Shown piece after piece: positions 1-64,000 of a DNA stretch of 64,000 nucleotides. Position 1 is the first letter of the stretch. Every line of letters begins with the position of its first letter. The stretch comes from Laetmonice hystrix (lineage: Eukaryota). The notes beneath the pieces are model-generated. The model was not told the origin of the DNA. It did not search any database and worked only from the letters and a program-made list of their open reading frames with translations. The stretch covers positions 34,038,001-34,102,000 of the forward strand of contig OZ249436.1 in the NCBI GenBank assembly GCA_965235115.1, written 5' to 3'. Made by a program: the position numbers and the translations under genes.

Positions 1-253
1 AACTGTACTGCAGCGGTACAAGCATGCCATGATACTAATGACATGCCCGGGGTCTTGTATGTCGACCCTTATGTGTCGCATCTATAGTATTGAATGAGAA
101 AGTAGGGGTGAAACATATACGTGTCTTCTGAAGCCTATATCTTAAACGTAGTTCTAGCATTTGTAAAGTCCTGCAATTAGAATTCAACAATCTCTGCCTT
201 GGCATTTACATTGAAATTCAAATTTCTTCCACTTTCTTTGGGAAACAACTTGA

Positions 254-1257
254 GAAGACCCTGCCATATTAGGGCACAAAGAAGTCCAGATAAATCTTCC
301 TGTAAGCTGAACCCAAGTAGGAATAAAAACAAGTTTAGGGAACAATAACTCAGGTTGGAAAATAGGAGCAATTGTCTCCTGGATAAAGACCAACAAGCAA
401 TTGAACCGCAGAGAGCATGGCTATTTGGAAGTGTCAGTTATGGCCCCAGAGAATCTCAGAAATGGAGAAGGAAATTGTTGAAGGTGTGAAAAGGAAGGTC
501 ACACTGCCAAGATTTCACGGGTCACTGGTTGCTCACTGCTCGGAGCTGAGTGTGCTCATCACCGTCAGCACCTCGAAAAAAGTGGGCTGGAAAAAGAAAA
601 AAACTTTGAAAAGACTGCATGCCTCACGGCTGATTATCCAAACTAGTCATTGTGACGGGGCCTTTAGGGCGCGCCGAGCCCCAGACAAACAAATAATACC
701 TGGGTGGACAATAGGAGCTGTTGAAACGGTGAAATATTAGCAGCGAAACAAGGCTGAGGAGGGCATGGGGGAGACAGGTACAGGGGTGAGAGAATTAAAC
801 CTTTCAGTTGACGTTATCCAGGGGTCAGAGGGGTTGGCCAAATAACAGTGGCCCGAGAAGGTGCCCAATGACTACCACTTGGACACAAATCTCTTGCTGC
901 AGTGGTCATCCTTTCTAGAGATAACGTCAGGTGTCAAGGACCAACAAGTACTTTGTGGAGCACTGACCGAGCCCACCTGGAGAGGGGTCTCCTGGTGTTG
1001 TGTAGCATACACAGCCTCCAGTCCCGTTGGGGGTCATTGAAATGTACACATTGTGGCGTGCTCAATAGGATCGAGAGTAGATCACCTCGGGTAGTGGCCA
1101 TTGTATGGAGACAACCTCGTGGTGGAGCTCACAATGAACAGATGCTGGCTGTGACAGGCACTATGTTCACACTGGGCAGGTCGAGGGTTAAATAAAACCA
1201 ACGCTATATGTGCGGTGGGGCCATGGCCTCCTGTTGCTGAGGGTGGGAAGAGTCTGA
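254..1257 (+). pseudogene. Intron-less run of degenerate RCC1-like repeats with stops and frame changes
   Basis: Manual translation: 254-367 EDPAILGHKEVQINLPVS*TQVGIKTSLGNNNSGWKIG (cf. L.G..VVQI...T..G.V.SWG.N.SGQLG); 415-558 AWLFGSVSYG...KGRSHCQDFTGHWLLTARS*VCS; end of ORF 902-1195 VVAIVW...GGAHNEQMLAVTGTMFTLGRS (cf. GG.HS.ALT..G.VFTWGR); 1201-1257 YVRWGHGLLLLRVGRV*. By-eye consensus match only. Confidence 0.45.
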
Positions 1258-3667
1258 ATGTAAGGTCAATCGTTTAACATCGCCCTCCGTCAAACGTACC
1301 TTATTACAGGTTAGGGGTTGGTGCCTTGGTAGCTTGTGGTATCCATCAGCTTGGAGCCATACCCGGTACCACAAGTCCAATTCTTTTATCCGTGCATTTT
1401 CTTTGTATGCATCTTTTTCTTAAACCTAGCAGCTATTATTTAAGAAAACCCTTCAAGCAGACGTGTCGGTTCCTAGAAAACAATAGCAGGGGAAAACATG
1501 TTACAGTCAGCCCAACCATTCTGACGGCCAAGTTGTACAGGCATAATTTAACTACTTATGTTTTTGCATTGAGTCAAGCTAAATAACTTTGCTCCGAGGC
1601 CTTGCTGTAGGCCGTGGTATACCTTGCCTCCGGTGACAGTTTGTCAAGGGTTGCCGCCAGTCGCAGTCGCCTTGACAACGGCATGCAATAGACATGTGCA
1701 ACATCACTAAGGTTTGAGGCTTGGGGAGATGAAGATGGCTGTGCTTCTCTGGAAGTTCTGAGGAAGCTACATCGGCAGCAAGTCATTTATTGATCTTGAG
1801 ATGTAAGGCAGAAATGGCTTACATCAAGCGGATGGTTTGGGGACGGGATGGGGCCTCCGAGTCCCATAAGGAGAGCTCATCGGCCATATGATATTGCATG
1901 AGCCTTGGTGCAACCAACTGGCAAGCCACTTACATGCTTGATCAAGTTAAGGTAGTTTGAGGCTTCCAAATTGAGAAAAATGATTGGTGTGGAAAAAAGG
2001 AAGAAAGGTTCATGGAGGCTGTCAGTATGGCAAAGGAGGTCCGGAGGGGTCGGCATGGCATGAACTCTGGCCAGTATCATCACCCCTGTCTTGTCAGGTC
2101 GGCACCCACTCATAAAAGGGCCACGCCTGCTTTGAGGAAAAAAGCTCCATCTCAAAGCGAAAACTATCGGTTAGATCAAATTGAGGGGTCATTGGGGCCT
2201 GAACTTTGTGCGGTGTCATTGCCCACCAATTTTGTTAAACCAGTTATTGAGTCCCAGGGGTAGGCAGGGTTCAAAGGCACTGAAATAAAAGGTCCGGCAG
2301 GGTGCGAGATTGGCGCTCACGATAAGTCTGCAGGGTCAAAACTGTTCAATGGGAGGGACAGTCCTGGTCAATTTGGGGTCGTCAGGGTCGGAACCTTTGT
2401 GCCCCGCGGAGCCACAAGGTTGAGACCGCAGCTTAAACTCGTGCTGGATTTTGAGGGTCAAGGGTTGTGAATGTGAAAGAAAAAAAGAAAAGATAAATGA
2501 TGTACAATTTAGGGGTTTGAGGACATGGCATTGAAAGGTGTCGGTGTGGGAGGAGGTAATGATGAGGATGAACCACCGGGAGCAGTGGGCCGGGGCCCCC
2601 GTGTCGGCGGGACCTGTCTGCGGGCAGTGGACAACACTACACCTATTATTGTCGGTACGGCCAAGGGATGCAGGTGTGTAAATAGAGGACGGTGAGAACG
2701 GCGGATGAGTGATGCTCCTGGTGACAGCCCCCGCCAGGATGGCCCCGCTTCACCGGACCGAGCGGAAGATAGCAGCCACGGCAGCCTCTGGGCCTCTTCC
2801 CTGGAGAAACGCTTTTCATAAGTCCTCTCCCCAGGCATGCTCCTCTTCGTCTTTCTCCTGTCCGCTCACCAAATCTACTGGAGAAGGGAATCCTTAGGTC
2901 AGATGAGCTTCCCCGAGGGAACATATCGGCGCCTACTATTATTTCTAATTGATAATATTTAAACTGACGGTCCTGAAGACACCTTGCAATGCGTTCTGAT
3001 CCGTAGTAAATTGGCTAAAAGCTAAAAAAAAATAAAGTGGCCACTGTAAAGTGCAGCATGCCTATTTAAGGTTGTTTCATGGATAAAAATCTAAAATTTG
3101 GGGAAACCGCTGAAGACAATTTCAGGCCTATATAGGAAGATTACTGCGGCTGCAAAATGAAGTAACAATTCTAGTCTCCCAGGATTTATAAGCGTGTCCA
3201 TAAAGCAGACAGACTTTTGATGAACTATCACTGTCATGTTCCTGCCACAATCATATTTCTGCTTGAAGACATCCAATAAGTGCTCCAGTGCCAGCCCGCC
3301 AAACCACAATTGTAAAAGTAGTTTGGGTCGGTGATGACGAATAAAATAGTTTTACAACCCTTAATTTTACCGAGGACAAACTACTAAATCAAAACTCGAC
3401 GACAAATTCGCCAAGGTCAGATTTGACACAGAAAAAATGTTTCTTGAGACTGAAGAATGTTGAATTTGTGAATCAGATGTTTTCAGCCATCCTTTGTTTG
3501 CAGCGGCATTATTCGCGTGATTGATTGTTGAACTTTGTCCTAACCCTGAAGTGAAAATTATACACCAGTTGCGTTAAAGATACCCATGTCAAGATACTGA
3601 TTTATAATAAATGGTCCAGAGAATCCTCCACGTAACTTACCATTGTGTATTTGTTTTCGTATTTCAG

Positions 3668-3710
3668 AAAACGACACTCTTTACACCTGGAGAAATGAAA
3701 ACAGTGAACA
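3668..3710 (+). pseudogene. 43-nt RCC1-like (pseudo)exon
   Basis: Acceptor ttgttttcgtatttcAG| and donor |GTAAGT. Reads (E)NDTLYTWRNENSE(Q), cf. G.LYTWG.N..GQ, with Gly codon GGA seen as AGA. Confidence 0.45.
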
Positions 3711-4131
3711 GTAAGTATTCCAGAATTTCTTCTCTCGTTTTTCATATATTGTTCCTAAATAAAAACATAGTAGGCCTATAATCATGTGCACTAGTATTGA
3801 GGGATTCCAGAAAAATGTTTTTCGTGCCAATGGGAATAATTGGCGTTGGTGTGTCGTACTTGATGTAACATTTAAAGCCATTCACGATTATCTCTTAGTT
3901 CAATGACTCCAAAATGAAGACATGGACTATGTTAGATAGTGCTTTAGACTACATAAATCAATAAATGTATACTCACAGAAATGGAGATATCTAATGAAAT
4001 TCAACATTCCACTTGTCTATTGTCGCTATGAAGCGATCGTCTTATGGCTGCATGGTGCCAAAATCGTTGACCTGGCATTGACTTGAATAGCCAATGGAAT
4101 CTATTGGTTGATCGCCCGATACAGATATAAG

Positions 4132-4149
4132 CAACAACAACAACAACAA
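4132..4149 (+). repeat. (CAA)6 microsatellite
   Basis: caacaacaacaacaacaa read directly. Confidence 0.9.
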
Positions 4150-4630
4150 CCAAAAGAACAACAATAAAAAGCGATTGTGAAACACAGAGTTGCCCTCTTT
4201 TGTCCAACTGCTTGATAGTATTTAAGAATATTAGCACTTTTATATAGCATACTGTACAAAAGTCGTGGACCAATTTCATGTAAATGTATCTAGATTTGAA
4301 AAAAGCCCCACTAGACTTGGATTAACAAGGGTTGACTCGCCGTGGACCATAAGTTGGTGTTTTTAAGAGTTCTGTATCATGCAGAATAATTGACGGTCTG
4401 CTGTTGAGAAATGGAGACTGGTTCACAGTTGAGTACATAGACAAGTAGAACAGATGACTAGTGCGACAGGCAGAGGAAGCACAGAGCCCGGTAGTGGGCT
4501 CAGGTCTGTCTTGTGCTCGTACAGCGCTATAACAGGACCGTGCCCAGTACCAAGGTTATTGCGTTTTCAGTTGATTAAACTGCCGTGGAATGAGAATGAT
4601 TGGGGAAGTGATCAGTTTTAATGGTGACCT

Positions 4631-4785
4631 TGAGATGGCGGCAGGCTCTGTCGGACGCAATCACGTGACCGGAGGGGACCAGTAGGAATCCGGCAATATC
4701 TGGTTCCGGTGTCAGTCGTCTGTCTCCCACCCTACCCACCCCCAGCTATCAACTCGACCTACCCGATACCCTTTACTTCCGGGTG
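4631..4785. promoter_or_regulatory. Possible TATA-less promoter-like motif cluster
   Basis: YY1-like AGATGGCGGC (4633-4642), E-box TCACGTGAC (4661-4669) and ETS-like ACTTCCGG (4775-4782) within about 150 bp of CpG-richer sequence. No linked gene start identified. Confidence 0.3.
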
Positions 4786-5881
4786 TGAACGGGTTGGATA
4801 TCCAACGGTAGATCTAATAGGATGAAAGGTCCAGATGGTTAGGATATGATATTTAGAGACGTAGTTGATATTTAGAAAACACTTTCATACTTCAGGTACG
4901 TGATGTAAGTGAAGTTCACCATGGGAGGAACCTATCAACACATATCAAATATAAGATGTAGGGTCTACATTGAGGTCGTTTATATATAACGACCAATACA
5001 GAAGTGATGAGCTGGCGATAAATATAGACACAGGTCTAAGATGTTCCTGTTGGACATTCATCTGAGATTTGGAAAGATTTGAAAATGACTACTCATATAG
5101 TTTTAGGTTGATTGATTGGGAAGCAGAGATCATTCATTAGTCATTGTATCCAATTGCGCGAATTGAGATTCAGCCAAAATGTGTCATGTATAGGTTTTCT
5201 AATGGTGTGCTACTCAGTCGTTTGGTGGCATGCTATCCTGCCCTCAGTGACCCTAACGTTTGACCACTGGAGACTGCTGGAAACTAAACTCAAAACCCAG
5301 AAAAGATGGCCAGAGGGAGACCCCACGCGTCGTAGCAAAATCATCATTGTTGAGGAAGTGGGTTGAAAGAGAAAGTCCTTGGTCAGTATAGGGTGGTTCA
5401 AGAAAAATATCAAGGTATAAAATAGAGGATTCGGGAGAAATGTATCTGACGGAGGAAAAGTATAACATTAAGGTTAAGAAGAGGGTTGTACAGGGGTTTG
5501 TGGGTAGATGTTAATCGGCTAAAACGGGAATATCAGTGTGGAGAGATGTTGTTGGTAAGGAAAGATTATAGGGGTAAATTTAAATTTAACATCTGACATG
5601 TCATTTACCAGATGATGGACACTGAGGTGGCACATAAAAGTTTTCTGATAGAAAGAAGTTTTGTCAGAAATGAGAGGGATATGTATTTACCATTCGTGCC
5701 CTGAAATTGTAAGTATCTGGTAAGGTCAGTAAATCAGGATGGTGCACGAATGACACGAGTTGTACTACATTGCAGCAAAGATTTACTTGCAAGTATTCGG
5801 TGATACCCTGCTGAAGAGACAAACTGCACGTTACAATCATATAGGGTTAAAGCAACCACTCGACCCCTGTGTCGGCTGCAG

Positions 5882-6307
5882 CAACAAATTCTCACCAGAT
5901 CTGTGTTAAGGGAGCACGAACTTATAATTCAGGTCGATTAGAGTTTATTTGACTGGCTGGTGACGGTCATCTGCAGATAATGACTTGGGAGGTCAGCTTA
6001 GGGGCATTAAGCATTCGTTGGCCTGCTTGATCTGGGCAAGGGGCGCGGGCTCCAGTGTCGATTAGCAGTGACTTACGGTCAGCCGAGTCGCTAGCAGGAA
6101 ATTACAGGAAATATAAGCATGATAGAACGTGGGCCGCGATTGGCAGGTCACGGACAGCTTGCATCTTGTCCATGTCAGAGGGGCCGACACCAGGGCCAAG
6201 AGGTCGATCACCGACCCTCACGGCCAGGGGATATGTTATCAGTTAGCAATTATTTCCACCTGACCATGCCTCATTGGATAACCTGCACGCAGCATTCATC
6301 ACTATGA
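5882..6307 (+). pseudogene. Degenerate RCC1-like repeats (about 2 blades, frameshifted)
   Basis: LREHELIIQVD* (5882 frame), AGDGHLQIMTWE then ggt cag ctt agg (GQL[R]) at 5991, and in ORF 6119-6307 GHGQLAS...WITCTQHSSL. Confidence 0.35.
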
Positions 6308-7391
6308 CACAATGAAATGACCATTTCTTACTGCTATAGATCTGATGCTGCAGTCATGCTAATTATAGGAATCATTAAGAGGTGGGGTTTTTCATATAAA
6401 TTTGGTTTTGCGTAGAGAAAGCATGGTTTGGTTGTGTGTGGTTGGTGTGGAGGGTCAGGGTCAGGTCGGCTACTTGCTGGTGGTGTTGGCAATGGGCACG
6501 TAACCTTGTGGTGCCAATGACCTCCAGCCACGTCATGTAATACAAGCGGGCTTTAATGTAAGAGAAAAAAGGCAGGCCACGGTTGATACGATTATGATCA
6601 AGTTCATAGGCAAATATCCCACTAAATATCCTAAATAACAATGGTTTTCTTCCTACAAAAATGTCTGAGCATACAATAAGTAGGCTTGGGTATTTTAAAA
6701 AGAAAACATCATTATTTTAGTATTAGTATATTTTAATATTAGTATATTTACACCAAGCGGTGTTTCCAAGGTAATCATGAATCTCAAATACCATCCGAAG
6801 GTGCAGCTATAATCAAATCACATCAAATTTAATATCACATCAAATTTTGAGACGGTAATGATGATATTTGGTAGCTGCTTCGACTTTCAAGTGAACCTAA
6901 CCTAATATAACCTTTGACACCTTTAATCACTCCATGCAGAATCTTACTTCAGTGTGTGGATTTTAATGTGACTAAAAATGAGGTCTTTATGGCCTGCAGT
7001 TGGCAAATGGAGAATATATAGCGGTCGCTTTGGCAGACGTACGGTACTTGAGTTTGTTGAGCGTTTTATTTTCTCCTGACCAGTTGAAAGCTGAGCGGTG
7101 TTGACCATTGTGCTAGGTGATGTATGGTTTGTTAATTGCATTTCGGGTGCCAGGGTTTGGCGATCATCTGCTGACCATTGTAGCCGGTCTGATCCTATTT
7201 CACACCCGCTTTGCCTATATAAACAGTACGGCTGCCGGACACGGCTCACTCTGGGCCGACCTCTTGCATTGACTGTAATGAGGCGGCAATGGTAATCAGC
7301 TATGATGTCATCGACAGTAATGGCGATCTGCCGGGGCTAGCAACACTTGATCCTAGCTTCAAGTTTGCCACTGAATGATGAGTCTGCGTGG

Positions 7392-7589
7392 TCAGTGGCG
7401 CCCCCGCCCCGGGTCTCCGGACAGCTGGCCGGAGATGACCGATGTCCAAGCTGACCAGCAGCGATCGGATGACAACCCTGACAGCTGCCGCCCAAATTGA
7501 TATTGTGTTACGATTGAGGTGGTAAGAAAAGCTGCTGTTGGTCGGTTGCGGTCAGTAATTGGGACGGGTCCCCAATTGGCCGCACACAC
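7392..7589 (-). pseudogene. Possible RCC1-like fragment, minus strand
   Basis: ORF track SDRCWSAWTSVISGQLSGD has W.....GQL at RCC1 spacing. Weak on its own. Confidence 0.25.
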
Positions 7590-8778
7590 GACGGTGGTTG
7601 ATCGGGGAAGGACTTGCTGTAATTAGTGCTGGCCTGGGCAGTGGTTAGTGTGAGGTCCTCAGGGTGTGGCCACTTACCTGGTCGCCCCAGGCCATGGCCG
7701 CTAACCCAGGGGATGACCGGCGGTCAGCGGTCAGTTTACTGATATCAGAGGGCGAGTCGCCGCAGAGAAGGAGGTGGTCAGGAGGAGGGGAGGGGATTCT
7801 CATCACCTCCTCCAGGGCAGCCCACCTGTTCACTGGACTGTGCTCCTGTAGGGAGGGACGTCGCCTGCAGGGGCTGAGAGTCAAGTAGATGATCTACCCA
7901 CAGACACCACCAAGGTGGCCTTGACCTTCTGGCCTTAAGGTCGTGACCTTATGTCAATTACTTTGGTTCAGGAGGAGCGTCATGAGACGCTGGTAATAAG
8001 TAAGCTGAGATGTCCAGGGGTCGCAAGATGAGCCAGTAATCATATAAAATAGATACATACAGCTGGTACATGCATTTTCATCTCAAAATTTTCTGGCTTC
8101 TGTTATGACATCGATAATCGTTTAATTCCTTAAACCGCATACTCGCCATAAAAATTGCGACCTAAATACCATAGTGCTGATGATTTGATATTAAAGTTCA
8201 TCTGTGAGTGTTTATTTTCTTCTTATGTCTGCTGGATAATTTACATAAATAATACCCGTAGCATCACACGTTTCATTTACCTGGTAAACTAAGCAATTAT
8301 TATCTGACCAGATAACATTAATTTTGTTGACAAATCCTACTACTGTTGATGAGGATCATGACACTACTGATAAAATTGAACCAGTCGGTAAATGAGTTAT
8401 GCCCCCCAAAAAACCAACCTCGCAGTAATTCGACCGTAGTTAGTCCTGTGTTAATATTAGTTCGGCCCAGAGGGCTGGGCCGAAGCTTCGTACAAATTTG
8501 GGGCCTTTTGAAATCCTTTTTAATTTCCTTTTTAATCAGAAGGCAGACTTAAGTAGAGGGATCCCATCACTAAACACCGGGGCCAAGCACGTCCACCGAT
8601 CACGCCCTAATCCATGATGAACTTTGAAACGCAAACATGATAAAAGATGAGGCCACATTTTTAATCGCGGGCAAGGTGGCCGTGGCCGGAAGGGTCATGA
8701 CCCGATGTCAATTACACGACCGAGCGCTCGCGGTCCCAACTGCCCAATCACAAGTGCGGCGCATCAATATCACCAATT

Positions 8779-9051
8779 TCATGTAACATGACCCAAAAAC
8801 GCGCACTTTGATTTAGTGCGTTTTTCAGTTTTGCCCACGAGTCGGTGCGCAGATAAATTCGGTGTGATTTGAAGGTCACGACCCAGTTGACATTGATGAG
8901 AGTGGTCAGTGATGATTGGCTGGACGCCGGGCTGCATGATGTAAGGTGAGCCAAGACAAGCACAAGGCCCTGCACACATCAAAAACGGGAGGCCCGGACA
9001 AATTAAGCTATTTAATAATGGAGATGAGTGACCCTGCCGACCCACATACAT
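8779..9051 (-). pseudogene. Possible RCC1-like fragment, minus strand
   Basis: ORF track DHSHQCQLGRDLQITPNLSAHRLVGK, cf. N.HGQLGR.....P..V..L.GK. Confidence 0.3.
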
Positions 9052-12000
9052 CTGTTCGTCCTGAGGATGGTCATGACGGCCGGACTGACCTCACACCGTC
9101 CTAATGGACCGGTCATCTGTTTATCAGTCACAAAGAAAACATCGTAAAGTATGCCGTCAATGGAGCTATGTTCTCATCTCATTTAGAACTGAATATATGA
9201 GCGAATCTAAACCGTATTAGCATCTTCCTTCTCACTCGCCTGCCAGTACCAAACACGTTATTACAGTCAGACTTGTAAGAGAGATGACAGCTACGTGCAG
9301 ACTTATCAGGACCAATTATAGATTAGTCCAGGGTGCATGGAAGTATATGACTTCATTGAATTTTAAATCAATATCGCTCTGTATTAATGGGTGGTTGTTA
9401 TGTTGTTGTTGTTTTTTGTTTGGGGGGGGGGGGTGCGGGTTGGTGTATATAGACCGGTGTGTGCGTGTGAAAGTTTTGTGGGGGTTGTTATAGGTTTCCA
9501 TCGCCAGTACTAAAAAATGAAGGGTGGTGAGAAACCCCTCAAAAGCAAAACAAAACAGCACCGTTCAAGGGATGAATACAGCGAACATGGTAACCATGGA
9601 CGTCCCATCCTTGAGGGGGTTCTCTGATCGAATCACGCGCTCCACCCTCTCTCACTTTGGGTGATTGGATGAGATTGGGGACGGACCCGTGTCGTGTCAG
9701 TGTCACCGGACGGTCCGGGCAGTGCTGGGTGCAGTGTGACCGTGTGACGGCCGTCCCACTCCACTCCCTCCGTCCCGCCCGCCAGCCAGCCGACCGTCGC
9801 TGCCTTTGTCTGTCGTCGTAACCTTCTGTCATGCCATTTACTGGCCACTCCCCAGTGGCTCGCGTGACCGAACCATTCATAACAGATGATGTGATGGCCG
9901 GTCATTACTTTCAGGGCCGCATTGATTCAATCCAGTGACCTAATTTGAAGAGAAGTCATTGGCATCTTTCATCATTTGCATTAGCAGACATAGCGGGGGA
10001 GAGGCGCAGGTTTCCTTGTCCCCAAGGCGTTGGCGATTGTCGTGTGGCGATCTACTTGTCTTGTGACTCTTGCCCTGTCAGATGGTGACGGCACTGATTT
10101 TATTGACCTCGGGTGACCTTTGCGCCTACAGATATATTAGAATTGTGATGATGAGAACAATATCAAAGATTGAAAGTGTGTGTCTACATGTTCTAATTAT
10201 AAATATTCATTTTATTTGTCATTATTTGATGTGGCTATTCTTTTGTTTTAAGTAAATTGTAAGTAGGTCATTTGATCATCTGGTGAAAAGTTTGATACTT
10301 TTTCAAATCCACGCAGGATTGCATGTTTTACACTTTCTAATCGCATCAATTAAATTCATCTAATACGAGGTCACTATTTCATATTTATATTCATCACAAT
10401 TAGACATAGGACTGTGAATTTTCTTGCATGGATATTTTTACACGGTGAGGCTCGAACTTCCAAACTTCCCTACGTCTCCTTTGTTAAATATAAGGTTGTC
10501 TTAACGAAGGTTTCTCATAATAATCTTAGATATCTTAAACGTGTCTGTCAACTATATTGAAGGATGACAGGTGAGGATAGTGTCGTGGAGTCGTCCCTTG
10601 ACCTGTCACCAGACTCAGGCGGACAATAAGCGCTCCCTGGCCGCCGGGAGGCGAGGTGTGGCGGTAAGTGTTTCCAGTTGGCCAGCTGATCGCGATTGAT
10701 CCTAGTGTCAGGGTCAGCCTCCGTGGTGACAGTGAGGACATGCAGCTCTGCCCCAGTGATCCACAACCCTGGATCCTCTTCCCATCCTCTACGCTACCCC
10801 CATCTGGATAGGTAGCATCCAGGCCCCCTTGGCTCCCACGGGATATATTATATTAATAGATCTTATTGACGGTGAATTATTCAAGGAGCGTGCTAGGTTA
10901 AAGTTAGTGCGTGCAGGGTGATCTCCCGATGCGAGCTGACCCATCTGGGTGGAGGGTTCGGAGTGGATTGAAGGTACAACAATAGGGGTTAGGGTTGTTA
11001 TTTTTTCTGTAATAGAGGATGGGTTGGGTGGGGTGGGGTTGGGAAGGTATGGATGTCCTGCAGTCTAAAATAGGCCCATTATGGACATGCTGCAGGCCGC
11101 CGTAAACGATGACCTCATGTTACCCGTGCAGCCATGTCTGCGACCCCTGCAGCAGGAACTGACCAATCAGGCGTAGCCGCTGACAATGGGGCTTGCACAA
11201 TGTGACACAAGGCGGCGAGGCTGGCTGTAATGACGAGTCTTGCTATAATCATAGCAATCAGGCCAGTCTGTATCAACCGATAGCACACCCTGCCCGCTCC
11301 TCGCGATAAAAAATGCTTTCCTTTCGTGGTAAACCGTAGCAGTAATTCATTTATCCCACAGCAATATCACGTTGCTTTCTTGAATGACTTTTTTGGCCTC
11401 CGATTCCATAATGAGGCGGGGGTATAATTGGGAAAGGGCTGATAGCAGTAGAGCTTTTCAAATATTCATACCAGTGTCGCATGGTGGTAGCGCAGTGCAG
11501 CCGCCGACTGCAAGGGTCAGGGGTCACAAGGAATTTGTCATTCGGGAGGCTGACAGCAGAGATTTCATTACCAACCCCATTAGGTGCACAATAGGTGCAG
11601 AGTTTTTTTTTCACTCATTATTCTTTCATCATCTTTATCAATTTTCATGGTCAGTTTCGAATATTAAACTGTCATCAAGATATATGAAAATGGTGTTTAG
11701 TGCAAATTTATGCTGACTCAATGGAAACAAAGGTGGGGTTTTCTGCCTCTCCAACATGTTTGAGCCGTAGCACATGTGCTGCGGTGGCCTTTGTGGCTCA
11801 GTCTCATACATCATGGTGCGAGTGAGATTACATTGCAAGTAAAAAGTCACTGGTCCTTCACAGTGTAGCTAGCTGTGTCAATTATTGCTAATTCATTGGC
11901 TCCCATTTCACTTTAGTCCGGGTTTACAGTTACGGAATGTGGAAAAATCGCTGCGGTGGCGGCCAGGAAAATAGCCTTCTGTGGAGGCCGATAGCGTGCT

Positions 12001-12149
12001 GTAAGGTTGGGGGTAGGGAAACGTGAGCAGTGATCACAAGGTGTAAGTTGATGGTCGCCCCATCCTGATTTCATCTGCACCTCGTTAGGGTAGGAAATTA
12101 ATTTCTTGGGCGGTGTATGCAGCCATTATGATAGACATGGTGGAGGTTT

Positions 12150-12392
12150 ATGGCCATGGATGGGGTGTGTCGAGGCCCTGGTTTCCACCGCCAAGACTCC
12201 CCATTGGTAGCGAGCCTGTCTCAGACCGCGACCATGGGAACCGTCGCTGTGAGATATGTGCACCAGTTGATGGGTTTGATAAATAAGGGTTATTTCATAA
12301 CCATTGAGGCGGAGCAAATATCATTCACAATTCCTCAGCTCAGCCATCCTTTTGGCATTCCGACAGCGACTTGTATCAGTGAGAGAAATTAA
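12150..12392 (+). pseudogene. RCC1-like fragment
   Basis: PLVASLSQTATMGTVAVRYVHQLMGLINKGYFIT, cf. P..V..L....V..VA.G..H..AL...G.VYT. Confidence 0.4.
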
Positions 12393-12994
12393 ATGCTGCA
12401 CTGCAGAGTTGGACTCGGATATATAAGGTCATCGTTTGAAGCAGCTATACATGTTCGTTTTAAATTGAAAGTGAATGTATTTAGCAGCCTTTATAACATT
12501 CCATCGTTCACAGACCTTTTGTGGGGTATTATATATATTTTGATGGGCAACCTTTCGGGTAGAATAGCTACGGTATTCAGCGGTAAAGGATAATGGCACC
12601 TTACCCATGAGTTTGATCCCTCACTAGGCTCTTGATCAGGATCTGATCCCTGATCCTTTGCACGGCCCCATGGTTTTTGTTTGCTCTGACTTGGCCTGAA
12701 AGTTTGCTGATGGAATAGATGTAAGATTAAAACCAAACAGCGGGTTTACTGTCGAGGTTGCGTGTGGGGGCCGATAGTGTCGGCTGAGGGGCGAGTTTTG
12801 ACGGATGAGCAGGACAGCGGGGGTTGTAAGTTGGGATGACCCTCTCGCGCCACCCTCACCCCGGAGTCCCGGCACAATGGGGTAGTTATCAGTGCCGCTG
12901 CTCCACCTCCTGAACCCTCGCCCTGCGCCCGCCCGATAAGACCATTGTTTGGCAGGAGTCCATGCCACAAGTCACTGGTCTTTGATTCCCACAA

Positions 12995-13297
12995 ATGAAA
13001 GTCAGGACCTTTGGTCTGGCCTGTTATGGGAGCGGGATTGGGTCATGGTACGCTAAGACCGGGGCCATAGACCTCGGACAGCGCCAGCGTAATAACCTAT
13101 ACACCTTGGTGGCTCGATACGGCATATCGGCGGCCAGTGTCAGGATCCGTGCCCCACAGGGTCGCGACACTAATATCCAGCTCTGGCTATCGGGGTCCCG
13201 CTATGTTAGGGGGCCAGGGCAGGGGGCTCGACCCCCCATTACCCCTGCAGAAATATGGCAAATAAAGCCGTGGCCCTTGGGCCAGCAGTGCATATGA
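12995..13297 (+). pseudogene. RCC1-like fragment
   Basis: KVRTFGLACYGSGIG (cf. GKVYTFG...YGQLG) and NNLYTLVARYG (cf. G.LYTWG...YG). Confidence 0.4.
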
Positions 13298-16200
13298 CAT
13301 TATCTCCGAGATACCGTCTTTGTTTTTCACATGACATCGGCCATCAATCTGGTTGTAATGTATTGGCCGGCCTCGTGGCCACGGCTGAGTATAAACCATC
13401 CACATTGGATTGGACTCAAGACCAGAAGCCTCGCCTCCCATTCATACCCGCAATTATATCGCAAGCCATTTATGCCTTTTTTTTCAAAAAAGCTACTGGA
13501 GTGATTTAAGTGTGGGGTGTGTGGCAGACTGCAGCGAGTGTGCCGGGATCGTAACCACAGGTCTTCTTACCGCATGACTCATCACAACCGAGCATGGCAA
13601 GCTTCTCATCCCTCCCCCACCCCACCCCACAATACACCCTGCCTACACCCCCCAACCACCACCACCACCACCCCCTGACAAATGAATCCACCGCAAGAGG
13701 TGCAATTATTTTTTGTGCGCTGCGTGGCACCACAATGGAAGGGATGTACTTTATTAAGAGGACACTGCGGTGTGTCTTCTGCCACAAGTGCTTAGAGGAT
13801 GCTGATTTAGAGTGGATGATGGTGACCCACAAAAACCACTGCCGGGGAGGCTGGGGTGGCTGCACCCTGCTTCGCACTCCCACTCCCTCCCTACAGCACT
13901 CATTAGCTCAGCTTTCTTGCTAACCCATCTCAAGCATCAAATCATCTTCAAGATTTTTTTTTATTTCAGCCTCTCTTCCTCCATCCTTTTGTAGATGGGG
14001 ACTTTGATAATTTAATATTTTTCTCCGGTGTATAGTTGCATTTAAGTGAGATTGGCATGTACAGTGAATCTGACGTTCATCTGTTCAACTTGAGAATGAC
14101 AACTCGCATTTTTGTAATTATTTAGCAACTTAACTTAAGGCCAGGTTAAACTGCCTTTAGATTTTTCGAACTTCTCTCGAATTTCTGCATAATATTATTA
14201 TAATGTTTACATGATGTCTTTTAAAAATATTTCAATGCCCCAAAAAGTTGCCAACAAAAATCCCATGAGATTCCCCCTTCCTGGCCACATGAGGGCAAGA
14301 AATGTAAAATTACACCAGCCAACCTGAACATTTGATGCATCCATGGTGCAATTTCAGAACATTTTATTTCCAGCTGAATTCATACTTGTTTAAATGTATA
14401 CATGATTGTGACTGCCATTGATTTTGTATCATATGCCGAATGGCTCTTGGTATCATAGCACTTTTGTTGCATTGAATCAGTTCTGTGTTCAAACAACCAT
14501 CCCCAAATGTGTTCTGATTTTAAAAAATGATAACCGGAAAAAGAATGGCTGAATCCTTGCCAGGGATAGTGTAGAGTTTATGAATCTGTGTTTTGGGCAC
14601 GGTGCGCATGAACTAGCACGGCCGTAGTGTTGGCAAGGTGGCTGAAGCGTGAGTGATAGGGAGAGACGGGGACAGTTTAAAATGTCATCCTGCAACACTG
14701 AGGCGGGACACGGGCAAAAAGGAGTCGTCAATGGAATGAAATGAAATTCCTAGAAATATTGATTTGGATGTTGGGAGGCCTGGGAATTAGGCTGGTTCTA
14801 GGAGGGTGCCGTGTAAGCGGGATGGGTGGAGCAGGGTAGGATGAGGGGGGTGGGGTGGTGAAGGGAGGGGCACCTCCGATGACGCTCCCCACCGCCACGT
14901 TCAAATTGAATTACTTAAAGGCACATCAGACATGGAAAATTACAGCCGTATAGCGGCAGCTGTTGTGACGGTATCGATTCATTATCGATTTTAGCACTGG
15001 AGTATGGGGGGGGGGGGGGTAGAGGAAAAGGGAACCCTGTATGTAAAAAAAAGTTCCTTTACCTCCTCACAGACAAATAAATATATGTAGTCTTTAAAAA
15101 GAAACAGCGCAGTGCATTAAGCTACGACAGAATAGATTTTCACAGATTACGTAGTAGATGTTGTATGTCATCGTAGCTTAATGTTATGTTTAATTTTGTG
15201 TACCATATCTTTTATTCTACCACAAACGTTTATCATAGATCGAAGGTAGAAGATCCTAGAATATTTTGGATTATAACACAGTTTTATATTATGCCTACTA
15301 TTGTTAACGTCTATTGCATAAAACACTCCCCCCTCGTCTCTGAAACCATCTACGTAGCACGTGATAGTATTATTCTGCACAGCCTTTGTTTGCTTAGTTG
15401 GTCATTGAGAACCCCCCCCCCCCCCTCAATTTTCATGAGGGTTTTTATTTAAAGTTCTGTAATCAAAGACTATTCTTAATTTGTAAGACCACTGTTCTTA
15501 GACGTTTGATGTAACATGGAACTACACAGCTAGCCTCAGGTCTTCTCTCTGGTAATTATTCCTTATCAAAAGATGTTTTTTGACCTTCCATTATGACAGT
15601 TCACTCTGCATATGGCAGTCTGCATGATGCCGCACCGAACCTCAACAAGGTCATTTTAAGGTTTCATTCAAGGTCTGCTATTGATTTTCTCGAAAGGAAA
15701 TAAGATATTGAAATGTAAAAAAGCCGCATCATTCTGATAGAAGGTTGGTGTGTTCTAACTGGGTACGTCCTTTCCTGTGTGGTCCGTCTTGTTTGAGTAT
15801 AGAAGTGTGTACTTTGAATGAAAATGAGATCCCAGTTATTGAGGTCATCAGGTCATTAAAACAGTGGCTCGTTTCAGTCTCACGCAGACAGTGCAGTTTT
15901 AAAATTATGTGAGGGTAAAACCTTGATTTAATTACAATTCGTGGCGGGTTGAAGTGGGGGGGGGGATTGTCGGGTTTGAGACAGCTGACCTGGGTCAATG
16001 CCCCAGAACAATCCCAACCGCTTAATATACTCCCTACCGGTAAACTATATATGCCGCTATATTTAATTTATAAATTAGTTCCACAAGTATTACATATGTT
16101 TTACTTCTTGATATTTTAGGTGATTTTATCGTTCTTGGTTATAACATGGAAATGACTTCATATTTTTGATTGTGTTCAGTGTGGAATACTCAAGTAGTAT

Positions 16201-18712
16201 AACTACACGTAGTTTGCATAATCTGGCAGCAAACTAGTCAGCACTTTTCTTATGACTAAGTTACTTTAGTAGAAATAACTTTTTACGAATATAGCGTGTG
16301 GTTTGTGCTTTGCCAGAGAAGACTGTACGGAGACACTGTTATGGGACACTTTTAGGCTCCAAACTTTGGAATGAATTGATAACTTGGAAGATGGAGGCAT
16401 TGCTCTCCGATAGTTTGCTTCGTTAGACAATAGGTGAGAGGAAATGGGATGCATTTATGGACACGGAAGAAGTGTTTGTCAGTGACAGTTTGACAGATTA
16501 CTACTGGCCTGTCCCATGTGTCATCGTCAGAGTGACCCGACCTGACCCACTCCGGGACGTGGAGTCGGAGAGCCCGGGCCGTCGGGTCCCGGCCTGGGCG
16601 GCAGGCGGCCGGGGCGCACCCTGCAGGCGCCCGGCCACATCGTTACACCATATGACACAACCAGCCGACCGGTGGCAGTGGCGGCGGTGGCAGCCTGAGT
16701 CATAACACTGTTCATCCCTGTCGGCTTGATTTAATGTAATATGTGTTTATGTTCCCACTCTGCCTCCCTTCTCAGCCCATGTAATATCACAGAAACATCA
16801 TTAGACACAATCACTCCTTGCAGAGGCTGGCCTAGAGTGTTTCTCAGTGTCTTTAATGTATGGATATGGGAAAAGCTTGCATTATGCACAGCAGGCATCG
16901 TGGGTTAAAATATTTAGCAATAGAATTATTTCACGGCACTAATTGTCTGCCCATAAGCTACAGAGAAACTGAGAATCAAAGGGAGCCAGATCCATCGGGT
17001 CATTATGTAAGACAATATTTATTGTGATTAGCTGTCAGAATTTATTGAAAGTATGAAATAAAATACTGAGAGAACTGATAGCCATCCCTACCTTGAAGAG
17101 TGGGGGTTGATACTACAAGACAGGCATCCATCATTTATTCTGAAAGTTCATGTCACCGAAGAAGGTCTGTTCCGAGAAAAAAAAATCATGACTCATGAAA
17201 AAAATTGTTTTTTGTTAGAAGAAAGTAGGTCAAGGCAGGTCATGCAGGGAAAATCTAATCACCCCGTCCCAAAAAAGGGGAGATTGGAAGGTAGTTTGTG
17301 TCACCATGGCAATGGGGGTGGGGCTGGACGGGGAGGTTACATGTGACAGAGGTGGGTTGGGTCATGTTGGATAATCGTCAGGCTGATGATGGAGGGTAGG
17401 GGCGGGATCCAGGGGTGGGGGCAAGGGCCAAAGCCCCCGGGATAGGGAAGGTAGGAGGCACCGCCTCATATGGCCTGAGGTCCACACTGCCCTCTTGCCC
17501 CCAGTGTCAGGCCTAGAGCTTTTTTCATTTGACAGATATTCCACTTCTGCCACGTGTAATGTTCTGTTTATGGGCCAGGAGGACAGATGATCTCAAATCA
17601 TGTCAGGCTTTTTAAACTGGAAGGATTTTTGACTTGGAGGAGATAAATAAATAATGATAGGGGCACTTTTATGAGTATTTCTGTTTGTTCTGTTATGAGG
17701 GGATAACTTTGTAACCTTGATAGAAATGTTACTTTTTTTCACAAAGAGACGCTTTTTGGGGGGTATTTTTCTCTGTATGAGAAATCTCTTTAAATCTTTG
17801 TACGATTCAGGTACTGATCTGGTTGTCATATTGGAGGTCTAACCTTGAAATCAATAAAAGTCGACTTTTATTATTAATATAGTCATTATTATGGAGCCAT
17901 GCAGAGAAAACAGCTTCTTGAGGTGTAACGGAAATAATTGAAAAAAGGTTACGGTGCTTGTACCGAAATGGTAGAACAGGTAGATTTCTATATATCTACT
18001 CCTTCATTATTATGATGGAGTGGGTAAGTTAGCTCAGTTGACACTGTATCCTGATCACTGCTTGGCTCCCAGGCCACCAGGTGGCAGGGGCAGCACCCAT
18101 CGACACCACACATCGGGGAGGTGGCCCTTAGCCTGGGATCATCAGCTCATGCACGAAGCCTCACCTACAAAATATAGAAACACACGCTAAGTCACCTCCA
18201 GACACACACCCAGAGACGCAAAGATCAAAATGTCATTCATGTCAAGCCCAAAGTGTCCTATATTAGCATTCCGAAATAAGTTACTACCATCTTGCAGTTA
18301 AGGTAATTTATGGTCTATTTTATCACAAATTCGATGCAGCTTTGTTTATAAAGATAGAACGTCTTTAGAATGGAAGATTCTCAATCAGCGTGTACGAAAG
18401 GTAAAATTGGTCACATTAGATTTACGGCATGTGTGAAGGTAAAGGATGAGGATGAAGGCGGAGATGGTGATGTATGAGGAGTGTTGGGACGGAGGCAGGG
18501 CAGAGTTATGAGACTAAACATGGAACGACATGGCTGACATTCCCACTCCGTACACCGTGTACCTCTGACCTTCACAGTCTCTCCTCCACACACACAACTC
18601 CGATGGATATCAAAACCCGGTTATTGCCGTAACCTTGTTGTGGCTATGACCAAACAACCATGGCAACCGCTGGCCCCGGCGCGCGACCAGCCCCGCCCCA
18701 GGTAGCCCCCCG

Positions 18713-18979
18713 GTGGTCCGTCGGGGGCAGGGCAGGGGGCAGGTCAGAATCACAATAGGGCATCGTTACGTGGCCGCCGGAGTAATGATATCTGCCGTCA
18801 CATATGGCAGGTTGTTGGGGGTGAAGGGGAGATGTCAAGAAGGTCCAAGAGGCGGGCATGGCCTGGTAACCTGGCCGGTTCAACTAGGGCCCTGCCCCTC
18901 CCTGCCCCCTGCCCCTCAACTGCCCTTCCTCGGCCTGCCCCCACCCTGGGGACAGCGGGGCTCTGACCAGGTTCTCTGA
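18713..18979 (+). pseudogene. RCC1-like fragment
   Basis: RYVAAGVMISAVTYGRLLGVKG, cf. VAAG..HS.ALT..G.LY.WG. Confidence 0.4.
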
Positions 18980-19222
18980 GGGTCATTAGGCAAAGATCGA
19001 AGCCCTGGCACTCGGTTGGATCATTGCCCGCAACAGCGATGATCGAAATTTCCGCGTATTTACAGTGGGCTGCACTCGGTGTGAGATAAGAGACAAGGAT
19101 CAAGTGGGTCGGTCAACATCCCTGGCTTCATGTATCAGGGGTCCACTGTAGGGGTTGGCAGGGTTCTGACCGGACTGACCCAAACACCCCACTCCCTCTA
19201 ACACCCCACACCGGCCGCATCG

Positions 19223-19262
19223 CCCCCCCCCCACCCCCGCCCCCGCCCCCGCCCCCGCCCCC
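19223..19262 (-). repeat. (GGGGGC)5 plus G-run, canonical G-quadruplex motif on the minus strand
   Basis: + strand reads ccccccccccacccccgcccccgcccccgcccccgccccc. Confidence 0.75.
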
Positions 19263-20584
19263 GACATTCTGTTATCTCATCAGACGCCACCTCCATACAA
19301 TGCCACTTCAACTGGAGCAAACAACCACAACGTGACAGCTTTACTGGATAAGTCAAATCATCGCATTCATGACCCAATATTCGCCGCCCCGAAACATCTG
19401 CCAACCTTTCCTATAAAGAAACATAGTAAACAATGACTGATACATCTGTGAATGATAGGAATTATATATCAGAACTCATGCATATCAATATGTTAGGGCA
19501 TTGTGGCGGATACGTATGCCAGATAAAACATAATTTAGATTAATACATTTTCAATACAACAGACACTATAGCAGCCTGTCTGCCGTTCGGATCATTTTCC
19601 ATAGGACTGAATTAACTTGTATAAAAGTTGTAATAATATTTTATAGAATTCGGTTAAAAAAATATAGAAAATAGGTCTTCATAATTACCCAGAAGACCAG
19701 AGCTTTTCGGTGGCGCAGTTAAAGTGGGTCAGAGCTACATACAAAGGCTTTGTTGGTTGGGATCAATTTAACCTTGTCATTTTAGTGGTATCAGTCACAC
19801 GTAATAAATGATTCTATTAGAGACTTTGCCAGAATGGCGGTTACCATTGAGAGCTCTAATGATAAATTCGTCGCAAGCAGTAGATATATTTGGGTATTGT
19901 CCAATAGAAAAAGGCTGATAAGGAGAGGTATGTGTAGTACTATTCCGACCCTTATCTCAAATGTAAGAAAATTAGGGGGGGGGGGGGTTACTCCTTTTTT
20001 CATACACCTTTTAGGTGCCAGTATCTTATCTATGCTTTATTATACATGCAAGTCGTGTACATATTGCATGCCAGCACACAACTTCGGACATCCTATTTTT
20101 TTGCTATGGTTACGTGTTGTAGTTCATACCTGCAAGGGTCATCAAAAGTTCAGATATACGGCTTCCGTTTGGGTCAGTGGTGAGATAAAAATTAGCAATA
20201 AAATAAAACCGGAATGAACTCTGTCAAGAAAGAGAGATATAACCCTGTGGGTGTGCGTGATCTCCAAATGGGAAGAAACTGGGTTGGACAATAATGTTAG
20301 AAAATGATCATTTAGCATATTTCATGGCAATTTTTGCTTCGTGAATTCAATCTTCTTTTTCATTCGCTATGTTTGGATGATGGTGTTTATAACCAAACTT
20401 ATACACAGGTGGCCCTATACCACGATATTACTGAAGCATCAGTGTATAGGGAAGGCGCCTACATAAATAAGGGATGGAGAGTTACCCGTACAAGTCTCAG
20501 GCTTCTCCTCTTATATGATATCTGCTGACCTGACAAACTTGCCATGCATGAGACTGGCATGTATATTATACATACTCACTATAT

Positions 20585-20891
20585 GCAGTTGCCTGCATTG
20601 GGGAGTTGCCTGCATTGGGGAGTTGCCTGCATTGGGGAGTTGCCTGCATTGGGCAGTTGCCTGCATTGGGGAGTTGCCTGCATTGGGCAGTTGCCTGCAT
20701 TGGGCAGTTGCCTGCATTGGGCAGTTGCCTGCATTGGGCAGTTGCCTGCATTGGGCAGTTGCCTGCATTGGGCAGTTGCCTGCATTGGGGAGTTGCCTGC
20801 ATTGGGCAGTTGCCTGCATTGGGCAGTTGCCTGCATTGGGCAGTTGCCTGCATTGGGCAGTTGCCTGCATTGGGCAGTTGCCTGCATTGGG
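20585..20891. repeat. 17-bp minisatellite, about 18 copies, unit AGTTGCCTGCATTGGG(C/G)
   Basis: Read directly. Near-perfect array with one C/G variable position. Explains the overlapping repetitive ORFs at 20511-21098. Confidence 0.97.
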
Positions 20892-23800
20892 TATACTCGT
20901 ACATGTAGAATTGCCACTATAGTTTCCAAGCAAACCCGGCTGCTGGCATTATTGCTCGCCATTCACCTCGCACCTGACCTACTTGTAAGTTGGCCTTGTA
21001 GTCATTCCCTTATGGAAACGTACATTGTTGTACGAAATAACCAAAGGCACCGTGGAAGTATGTCATTAATTTCGACAGAAGACTTTGTTGTGGTATAACA
21101 CTCGTCAAACCACACCTGGAAAATATGAACACCCCCCACGTCCGTTTGGTTACAAGATTGGTTGCACATAATGCGTCACTGTTTTCAGGAAATTAATCTA
21201 AGTCTGCGGTGAGGATGTGGGGACCATTTCTTATGCATGACGTCGCCAAAAGTAGACAAGACGCGTCCTAATTAGACCTCTGTCCAAGGTAAATGGTTGG
21301 GTAAGAGAGCAGTAAAGGTAGAAGCACGAAGTTTGTCACCAGCCGTGGTGACCTGGACGTGTCCCCATTCTCCACTTGTTTCCTGGACATTACGACATGG
21401 ACGTCTCTATACAGAAGCGTGCCCCCCACGACAGCTTCCCAAGGGTGACGTCGGCCGCATTCAGACTTCACTTCCACACCAAGAAGCTTCATGAATAAGC
21501 GCATAGATAGAACGTCGGCAGAGGAATGGCAGGCCGGGCAGGTTTAGCGAGGGTCAGTGGGGAGGTTGCGTTGGTGGCAGGCTGGGGGCTTAGTGGAGTC
21601 AGAAGGCAATGCCGTCGGATGTCACCCTCAGCCCTTACCAATCTGGTTAGACCACTCGCGGCCGTGACAGCAGGCAAAAGTTCATGAATACAGGCACACT
21701 TTGGTGTCAGAGGGCCTTGGTATCACAGACATTTAATCCCAACAAGGTGGCTGGGATCCACTGGTTTTAGACTGCAGGCCACAAAGGCTGCTGACATGAG
21801 CGCCCTACAATCTGGTTACCACGGTTTCAGGCCTCACACTATCAAAGTTCATGCATTGCTTGCAAGCCTGGCAAGTCTGGAGGTCAGGCGAGGTCGACGT
21901 GAATTTACATAACAGAAGCAATCCGCACATTGATTCCTTATTGGAAAGATAACAAAAATGGGCTGGAGGCCAGGCTGGATTGTAAAGAACTGAGCATGGA
22001 TTTCGCCGGTTTTGGCTCAGGACTGTTTCAAATTGGATCCAGAATTAGCTGACAAAATGGGATCATGTCCACCGCTATCAGAACCTGGTCTTCCTTGCAG
22101 CCGGTCAGACGTAAGCCGTGGGATTGGTCCAGAATTCAAAAAGGCCATGTTATGATGGAACCGAAGGGTCTCCGTATATACACAGTCAGCCTTTGGTCTC
22201 AGACTTTTCACAGTTTTCAGTTTCTCTTTCTTTTATGTATTCATACCATCGGTAATCAGAATGTAATTGTGACAATGAATTTTGAACTGTACACTACGGA
22301 ATGAATTCTGTTTAGAATTTCATGTAGAAAATGTTTTATCTCCAGATTATAGTGTCAATGTGACAGATACGGTATCCTGTCACATCACGTCTATATTATA
22401 GTTATTTTCATGAACAGGCTAAGCATACGTTTAAGACATCGAATGAAAATATATGCATTAGAAAATGTTTAATAATGACTTTAGTGGTTTTCTCTGACGC
22501 ATTTAACATGGATCTCATACAGCAAGGCAGCGTTTAGACCTTTGTATTACTGCATTACGTGAACTTCGAGATGTAAATATTTATGTACAATATAACATAG
22601 TTGGTACGATGTCAGGACGTTGAAGTATCTTGTTGCTCCTATGCATTCAACAGAGTGACAAAATAAAAAGAGAAACCTCGCACTAACCAATACATGTTGT
22701 TAATATAATTATATTATTCAGTGCTTAGAAAGGGCTTGACAAAAAGGTCAGTGAGAAAATCTGAGCATGAAAAATGTTTTCTGAATATGTGTCCATTACA
22801 TTTTTGTTCGAATGTCACATAGTGTGAAGGTGAGTGACTAAATGGCTGCTAAATGACATAATGCAACTGTCGGATCATTTCAGTGCTTTCTGTTGTTGTG
22901 AATTTCTAGTTGAGTGCTTCCCCCTTTACATCTCATTCCATCCCCGTGAGTGGCATGATTACATTAGGTGTACAAGGGGTTGTGCTCATTGCCATAAAGC
23001 TCTACCATCAGATTACACTCTATGACCTAATGGCAGGACTCATTGCTTTGTTCGCTCATTACCCAGTCCGTGGTCAGAGGATTTAGATAAGGTAAGCCAC
23101 TGAAGCCATCAGGCTTGATCTCTGAGATCGTCTTGCACCATAAAACGAATACACTTTGTAATGGGCTTACAGCCTCCCCAACAGAGTATAAATGGAACGA
23201 CCAGTATAGTGAGAGATGCCAAGCAAAAGTCACGCTAACAAATGACGCCTTTGAAATATGGGCAGAGAAGGATAAGTGTAGAGTCGGGGAAGGGAAAGTT
23301 CAAGAAGATAAAAGTGTTAGTCACTCGAATCCGTGGCATCTGACATGTACGTCTTGGTGCCTGGTGGATATAATGGCAGTGGACATTCCAATTAGGACTT
23401 CATCCCGCCCTCAGTTAGCAGGGACGGAGTTTCGAAACTGATACCTTCACACCACAAACTGTGAACGTGATTTGTCATCAGGGTTATTAGCAGTGAGAAA
23501 AACAGAAACGGTGAGAAAGACGGCATGGTCTGGCTCAAGTAAATTCGACTCAAGTTTAAAACTTTTATGTATTTATTACTGTCGTCATATTTTGTATATT
23601 GGGGTTCTGGAGACGTGAAGTTAGGAAGTTTTTAAACTTGACTTGTAGGTCTCCACAAGGGTGAACTGGTCACATCGTGGGGTCAGGCAGTCAGCCCCGT
23701 GAGGAGTTGGGGTTGGGGAGAGGGCAGAAAGGGGGTGGACCCCCCAGACCATGCCGGCTTTGGGGCAAGGGGTTAATGCTACCCGTGGTGGTGGGTTCAT

Positions 23801-25270
23801 TGCACACAGCGAGCCGAGTTATGCCTAACGTCACATAACTACATGCTACCGTGATAGAACCGGGCAAATATGAACCATGCGGCATGGCCTTGGGGCAAGG
23901 CGAGGTCTGACCAGGCCACAAGGCCATGGGAAAGGGACCCAGGGGGTTGGCTTCGGTACCCCAGGTACTGGACCGGGGCAGACACCATGGCGGGACGGGG
24001 CGCTAACTTTAGCCCCGGCACGTGCATGGGGCACGGAGTCACATCTGTAATGACACTTGGTCCCAAGTTCAAAATATGAAATTATGGTCTATGTCATAAA
24101 CGACCTCTGGGACGGGCGGGTTCAGCGGGGGCAAGTATGGAGGGTAGGGGGTGTGACTGTTTGCCCCCCTCCCAGGGTGCCGGGTCCCGCGGTACTGTCA
24201 CCACCACTGCATGTATAGCTCCCACACGTGCACGGATGACATTCATGCTGGCTACATGGTCGCATCTCTGGAATTGAGAAATATGAAATTGGGAAGTTAT
24301 GGGCTTATGATGCCCCCCTTGGTGGGGCAGGGAGGGGCAGGCTTGACGGTTGAAGGCAAGAATTCAGGAGATTGATTAGTATACCACACATGTATCTCCC
24401 GTGATGGGGGCAGCGTGGAGATAGTGTCTGGCTTTTAGTATTTATGTGCATGTATGACGACGATGCCGTGCAATAAAACATGAGCTTTTGATGTGGGATT
24501 CAGAGTGCTTTACTAATGGGAACTACAAACTAGGAAGCCGACATATCATAAACCAACTGCTGGTCATACATGGAAGATATATTTAGTGGTTCAGTGCAAA
24601 TATCACATTTAGCATTCAATGTCAGCCAGCGATAGTCTTCAACATCCAAGCACAACTCGACGTTTGGGCGGTAGGATACGAAACTTTGGGGAGAAGTAGC
24701 CCCCAGGGGGATAAAGTCACCACACCCACCGTATCGCTGAGTCTAGTTTTACACGAATAGTGCAGCCTATGTGCTGCGCTGGCAACCCTTATACAGGATA
24801 TTTCATAGTTATAACGAGAAAACACTTAGCGCTCAAGTGATTTGACTAGGTGAAATTGTATGCGTCATTCTCCAGTATATTCACTTCAGGATATAATATC
24901 TGTATATTGAGATTGAGCTAACTCGAGCATACGTTGATAATCTTCCTGTAAAACCAGAAGTGCACATATATTAAGTGGATTGCATCAGTTGATGTGGTGA
25001 GTAACCTTTTAGCCAAGGGTCACTGCCGTGAGGCTGGTGTTATTTCTATGAGGCATGAAATAGGTGCAGAGGTCTTGTTCTTTGACTCCAGGGTCAGAGG
25101 GTCTCGCCGAGTCAGAGGCAGGTGGTGGTGTAGGTAAGATATAAGTGGTGCCAAATTGGGGCTAAAGGGTCAGGGAACTGTAAAAAGTCAGACTTTTTCT
25201 ATTTTAACATGTATCCCTAACACCATGACACCTGCCCAGGAGATAACGGGAAAACTAAATATAGCGAGTC

Positions 25271-25356
25271 GGCCTTGACTTCTGCCATCATTGCCACTGA
25301 GGATGGGGTCGAAGGCCTTGACTTCTGCCATCATTGCCACTGAGGATGGGGTCGAA
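25271..25356. repeat. Perfect 43-bp tandem duplication
   Basis: GGCCTTGACTTCTGCCATCATTGCCACTGAGGATGGGGTCGAA twice (25271-25313, 25314-25356). Confidence 0.97.
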
Positions 25357-27539
25357 GGGTTGGGAGGGAGGTGTGGGGGGGGGGGGGGGGTCTGGAAGTT
25401 AAGATACCAACCGTAGTGACCCTGAGATTTATGTATACTTGAACATTTCTCTTGTCATAGGCCGTAACAATAGTTGGAAGGGATGGGTAGATACGGCTGA
25501 AGGCTGAAGGCAAGGAGACCAGCTCAGTGAAACTGTAACCTTTCAGTGGTCAGATAACACAGGCTTGGGTTACACCATCACTGTCTGCTAAGAGACATCA
25601 AAGACCGGGGAAGTGCCACAGTTTAGGCAAGTAGTTGACAACAGGGCTATTATTCAACACTTCACAGGAAGATGGCATCCTACGGTTTGCAGCCGGTTGT
25701 CAATGTTATAGCAAGAGCTCACATGTTGGGAACCGATTTGGGTATTTTTTAACCCCTCCGAGAAAAGGGAAGAAGTTGTAACGAACAAGCATTTTTCTGA
25801 TATACTGGACAATAGTGTTGGAAAACGTTATAAGGATCCTCTAAATCACTCCCACCGAAAATATAAGGTCAGATTTTCTATTATTGTCGTCTCATGTCAT
25901 GTTAGATCATGTTTCCAAATTAAGTTGAATAATTAATGTTGAATATAGATATCTTCAGGTTCAGAAGTTATATAGCCCGAATATATAGCCTCGCTAAGTT
26001 TAGATATATTGCTAGACAGTAGCTGTGCAGAGTCACAAAGTGCGTTTGCCTGATTATTTCTTTGTTGCTGCCACTTTTGGCCTTTTATTCCTAATGATGA
26101 CTGGGCACAATTGGCAATCATGTTGGAGCAGCCCAGGCTGAGCATGTCATCGCATGCATGACATATGTGTTCATGTAGTGAGCGGCAGACTCACAAAGGC
26201 CGAAACCACCTGAAAGTCGGTGTATAATTATGTTTGACCAACGAGTGCACATATACAAAGACCGGAGCATGGTACTTCTGGAACGTTTCCATGGCAAACG
26301 ATTCCTTGTCCACTACTGTCCTTTTGGCGTGAAAACAATAGACACAGTCACCTGCAGAGTCTGTCGGCTGGTGAGTTAACCCTTAACCTGCTCCAGCCCA
26401 GTCTGGCTTTGACAGTCTTAACTGGTGTAGCATTTCAATAATCCGGGGTTCTTTTAATAAGCACATAATTTCTTGTCAGTTATATAGATGGAATGCGTAT
26501 ACCTTGTTTTATAGGTGATTGAGAAAGGTTTAAAGGCGCACGTGTTTGAAAAGTTGAAAATATGGAACCGTCTGGGCATTGCCAGTGTTAAATGATGGAT
26601 ATAATGGTCATGCACTGTGACAAAAAAATAATTTCATGTTGGTATCGGCCAGTGGCAGGGGCCTCGAGGGTCGGGCACGGGTGATGACCAGGGCATCAAA
26701 GGCCAGCTGGAGGTGTTTAGGTCAGGGCTCGCATGCTATTCTCTTATAAAATGTCATTTATTTGTCAACAGGAGGCCTTGACAATGGCCAATGAAGGAGC
26801 GACATGCTCGTGAGCCTGGACCTCGTGGTACACGCCGGCCCGTGGTCGGCATGAACCGGTGCCGCCTGCACTGGACAAATTACAAGCAATTGGGTCGTTT
26901 CAAGCAATTTTCCTGTCTCCTTGAAGACTTTTCTTGTTTTTACAAATCCGTGTGTTGCCCACACGTGGCTTTAGAAAGAAGAGACCGGCCTGCAGGCATA
27001 AAAGTGACAGAAATTTGTTCTTGTGCTCTGTCACCCCATGTCATGCAATGGGAGGAAGGTATGTAGAACAGCACTGTGGTCTTGACTTCTTCAAGCCTGT
27101 CTGACCTTGTTGGAGACAGAGACTTTTCTTCTGACGGTCTAAACTGGTATCAATATGCCCTTCACAAATATATATTCTTCATGAAGATGTGGAGAGATTA
27201 CCGGGGTGCCATAGCCAAGATTGATCTTTGTATATGTGATGGCATATACTTGATTATTTAGAGCGAAACCTGGTGTCTTTTTGGCTTATTTTTGCACTTT
27301 TTCAACAAGCAACGGCTATAAAGAGGATATTAACCATAAATGTTGAAAGGAAAGTTATACCGGCAGATATCTTAACAATATGGAACTTGGCTCTGCTGTT
27401 TGCGATGTGACTGCATGAACAAACTTTTAAACTTTAATGTATCCAAAGCACAGCTTTAAAGTTAACCTGACATTCAGTGTTATCGCGTGACAGTTCAGAC
27501 TTCAAAATGTGGTAAGAATTATTTTCTTCTTCCTGGCAG

Positions 27540-27592
27540 CCTCTCTTGGTGTTGGTATTACTTCAAATAGTCAACTCACATTGGAAAATGAT
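27540..27592 (+). pseudogene. RCC1-like pseudo-exon fragment
   Basis: Acceptor ttttcttcttcctggcAG; tgt tgg (CW), then a frame change and agt caa ctc aca ttg gaa aat gat = SQLTLEND, cf. GQLGLGND. Confidence 0.3.
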
Positions 27593-29625
27593 TGCTAGAA
27601 ATCACATTTCTCTAATAGTGATCTAATTATTGCAGCCTTTCCAGTGATGCCCGGATTAGATTGTATTTGTAAATGATGTAAAGGAAAGATTTCTTGAACA
27701 GTTGCAAAATATGCAATGTGGATAAATCTATGTTTTTTCCTCGAAGTTTCTTTTACTATCATGAGCCAACATGCATTGTTGAACAAGATTGCAATCTATT
27801 GTGAACTATTGCTGGATAGTTATAGTTGAGATAAGAAACAAAAAGATTACTAAATGAGTTGCAGTCAGATCTGCATAAAATAATAGGGACACAAGGGCAA
27901 AAAGTCATTACTACCGCAACATAATCTAGGTCGGAGATGGAATGGCTGAATACTGAAGCCAACCCCAGGTGCGCAAAGAATATTCATCATGGCAGAATTT
28001 ACGTAGGGTGTATAGTCAGAACTGAGATTGCCTTTCTATCTCATATCAATCGACCTTATTCTCGCAGCACTATATAGTGCTTGAATTGTTAGGTTACAAT
28101 TACATTCAGCGCTTGTAAGAAAACGGGGGTGATTAATTTGAAAGGCTGCAGGGCACGGTTGCCAAGCTGTGACACAAGATGAGGTCATCGACAACGACCG
28201 CCGAGCGACCACGGGACCGCGCTACGCTAACCTTGACCACAGCCACACAGCGGGGAGTCAGGCCCCGCTAACACTCCCCCCACCCCCCACAACAAGCAAT
28301 CATTATGCAAATCTTACCTCACGCCGCATCACTGGCCGATGCACAGTTACTGATAAAATGCAAAAACTCATCAAGGCAAATTTTGGGTGACACAGATTCA
28401 ATGCCGTGTGTTGGTGGCGAGAAGCGGTGACAGCTGGTTAAAAGTCTGGGTCAACGACTGGGCTGGAGGGCCAGGGAGAGCCTGCCATGCAGGCCGCCTG
28501 GTAAAGGTGACTTCATCCACATTTTGTGTCATGTTAGCTAATCATAAAAACCCAGTGCTTGACTTTCTATGGCCACTTAACCGCTCGGGACTTTTTTCAT
28601 GAAGTCAGCTGTAGTGCAAAGCGATCAAGCAATAATTAAGTCCCGTACGAATAATTGTTAGGGCGATCTTTACGTGGGGTAAATGCGACTGAGCCCAATA
28701 TTTGTCACAGTGATCAAGTATGTTTTACAGTCTGAATGTAAGTTGGTGTATAACTTTGCACTTAATGTTGGTAATAAGAGGATGAGTATGCTTTAATAGT
28801 AATATAAATGAAATATATAACTCTGTAAGTAAGAGTAAACTATGCTAAAACAAATGAAACTTGGCATGTTTAAAGCAAACCTGATACATTTCCATTCTTG
28901 AAGCATCGGGAAAAGACAGGTCAATTTGTCAGGTGCCTCTTTCCTAACCTCAATGCAAATGAGGGTAACAGCTAACAGGAATTCTGATTTGGACAAATGA
29001 CAAAAAGTAATGGGTAGAAATAGGGGTTGGTGACCAGAGTAAGCCAGGGGTCAAACTAAAGGGGCATGTCGCGGGCAACTTGAATGTCAGGGGTTTTAAG
29101 CTTGATGAAAGCGTCCTTGGAGTAGTAGTAAGCAGGAATTGGCCCTATAACCCGAAAGACGACTTAAAATGATTTTGATATATTTTCATGTGTCCTAAGA
29201 ACATCAGTGATATAATGAAAGTTGATTTCTGTGCAAATTATGGAGGTTTTTCCTCCCTTCTGTGAACCTAAATCATTGTTATGCTTTTGAAATATCAGAA
29301 CAAGCGATGAAAAATTTCTTTGAAGTGCACAGCAATTTTTGTGAATTTCCGCGGTATGTCTTTAAAGTTGCTGATTGAAAGTGTTTGAAATCATTTGGTA
29401 TGGCCTTCGGCAATTTTACCCTGGCTTTGTGGTTTAATGGTAAATACACTTGGGTAAGTAGTACATGCCGAGTCAGAGATATGCCACTTTATGAATACCC
29501 CATTTCCATTTAAGACTTAGTTGTTTCTGGAAGTGCCCATAAAACCGAAATGCATATTCCTTGAAATGTTTTCCCTTCATGCTGATGGAAGACTACTTTG
29601 GTGACAGGAATATTTTTAGCTTGGC

Positions 29626-29814
29626 ATGTATAGGACCAATGGGGTAGCACTCTGGGCAATCGGTAGGATATGTAAACTCGGGAATAGCTTTTGGCGACAA
29701 GTTATGCTCGTAGAAATGGTGGGGAATATTTATAAGCCATGCTCTATAACCTTTTTTGCCATAAACTATTTAAACAGCAAAATTGAATTAGAATTTATGG
29801 AATATTCATGCTAG
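29626..29814 (+). pseudogene. RCC1-like fragment
   Basis: RTNGVALWAIGRICKLGN (cf. T..G.V.AWG....G.LG) and LVEMVGNIY. Confidence 0.3.
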
Positions 29815-30479
29815 AGATGCAATTATAGCAGCTGAAGTGTTGAGTGATGGCTGCCTCCAAGCACCCTAGGCCCACTCACCTCCGTGCATGCCAGTCTCAG
29901 ATTTACACGGGACTTATCAATGGGAATTGTCGGACAGCGATAGATGTTTGCCGACACCGGGGCTCCGGCTGTGGGCACGGGGGCACAGTCGGTGGAGGAA
30001 GTCTTCGCCTTATTGTGGCCAGGCGCCGGACCTAGGGCACTAAGGTGAGCCCCTGGCATTAACACGGTCCTGACTCTCATGCAATCGTTGCATTGTGTTA
30101 TCCTGAGTGGGGCAGGGCCCTGACCACAGCTGTTCAATAGAAATGGGTGAAAAATTGAGCAATTGTAGCACTAAAGTCTGCGAGCGGGCCGGTAAGTGTA
30201 GGTTGAGGATGAGTGCGCCGGTGCCATTAAGGGGTTACGACCGGGCGGAGGATCAGGACCTCTCCATATACCCACCAGCCATCGGTGTCAATACCCAATA
30301 CGGCCGCACAACTTCACCCAATTGACAAATAAAAAATGATTTTGTCCCCGCTCGCTCTTTCCATTCCTCCCTGCCCCAGTGAAGTAGCCATTCTGTACAG
30401 TGGCAGGTTGGAAGGTTGCTGCAGCATGGTCTGCCCCTGAATAAGGTAGTGAGTTGGGGGCTTGCCCTCGGGGTGAAAA

Positions 30480-30755
30480 GTGGCAAAAGTTCACCACTGC
30501 ACATCGCACGCACTAACGCAGGCACTAAATGCAATATCATGGACTGGATGGAATTGGCCAAAAAATAATTTCAGCGTAATTTGGCAAGGGCATGGGTTAC
30601 GGGAGCCATGGGTGAAATGTTCAAGCGGAAGGCCTCTCCATCCAGTCGTGGCAGTTCCTGACTGCAAATTTGTACACAGCAGACAAGAAGGCCAAAGGAG
30701 CATGGCTGAATGGTGCTACAACTGCCATTATCAACAACTAAGGTCACCTGCGTAA
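30480..30755 (+). pseudogene. RCC1-like fragment
   Basis: HALTQALNAISWTG and GHGLREPW...HPVVAVPDCKFVHS, cf. GHG.....P.....VV.VACG..HS. Confidence 0.3.
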
Positions 30756-32441
30756 TAAAATAGAGATCTGAGCAGGAGAAATTGTATGAACTGACCAGCT
30801 CTGACCACATCTCATTAATATCTCAGTGATGTGGAGCTGTTGTTACGGTCACCTGTGTGAAACCACAAGATCAGGTCATCTGGCAGCTGGGTGAAGAAGT
30901 GGAAGTTTTGGGTCATTTGGTTCTTTGATACAGGCTGATCTGGCAATCACACAGCTCAATCATGCGTATTAAGCAGCATGAAGCGTGTCGGAAAATCTCT
31001 GTTTTGCATGTTAAGATTTGAAAACAAACATCATGTATATTAAATCCACCAATAGGAAGATTATGTACATTTATGTTTACTAAGGTCATCTTAATATTTC
31101 TTTTGTGAAGAATTGGCAAGGTGTGAAATCGGCATCGCGCCAAATTATAGAAGCGCAAAAGTCTCTTTAGCTTTGTCAGTATTCGCCCCACAAGTCGTTT
31201 GGTGAGAAGTAAATAATTAAGCGGGTCCGGTGTGTATGCTGGGCTAGTTACAGGTCAGGGGAAATGTTGCATCAAGAACAGAGAGAAGTGAATGCATGTG
31301 TACAGTGTATGCTGATGTCGGGTGAGTGGACATTGGCAGGCCTTACTATAACATTAAGATAAATTACCTGATGAAATATGCATGGGGTTACATGTTAGTG
31401 CAGGCAGGTGATTTCTCCAGATACCTAGAGGGGTGTTTGTGGGTAGGGTAAAAGCTCAAGAACATCGCATGCTGTGTTGCCATTCATGACCCAGTGTCCA
31501 TATGGCCAAACAGAGGGATTGTGGTGGCCAGGGAACCGACCGGGTGATCCTGGCTCTGACCTTGCCACCACAGGCAAACCACATTTGGTGAGGACGAGCA
31601 GAAAATAATGCAGTGCTTGTAATCCGCGCCAAGGTGGTGCAAAGGTTGGATAGGGTTAGGACTTGGTGATCCCAGAGGTTAGCCGCTGGTAAGGGGGTTG
31701 AGAGTTCAGGGGGTAGTAGGGCGAGGGGGCGATGGGGGTGGGTGGGGTTGGCGGTCAGGGTTCGGGGTGAGGGGGTGGGGGGTTGGGGTCCAGCGCCATA
31801 TGCCACCTTTATTGGGGTTAGATCACATTAGGTCGGCGACACCCACAAAAAGCATGACCAATTTTTGCAGGGTATGAGCTCCCGTGGCCTCATTCCCCCT
31901 GGCTCCTGACCTCCAATGGTGCGAGCCCCAGCCGATAAAAAGTTCACGTTGGGGGCAGGGGCACGAAGGGCCATGGTCAGGGGCCAGAATGTCAACCAGC
32001 CCTCCATCACCCAGGCCGGGGCCTTCAGTGCCAATAAGCAGAGGTAACAGTGAGCCATGCTCTGGGGTACGGAGGGGGTGGGGTCGGGGTTGGGGGCAGG
32101 GGTGGCAGCAGGAGGGTTGGAGTGGGGGCCGGAATGGGAGACCCCGCCGATGACATGGCGGGGTTAGGGCAAAGGGTTGAACCACCAAGGATGAGTATTT
32201 CATTGAACCCTTTTGGTAAATTTGGTCAATGTCCAAACGGGGCTCAAGGGGAGGACTTATTAGATGCCCAATGACAGATCGGGACGGCTCTGCAGGCCCA
32301 GCGCCCCTAGCTGATATGTAGCGCACCATGCAGGCAGAGTCTAGCTGCTGCGCCAATACGCAATGCTTTATATTTCATCACTCTTGACAGCCACGCGTCA
32401 CCATTGACCTGCCAAATAAAAAAGCAGCAAAGTGGAAGTAG

Positions 32442-32732
32442 TTGCTGCTGCTGGTTGTAATGACACGGTGGAGGGGATACTGGGCTAGGGCTAGCTGGAA
32501 TGGATGGTTGTCGCTGTCAGATGGTCATCACTCAGTGATGGATGCCTCTACAATTGTCCATCTTGCCCATGTTGCGTGTGGAGGCTATAAATCAAGGGAT
32601 CTATCTGCCTGGAACCCTCAGGGTCAGCCGTATAGTACTACAACTAGTACTACAGCATCTGCATCTACAACTAAAGCCATATGTCTGATTCTGCCCGCAC
32701 AGAATTTCCAGTACAGGCCTCGGTATGGTTGA
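32442..32732 (+). pseudogene. RCC1-like repeat fragment
   Basis: GYWARASWNGWLSLSDG...STIVHLAHVACGGYKSRDLSAWNPQGQ: W....G.L.L.D, VACGG..S and L.AW...GQ occur in RCC1 order. Confidence 0.55.
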
Positions 32733-32978
32733 CCCCTCCACTTCGGTGGTATCATCATTCCTATCATGGTCATGATATTCAAAAAGTATTTATTGAGTTC
32801 AGAGGTTTTCTAAATAAAACGACTCCGTGTCTTGATTACTTTACTTAATCAAGCTAGAAGTTCCATGATTGAAGTGAAATATTATATTTAGTCCTTTTGT
32901 CCTGAGTTCAAAGAAGACCTCGATCGGGTACAAATAGCAGTCCTCTGTCAAGGCCAGGGGCCTGGGGCTAGATGGCAA

Positions 32979-33167
32979 GTGTTGGCAGATTCACCTTCGT
33001 TTTTTACCACTTGGCTTGCCAGTTGGTTTGGTATCTGTGCCAAGCTGGTTGAAAAGATATATTACCTTTTAACACCCTATTTTCATTCAAAGGACACTCT
33101 TTTAGAGGTAGCCGCAGTGACGGGCAGGCACGTGTTTACCTGGGGGGATTTGTGTTTAAAAGCGTAG
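32979..33167 (+). pseudogene. RCC1-like repeat fragment
   Basis: TPYFHSKDTLLEVAAVTGRHVFTWGD contains the exact VFTWG motif preceded by EVAA. Confidence 0.5.
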
Positions 33168-34371
33168 TGTTGTTGTCGTAATGGGTTACAAAGGTCCAGA
33201 CGTTTTATTTGAAGAAGGCGTTCAGGGTGGCCAGAAGGTCTTCAGTTGAACCACGTTCGAGGCCCGTGGTGCCACCTGAGCCAATGACGGGTTCTGGTCT
33301 GCCTGCTTCAATCTCTGTCATCCTGGCGGCATTCAGTTATGTCAGCTATGTCAGTTCCATGATCCCCCCCCCCCCCCCTCACCGGCTTTTTCCTGACCTG
33401 GCATACAGAGCCTCATCCACCTAAAATACAGTCTACTCCTACCTACCACCCTCACCCTACCCTACGGGTACTCCATCCCTACTTCACGGTGCCAGTCTCC
33501 TGTGCCATGCATCATGTGTGCCTGAGGAGGCGGGGGGGGGGGGCATGGATGTCATTTAGCCAGCGGATCCCATGAAATAGCTCCACTGCCTCATCAGCGA
33601 GATGCTTCTGCCGACTGACTTTATATAACAGCAGTGATTGCCCTCCGTTAACCAGCACCCAAGAGAACCAGTGTTTTTGTCATGCCCCGCCATCACCGTG
33701 AAGCGGTGCATTATGAGCCTGGCCAACGTAACAACTGCCAGCCTCAATGCACATTTTCTGGCCACGTGCTCATGCACTGGTGAGCAGGGCCATGTGGATA
33801 TTTTTTAAGTGACAAGCATTTTTATTGTCACTCACAAGTTCATAGTTTGTGAAATTGTCGAAGCGCCATTCCTGGTAGAATCCGCCAGCGGAGTGCATCG
33901 GCTGTGGCTAAAATTATTCCAAAATTGCACGCATTATAGGGTAGGTAAACTCTCCCATTCAGGGTCTCTTCAAGGCTTGTTAGTTGTCTTATATTTAAAT
34001 GGCTTACATGTGTGGCCGGTTTTATATGGATGCATATAGAGCATTGTCAGAAATCAGCCAGACATGACTTGCAAACCTTTGAACAGGTAACAGTTTTCAG
34101 GCATCCCTGACTCAAGCGGTGCATTGAGCCACTGAACCGAACGGCAAACCTACGTGAAAAGGTTGCTGAAGTTACAATCCCAGTGATCTGTTTTTTCCTC
34201 CCATTTGAGTCAGTCAGTGATTTTGAATGGGCTTCTGTCTGTATGCACTTGTGTAAAGGTGCCTCTCTGTAACCAAATCACCCTGAATGTCTCCATGTAG
34301 TGAAGATAGCCTGTCCTGAAATGCCATTTTTAATTAGTATTTATTTAAAATTATAGACTTTTTTGTTACAG

Positions 34372-34464
34372 TTGGAGAAGCGTAGTGTAGCTTGGGTTGT
34401 GGAGATAGACTATCAGGATGGTGACGGGATCTCGATTCATGCTAACGTTATGGCCATCAGTTCA
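34372..34464 (+). pseudogene. 93-nt RCC1-like pseudo-exon with two in-frame TAG
   Basis: Acceptor ttttttgttacAG|, donor |GTAATG. Reads WRSVV*LGLWR*TIRMVT, cf. WGSN..GQLGLG....R..P. Confidence 0.4.
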
Positions 34465-37400
34465 GTAATGTCTCTTGTCTTTCCGATGACTTCCTTGTCT
34501 GACAGCATTATCTACACGAATGCCACCGAGTTAATGGACAGATTTCTCTATTTCATATTATATATATGTGGTTGGAGTTGAAATGCCTATTCACTCTTTG
34601 CTCAGGACGCGATGCTTCCACGGCTATGTACCGTGGTTTAAGTTCAACTGATCCATGTGGTGAATTTGAAAAAAAAGGCCGGGGAAAGTTTTGTGATGGA
34701 CGAGTTTTCCGGGGGCGGTTTGTGGGGTAGATAACTGCCATCTGATTGAGGTCAGCGATGTTTGTTATCAAAAGCTCACTCACAAGTGAAGAAGGTTTGC
34801 CTGGTTCTGATACTGTCGACCACAGATAAAGGCAGCAGCCACAATTATTAATCAACCGATTCCATACAGGAGTAGAGTAGCAAACCTGGGTCGATGGGGA
34901 CCAGCCCGTCTGAGATTTAATGTGGGGGAAACGTATATGGTTTAATGTTCTATCTAAGTGTTGTCATGAGGGTTTGTAGGCAGAGTCGGAAGAGGAGCAA
35001 TTGCGATGGGCTTTCATGATCGACAAGAGCATGTTTCCCAAGGTCAACAAAAGCGCAGTCTAAATTTGGAAAAGTAAAAAACGTATACTACAAAACGAAG
35101 TTAATGAAATTGCAGCGCAGCTCATTGAAATCATTCTTTGAGGCCACTTGATGTCGTCCAAAACCATGTATGTTTTTTTACACTAGGGGTGAAGTCCGTC
35201 GGAAAAAGTGCGTTGGAAGATAAGCTGTTGATAGTTGGCGCAGTGCTAGAATGATGACTAGCAGAGTGATGGAGGAGATGGCACGCCAGCAGCCTGCCGT
35301 AGCCAGCCGTGCCCTCATTATGCAATCAGGGTGCATTGAGGCACAAGCACCATTATGACAAACGATGGGCACATGTCTTGGCGCCATGTCACGTTGCATA
35401 ATCACCCCCAATGTGGCCTGATTTGTGTGTATTGTTGGAGGCAAACACTCAGGGTGTGTCTATGAGTGTAAATTAGCAGCAGGGTAAACCACTACGGTGT
35501 GAATCCTGCTGCATAAAAATTAAAAAGCCCACACTCGGTCCAGCAGCTGAAGCTAATCTAATCACACCCAACTCACAATCAATGGGTCAGTGTGATTGTT
35601 TTCATTAAGTGCAGCAAACAGAAGCCATGGCCTAAGAATTAACTTGTGCAGCTCAACTCCGAGCAGACGTGAGAGTAAATACGTGCAGGTTTTGGCCTCC
35701 CGTGAAGCCACGCTAACACACCTTGCTCGACACCTCAACTTGAACACATTTAAAAAAAGGTAGCCCGACTGTCCGGTTGTCAGTGGCAAATGACTGGAGG
35801 CCCCGCGGGGCTGGATCGCTCAATCAATGGGTTCTTTCGGTTGTGTTGTTGTAGTTGTGTTGTTTCTGGAGAAAGCTCTATTGAAATATGTAAATGTGAA
35901 GCAGGGTTATGGCCAGGGGCTATTGTGAAAAGGTTGCTAAGAAAAGGCGAAAACAGCTGTATGAGGCAGAAAGCACTACCGGCGTACGGGCATGCCGTGA
36001 AGCATGTTTCACTGAAAAAAAGTAGGGTGGAAGTGGCGGAACGGGCCAAAGTCATGCCATGAGAACGTATCAGTCTGTCAGGCTGCAGTAGCATGTTAAT
36101 TACATGCAATGACAAGGTCAGAGCTACTTGCTTTCGTCTCGAGTGCAGGATTTCGTGGCATGTTTTAAAATCATTTTCGGAGTCTAATTGCCTGTAGTTG
36201 GATTCGTAGCAATAGCCCTGGTATTTTATATCATAATATTATAGCGTTTATTAGAGAGACAGTGATATTGTCAGGTCAGATTTATCTAGCGAACTGTGTG
36301 GATTCTTAGTCCAGTTTGATTCGTATAGGAACTGTCAATCTGTTTTGCTTTGACCAGATGAAATAACCTCATGGATGGAATCCACACCGGCAGGTTAGCG
36401 TTGAAGAATCTCAGTGGAGAGTGAAGGGGTGTTAAGAAAGAAAGTGTGGCTGCTAATGGATGCATCAATAGAATACACTATTCCGATGTGTATGAATGTG
36501 AGATCACCGCTTCATTTCGGAGATGCCTGCAGTTGTGTTCTTTTAAAGTCACCACTGTTCTCTGGACCTCGTATTCTCATGTAGACATCATCTATATACG
36601 TAGACATTGACTGTAGTGGGAAACAGAAGGATGATAGTAACCAATCCCAATACACCCACATCTCCTCGAGACTGAATGGGATCGTCCGACCCACCCCTAT
36701 CCCCACATTACAACCAACAATTAACTAAAAACAAAAGATGGGTGAAGTGTCCTCCAGCCCAGCCTGAACATGAAGGCACACCAGCCAGTCATGGCTCTCA
36801 TCTTTCTAATAATGAAAAAATACTCCCAACAGCCCGGTCCATAAAAATTATTGCTGCGAGGGTGAAGGGTTCAATTAAAATATCAAACGCCCCAAGCATT
36901 TTTAAGATTTTCATAGAAACACCGTAGGTCTCGATAGAGAGTGGCACTAAATTAAATTGCAGCTTCAGCTTTGTTGTCTATCAACATCCAATAAAGCTGC
37001 CGTCTGCCTGGCTTCCAAGGTAACCGTCTCATTACTGTCTTTTAAGAGAATATAAAAAAGACTGTAATTTAGTTTGTCTTAAGTGGCAGTAAGGAATGCA
37101 GTAAGGCATAGTGCAGAGAGCAGGGCGTACAGACTTGAAACTCGTCGATGAAAGAGCGATTTGTCATCCGCTCCTTAAGACCCACAAACAGTTCGGTGGC
37201 GCCATTAAGAATCTAGCCAATACATTTTGGCATAAAGAGATCAAATTGATGATGATGTGGTTGGGAGGAATTGAGTGTATATTGTGTCTGCTCTCGGATA
37301 GAGATAAACGAAGTCAACTCGGCTTCTGAAATGTGATACTAATACCGTCAGTGATGATAGCATCTCATTGTCACGTCGGATTTTCGAAGTTAAGAACTGG

Positions 37401-39080
37401 AAAGAAGTTGAACAGTTTGAACATCTACTGGAAGTGGCATCTGTCCCTGAAGGCCTTCTGGTTTCCTGGTTTGAAATCCCGGTTTGAAACACCTGAAAGC
37501 GTTAAACAGTGGAGCTTGGCCGCACCCCCTTTTCTTTGCTATATCCAGCCGAATTGCCAGACCCAAATGTATATCAGGATATAGAATTCAAAGTTCAAAG
37601 TAAGAGAGGAAAAGGGGCTCATTGGTGTAAAGTCCGTGCAATATGATCATTATTGAAAGGTTCGGAAAAATGGTGTTTTAGTATATAGCACAAGTGTGTA
37701 CTAATCCCAACGTTTTATCCCCGTCCTAGGCAGGTCGCAGCTATGACCATTGGGTGGTTAACTGGTCCCAAGATTGTCTGTCCTTGTCCAAAAGATGACA
37801 AGTAAGTATGATGATAAAGCAGTTAAACTTGCAGTTAGACAGGAACAGAAGAACATCAGAACTTTGTTTTAATAAAAGCAAAAGCGACCCACCGTATGAG
37901 TAATGAGTGGCTTATACTGCCCACGTAATCCCCATTAGGTCCGGTATCCGTGTGTCAGTCTTGGGAACCATTGCTGATACAGCTTCCTCAGCCGGGCCAT
38001 GAAAGGTGTTGCTGTAGGGGTGGGGTAGCCGCAGAGGTCAGCTTTCAGTAGTCGCCCTGATAAACTGGTAACCTGCAGGTAGATTGCATTGATAGGATGG
38101 TCAAGTAGTAAGTTGTCAGGTGATACTTACAACCAGCCATTATAAACGTAATGTATAGGTCTACCCCCTCCCCTCTCAATTTTTGCTTCAAGAGACACAA
38201 ATCTGAGACTGTCACTCAAATATTATTTCTACGAAAGATGATTATTTATTTATTTTTCTGTCAAACGTTGTGCATCATAATGATAAAGGAAGTGGGTGTA
38301 ACCTGATGTATTTGGCTATATGTCGTAGTAATTAGAAGTATATAATATTTACACTAGAAGGAGGCGAGCTTTCAGCTTTAACTTTGACTGTTCTATAAAC
38401 GTTGCCCTCGAGCACTGAAGACACCCGCAGATATCTATAATGACGTGACAATTATGTGTTGGTTCCTCATATTACAACACTTTCTCCACACGTTCCCTGT
38501 TAACATACTTGGAATATAAACCACATATTTCTTTATGTTCTCTGTATGACGTCAACTAGAAGGTGCCTGGATTGAACGGCAGGGTTTATAGCCATGTATA
38601 AAGAAGAGATAGATATAAAAAGATGGATGCCGTCACATGATAGTTTGAACCGTATACAACCTAACTCCTGAACCAGTTGACTAGATCCTTTATAAAAGTA
38701 TGAAATGCCCAAGTGTAGCTGTTAGCAATTGACTTTTGTTAGCCTTCGTGGGGGAAAGGCAGTGTTTTGATTATTGAAAACAAGGAAATAAGAATGACCA
38801 GTTTTTCTGTGTCAAGTAATATGCACTAGCGGATTGTCTTCTATTAAATTAATTATGTTTTACCTGAAGGTTAATTTATCAGCGCAGGTGTAGGTTGCGC
38901 CTCTCTATAATGCATACAATCAAAAACAGAAAATTAATGAGCTATGATTCTTTAACTGTCAGCATTCATCATAAACAAGCCCCATTGTTTGTATGAGGAA
39001 AACAATTCTGTGAAAAGAAAGTTGACGTTTACAGTGTTTACATTTGCATCGTTGGTTCTCACCTGAACTTTATCTGACAG

Positions 39081-39395
39081 GTCAACAGGAAAACGTCCTT
39101 TTTAAGGAGTGATATGGTTTTGTAGTTTGATGTGGGTGACTTGGAGGCCAAGCGGTCTGACCTATGTTATACCAACTGAGCTGACATGCTGTAGGACCCC
39201 AGCCAGGTCGTCAGTGCTGCCTCTGTCTACTACAGTGCCAGGGGAGGAGGGTTGGAGGAGGGTTAAGTACATAGTGACCTCGCTACCATTGCCATGGGTT
39301 ACCGCCCATGCCAGCACACACAGGGCTACGCTGTCACACGTGTCAAAAAAATTGATATGTACCTTGAGGGAGAGGATGTAGGAGAGATAGGCTGA
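39081..39395 (+). pseudogene. About 2 degenerate RCC1-like repeats in one frame with 4 internal stops
   Basis: After acceptor tttatctgacAG: RSDMVL*FDVGDLEAKR...SQVVSAASVYYSARGGGLEEG*VHS...TIAMGYRPCQHT...DMYLEGEDVGEIG*, cf. GSN..GQLGVGD, VVS.AG.YYSA, EDG.VYS, D.Y.WG.N..GQLG. Confidence 0.5.
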
Positions 39396-40442
39396 ACAAA
39401 CGTAGGGAGCCATCAGAAACTGTCGCCACATCAAGGTTTAGAAAGAGATACGGGCGGAGGCCGCGCGCAGATCGCGAGTCGGTCTCTGTGATTTATGGCT
39501 CCCGAGTTCTGCCACAGAGTTCTGTCACAGAGCGGCAAGTCAGGGACGAAAACCGGTCACGTCACCAAAGGATGGGTATTGTTTTGGAGAGAATGATTGA
39601 TACGGATTATGACAGGGCAGTCGGCTGTGGAGTTGGTTTTATGAAAGAGACGGAGATCTACATGTCGCCGCCATGACGTATCACCCATGGTAATTCAGAG
39701 ATACTTGGCGACTTCAAAGCTATTGTTTTTTTTTGTGTCTAATGAAAGAGCACAAAAATATTTATCCTGACGTTCTTCAAGCATCTCAGCAGTAGAGGAA
39801 CATAAAGGTGAAAGGAATGGGACCAACCTTTTTTCTGTCTATGTGAACTGTCTGTCAAACACACCAATAATAATGTGCAGGAGACCAGGTGAGTTAATTA
39901 TTAGGGTGTGGACCGAGATTGACAGGGTACCTGTTGTGGCAAACAGTACCAAAAGGGTTCCGCCCCCGTTCTCAAACTCAAACCCAATACAATACCAAGG
40001 TCTATACATGCGCATCAGTCACATAGTTTTGATGGCTCGATAAGAGTTGATAAGGCACATCAACATTGGACTGTCATGTCACTGACCAAGGACCTGCAGG
40101 CTTATCTGACGGGCAGATTTAGCCCTTGGGGCTTACGTGCCCCCACTACAACTTTAGCCAACATGGTGTATACCTATAGGTAGTAGACCAGGCCCTGTTT
40201 TGTTCTTACTGTAGTAGTCCGATTTTGGGCCTCAATTTTTGGCTTCTGCCTATATGCCAGACCTCTGGCATACAGGTGGCAGACTCCTGACATTCTTGGC
40301 CAATGACCTCAGACCTCTGGCTCCTTTCGTCCTCTTCCAGCGGGTCACAACCATCCCATCCTCTCATTTCCTGCCCGAACTCTGGCACCCTTGGGTTTTA
40401 CTTGCAAGGCAAGACATTAATTTGGCCCTCTGTCTCGGGTTC

Positions 40443-41125
40443 TACCTGTAGGTAACACACCTCTGACCCCCTTGGCCCCTACCTGCAGGTAACAGACCTC
40501 TGAACTCCTTGGTTCCTACCTGTAGGTAACAGACCTCTGACCCCCTTGGCCCCTACCTGTAGGTAACAGACCTCTGACCCCCTTGGCCCCTACCTGTAGG
40601 TAACAGACCTCTGACCCCCTTGGCCCCTACCTGCAGGTAACAGACCTCTGAACTCCTTGGTTCCTACCTGTAGGTAACAGACCTCTGACCCCCTTTGCCC
40701 CTCACCTGTAGGTAACAGACCTCTAAACTCCTTGGCCCCTACCTGTAGGTAACACACCTCTGACCCCCTTGGCCCCTACCTGTAGGTAACAGACCTCTGA
40801 CCCCCTTGGCCTGGGGAGGTAACAGACCTCTGACCCCCTTGGCCTCTACCTGTAGGTAACAGACCTCTGACCCCCTTGGCCTCTACCTGTAGGTAACAGA
40901 CCTCTGACCCCCTTGGCCCCTACCTGTAGGTAACAGACCTCTGACCCCCTTGGCCCCTACCTGTGGGTAACAGGCCTCTGACCCCCTTTTCCCCTACCTG
41001 TAGGTAACAGACCTCTAAACTCCTTGGCCCCCTACCTGCAGGTAACAGACCTCTAACCCCCCTTGGCCACCCACCTTCAGGTAACAGACCTCTGGTGCTC
41101 TTGAGCCTAACCTGCAGGTCACACA
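40443..41125. repeat. 37-bp minisatellite, about 18 copies, unit TACCTG(T/C)AGGTAACAGACCTCTGACCCCCTTGGCCCC
   Basis: Read directly. Includes variant units (AACTCCTTGGTTCC) and degrades at the 3' end. Confidence 0.97.
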
Positions 41126-42464
41126 TCCTTTGCCTATAACCTCCGTCGTGTAGGCTTCCATATTTTACAAACTGGGAATTCGCGCGGTTTTCACGCAATA
41201 TCTTCACCATACCAGGATATAATATAGGTAGAAACGATGACAACTCCAGACTTGCTATTACCATACACCATATACTACATTGGCTTTGCCTCTTATGAGT
41301 AACCCAGAACATCCCCGTGTTTACAGTGTGTCTTCAGACTGCGTAGTTCAAAGTTGGCCTTTTGGTCTGGGAACATGGCCCCAGGAGGACTCTTTGATGA
41401 CCCCATACGATACATGTCAGGCATATTGTAATAGTACTACTGCTACGATCATTACATACATTGTGGTCACAATGAGGTCACCTGGTGACAATGTGACATT
41501 GGGGTCACATCTTGCCTCCAGCACTGACCACATCACAGGCCTGGCTATTATAACACTCAACCTTGAGCTGGAGCCAAGACTGGAGTACAGTCAGTGTCAG
41601 TCAGGCCCACACAGATCTCCCTGAAACAGCCGAATAACAGCATGACTGTAGAGTAGTGACCAGTGGCACGTGGACTGGAAGACGATCTTTGGCGTTCATA
41701 TCGGAAACATGGAGTCGATTATATGGGATGGTTGTGTTTTTGAACAGGAAGATGTAGCTTATTACATAAAACCCGTCGATCTTAAGTTATAAATATGTCT
41801 TCTATTTTTTAACCTAGCTGATAACCTAACCTGACAAGCAATCTCTCAGTGACAGCATAAATATGGCATGCCATGGTGTTTCCGCACAAAAAGAAGCAGA
41901 CATATAGAAGCAGAGATCTATACTGGCCTGAGGTCTCACCAAGTGCACTTACTGATGTGTCTCCAAAATCGATTGCAATATTATTCATAATAATTACATT
42001 CCTCGGCGCCAAAACATTTGAATCAGGATATTTCTGTATAGCCATCCTAAAACTTCTTGTAGACTTCAGACTTAAGTGTAGTAAGACCCTATATATATGT
42101 AGTAGCATGCTAGTATGCCTATATGGTAAATGTTATAATAGTTTATGCAGGAGGCCGGGAAGGTTATTGAGTTGTCTTAATTTTAGTTCAATTTCAGTTC
42201 ATTTAAAAAAATGAAGCTGGACCAGACTTACTAGAAATATTCCCACACGAAGACATATAAAATTCTAATCAGGAAGCGGCAGCGGTCGTCGTAAAGTTTC
42301 TGCCCTTTTCAAGTTTGCATGTTTCAAATTTCCCGAAATTCTGGAATGCTTTCTGTTACAATCCAGCAGGTTTTTGTAAAACTGATATGTGAAAAATACG
42401 ACAGATATATCCGTTTCAAATTCCTAACATTCGAGTGTCAACCGACTTTGGTGTTTCTCTGCAG

Positions 42465-42683
42465 GTTGGGCAGTGGGGAGGCGGTGAGCCGGTGGTCAGC
42501 CAGCAATGTCCAGCTGTTCGCGGGACCAGCCTCCCGGACTCCCCGGCCTGCCCTGGCCGAGTCCGACTGTGGAGAGAGGCATACCTTCGCCTGGCTCACC
42601 AATGGTCTCGTATTGAGTTTGGGAAACCATGCTCAACTCGGTTATACTTTGTCTTCAACATTGAGAACTACAAGGAAAATGAG
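42465..42683 (+). CDS. Candidate 219-nt open exon encoding one divergent RCC1 repeat (RCC1/HERC-type propeller blade)
   Basis: Acceptor gtgtttctctgcAG|, weak donor GAG|GTAGTT. Open frame LGSGEAVSRWSASNVQLFAG...DCGERHTFAWLTNGLVLSLGNHAQLG with CG..HT.A....G.V...G...QLG at RCC1 spacing. Confidence 0.6.
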
Positions 42684-43789
42684 GTAGTTGAGTTTGTTCG
42701 GTTCGAGTCTCTGTTCATGACCTTATGAATACTAAACTTTACATGACCCTGTGACATAAAATAAAAGTAATCATATATTTTATTTCATGTACCAGGGGTG
42801 ATTAGATTGCGTTTTTTGCCATTCTCTCGTGATTATAAGGAGATTGGGTGTGAGAAATGTTGATGGTAATACATATAGGGAACATACTGTACCTACTAAA
42901 GCGCTCACCTGGTAAAAACCAACGTAAGCTTAATCCTTATAAATAAGGAATAGTTCGGTGTAAAGAATACATAATATAATAATTTTAAAACGGCAGATAT
43001 CTCAAAGGGGGCCTGATTTAACCAGGTGGTCGTGGCAGTAAGCGACCAGCACCCGTAGATATAGCCCCCTAGTGGTCATTGTGTGCAAGCGTGAGAACGT
43101 TATGGAAATATGTGCCAGAGAAAGGCATGTACCCCCGGTGCAACAGAATCATACAAAATTAATTCCACTAGCTGTATTTTTGAATACATCGAGGTGGCGA
43201 ACATCCCGCATAAAGGCTAAACGTTCGAACGACTCGAACCCCTTTGTTTATCAGTGGCGCGGCAGTGCTCAGCTAAGTAAATCTAAGGTTATTACAGTAG
43301 TTCTAAGTAATCCGTGATACTGTGACATGAAGGAGTGAATGAGGAAGAGGAGGATAGGAGAAAAGAAAAGCATTATGAAGGATCGTTTTATACTTTTGTT
43401 TGAAGATATCCCATGAAATGGGGAAAGCTTATTCATTGTGATCACCACCCAACATCTTGATGGCAGGATCACATTTATCTAATAGGGCATAAGATCTGTG
43501 AGGCTGTGAAATTGGATCACTTATGGTATTGTGAAAAGAGGGAGTTACACTACACTATGGCCAGATCGGAACAAAAAGCCAAAGTATTAATGTTGATGGA
43601 TACAAATTTTTCGTAGGAGCCAAGGAAACAGCTCACCTTTCACAAGTCTTTCTGTTAGCTTGAGGAGAATTGTGGACTATAGGTTAGGATGATGGAGGGG
43701 CTTTTCTACAGGCAATTAGCCCTTGTAAAGGCAGAACTAATTATGGAAGACACATAGAATATGATACAGAGTCAACAGGAAGACGCAAC

Positions 43790-43972
43790 TTGCGCTGGGA
43801 TAATTTTCACTCGGCATCTGATGAGGAACTTCTTTACTGCCAGTACTCGAAGACAAAGGCCTCCGACTTATCTGACTTAGGTCTTAACGGATTGAAATGG
43901 ATTGAGTCATTTCCAGGGCAAATGGAGATCCTTTTAAAGGAGGTTGGTGAACGTAAAAAAACATTTATATAA
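43790..43972 (+). pseudogene. RCC1-like repeat fragment
   Basis: WDNFHSASDEELLYC...SDLGLNGLKWIESFPGQMEILLKEVGERK, cf. G..FHSAA...ELY.W...LGL....IESL.G..I..V..G..H. Confidence 0.45.
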
Positions 43973-44554
43973 TGAAGATTTTTCAGCCTACATTTGGCCC
44001 AAATATGTGACAGATCGGGAGTTGCGTGTCCCGATGCATATGGCAAACATATTGAAAGATGACAATAAAAATACATATGTATTATATGGTAATTAATGTT
44101 AGTAACAAAAGACGTTTTATCAACATGACTCGTATGGATACTTCGGTCTCATAAAGTCTAAGAGCCAACTGTAACTGTGAGATTCATATGCACCGTTTTA
44201 TACATTTTGGCTTTATATAGAGGGGCTTTTGGTTCAAAGGTTACGATATACTTAATTTTATTCCACTTTTTGACTGTCAGCATGTTAGAATCAAATCTGT
44301 TTCTTTACAATACACACCGATTATTCTCCATAGTTTCAGAAGGAGCAGTGGTCAGACAGTGACCAGCCATTCTCCATGTGCTCATCTCTGAGCCTGCCGC
44401 CACCTGGCAGCACCACTATCGCTAGTTTAGGTAAATGCCCATAGGTGTCGCTGCAGTCGTAGCCAGCGTCCCGCATTGAAATGGCCGGTGGTGGGGGGCT
44501 AATAGATTCTGTCATGTTACAGACAATGGTCGGTCCAGAGGGGTCGTCAGGGGG

Positions 44555-44758
44555 TTGGAGTGGGCAGGTCCAGTAATAACCCTGCCTTGGGGGGCCATTG
44601 GTCAGTACTATGTCCCAGAAATGTTCCCACGCTTGAGAAGAGATAAAATGGTCCATTTACTTACGGCAGTTAGCAATTGTATTTTAGTTTGTTTTGGTCG
44701 AAGACATGAAATATTAGAGGTGGTTTCGTCTATAATATCTACAACTGATATACCGTGA
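44555..44758 (+). pseudogene. Possible RCC1-like fragment
   Basis: ITLPWGAIGQYYVPEMFPRLRRDKMVHL, cf. Y.WG....GQ...P..V..L...KVV.I. Confidence 0.3.
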
Positions 44759-46314
44759 AGTGCCTTTGTACCTGTGTTTTAACTTTTACTGCGTCCTCTT
44801 CACTTAGATATGTTTCGATATATGTATCCTTTTCTACTTGAGACTTGTGAGAGAATGTACATTAAAACATAGTTATGATATAGAAAACCAGAAAAAAGTG
44901 CTTTCCGCTGATCTGCGTGGTGTGCTTTATACATATATACGAGGCCGGCCTTTTCGCATGCAATTACACCTTTGAAAACATTAAGAGCTACTGGACAAGA
45001 CATCACTTACAACTCCCACAAAATTACTTAGTGTTTTTTTAAGGAATCGTTAGGTATGGTAGGAAAGAACACCATCACTCAATCTTTTAATTCAAGAAAT
45101 TCTAAGCGTTTCAAACAGGACACATTTGTTAATCTAAAAGCCAATCGAATGGAATCAGACGATTTGAAAGAATGTCCTGATGGAATCGCATCAGCTTTTG
45201 ACTCAGTTATTTAGTCTAATAGGTGGGTAATATGTTGACTCACCATTACATGTACATAGACCATTAGCCTTTGAGCATACCACGCCAACGTATTTGTCCT
45301 GTGGAAATAAATCCGACATAAATCACCATTTTTCTTTGAGCCATGCCGGGGAGAGATTGCGAAGGGAAGACGGCCACTAATGATGTGTATTATTTGAGAA
45401 GGCGGAGCTGATGAGGCCGGGGCCTTGATCGTGATCAGGTTAACCCGGATGATCCAGCCCCCTGCCCCACCCCCCTGGCCGGCTGCAGATTAACACGGCA
45501 AACACTGCACTCATTGTGTGCGGTGCGCTGCCGTTATTTATGTGTAATAATTGGGGTGATAATTGATAATATGTGAGGTAGGGGGTGCAGGAAGTGGTCT
45601 GACCCCCCAGGACAGGTGGACAAGATAACCACCTCGACGGCCTGTGATGGATGGTCTGTCATAACCGTACAAACATTCCCGGCCTCCACAAAGGAATCCT
45701 AAGCCTCCTCCCGCCCGGACCTTTTTGCTTATCTCGTTAGGAGTCAAGCTGAGGAAAGAGATATGATGAGCATTAATTGTCTCCCAGCATCCCGTCAACA
45801 GGGAATAAGTTTGACAACGTTTTGTTTTATGCATGCAGTCAAGTTCACTTCAAAGCGCTTCGCTCCATCTTACTTACACCTTTATTGACAGCTGTGAACA
45901 ATAAGTATACTAAGTCTGTGTTTATAAAGATATATATTTGACTTCGTTGAATGTGTCTTGTCTCATGCAGTACCTTGAAGACAGTTATGTAATATAATAT
46001 ACATCTATATACTGTGTGATATACATGCATGATTAGAAATGCGGTATGCAAAATACCTATAATTCATTATACTAATGTTCAAAGTATTAGGATCATATCA
46101 TAAACTCCTGAGGTTTTCAAGGAGGTGTATGAACAATATCCCAATAAATGTACATTTGGGAAGACATAAATGAAAAATAAATGTAATTATATTGAAGTAT
46201 CCAAAAAATAAACGAAAGCAATGTACAATATAGTTTTACCTTTTCACCATTGACTGAAGTATCACTTAACCATAGGATTTGGATGGTGGTAACTGGGGAG
46301 AAATAGCCACTCTA

Positions 46315-46481
46315 CAGGGGCGGATCCGGGATTTTGGTAAGGGGAAGGGTGCTAGCGGAATAATAATTTGCTTTAGGAGGGGGTGCAGCATGGTCAATTT
46401 AAAAGGTTCTCTGGGTAAAAGAAAAACCGGTTGCCAAAGGGGAATTAACCCCCCTAACCCCCCTCCCCCGATCGGCCACTG
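46315..46481. mobile_element. MITE (167 bp), CAG...CTG termini, 5-bp TSD CTCTA
   Basis: Left end CAGGGGCGGATCCGGG, right end CCCCGATCGGCCACTG (13/16 inverted match). CTCTA at 46310-46314 and 46482-46486. Confidence 0.85.
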
Positions 46482-46489
46482 CTCTATAA

Positions 46490-46663
46490 CAGGCCCGTAA
46501 TTTCCATCAAATTATTGAGGGGGCTACTGAATTATTGAGGGGGCTCGACGAACAGATCCAAGGTTCTCCCTAGTACAGTAGGATAATTATTAGGCAACAC
46601 TGAAAATATTGGGGGGGGGGGCTTCAGCCCCCTAGCCCCCCCCCCCCCTGAATTACGGCCCTG
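46490..46663. mobile_element. MITE (174 bp), CAG...CTG termini, 5-bp TSD TATAA
   Basis: Left end CAGGCCCGTAATT, right end AATTACGGCCCTG (12/13 inverted match). TATAA at 46485-46489 and 46664-46668. Internal 15-bp duplication ATTATTGAGGGGGCT and G/C runs. Confidence 0.9.
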
Positions 46664-47631
46664 TATAAGGTAGCTTGACCTGGAAGGTATTGTATTGAGT
46701 CAATACTTATTTGGATTGTAAACAATGCCCAGCGTTTGAGTGTATTTGAAGGAGCTTTGTGAGCCTGTTAGAGGCCCACATGAAATTCAAACTTCGAAAG
46801 CCATTCTAATCTTGAAAATCTTAAATGCTGATGGTCCTAGCACTTTTTTTTATAAGAACAGATTCATTATGAATCACCTGTGCTGTGAGTTAGCAGTGGG
46901 CAGAGTGACTGTCAGTTGTCTTTCTCTACCGTCCAGTTTGGCGTCGTGCCTGGGTGGCGGGCAGAATGGCAACATTTTGATGGATGTTGTCAAACTGTTT
47001 GATGTGAGTCACAGAGGTGAGTATGAAGAGCCCGTGAGGTGTAATGCACGTTGTGCTACCCGGGCCGCTGACGGCACCTCGGAATCTATGTTATAGAAGT
47101 CTGACTGTGAGGTTTGAGGAGACACAAAGTCAGCAAGCACCATTATTATTAAACGTGGGGGAGGTGATGTAGGTGGGTGGATTGGGTGGGCGACACCTGA
47201 CCTTGGCGACCACAGCGGTCGGACTCTCGCTGTCTCGGTCTCTACCTGGAGGTGTAGAGACCGTTGGTCTCGTACTTGTGACGGGGCCTCAGGTAGAGTG
47301 GGAGGCGGCCACAGCAGGTGGGCGAGGTTAGACACGGTGTGACACCACAACGGCCGGCCTGGCCAAAAAAAAAACACCTCTGGCATGATCTCAGAGAAAA
47401 GGTCGAGATATCAGGCTGAGACATAACTATGGGACAAGTCTTGTTATTCTGTGTAGGTTTAGAAGAGTATGAAACAGTCTGGCAAGATTCCAGTAGTTTG
47501 TCTTGTTTGCAAGATGTCCGGGCTCAGTCCTGACTTCCAAAGAGTCAGCATTTTTATTTCAAAATCCATTTTGGGGATAAAACCAGTTATAAACAATTCA
47601 TAAAACTTGCTACTTTTCTTTAACTAATCCG

Positions 47632-47788
47632 CAGCGGCGGCGCTTGGGGAGCCCCCCCCCCCCCATCCGCCCCAAATTTTGTTTGTCTTCTGTGTGCCCC
47701 CCCAGTTTATACTAGTCTATAAAAATCAAAGTGTGTGACATACGTCTTGGCCACCCCACCCTCACCCCCGGTTTTCGGTTTGCCCCTA
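47632..47788. mobile_element. Possible degenerate MITE relic of the same CAG-GG-CG class
   Basis: Starts CAGCGGCGGCGCTTGGGGAG plus a C-run and ends CCCCCGG...TGCCCCTA. Similar size and architecture, but poor TIR and no TSD. Confidence 0.3.
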
Positions 47789-49966
47789 TACTTTGTAAGT
47801 TGTATTGGGACAGATGACTGAAGTACTCTGCGACCTGAAGCCTATACACAGTGTTTTCTTTGAAGGAAAGTGATAAAAACTGCCAGACTCCCTAGTCCGT
47901 GTGAAAGGTATCCTCCCTCTACCTCTGTAGACATTAATCATTGCAACTCGTCCACTCTGAGCCAGATATATAATGAAGCAGAGCATGGCTTCAGTTGTCA
48001 AACGTGACCCCGCCTTTTTCAGCAGAGTTTGATCATATAACCCCTGGAGTCAGTGTGCACAAACCTTCCACCTGTACCTTCCCTGACCCTGAACAAAATG
48101 AGTAAGTTCTATGATAACAGCGAGGAATCCCAACAGTACAGGCTTAGTTCTTGGTGCGGTGCTGATGGGAACTGAATGCCATCTGCCGTACTCCGTGTAA
48201 CATGGCGACGGTTGGAAGGTCTGACTAATAATACAAGCAGCTTGCGGCACTGGAGGTAATAGGTAACCTGATCTTATTAATAGCAAAGCTGGCCACGTCC
48301 TCTCAACAGGATCTGACCGTGTCCTAACACCTGCAGTTCAGCTAATCCTCGCTCAGGTCATCTAATGCAGCCGGGCACAACTTTGAAGGGTTATACAAAA
48401 AGGGAGACAGGCATGACCCAAGGTGACACTTCACGTATGAACTTGGTCACACCGGCCGAAGGAGGATGATGGAGGTGGGGGCTTTGAGGATTTGACTCCG
48501 GCAGGGCATGGGGTGCCGAGTAGGGTGGGTTTTTTGGTGGAGGGGGGTCAGGGGTGGGGGTGGGGTCAGCAGGAACAAGATGGAAGGGCTCAGGACGTGT
48601 GGGATTCAGAGGCTGACCAGTGGGATCAGGTGTCAGAGGGTCTGTGATCCTCATATTATCCATCTTGTAGTGATCTCTGCCGTAACCCAAGGAAAGCGGA
48701 GCGCTGCCTGAGGGCTTCGCCTATCAAACCAATTACTCGGCCGTCTAGGGGTATAGAGGGCGTGGGGATTCTGGTTCTAGCAACGGGATTATTAGGGTCA
48801 TGAGGAAAGGCTTTGGTTTGGGGTTATTGTTTCAGTTGGGAGGTGTTTGCAGCAAAATAAGATAACATATAATACTACATTATTGTACATATAGCACGCG
48901 TGGGTGTGAGTGTGGGTGTCGGGATAGGGACAGTGAGAGATATACTGGATTCGTGTGTGGGTGTACGCGCAAGTGTTTATAAATTTATATTTATTATTCC
49001 ATAATAACTAGGTGAGTAGAATCGGGAATCCAGCCCCCCCCCCCTTTGATCACTTGAACAATACATCAATAAAGGTGTGGTACAATGCGGAAAAGGACGC
49101 ATTCCTTGAAACACGTGTTGTATGATACAGATACGTCCGCCACTATTCATTTCTCACTTAATTAAAAAACACAGTCTCCACCATTGTCCCTTTTTTAATG
49201 GTTATGTTTGAAGTAGGAAGCGGGTCGATGGCGGCTTGTGCCGATCCATTGAAGCACTGGTGATTGAGTTGATTTTTGCTAAATGCTTACTGCAAATTAC
49301 CTTATCCTCCTGTTTACAAATAGAACAGATGTAAATAAAATTGACTTTGGCAAACTTTGTATGTCACAATTGTGACCACGTAATGACCTGTTCAGTGTTG
49401 GTGCTGAACGGCACAGGTTGGAATGCCCTGGTACCCACATTATTACAGAATTACTATCGAGTGTAAAGGGCCACTATAGTTATGTTTATCGTGATTAAGT
49501 CAATATATTTAATATCACAATATTGTTAGGACCGTCCTTTGGTAACAGCTGGTTCTACACAAGTGGCTGTGCCGCAGACCGATAGTGATGCCCTTTTGTG
49601 AGAAATGCATTACTTTTGTTAGACCGCGCAGTAAGAATGGATGAACCTGGGAGGAAACCGAACATGTAGGTTAGGTATAAATTGTCACCTTCACCACACG
49701 TCCGCTGAAAACTGGTCAAGAAGGGTTATGAAAGCAGAGGAAAACTGTAGTCTTTCATGGATGACCTTCGAGATTTTGATCATAACAGTTACGTTTCTCT
49801 TTATAATACACAATATGGGGATGTGGCTGTTTCAGGCAGAAACAGAAACATGGCAGATGATGGCCTTGGGATTGTACAATGTACGTGTAATTCTTAATGA
49901 AACTTTATAAGGTTTTCATGTCAATGTCATCCTTCGTTCGGGTTATAGCTTCGGGTGGGTGAGCAA

Positions 49967-50120
49967 TAGTGGGACAGGAAGGGGGGCAGGGTGGCGTTTG
50001 GCGTTTTCTCATCCATTTTTCAATTGATTATGTTGGAGCCCCTATGCTGGATTCCCTTTTGCCACATTTCTCCTTCGGACCCCCCCCCCCCCAATCCTCC
50101 AAATTCTGGATCTTCCCCTG
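49967..50120 (-). mobile_element. Degenerate MITE related to 46315-46481
   Basis: End CTGGATCTTCCCCTG matches the reverse complement of the 46315 left TIR at 12/15 and is preceded by CGGACCCCCCCCCCCC. Other end (TAGTGGGACAGGAAGGGGGG) is decayed. No TSD. Confidence 0.45.
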
Positions 50121-50292
50121 GAGAGGAGGGCATCATTCTGACATTGTTCTAGGCATCGCAAGGAAGAGTGGATACACCTGCAACGGATGCACCAGGATAG
50201 ATATTAGCATGAGTATATCAGGCAGGGGTTGGGTTGGTACCAAGGGTATGACTCTATAGAATCCTACGCTGGGTTGGAACGCGTTAGGGGTC

Positions 50293-50712
50293 TCAGAGGC
50301 TGGTGTTAGAATAGTGAAAAGTTATGGGTGGTAATTTTTCCCATGAGTTGTTTGTTTGCAAGTTTTCCTGCCCTTGCTGACCTGCGAATTGTGTGAGGCA
50401 TGTGACATGGGGGTTGGCTTTCCTAATGGCCACAACTCCTGGTGGTATAGCGGCCGTGGACACAAGAGCTGCATCCTTTAACACAACGCCTGATGAGGTA
50501 ATTATAGGCCAAGGCCAATAGGCTCCAGTCAGTCCTGATCCCTGACACAGACTCTGATGGGTTAACAATAGGGAAAACTGGGGGCTAATACAGGGGTGTG
50601 GCCACACCCGGTACATGGGCCCCATCGTCAGCGGATCCAGCTTGTAGTGCAAAAGCACTGACCCATCCTTACTGGCATTACCAGTATGCGGCAAACCACA
50701 CAGTGTACACAC
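50293..50712 (-). pseudogene. 139-aa ORF with partial RCC1-like repeats, minus strand
   Basis: CGLPHTGNASKDGSV has CG..HT.....DG.V at exact RCC1 spacing. Also SPQFSLLLTHQSLCQGSG, ITSSGVV and VVAIRKANPHVTCLT. Confidence 0.55.
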
Positions 50713-51605
50713 AACCGAGAGTTTATGATCCCAAGCCTGACCAGGCTAGGGCCTGTCATCAAGCTGGCTAGCAGCAGCTTCAAAGGGCACGTAAGCCACC
50801 CTAAGTGTAGCCGATAGAGCTAATAACACCAGACCACGTGCCCCTCCGTGACCCACCATTTAGCTCCTCACTGTTGGCTGCCTCTAATCTTAACCTCCTA
50901 GGTGGCACTTTGGCAGCCCAAGCGCTGGTCGTTGACCACTGGAGGCTATGTGTCAAACTGGGGAGGCGTGGGTTACGCACCGACCGCCTCATTGCGTTTC
51001 TGTCGGTAAATAACACCGACTAGTGCGGCAGGCCCCTATACTCCTCGACACCTACCTCTCCGGGGGTAGGTCGACCCCGGCGGCCGGTGTAAACTTGATG
51101 AAAACTCGGAGTCGCAAGCACTGAGTGCCAAGAGACGAGGAGACCCCTCCTTGGGGGTAATCTCGGTGTACTCTGCTGTCAGTCAGGAGGAGCAGCTCGG
51201 AATAAACGCAAACAGCAGCTCAGGGCGAAGAAACACAAACCCGCCGCTGTTCCAGCTTCTCAGTCTGTGGTTTAAGTCGGCATGAAGTTCTCGTGGCAGT
51301 TTTTCGGGGGAAGGGATTCAGTTTTTTGGTGTTTAGATAATGCACAGACATAAAAGGATTCATTGATCAGGTAGAGAAGTGCTCCGAAGAATTTCCAAGA
51401 TTTCAAAGTTTAGAGATGTCTGAGAGGATTCGTTTCTTTTACCTACCACAAGTTTGGATGGAGTCTGAGACGAGCGGTGCCAGCTGTAGACAAGATGGAG
51501 TCAGCGGCAAGGATAAGACACCTGACACCTTTCCTTCTACACAATCTTTATCCGCAATTGTAGCTCGAATAAATGCACCTCGACTTTTCTTTTTATCTCT
51601 CTCAG

Positions 51606-51637
51606 ACTAATCCTCCGCTGATGGAAATTGCATTTGT
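51606..51637 (+). pseudogene. 32-nt RCC1-like pseudo-microexon
   Basis: Strong acceptor cttttctttttatctctctcAG| and donor |GTAAGT. One frame reads *SSADGNCIC, cf. L...DG.VYC(WG). Confidence 0.3.
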
Positions 51638-52904
51638 GTAAGTGACTTATTATACATAAAACAATCTTTTTAGTGCTACCGTCCTCTCTGAATGCTTCTC
51701 TTTTTGAGCTCGGTTGATATGTGAATGGCGTTTCTTAAGTCCTCACCAAGGGCTATCTGCCGAACGAACGGCCTGTTAATTGATGTGAATGTGATTGGTA
51801 GGAGTGTAAAAGTGCTGTTTGTTGTGCTGGTTGTTCTCGGGCTTTTTATCAGGTGCCTCCTTCAATCAACAATCATGGCCATCGTTACTCTCACACTAGA
51901 TGGAATTCAGTGAGAATTGGGGGTGTTGTAAACGGTGGATCTCTTTGTTTGTTACGGCCAGAGTTAGGTTAGCAGGAAGGGGGTGTCAAGTGATGATGGA
52001 CGTATACAAATACGATAAAGAAAATGTGTGTATATATATTTGTACGTGGGGAGGTGTAAGGAAATATTGAATGAGCCAATTATTTTTTCCGATGTGTACA
52101 GTTCACAGGGTGGGACCCTTTGGGTGACCCAGACTCAAGGTCACCAAGTGGTCATGGCTGAACTCCACTCAAGAGGAAAACATCCTGTGCTGATAGCTTC
52201 AAGTTTTTTTTCTTCAATGCTTTTTGAGAGAAAATAGAGAATCTTGTGTTTTATGTACATATGCTTGATGCGTTCGTTGAGGCGAGATGTAGCGTAAATA
52301 TTTAGAATCATGCAGAGTGGTGGCGTTTGACAAAGGAGCAAAGTTGGCGACCTTGGCCCTCGTGATCAGAAGGGAGGTCTGAGGGGGAGGCGGGCAAACA
52401 GGGCCGGGGGTTTGGCAGGGGTCAGGTCAGGGCCGGCGGGGTTGGGGAGCAGGGGGGCAGCGTGCTCCGGCGGGACCCGGTCGCGCTTAGCGGCCGAGAG
52501 CGTCCCACCTGTGTACACTGGGCAGTGAATGTGTTACCTGTAGGGTTGCCACCAGAGGTGAAGGGGTTGCGTGGACTTTACCCGGCGCCCTGACCCAAGG
52601 GGTGCTTCAGAGGTCGCATTGGGTGGGTGACACTGATCTGAGGGAATGAGGTGGGTGCCCTCTTGTCTCTTACCCCCACCCCTCCCCTGGCTACGGTGTC
52701 CCTCCAGGTGCCCTGTGTCCACCTGCGTGGCTCCATGACCCTTGCCCTCACCCTCGGCAGAGAAATTCGTGACCAAAGGCTTGTTTTAACGATATCCCAG
52801 AATACATCCCCAAGTCAGCGATGTTTGATGTCCCATCAGAGGAAATATTGCAGTTTCCAGCTGTAATTTGGTCAGCTCAATCACCGGGTGAAGTGAGAAA
52901 AAAG

Positions 52905-52980
52905 GGGTCCGCAGCAGGGGACAGGTCAGAACCTCTGACCCTGAAAGACCAACACGGCCGCTGGTTCGAATCCGATCCGA
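52905..52980 (+). other. Degenerate tRNA-like or SINE-head relic (not a functional tRNA)
   Basis: Perfect B-box GGTTCGAATCC at 52963-52973 and D-loop-like GGTCAGAAC upstream. Anticodon and T stems do not pair properly. Confidence 0.25.
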
Positions 52981-54314
52981 GACGTCTGTGGCCAACTGCA
53001 TTAAACTGTAGCTCATGTTTTCACAATGTTAGCACAAAGCTGACCAGGACCAGCTGGCCTTGATGGCGCAGCACTGCGGGGGTTGGCGACCAGTGGTATT
53101 GGCCAAACACCGAGTACAATCAGGACCGTTTCCAGATTAGCAACACGAGCCGATAGCTTCAGTGGAAACACTTACCTTTTCTTATTGTTCACAAAGACGA
53201 TCGTTTTCGAAGGACTGTGGAGAGATGAATTGTACAGAAATCAACTGTCGCTAAGGTTACTGATTAAGGAAACTTTGCAACTCAATACGAGATGGAAAGA
53301 TACCATAACAATGATTTCTCAGTCCATTTTACTGCATTCAAACGTGTCCTTTGAATGTTGCAGCATTATGCTGATGCAGAGGTCATTATCTGGGCCTTTA
53401 TCACTGCACGTTTCATTTCTCAGAAATAGCAAGAATGGTGGAGCGCACTCCAGCATTCTTGGAAATAGTTCTCGCTGAAACCATGGCTCTAATAAGGCTT
53501 CAGCGAGAAGTCTAACGAGTTAATCCGGTAACCCAGGCAGAAAGTTAGTGTTGCAAATGAAAACCCAGCGAATTTCTAAGTTCATTCCCGGGTCTTCTCA
53601 TCGGAGTGGCCACTGATTCCATGAAGCCAGTATTGGTACGTTATGAGGACCTTAAAGTAAGACCCGCGCAGTAGTCCAGTTTCTGTCCCATGGTGGGTCA
53701 AATGGAACATTTCTATATCCCAGAGGATGGTGTCTATCGGGAGTGTCATCGGTGCACAGGGAGCATAGGGAGGGCTGTGGTTGTGGTCAGTGTGTCTGGC
53801 CGGGTGGCCGGCCGAGGTCGTCCCTGTATAATGAACGGGTGACGGAGGGCATGGCCCGGCCTGATACCTCGGCCCCTGGGTCCCGGGCCGGGCCACCGTA
53901 TGCGGTACGGGATCGGAGGCCCGTCACCTGTCACCGGGCAGCACTGTACGTGAATATGTAACAATTCCCACAGGGATCCCTACTCAACTCACTGCTAATA
54001 CAGCACAAGGGTGACTAGAGCAAAGTATAATACATATGTTGATTGAACCTTGAATTAAAGATGTGGAGAGTACCATTCCTATTGTGGTCTGAATTTGAGT
54101 ATATTCAGTTTGGGGTTTTATGTTGATTGCTGATTACATGGTTCAAAGAAGATTGAGATTGCACTTGTAATAGCAATGGACGTTAGATTGGCCTTTCTAC
54201 TGCCAACCCGTGGTTAAGGTGACATTATGTGTTAAATGTTGTATGCCTTAATTGTTGATGACTGGATAACTGTAGAAATATTGAGCACTCCTATAATGTT
54301 GTTTTTTGTTACAG

Positions 54315-54424
54315 ATGCAGCCCCACCTCTTGAAGACATGAAATTACCGCCCTGTCACTGAGGTGGCCTGTTGGGAGACGCACACACTTCTTTTGTTCCA
54401 GGACGGAGTCTTGGCAGCAATGGG
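54315..54424 (+). pseudogene. 110-nt RCC1-repeat exon with one in-frame TGA
   Basis: Acceptor gttgttttttgttacAG|, donor GG|GTAGGT. Reads MQPHLLKT*NYRPVTEVACWETHTLLLFQDGVLAAMG, matching P..L..L....V..VACG..HTL.L..DG....G except TGA at 54339-54341 and G>W (TGG). Confidence 0.7.
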
Positions 54425-57400
54425 GTAGGTTGACAAATCAAATGTAACGTCTTAGATTGTCTACAATTCTCCACACCCCGAAGTGAAGTCTGACAACCCT
54501 TATTTCCGGTGTTTTAAGTCGCTGGTTTGGATCCGTTGTGCTATATATAGGTTAATCTAGCTGATCAATAAAAGAGTTTCTCAGATCTATACACAACATT
54601 ATCCCATTACTAGTGCCGTACTCGGCATGCCTTTTGTTCTGAAAGGTCAGTTGAAAGGTCAGATATGGGAACTTAGATGTCTTTGACTAGAGACTGTGTA
54701 TGGAATCCATGAACGACATAGACGTCAGAACCTCAACAGTCAGGTTTCTTTAAGTTGGGTGGGGTGACGGGAGCTACTGATCCTTTCTCTCTCTAAAATT
54801 ATCCATCTCCCACCGGAAGGTTGCTTCTAATCTATTGTTGAAAGGAACGTTTCTTATATGATCACAGCAGACCTCTGAACTTCCCAGGGCATATTGTTAT
54901 GATCCTATGTGTTCACCCGGGAAGGCTGACTGTGTATGTGCCCATCGTGGCTGTGTGATGTGCACCCTTACTGAAGCAATTTGCGTCATTTTGACTCCAA
55001 AGTGCCATCTCATATTCATGTAGAGCAGGCCTATTTGGTATTAAGTTGACACAGCACGTCGCTCTTCAGTGCCATCGCTCAGGTGTACTGAGCCCAGTGA
55101 GAAAGGCCCCTGAGCCAGGTAATCTTGGCACACACCTGCTTTTGATGTACAACATGGCATGTCAGCCGTTAAGGCCCGGAAGCTGCTAACCTCTCATCTG
55201 TTAAAGCTCAGCGATGACTGTATAAGATCTAGTCGCGGTGCCACTGTCATCCAGTGATGCTCCCACACCTAACATCCCATCGACCCGACCCCCGTCCCTC
55301 CCTCCGCCAGTTTTGACATCCCCCCTTGACTGACTCCCCCCCCTCCCCTCCCTCCTCCTCCAACCCCACCGCAGTTTCCCGTCCATTCCAATCCCGGGCC
55401 CCAAGGGCGGTGTAATCCTGACACGGGCGGGTTGTTAGGGAACAAGCCAGGTACTGATAGACGATCATCCAGGTGTCCATTGACAGGTGAGGGTTGTCAT
55501 CCCACCTCATCCCCAAGTTGACCGTACGAATGGTGATGAGCGGCACGCTACCGCCGGCGGCCTGTTTGGTATGCCGGCCGGCGGGGGGTAGGAGGCCGAC
55601 ATGATCGCTGCCTGATCATGGGGATCGGGAGACTGACAGGTGGGGACGACCGACACTGGGGCCAGCAGTCGTCCCGGTTAAACCCTCCCTGTCACAACAC
55701 CGGCCATACATCATACAGCCGTGTCACATATCAGCAGCACGCCCACCGCATCATCAGCATCAGTCGGGATCTCAAAAACCATGGTTTGAAAGTTCAAATT
55801 AAGCACACAAAACATTGCTATTCTGGAATTATTGAAGAGTAATGCATAGAATATGTGCCTGAATATCGTAGCAGAACAGAGTGTCCCTTTATGAATCAGG
55901 GACCACACTGAACAGGTCCACCGTGGAATAAATCGAGTGTAATACAAAGGTACAAGTGCAGATCGAGAGTTTGACTTATCAAGTGGTGTGTGATTCATTT
56001 CATGGTCGTAGTGTCGCGTGTCGCGGCCATTGTGTGGCAAGGAGACTCAGGAATAAATCGTAAAAAGGAGATGATACAGCAGTCATACATGCAGCCGATG
56101 GTTTGGTATTGTTCTGATGATGTGATGACCTGACGATGTGACTTTTTGTGAGGTCGTGTAACTTCACACCATAACGTGACCATCAGAATCGTCTTTCCTT
56201 CTGTTTATCGTCATCGCAGCATCCGTCTTAGGTAACCGACGCACCAACGCTGCCTTTGCACTTTGTGAAATTTTATAAAATTCCAGAATAAAGCAGGGAC
56301 ACGTTATCCGCAGTGAGCTGAAGAAGTGCGAGAAACAGTAGTAAATTGATCCACCTTGTGTGATGTGCACCTTTTCCTATGAACATGACAATGGTATGTA
56401 TATATGATGACATATAATGAGTTGGGAGACAAAGGCGTTATGTGATTCCTGAAGACCGAGATTGAGTTTCTTTGACGGCATAATGTGTTCTACCAAAGTT
56501 TCAAAGTTTCGCTGAGAAAAAACGGACGTTACAGAGAAAATAGAACCCAGAAAAGCACCTTCGCCGCCAGGTGTAGTATCGTCGTTTTAGTCTGCCTGAT
56601 AAACTGTCTATATCCGCAGTGTCGGTGGGGATAAGGGATTCTAAGAATAATGTCGCAAAATGTACATTACTAGCATATGTGTAGTATCTGTAGTACGGTG
56701 GCCCAAAAGTACAAAACCATCACGTTGACTCAAAAACACCTCGACACAGCGACCTGAAACACTTGTGTGTGAATCTAGTTTGTCGGGGTGTTTATTCATG
56801 TGTGATCTATAATCATTTGCTTTCAAGTGTTTGCTTCAACTGGCAGCCCAGCAGGTAATGATAGCGTGTTTTTGGATTCTTATAGGCTTCAGTGTGTCAA
56901 AGATAGTTTTCACTTTTCAAAAAGATAGCGATTACCCGTAAATGTTTCATTTTGACGTTTGAAAATGTTCATTCATATTCTTTTCTTGTGTTGCATGTTA
57001 GACGCGAAAGGGGTAATGTAGCTGCCGTTAAATAAGGGTTGCATTTGAGAAAATATACAACTAATGATACATAATAAAAGAGCGAAACACGCAGAATTAC
57101 AAACCGGAACCATCAGTAATTCTTTTTAGGATGACTGAGCATTTCATGAAAGGAAGTAGCGTATTAAATAGCATTCAGGATGCCAAAGGTCAACCAAGCC
57201 CAAAATAATCTACAGTGTATCTATATTGTAAGCTGGTTTTAAAGTAGGTTGAAGGGGTTTTACGTTCAGCAGAGTGAAATGTTTGTGAGTAAGAGTCCTA
57301 AGTTCTCAGTCGCGGTAGAAAAAAATCCAAGGTGAATAAATTATAGTATGGCCAGCCTCGCCTTGTGGAATCACACTTCATGAGTCGAAAAGATCAAGTC

Positions 57401-57739
57401 CGCTGTCGGACAAAACATACGCGTCTGAGGTATTGCCCAAGGTATGCAACAGATGGAGGGATAGAACGTGTAATTGCTAACACTGTCAACTGACTGGCTA
57501 TAACTAATAATTGTTAGAAATACGGGGTAAGAAAGTGATAGAAACCAGCGTAGTGTGGAGAGATTACATGGGTGCGTGAAGGTGAGGTTCAGTGCAGTGC
57601 GGTTCAGTCAATGTTGGACGTACATATTATATTATATACCGACACTTCAGGGCTTTCGTATGCCTCAGCTGCACCTGAAGGTCATAACTACTATAGTCGG
57701 ATAGCAATTGCATGTTTTATGGTTATTTATTTTTTTTAG

Positions 57740-57850
57740 GCTTACTCGTCCAAACAAAGTTCATGGCTATGATTTACAGCCATTTGTCCAATTATCATAT
57801 TCAAACATATGGTGCTGTGGACTGGGAGTCGGAGTTGGTCACACTGATCC
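57740..57850 (+). pseudogene. 111-nt RCC1-like candidate exon (open frame, weak donor)
   Basis: Acceptor atttattttttttAG|. Reads LTRPNKVHGYDLQPFVQLSYSNIWCCGLGVGVGHTD, cf. P.KV.GL....VVQIS...VW..G.G..G.LGHGD. Donor |GTGAAA is weak. Confidence 0.4.
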
Positions 57851-59090
57851 GTGAAACTAATCGCGTTTAAATATCACTTCAGGTTGTCACATTTTACTTG
57901 AAAAACACCAGTTAGGTCAGAACCAAAAATGAGGCGAATAAAAAGCATTGCAGTTGATCCATCCAGTGATTGTTCCCGTTGTATGCCACCTGTTTGTGTA
58001 ATTGAGAACCGCACTTACACTTACTGTCAGGGGAGGAACATTTTTCATTTGGCTGAAGGTGTTCCATTGTTGATAATGTCGAAACTGCAATTGCTTTCCA
58101 GTCTTTTCTCAGTGTGTAACCCGTGCAGGGAATGTCAGTTCAAGTCGTGCTCTGATTTGTTGTTTAGAATGGCGGTGCCTCATACCGGCACATAATTTTT
58201 TTTACGATCAGAAGGGTATGTCGGAACTTCATGGAATTAAAAAGGTGAAGTTGGTTCGAAGTTGGCGTGTCGGAGGAACAGGCCAGAGCAGATGGTAGCG
58301 GGGTTGGCGGACGGGTGGGCGGCTGGTCAGGCGGCTGGTCACGTACCCCCGGCCCCGCTGGGCTGTGACGCAGCTTATACCCCGGCCACTCAGCATGGGC
58401 GGAAAGAGTCAAATGTAAATAGATGCGCCGCCTCCCCAGTCGTTCCCACCATTCTCTATTGTTCTCGTCTAATTATACGGGGGTATTTGGGGAGTAATGG
58501 GGCGGGTAATGACAGACCTAGGTACCCGTCCGCAGGCTATCTAAGCCGCACCCTTAACACCTTCTGACCACTTCAATTGTTTGTCAAATGAAAGGGATGG
58601 ACGGAACAGGCATCGGAAACAACTTGTTGATACCTCAACCTCAAATTAAGAAAGGAAACAAATCAATTGGCGCTTACCTTGAAGGGGAAGTGTCATTATT
58701 CTCTCAGCTTGAGTTTCTTCAGGTGTTGCTGAAGTTGAAGATAATGGATTACAGTTTATATGGGCAATATGCTTACAAGGTGTATGAATAGATGGTTGTT
58801 TTACTTGATTAAGCACTTGACAAGCACAAAGACATTAGGTGCCCCTTTTTTGTACCTTTTCTTCATGTCGAAAATTCTTAAGTTCTGGAAAAGAAGACTG
58901 AAGTTGGTGTGAGTCAGGAAATATACGCTTTTTCTGGAAGATGGTTAGCAGAAACGAAAAGACTGAAAGTGAAAAAAAACCGGAAAAACGGAAAAGAAAA
59001 AGTGCACACAAATAAAAACTTCCACAAGAATAAGTTAGATTTGGTAGATTTAATGTTTTCCCGGCCTTGTTCTATTTGTTGGATTTTCAG

Positions 59091-59264
59091 GTAATTCAAA
59101 AATTATTCGGAGGAGATAATTTTCTGAAACTCATGAAGTCGCAAGCTTACCATAGTATAATGATATCTATTCACACAACACCTTTTGTCATTCGACTGCA
59201 TCGCACTGAATGTCCTGAAATAAAAATACGTTACCTGCCACAAGCAGCCATTAATGCTACCCAG
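59091..59264 (+). CDS. Candidate 174-nt open exon, weak RCC1 likeness
   Basis: Acceptor ggattttcAG|, donor CAG|GTAACC. Open frame VIQKLFGGDNFLKLMKSQAYHSIMIS..., cf. V.QI..GGD.F..L and G.YHS. Confidence 0.3.
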
Positions 59265-61319
59265 GTAACCTTTACTGCTACGGTAACAATGGCAGACTTT
59301 GTATATGCATACATGTACATTCTATACTGAAGCACTCCAGTCGCCTAATATACATGCACATGCTAACCTAAAGAGCTGATAGAACATGCACATCAGTGGC
59401 TATGGCTTGCTCAGACAACGCCAATAATCTAGTGTAAAATGTACTCTTAAATCTGACTCGTATATCTTTAAAGAACATTAACTTTATTCCATGTTGGTGA
59501 CTGACGGTTAAATGCAAGTACATTTTGTTGCACAATGTAGTTTTAAAAGATGTCGAAGTGCCTTTGGCTATGATACCGGATCTCTGGAGTGTCAGCTGAA
59601 GGCTTTCTTTATTTCTATTTCATAGCTACACTATTTCATAGCTACACAATGTGGATCAAAAGGTGGAAAGTATAATTTGGTGTCAGGTAATTTCTGCTTG
59701 GAGAGGTTTCCGATATGTTATCTAATAAACCTGTGTCATATATTAAATGTCAGATTTAACACAGCAGGAGTTATAAAACAGAATGGATACAATTATTATT
59801 AAGTGTTAGTATCCGCGTTTGCCAGTAAACTTTTATAGTAGGAAGTCTATAGTGTATTAGCACTGTGTTTACTCTATGATATGGCATCCACTTATCTGCT
59901 GATGTCCAATCTTCTGTAAACATCATGTCATAGAGAACTTACTCTATGAAATCTTCTACGTTGGACACGTATTTTTTATATATATAAATTGCCAGTACAT
60001 TAATTTATTTTAATTACCGGTAAGCAGAATGGTAAGCGTAATGAAATACAATTGGGAGCGGTCTGTCGTGACTGAGCTGCTACTACACGGTACTACAGCG
60101 CTGAGTGGATAGCCTGCGTGCGGTTAGTGCTTTGTCCGTTGTGAAAAAGTTGAAGGGGGCACTATGATTCCGAACCGAGACACGTACGTACGGCTGAGGG
60201 AAGCTGTGCATGGTGTGCGGTGGTCTGCGCCAGATGGGAGTTCTTTATGAAAGGCCCCTTCACAGACAGAGACATCATTACCGATATGACCCTGGCGAAG
60301 CTTTTCCTCAAGGCTTGACTGGTGCTTGATCTTCTGCTAACTGCTGCCAGTTAGGAAGGTCAGCACAGGATTGCCGCCACATAGCAGCGGGGCTTCACTG
60401 GGACCACCTCTGACCCCCGTGACATAAACTGGGCAGGCCATCATGGCTTCAAGGGCACCACAATCAAGCACCAATTCCATGCTTAGACCCCATATTGGGA
60501 AGCAAATTGCTGCAGTGGCCTTGCTGTTTGAAGACCTCTGCTCAAGGCTGCTGAGAACAAGATCAAGTGAAAGTGCAAGAGGTGGATGCAGGCAAAGGCT
60601 GATGCAATTGTTGGTTGACCTTGATGGTTTGCTAATATTAGGGGCTGGTAACCTCCCCCTCCCATCTTCACTCTCACCCCGTATCCTACCCCGAGGGGCT
60701 CTGCTATTCCCACGGCTACACTTACAAGGAGTATGATGTTAGTTCGTTTTAGATCTGTCAGGAGGTCATCAGAGTATCAGAGTAGTTGGGTGGTGAATGT
60801 GGCTCCGTTCTTGGTTCAACCCTTTCTCTTGACACAACATACATCATCTCGTCCTTCAGACACCATTGATATTGTGGCAAGCATAAAGTCTCGCACAGTT
60901 CGTCTACTCTTATCCTGTATGTATAATTGCAGTAGTGTTCGCAAATGGCGACGTACCAGTATTGAATATCACAGCCAATACTCAACCTGAAGGTCAACAT
61001 AGGGCAGATGGTCCACAATATAGATGTTTTTTCTAGCGCTTAATGCGTATCATATATCATATCGATGTCATTATCACGGGTAGCTAAAGTTTAGGTGTCT
61101 GGAATTGAACATCAGTATTTTAGTCCCCTTTGTAATACGAAAATATATAAATTTATAGTCATTTTTCAAAGGAATTGAAGATTCTGTCAAAACAACATTG
61201 GGAAACTTGGGTCTTGTAATTATTGATATACCAACGCCAATGTACACACTATGGAAGAAAGAAGGAAACAACGTACATGTAAGTGTCAGTTCGGTTCGAA
61301 TAACGCCTATCAGTATCGC

Positions 61320-61519
61320 TGTTACGCGCCATCGGTCGATCTGACCCATCGGCCGATGGGTCAGACCCATCGGTGGATCGGCCAACGGGTCGCCCATCGA
61401 CCGATGGGCGACCCATCGGTGGATGCGCAGCGCGCGCTAGGGTCGCGGCCCATCGGCCGATGGGTCGCGGCCCATCGGCCGATGGGCCTGACCCATCGGT
61501 GGATGGGTGGTTGGTAAAC
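61320..61519 (+). repeat. Left arm built from CCATCGGCCGATGG palindromic subrepeats
   Basis: Contains the 26-bp perfect palindrome TCTGACCCATCGGCCGATGGGTCAGA and multiple variants. Confidence 0.95.
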
Positions 61520-61610
61520 CAGGAGACATGAAATGACATGAAAACCTAGAGGAGACAACCTCTCAACCCGAGCCGCAGGCTTCCTTCAGTCAAGAACTCA
61601 GATCCCCCAG

Positions 61611-62435
61611 CCACCTCCGCCCCAGACCACCAAGCCACCTCTTGCCCAGACACGACACCCACCTCCTGTCCAGACCCCACACCCACCTCCTGTCCAGACC
61701 CCACACCCACCTCCTTGGCAGACCCCACACCCACCTCCTATCCAGACACGACACCCACCTCCTGCCCAGACCCCACACCCACCTCCTGCCAGACCCCACA
61801 CCCACCTCCTGTCCAAACCCCACACCCACCTCCTATCCAGACCCCACACCCACCTCCTGTCCAGACCCCACACCCACCTCCTGTCCAGACCTCACACCCA
61901 CCTCCTGTCCAGACCCCACACCCACCTCCTATCCAGACCCCACACCCACCTCCTGTCAAGCCTCACACCCACCTCCTGTCCAGACCCCACACCCACCTCC
62001 TGTCCAGACCCCACACCTACCTCCTGTCCAGGCTCCACACCCACCTCCTGTCCAGGCTCCACACCCACCTCCTGTCCAGACCTCACACCCACCTCCTGTC
62101 CAGACCTCACACCCACCTCCTGTCCAGACCCCACACCCACCTCCTATCCAGACCCCACACCCACTTCCTGTCCAGCCTCACACCCACCTCCTGTCCAGAC
62201 CCCACACCCACCTCCTGTCCAGACCCCACACCCACCTCCTGTCCAGGCTCCACACCCACCTCCTGTCCAGACCTCACACCCACCTCCTGTCCAGACCCCA
62301 CACCCACCTCCTGTCCAGGCTCCACACCCACCTCCTGTCCAGACCTCACACCCACCTCCTGTCCAGACCCCACACCCACCTCCTGTCCAGGCTCCACACC
62401 CACCTCCTGTCCAGACCTCACACCCACCTCCTGTC
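61611..62435. repeat. 24-bp minisatellite, about 34 copies, unit CCAGACCCCACACCCACCTCCTGT
   Basis: Read directly. Variants CCTC/GCTC and two 23-bp units. Stop-free, hence the 283-aa and 241-aa repetitive ORFs. Confidence 0.97.
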
Positions 62436-62625
62436 ATTAAATCGGTCACCATTGTTGCCATGTTTGATTACCCCCGGATTTACCCGCTGTTAACACTACT
62501 TAACATTTTCACACACATTTCAAGTTCTGTTAAAGTTTTTAAAGTTAGGGTGCCTACGTCTAAACGTTTTTTTCTTCATGATAACTACAGTATAGTCCGT
62601 TTTATGTATTGCATCCATGTGTTCT

Positions 62626-62801
62626 GTTTACCAACCACCCATCCACCGATGGGTCAGACCCATCGGCCGATGGGCCGCGACCCTGGCGCGCCGCGCATCC
62701 ACCGATGGGTCGCCCATCGGTCGATGGGCGACCCGTTGGCCGATCCACTGATGGGTCTGACCCATCGGCCGATGGGTCAGATCGACCGATGGCGCGTAAC
62801 A
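62626..62801 (-). repeat. Right arm (inverted copy of 61320-61519)
   Basis: Reverse complement aligns to the left arm by eye along its full length. Confidence 0.95.
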
Positions 62802-62991
62802 TCATCATTACTGATACAGATGTATTAAGTAAGACAGTATCTGATGCTGCTCCTGTTCCGAAGTAATGAAGCTATATATCTTAAGTTGGAAGCTGAAATT
62901 ACAGCTTAAACCTACAATCTATAATGGTGTATCTAAACCGATTCTCAGTACTGCCCTCGCGGTTCTATCTTAGTATTTCATTCACATTTAG

Positions 62992-63095
62992 GGCATATTA
63001 TATGCATACTGATTTGGCTTTTTGGCCTTCTGGCAACTGAAGAGGAGTCTGCAGAGAAAGAATCTTGATGACAAGCTATGCATCAAAACTTTCAA
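62992..63095 (+). pseudogene. 104-nt RCC1-like exon with one in-frame TGA
   Basis: Acceptor atttcattcacatttAG|, donor |GTAAGT. Reads GILYAY*FGFLAFWQLKRSLQRKNLDDKLCIKTF, cf. G.LYAWG.N..GQLGR. TGA at 63010-63012. Confidence 0.5.
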
Positions 63096-64000
63096 GTAAG
63101 TGCTAGATAGGCGAGAAGCCAATCTTGGCTGACCCGGCCGACCTTGGGAGTCTGCCTTGGTCAGGGAGGCCGCGCCACTGATGACCTTCTTACTTGGCGG
63201 GTAATTGACGCCGTTTGCCAATAGATACCTGCCCCTGATGTCCTGGCTTAGTTGAAATTGGTGCCGTGACACTCGCCCCGGCACCAGTTGAGAAAACTGG
63301 CCATTTAGCCTGACACGGCAATGATACTGGTCAAATTTGGCCGGGGCAGTGGTCATTTTATATGACCGCAGGAGCTGGAGGTGGTAAGACGGTCATACCT
63401 TGGAGGTGTAAGGGCATGGCGGGGAGGATGAGGCACCATTAACCCGCCATCAAGGCCCACCGCCGATCAGCCTCCGACTCGCAGACCGAGGGTAATCAGT
63501 CAGCACCAGTAGAGATCCTGGCTGGATCAGGGATTGGGCAGAGGGAGGGGGGATGTGCAGAGTGCGCACGGCCGGTGCTGTATTTTGGAGGTTCCAACAT
63601 TATAAAAAAGGCCCCCATACTGAAGCCGATGGCGGCACCGATCTTGAGGCGGAAGCTGCTCCGAGGGACATGTAATAAGGATAATAGCTTTTCAGTAAAT
63701 GTTGAAGAAGAAACGATAGCACATTATTCCATCAATGGATCGTGGCTATGGAGTGCAAAACTCCCGGATACCATGGACGTCCTACCGCGAGCGCATGCAC
63801 CATCAACCCCCCGGAACTTATAAAACGGCGGAACGTTTAGAACGTGACACCGGCCGTGATGACGCTGATGATCACAGCGCTGGAGTTGGTGTCCCGGGCT
63901 CGTTTGGGTCGGACTTAACCAGGTGTCTGTGGCAATGACCGGCGGTGTTTTCCCACCACTGGGACTTGCACCTCCCACAACTGGCACTGATGGCACCAGA

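What the first reader, a model, noticed from the sequence alone, without database searches (positions are those of the whole stretch)
254..63095. Window-wide field of degenerate RCC1-repeat fragments
Fragments matching the RCC1 blade consensus recur from the first to the last kilobase. Several have exact motif spacing: VACW..HTLLL..DG at 54363, CG..HT.A....G.V at about 42567, CG..HT.....DG.V at 50700 (-), VFTWG at about 33137, KV.TFG...YG at about 12998 and VACGG..S at about 32570. A normal RCC1/HERC domain has about 7 blades, yet there appear to be more than 20 fragments here and none forms an intact gene. The weaker matches could be pattern over-reading. The five or six strongest are unlikely to be chance by a rough codon-probability estimate.
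Basis: partly seen in the sequence, partly recalled or inferred. Interest (0 to 1): 0.85.

Follow-up and report, generated by a model that had tools for sequence, protein, structure and literature searches.

The report
Decayed RCC1-like gene, not a field
Three of the claimed fragments are real leftover exons of one broken RCC1-like gene with very long introns, and all the other "RCC1 fragments" are chance matches, so this is an ordinary pseudogene and not an unusual repeat field.

Summary
Partly confirmed. The window is 64 kb of a 627 Mb animal genome (G000:C1:34038001-34102000).

**No field of fragments**
- Pfam RCC1, RCC1_2 and WD40_RLD scans of the whole genome give no match in the window.
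- Generic RCC1 blade profiles score the six-frame translation no higher than dinucleotide shuffles.

**Two real relics**
- A family profile scores them 46.6 and 30.7 bits. The best of 40 shuffles scored 8.7.
- They are consecutive exons (3 and 4), with splice sites and phases as in the Pinctada orthologue.
- A 43-nt exon 2 lies at 3668-3710, with the same length and phase as in Pinctada.

**The gene is broken**
- Exon 3 carries a frameshift, which Logan contigs of three runs of one sample confirm as free of indels.
- Exon 4 carries an in-frame TGA where every homologue has Leu.
- Four conserved Gly residues are replaced.
- No exon 1 or exons 5-12 were detected.
- No intact orthologue was found elsewhere in the genome.

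**The rest is noise**

One contig suggests the relic is still spliced. The scan had already noted splice-flanked RCC1 exons on this same stretch (s1-317233).

The parts
3668..3710 (+). Relic exon 2 (43 nt). Its 13 whole codons read NDTLYTWRNENSE, against the family's ..I..WGNGNSG. All three conserved Gly residues are replaced (R, E, E).
   Evidence: The acceptor is tttcgtatttcag| and the donor |gtaagt. Length (43 nt) and phases match Pinctada exon 2, L041 6107-6149. It is the only AG..43 nt..GT candidate in the window reaching its PSSM score. None of 100 shuffles has one. Sequence alone is weak: 1.3 bits with the family HMM.
42465..42683 (+). Relic exon 3 (219 nt). It reads LGSG...CGERHTFAWLTNGLVLSLGN--HAQLGY, then shifts frame at 42646-42647, then reads FVFNIENYKENE.
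   Evidence: phmmer gives 53 RLD proteins at E <= 1e-3, with single-stretch 61-residue matches to mollusc and annelid proteins. tblastn gives E down to 3e-12. The family HMM gives 46.6 bits. The acceptor is tttctctgcag| and the donor |gtagtt. Logan contigs of three runs of one sample carry no indel here.
54315..54424 (+). Relic exon 4 (110 nt). It reads MQPHLLKT*NYRPVTEVACWETHTLLLFQDGVLAAMG. An in-frame TGA lies at 54339-54341, and Gly is replaced by Trp in the VACG motif.
   Evidence: tblastn gives 60% identity to Nucella P0021 158-195, E 2e-9. The family HMM gives 30.7 bits. Length is the same as Pinctada exon 4, 110 nt. The acceptor is ttttttgttacag| and the donor |gtaggt. It joins exon 3 exactly as in homologues (NYKENQ|MQPQLL).
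23508..23538 (+). Possible alternative upstream exon end, joined to the exon-3 acceptor in one contig of run X4.
   Evidence: The 28-nt loose end of a 151-nt contig lying on 42462-42584 maps here with 1 mismatch. No such match occurred in 100 shuffles. The site is followed by GTAAAT. This rests on a single contig from a run of unknown library type.
50296..50745 (-). Chance match (CGLPHT.....DGSV). It is not part of the relic.
   Evidence: It has no RCC1 Pfam hit and scores -6.8 bits in the blade PSSM. It lies on the wrong strand and is absent from the phmmer ranking. The opposite strand at the same site reads CGKPHS.
32442..33164 (+). Chance matches VACGG (32571) and VFTWG (33132). They are not part of the relic.
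   Evidence: The family HMM gives -1.8 bits or no hit. There is no RCC1 Pfam hit. Both are absent from the phmmer ranking. They are out of order for exons of this gene.
12986..13294 (+). Chance match KVRTFG...YG. It is not part of the relic.
   Evidence: There is no RCC1 Pfam hit. It gets no score with the generic or family profiles.

Best explanation
The + strand of the window carries the remains of one gene. It is the local orthologue of an uncharacterised RCC1-like-domain (RLD) protein of about 900-1000 residues, conserved across animals.

Exons 2, 3 and 4 are still recognisable at 3668-3710, 42465-42683 and 54315-54424. They keep their order, splice sites and intron phases. The introns are 38.8 and 11.6 kb.

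The reading frame is destroyed in three ways. Exon 3 has a frameshift. Exon 4 has a TGA where every homologue has Leu. Four structural glycines of the blade motifs are replaced. The other exons are not detectable.

[quoted passage not shown] It is a pseudogene, apparently unitary, since no intact copy was found in the genome. It may still be transcribed and spliced.

Shown: homology, exon structure, the disabling changes, and the absence of other hits. Inferred: loss of function, unitary status, and transcription.
For: Homology of the two main pieces:
- phmmer of exon 3 against 1.84 billion proteins gives 53 RLD hits, with colinear 61-residue matches to Mytilus, Pinctada, Sinanodonta, Nucella, Pomacea and Owenia proteins.
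- tblastn finds exactly two colinear HSP sites, corresponding to adjacent protein segments.
- The family HMM gives 46.6 and 30.7 bits. The best of 40 shuffles is 8.7.
- Generic RCC1 HMMs give these pieces only 3.0 and 8.0 bits, so the match is family-specific.

Exon structure:
- Lengths and phases of exons 2 and 4 are identical to Pinctada. That gene spans 60 kb.
- The exon 2 candidate is unique in the window. None of 100 shuffles has one.
- 32 of 43 family-invariant residues are kept and 11 are lost.
- Exon 3 has no indel in contigs of three runs.

No intact copy elsewhere:
- Genome-wide searches with Pinctada P0047 and with the family profile find no better locus.
- The invariant WGNGNSGQ motif has no exact match in the genome.

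The rest of the window:
- A phmmer ranking of all window pieces against 192 RLD proteins singles out only these two pieces.
Against: - Only three of about twelve exons are found. Exon 2 is not significant by sequence alone (1.3 bits).
- The flanks of the window could not be fetched. Missing exons may lie outside, and the gene could be larger than seen.
- The TGA in exon 4 was not checked against reads.
- The contigs that confirm exon 3 come from the same sample as the assembly.
- The genome searches score only the best candidates, so a divergent intact paralogue cannot be fully excluded.
Confidence: 0.8

Rival explanations
1. This is a live, functional gene. The frameshift and stop would be assembly or haplotype artefacts, or the protein would be read in some other way.
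For: Splice sites of all three exons are intact and consensus-like. About three quarters of the invariant residues are kept. One contig suggests splicing at the exon-3 acceptor.
Against: - The exon 3 frameshift is present without indels in contigs of three runs, including one carrying the alternate allele at 42550 (G>C).
- The TGA replaces a Leu that is invariant in the family.
- Gly is replaced by Arg, Glu, Glu and Trp at core blade positions.
- Exons 5-8, which are as conserved as exons 3-4 in the family, are not found in the window or by genome-wide profile search.
- With only 12 splice-site bases, finding all of them intact is expected about a quarter of the time at this level of decay (rough estimate).
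Confidence: 0.07
2. The window would carry a field or cassette array of more than 20 degenerate RCC1 blade fragments, more than one gene can explain.
For: There is a slight excess of weak generic hits on the + strand: 4 hits of 7.5 bits or more against 0.63 expected, with 1 of 150 shuffles reaching that. Two [VI]FTWG pentapeptides occur.
Against: - One of those four hits is the real exon 4.
- Overall density equals that of shuffles.
- There are no Pfam hits in the window.
- The family HMM finds nothing else above 3.5 bits, which is the mean best score of shuffles.
- The phmmer ranking shows no further piece.
- The + strand bias follows amino-acid composition.
Confidence: 0.03
3. This is a duplicated fragment (non-unitary pseudogene) of an RLD gene whose intact parent lies elsewhere in the same genome.
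For: The genome searches score only the best first-look candidates. A weak hit to the exon-8 region lies 149 kb downstream on the same strand.
Against: - The window's exons are the most similar sequences in the genome to Pinctada P0047 (50% and 49% identity, against 26-53% for the other hits, and at most 39% among those scoring higher).
- Each relic exon finds only itself in the genome.
- None of the 20 other fetched RCC1 stretches matches the family profile across its blades in order (at most 54 bits, one segment), and each scores higher with the generic blade model, which was built from those same loci.
Confidence: 0.08

Closest known systems
Uncharacterised metazoan RLD protein family. Examples: Pinctada imbricata KAK3097505 (875 aa), Mytilus trossulus LOC134714911, Crassostrea virginica LOC111129310, Owenia fusiformis CAH1796404. 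Automatic names include 'UVR8-like', 'RPGR-like' and 'HERC2-like'.
   Same: The exon 3 and 4 relics are about 40-60% identical to these proteins. They carry family-specific motifs such as RHTxxWLxNG, AQLGY, NYKEN and YRPVxQVxCG. Exon boundaries, lengths (43 and 110 nt) and phases match Pinctada.
   Different: The reading frame is broken and only exons 2-4 are recognisable. The family members are intact proteins of 760-1090 aa with a complete RLD. The function of the family is unknown.
Canonical RCC1/HERC RCC1-like domains (Pfam PF00415, PF13540, PF25390). These are seven repeats forming a seven-bladed propeller (PMC9998523 abstract).
   Same: The blade consensus elements CG..HT, DG and QLG occur with the canonical spacing.
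   Different: The relic pieces do not reach any Pfam threshold. The best is WD40_RLD at 14.1 bits against a cut-off of 150. At most about three partial blades are present. The genome's genuine RCC1/HERC loci lie elsewhere.
Unitary pseudogenes: orthologues disabled in one lineage with no functional copy left. This concept is taken from my own knowledge.
   Same: The relic shows conserved exon-intron structure, disabling mutations, no intact copy detected in the genome, and possible residual transcription.
   Different: Synteny with an intact orthologue and the date of loss could not be tested.

Membership tests
RCC1-like domain (Pfam RCC1 / RCC1_2 / WD40_RLD) | A match to the Pfam models at or above the gathering score | tested here: not met
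   There is no window match in the genome scans. Of the six quoted pieces, only 42295-42684 gets WD40_RLD, at E 0.029 and 14.1 bits against a cut-off of 150.
RCC1-like domain (Pfam RCC1 / RCC1_2 / WD40_RLD) | Seven tandem blades able to form a propeller | tested here: not met
   Only exons 2-4 are found, covering profile positions about 74-196 of a 400-position RLD.
RCC1-like domain (Pfam RCC1 / RCC1_2 / WD40_RLD) | An open reading frame through the blades | tested here: not met
   There is a frameshift at 42646-42647 and a TGA at 54339-54341.
Metazoan uncharacterised RLD family (Pinctada KAK3097505 and relatives), as a relic orthologue | Significant, family-specific sequence homology | tested here: met
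   The family HMM gives 46.6 and 30.7 bits, against 3.0 and 8.0 with the generic blade HMM. The shuffle maximum is 8.7. phmmer E-values run down to 2e-22 when summed over blades. Single-stretch matches have E of about 1e-4 to 1e-6 in 1.84 billion proteins.
Metazoan uncharacterised RLD family (Pinctada KAK3097505 and relatives), as a relic orthologue | Conserved exon order, boundaries and phases | tested here: met
   Exons 2 and 4 have the same lengths (43 and 110 nt) and phases as in Pinctada L041. The exon 3/4 junction is as in the homologues. The exon 3 boundaries match the read-through ORFs of the P0039 cluster.
Metazoan uncharacterised RLD family (Pinctada KAK3097505 and relatives), as a relic orthologue | Conserved synteny with intact orthologues | not tested
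   The flanks could not be fetched, and no annotated neighbour genes are available.
Unitary pseudogene | No intact copy elsewhere in the genome | tested here: inconclusive
   None was found with the protein, the profile or the invariant-motif pattern. The searches score only the best candidates.

The most novel reading that the evidence does not exclude
The relic is not inert. It would still be transcribed from an alternative upstream exon near 23.5 kb and spliced onto the old exon-3 acceptor. An ATG at 23525 is in frame with the family frame. On this reading, a pan-metazoan RLD gene of unknown function was lost in this lineage, and its splice-competent exons were recycled into a non-coding or short-ORF transcript.
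Probability: 0.2. Interest if true: 0.35.

Novelty: new member of a known kind. Interest (0 to 1): 0.22.

Why it matters
This is mainly a calibration result.

A motif-reading pass can spot true relic exons. Its two top picks were real, even though Pfam scans of the genome missed them. The same pass over-called about tenfold, and it mistook one long-intron gene for a repeat field.

Biologically, the finding documents loss of an uncharacterised RLD gene in one lineage. The gene is otherwise kept from cnidarians to fishes. That adds a small data point on the dispensability of the family, and nothing more surprising than that.

Tried and rejected
- **hmmsearch on whole-frame translations with X at stops.** It reported almost no domains and was uninformative. 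I replaced it with stop-to-stop pieces.
- **Regex counts.** They gave 'significant' excesses, such as two CG..HT.....[DN]G.[VLI] against 0 in 200 shuffles. The pattern was written after seeing the hits. One of the two (50700-) proved unrelated, and part of the CG..H[TS] excess is one site read on both strands. I rejected this as evidence.
- **Ungapped 27-column blade PSSM.** It picked out the same two real sites and nothing else.
- **Weak family-HMM hits.** IWGCGCFRQKQ at 49813 (3.5 bits, out of order), 56733 and 57353 are within the shuffle range. I rejected them.
- **Isolated phmmer hits.** 33397-33522 and 24376-24435 are sums of sub-threshold repeats. I rejected them.
- **GC skew as a sign of a transcription unit.** The sign is uniform, but the size is ordinary for this genome. 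It is not used as evidence.
- **'Splice sites better kept than codons'.** There are only 12 splice-site bases, so this is not significant at this level of decay.
- **Naming the organism.** The best hits are unnamed ENA proteins. Relic identity is about 40-47% to molluscs, annelid, amphioxus and echinoderms alike.
- **RNA evidence.** No RNA runs are on record.
Full report
**Setting.** The window is G000:C1:34038001-34102000 of a 627 Mb, 35-contig eukaryotic genome. GC is 46% and CpG observed/expected is 0.60. It has no N runs, no tRNA or Rfam match and almost no long ORFs. The longest 'ORFs' are minisatellites read in several frames. The 150 longest non-repeat stop-to-stop pieces have no credible Pfam domain.

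**Is the observation there?** All six quoted motifs are present at the stated places. Of those six pieces, Pfam gives an RCC1-type hit to only one. That is 42295-42684(+), matching WD40_RLD at E 0.029 and 14.1 bits, far below the cut-off.

**Is it more than chance as a field?** No.
- Six-frame scans of the whole genome with PF00415, PF13540 and PF25390 give 106, 78 and 91 matches. They cluster at about 17 ordinary RCC1/HERC-type loci, none of them in the window.
- I built blade HMMs from 48 and 27 of the genome's own repeats and a two-blade tandem version. I scored all stop-to-stop pieces of the window against 40-60 dinucleotide shuffles.
- Counts match the shuffles. For the 50-column model, 20 pieces reach 4 bits against 14.1 +/- 3.4, and 1 reaches 8 bits against 0.57.
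- Against 200 kb of real control DNA from the same genome, the window has somewhat more weak hits. Its own shuffles show the same excess.
- The weak hits are about 1.6 times commoner on the + strand. Its frames carry 17-20% more Gly, Val and Trp, which are residues the blade consensus is rich in. The background of weak motifs is a composition effect.

**Two outliers.**
- An ungapped 27-column blade PSSM scored 54360(+) at 16.4 bits and 42559(+) at 6.7 bits. Everything else scored below zero, and no shuffle of 100 reached 16.4.
- Both sites have splice-like borders.
- phmmer of window:42466-42684 against 1.84 billion representatives returned 53 proteins at E <= 1e-3. The ten scanned with Pfam are all RLD proteins.
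- Several of these matches are single colinear stretches over query residues 1-62.
- The named ones are mollusc and annelid proteins of about 760-1090 aa without other domains: Mytilus, Pinctada, Sinanodonta, Nucella, Pomacea and Owenia.
- The family extends to nemerteans, amphioxus, hemichordates, echinoderms, a sea anemone and teleosts. Its names are uninformative or automatic.

**Anatomy.** Local tblastn with these proteins finds exactly two sites in the window, both on the + strand.
- 42463-42645 continues, after a frame change, as FNIENYKENE up to a GT at 42684.
- 54312-54425 reads QMQPHLLKT*NYRPVTEVACWETHTLLLFQDGVLAAMG. It is 60% identical to Nucella P0021 158-195 (E 2e-9).
- In the homologues these two segments are adjacent (…NYKENQ|MQPQLL…).
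- A profile of eight family members scores the pieces 46.6 and 30.7 bits. The best score in 40 shuffled windows averages 3.5 +/- 1.7, with a maximum of 8.7.
- The generic blade HMM gives the same pieces only 3.0 and 8.0 bits. That explains why Pfam missed them, and shows the match is family-specific.
- The Pinctada gene spans 60 kb in 12 exons.
- Pinctada exon 2 is 43 nt (…IFAWGNGNSGQ) and exon 4 is 110 nt.
- The window has a 43-nt exon at 3668-3710 (codons NDTLYTWRNENSE). It has a strong acceptor, a GTAAGT donor and identical phases. The split CA|G codon is completed by the first base of exon 3.
- By sequence alone exon 2 is weak. It is nevertheless the only AG-43 nt-GT candidate in the window reaching its score, against none in 100 shuffles.
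- Final coordinates are exon 3 at 42465-42683 (219 nt) and exon 4 at 54315-54424 (110 nt). The introns are 38,754 and 11,631 nt.

**State of the gene.**
- Exon 3 is out of frame from 42646-42647 onward.
- Exon 4 has a TGA at 54339-54341 where all homologues have Leu.
- WGNGNSG has become WRNENSE, and VACG has become VACW.
- Of 43 family-invariant columns covered, 32 are kept and 11 lost.
- Logan contigs of three runs from one sample cover exon 3 without any indel. The contig of one run carries the alternate allele at 42550 (G>C), which lies inside exon 3.
- No exon 1 or exons 5-12 are detectable in the window.
- Genome-wide searches with Pinctada P0047 and with the family profile recover the two window exons. 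These are the genome's closest matches, at 50% and 49% identity. No other locus fits the family.
- Each relic exon finds only itself in the genome.
- The invariant WGNGNSGQ motif has no exact match anywhere in the genome. Near-matches occur at the control rate.
- One weak profile hit lies 149 kb downstream (E = 6) and could not be examined.
- I conclude that this is a decayed, probably unitary pseudogene.

**Possible residual expression.** Run X4 has a 151-nt contig that covers only 42462-42584 and carries 28 foreign letters before 42462. Those letters map to 23508-23535(+), just before GTAAAT. This looks like a splice from an alternative upstream exon onto the exon-3 acceptor. It is one contig from a run of unknown type, and no RNA runs are on record. 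I treat it as a lead only.

**The other claimed fragments.** Four fragments are at issue: 50700(-), 33137, 32570 and 12998.
- They get no RCC1 Pfam hit.
- They score nothing with the family profile.
- They do not appear when every window piece is ranked by phmmer against 192 RLD proteins. There the two real exons hit 168 and 125 proteins and nothing else stands out.
- They are also on the wrong strand or out of exon order.

**Comparison and verdict.** RCC1-like domains are seven repeats folding into a seven-bladed propeller (PMC9998523, abstract). The relic fails the membership tests for a domain: Pfam thresholds, seven blades and an open frame. It passes the tests for descent from one specific RLD family: specific homology and conserved exon structure.

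Its 'field' interpretation is replaced by one ordinary long-intron pseudogene. I confirm that splice-flanked exon, but not an array.

Noticed in passing
window 46490-46663: This is a 175-bp interspersed repeat, SINE- or MITE-like. It has at least 780 first-look candidates genome-wide, and the 39 scored copies are 86-96% identical. It has no tRNA or Rfam match.
   Followed up: partly
window 61599-62435 (also 61440-61508): This is a 24-bp minisatellite with 35 copies. It creates the window's longest open frames in three frames (up to 428 aa, Pro/His/Thr-rich). These are not genes.
   Followed up: partly
window 20585-20891 and 40442-41094: These are minisatellites of 17 bp (18 copies) and 37 bp (17.6 copies). 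Both lie inside the 38.8-kb intron of the relic gene.
   Followed up: no
window 23508-23538 (+): This sequence is joined to the exon-3 acceptor in one contig of run X4. An ATG at 23525 is in frame with exon 3. It may be an alternative first exon of a residual transcript.
   Followed up: partly
G000:C1:34251363-34251434 (+), 149 kb past the window end: This is a weak family-profile hit (E = 6) to the exon-8 region, on the same strand. It may be a further relic exon or chance.
   Followed up: no
window 42550: A G>C difference appears in contigs of runs X2 and X4 but not in X1 or X3. It is probably a heterozygous site inside relic exon 3.
   Followed up: no
L041 (Pinctada imbricata VSWD01000007.1) 6150-23359: Residues 95-165 of the annotated protein P0047 (its exon 3) were not found by tblastn in the fetched locus. 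The tool also reports that the locus does not translate to the query. This may be an annotation or assembly inconsistency in that record.
   Followed up: no
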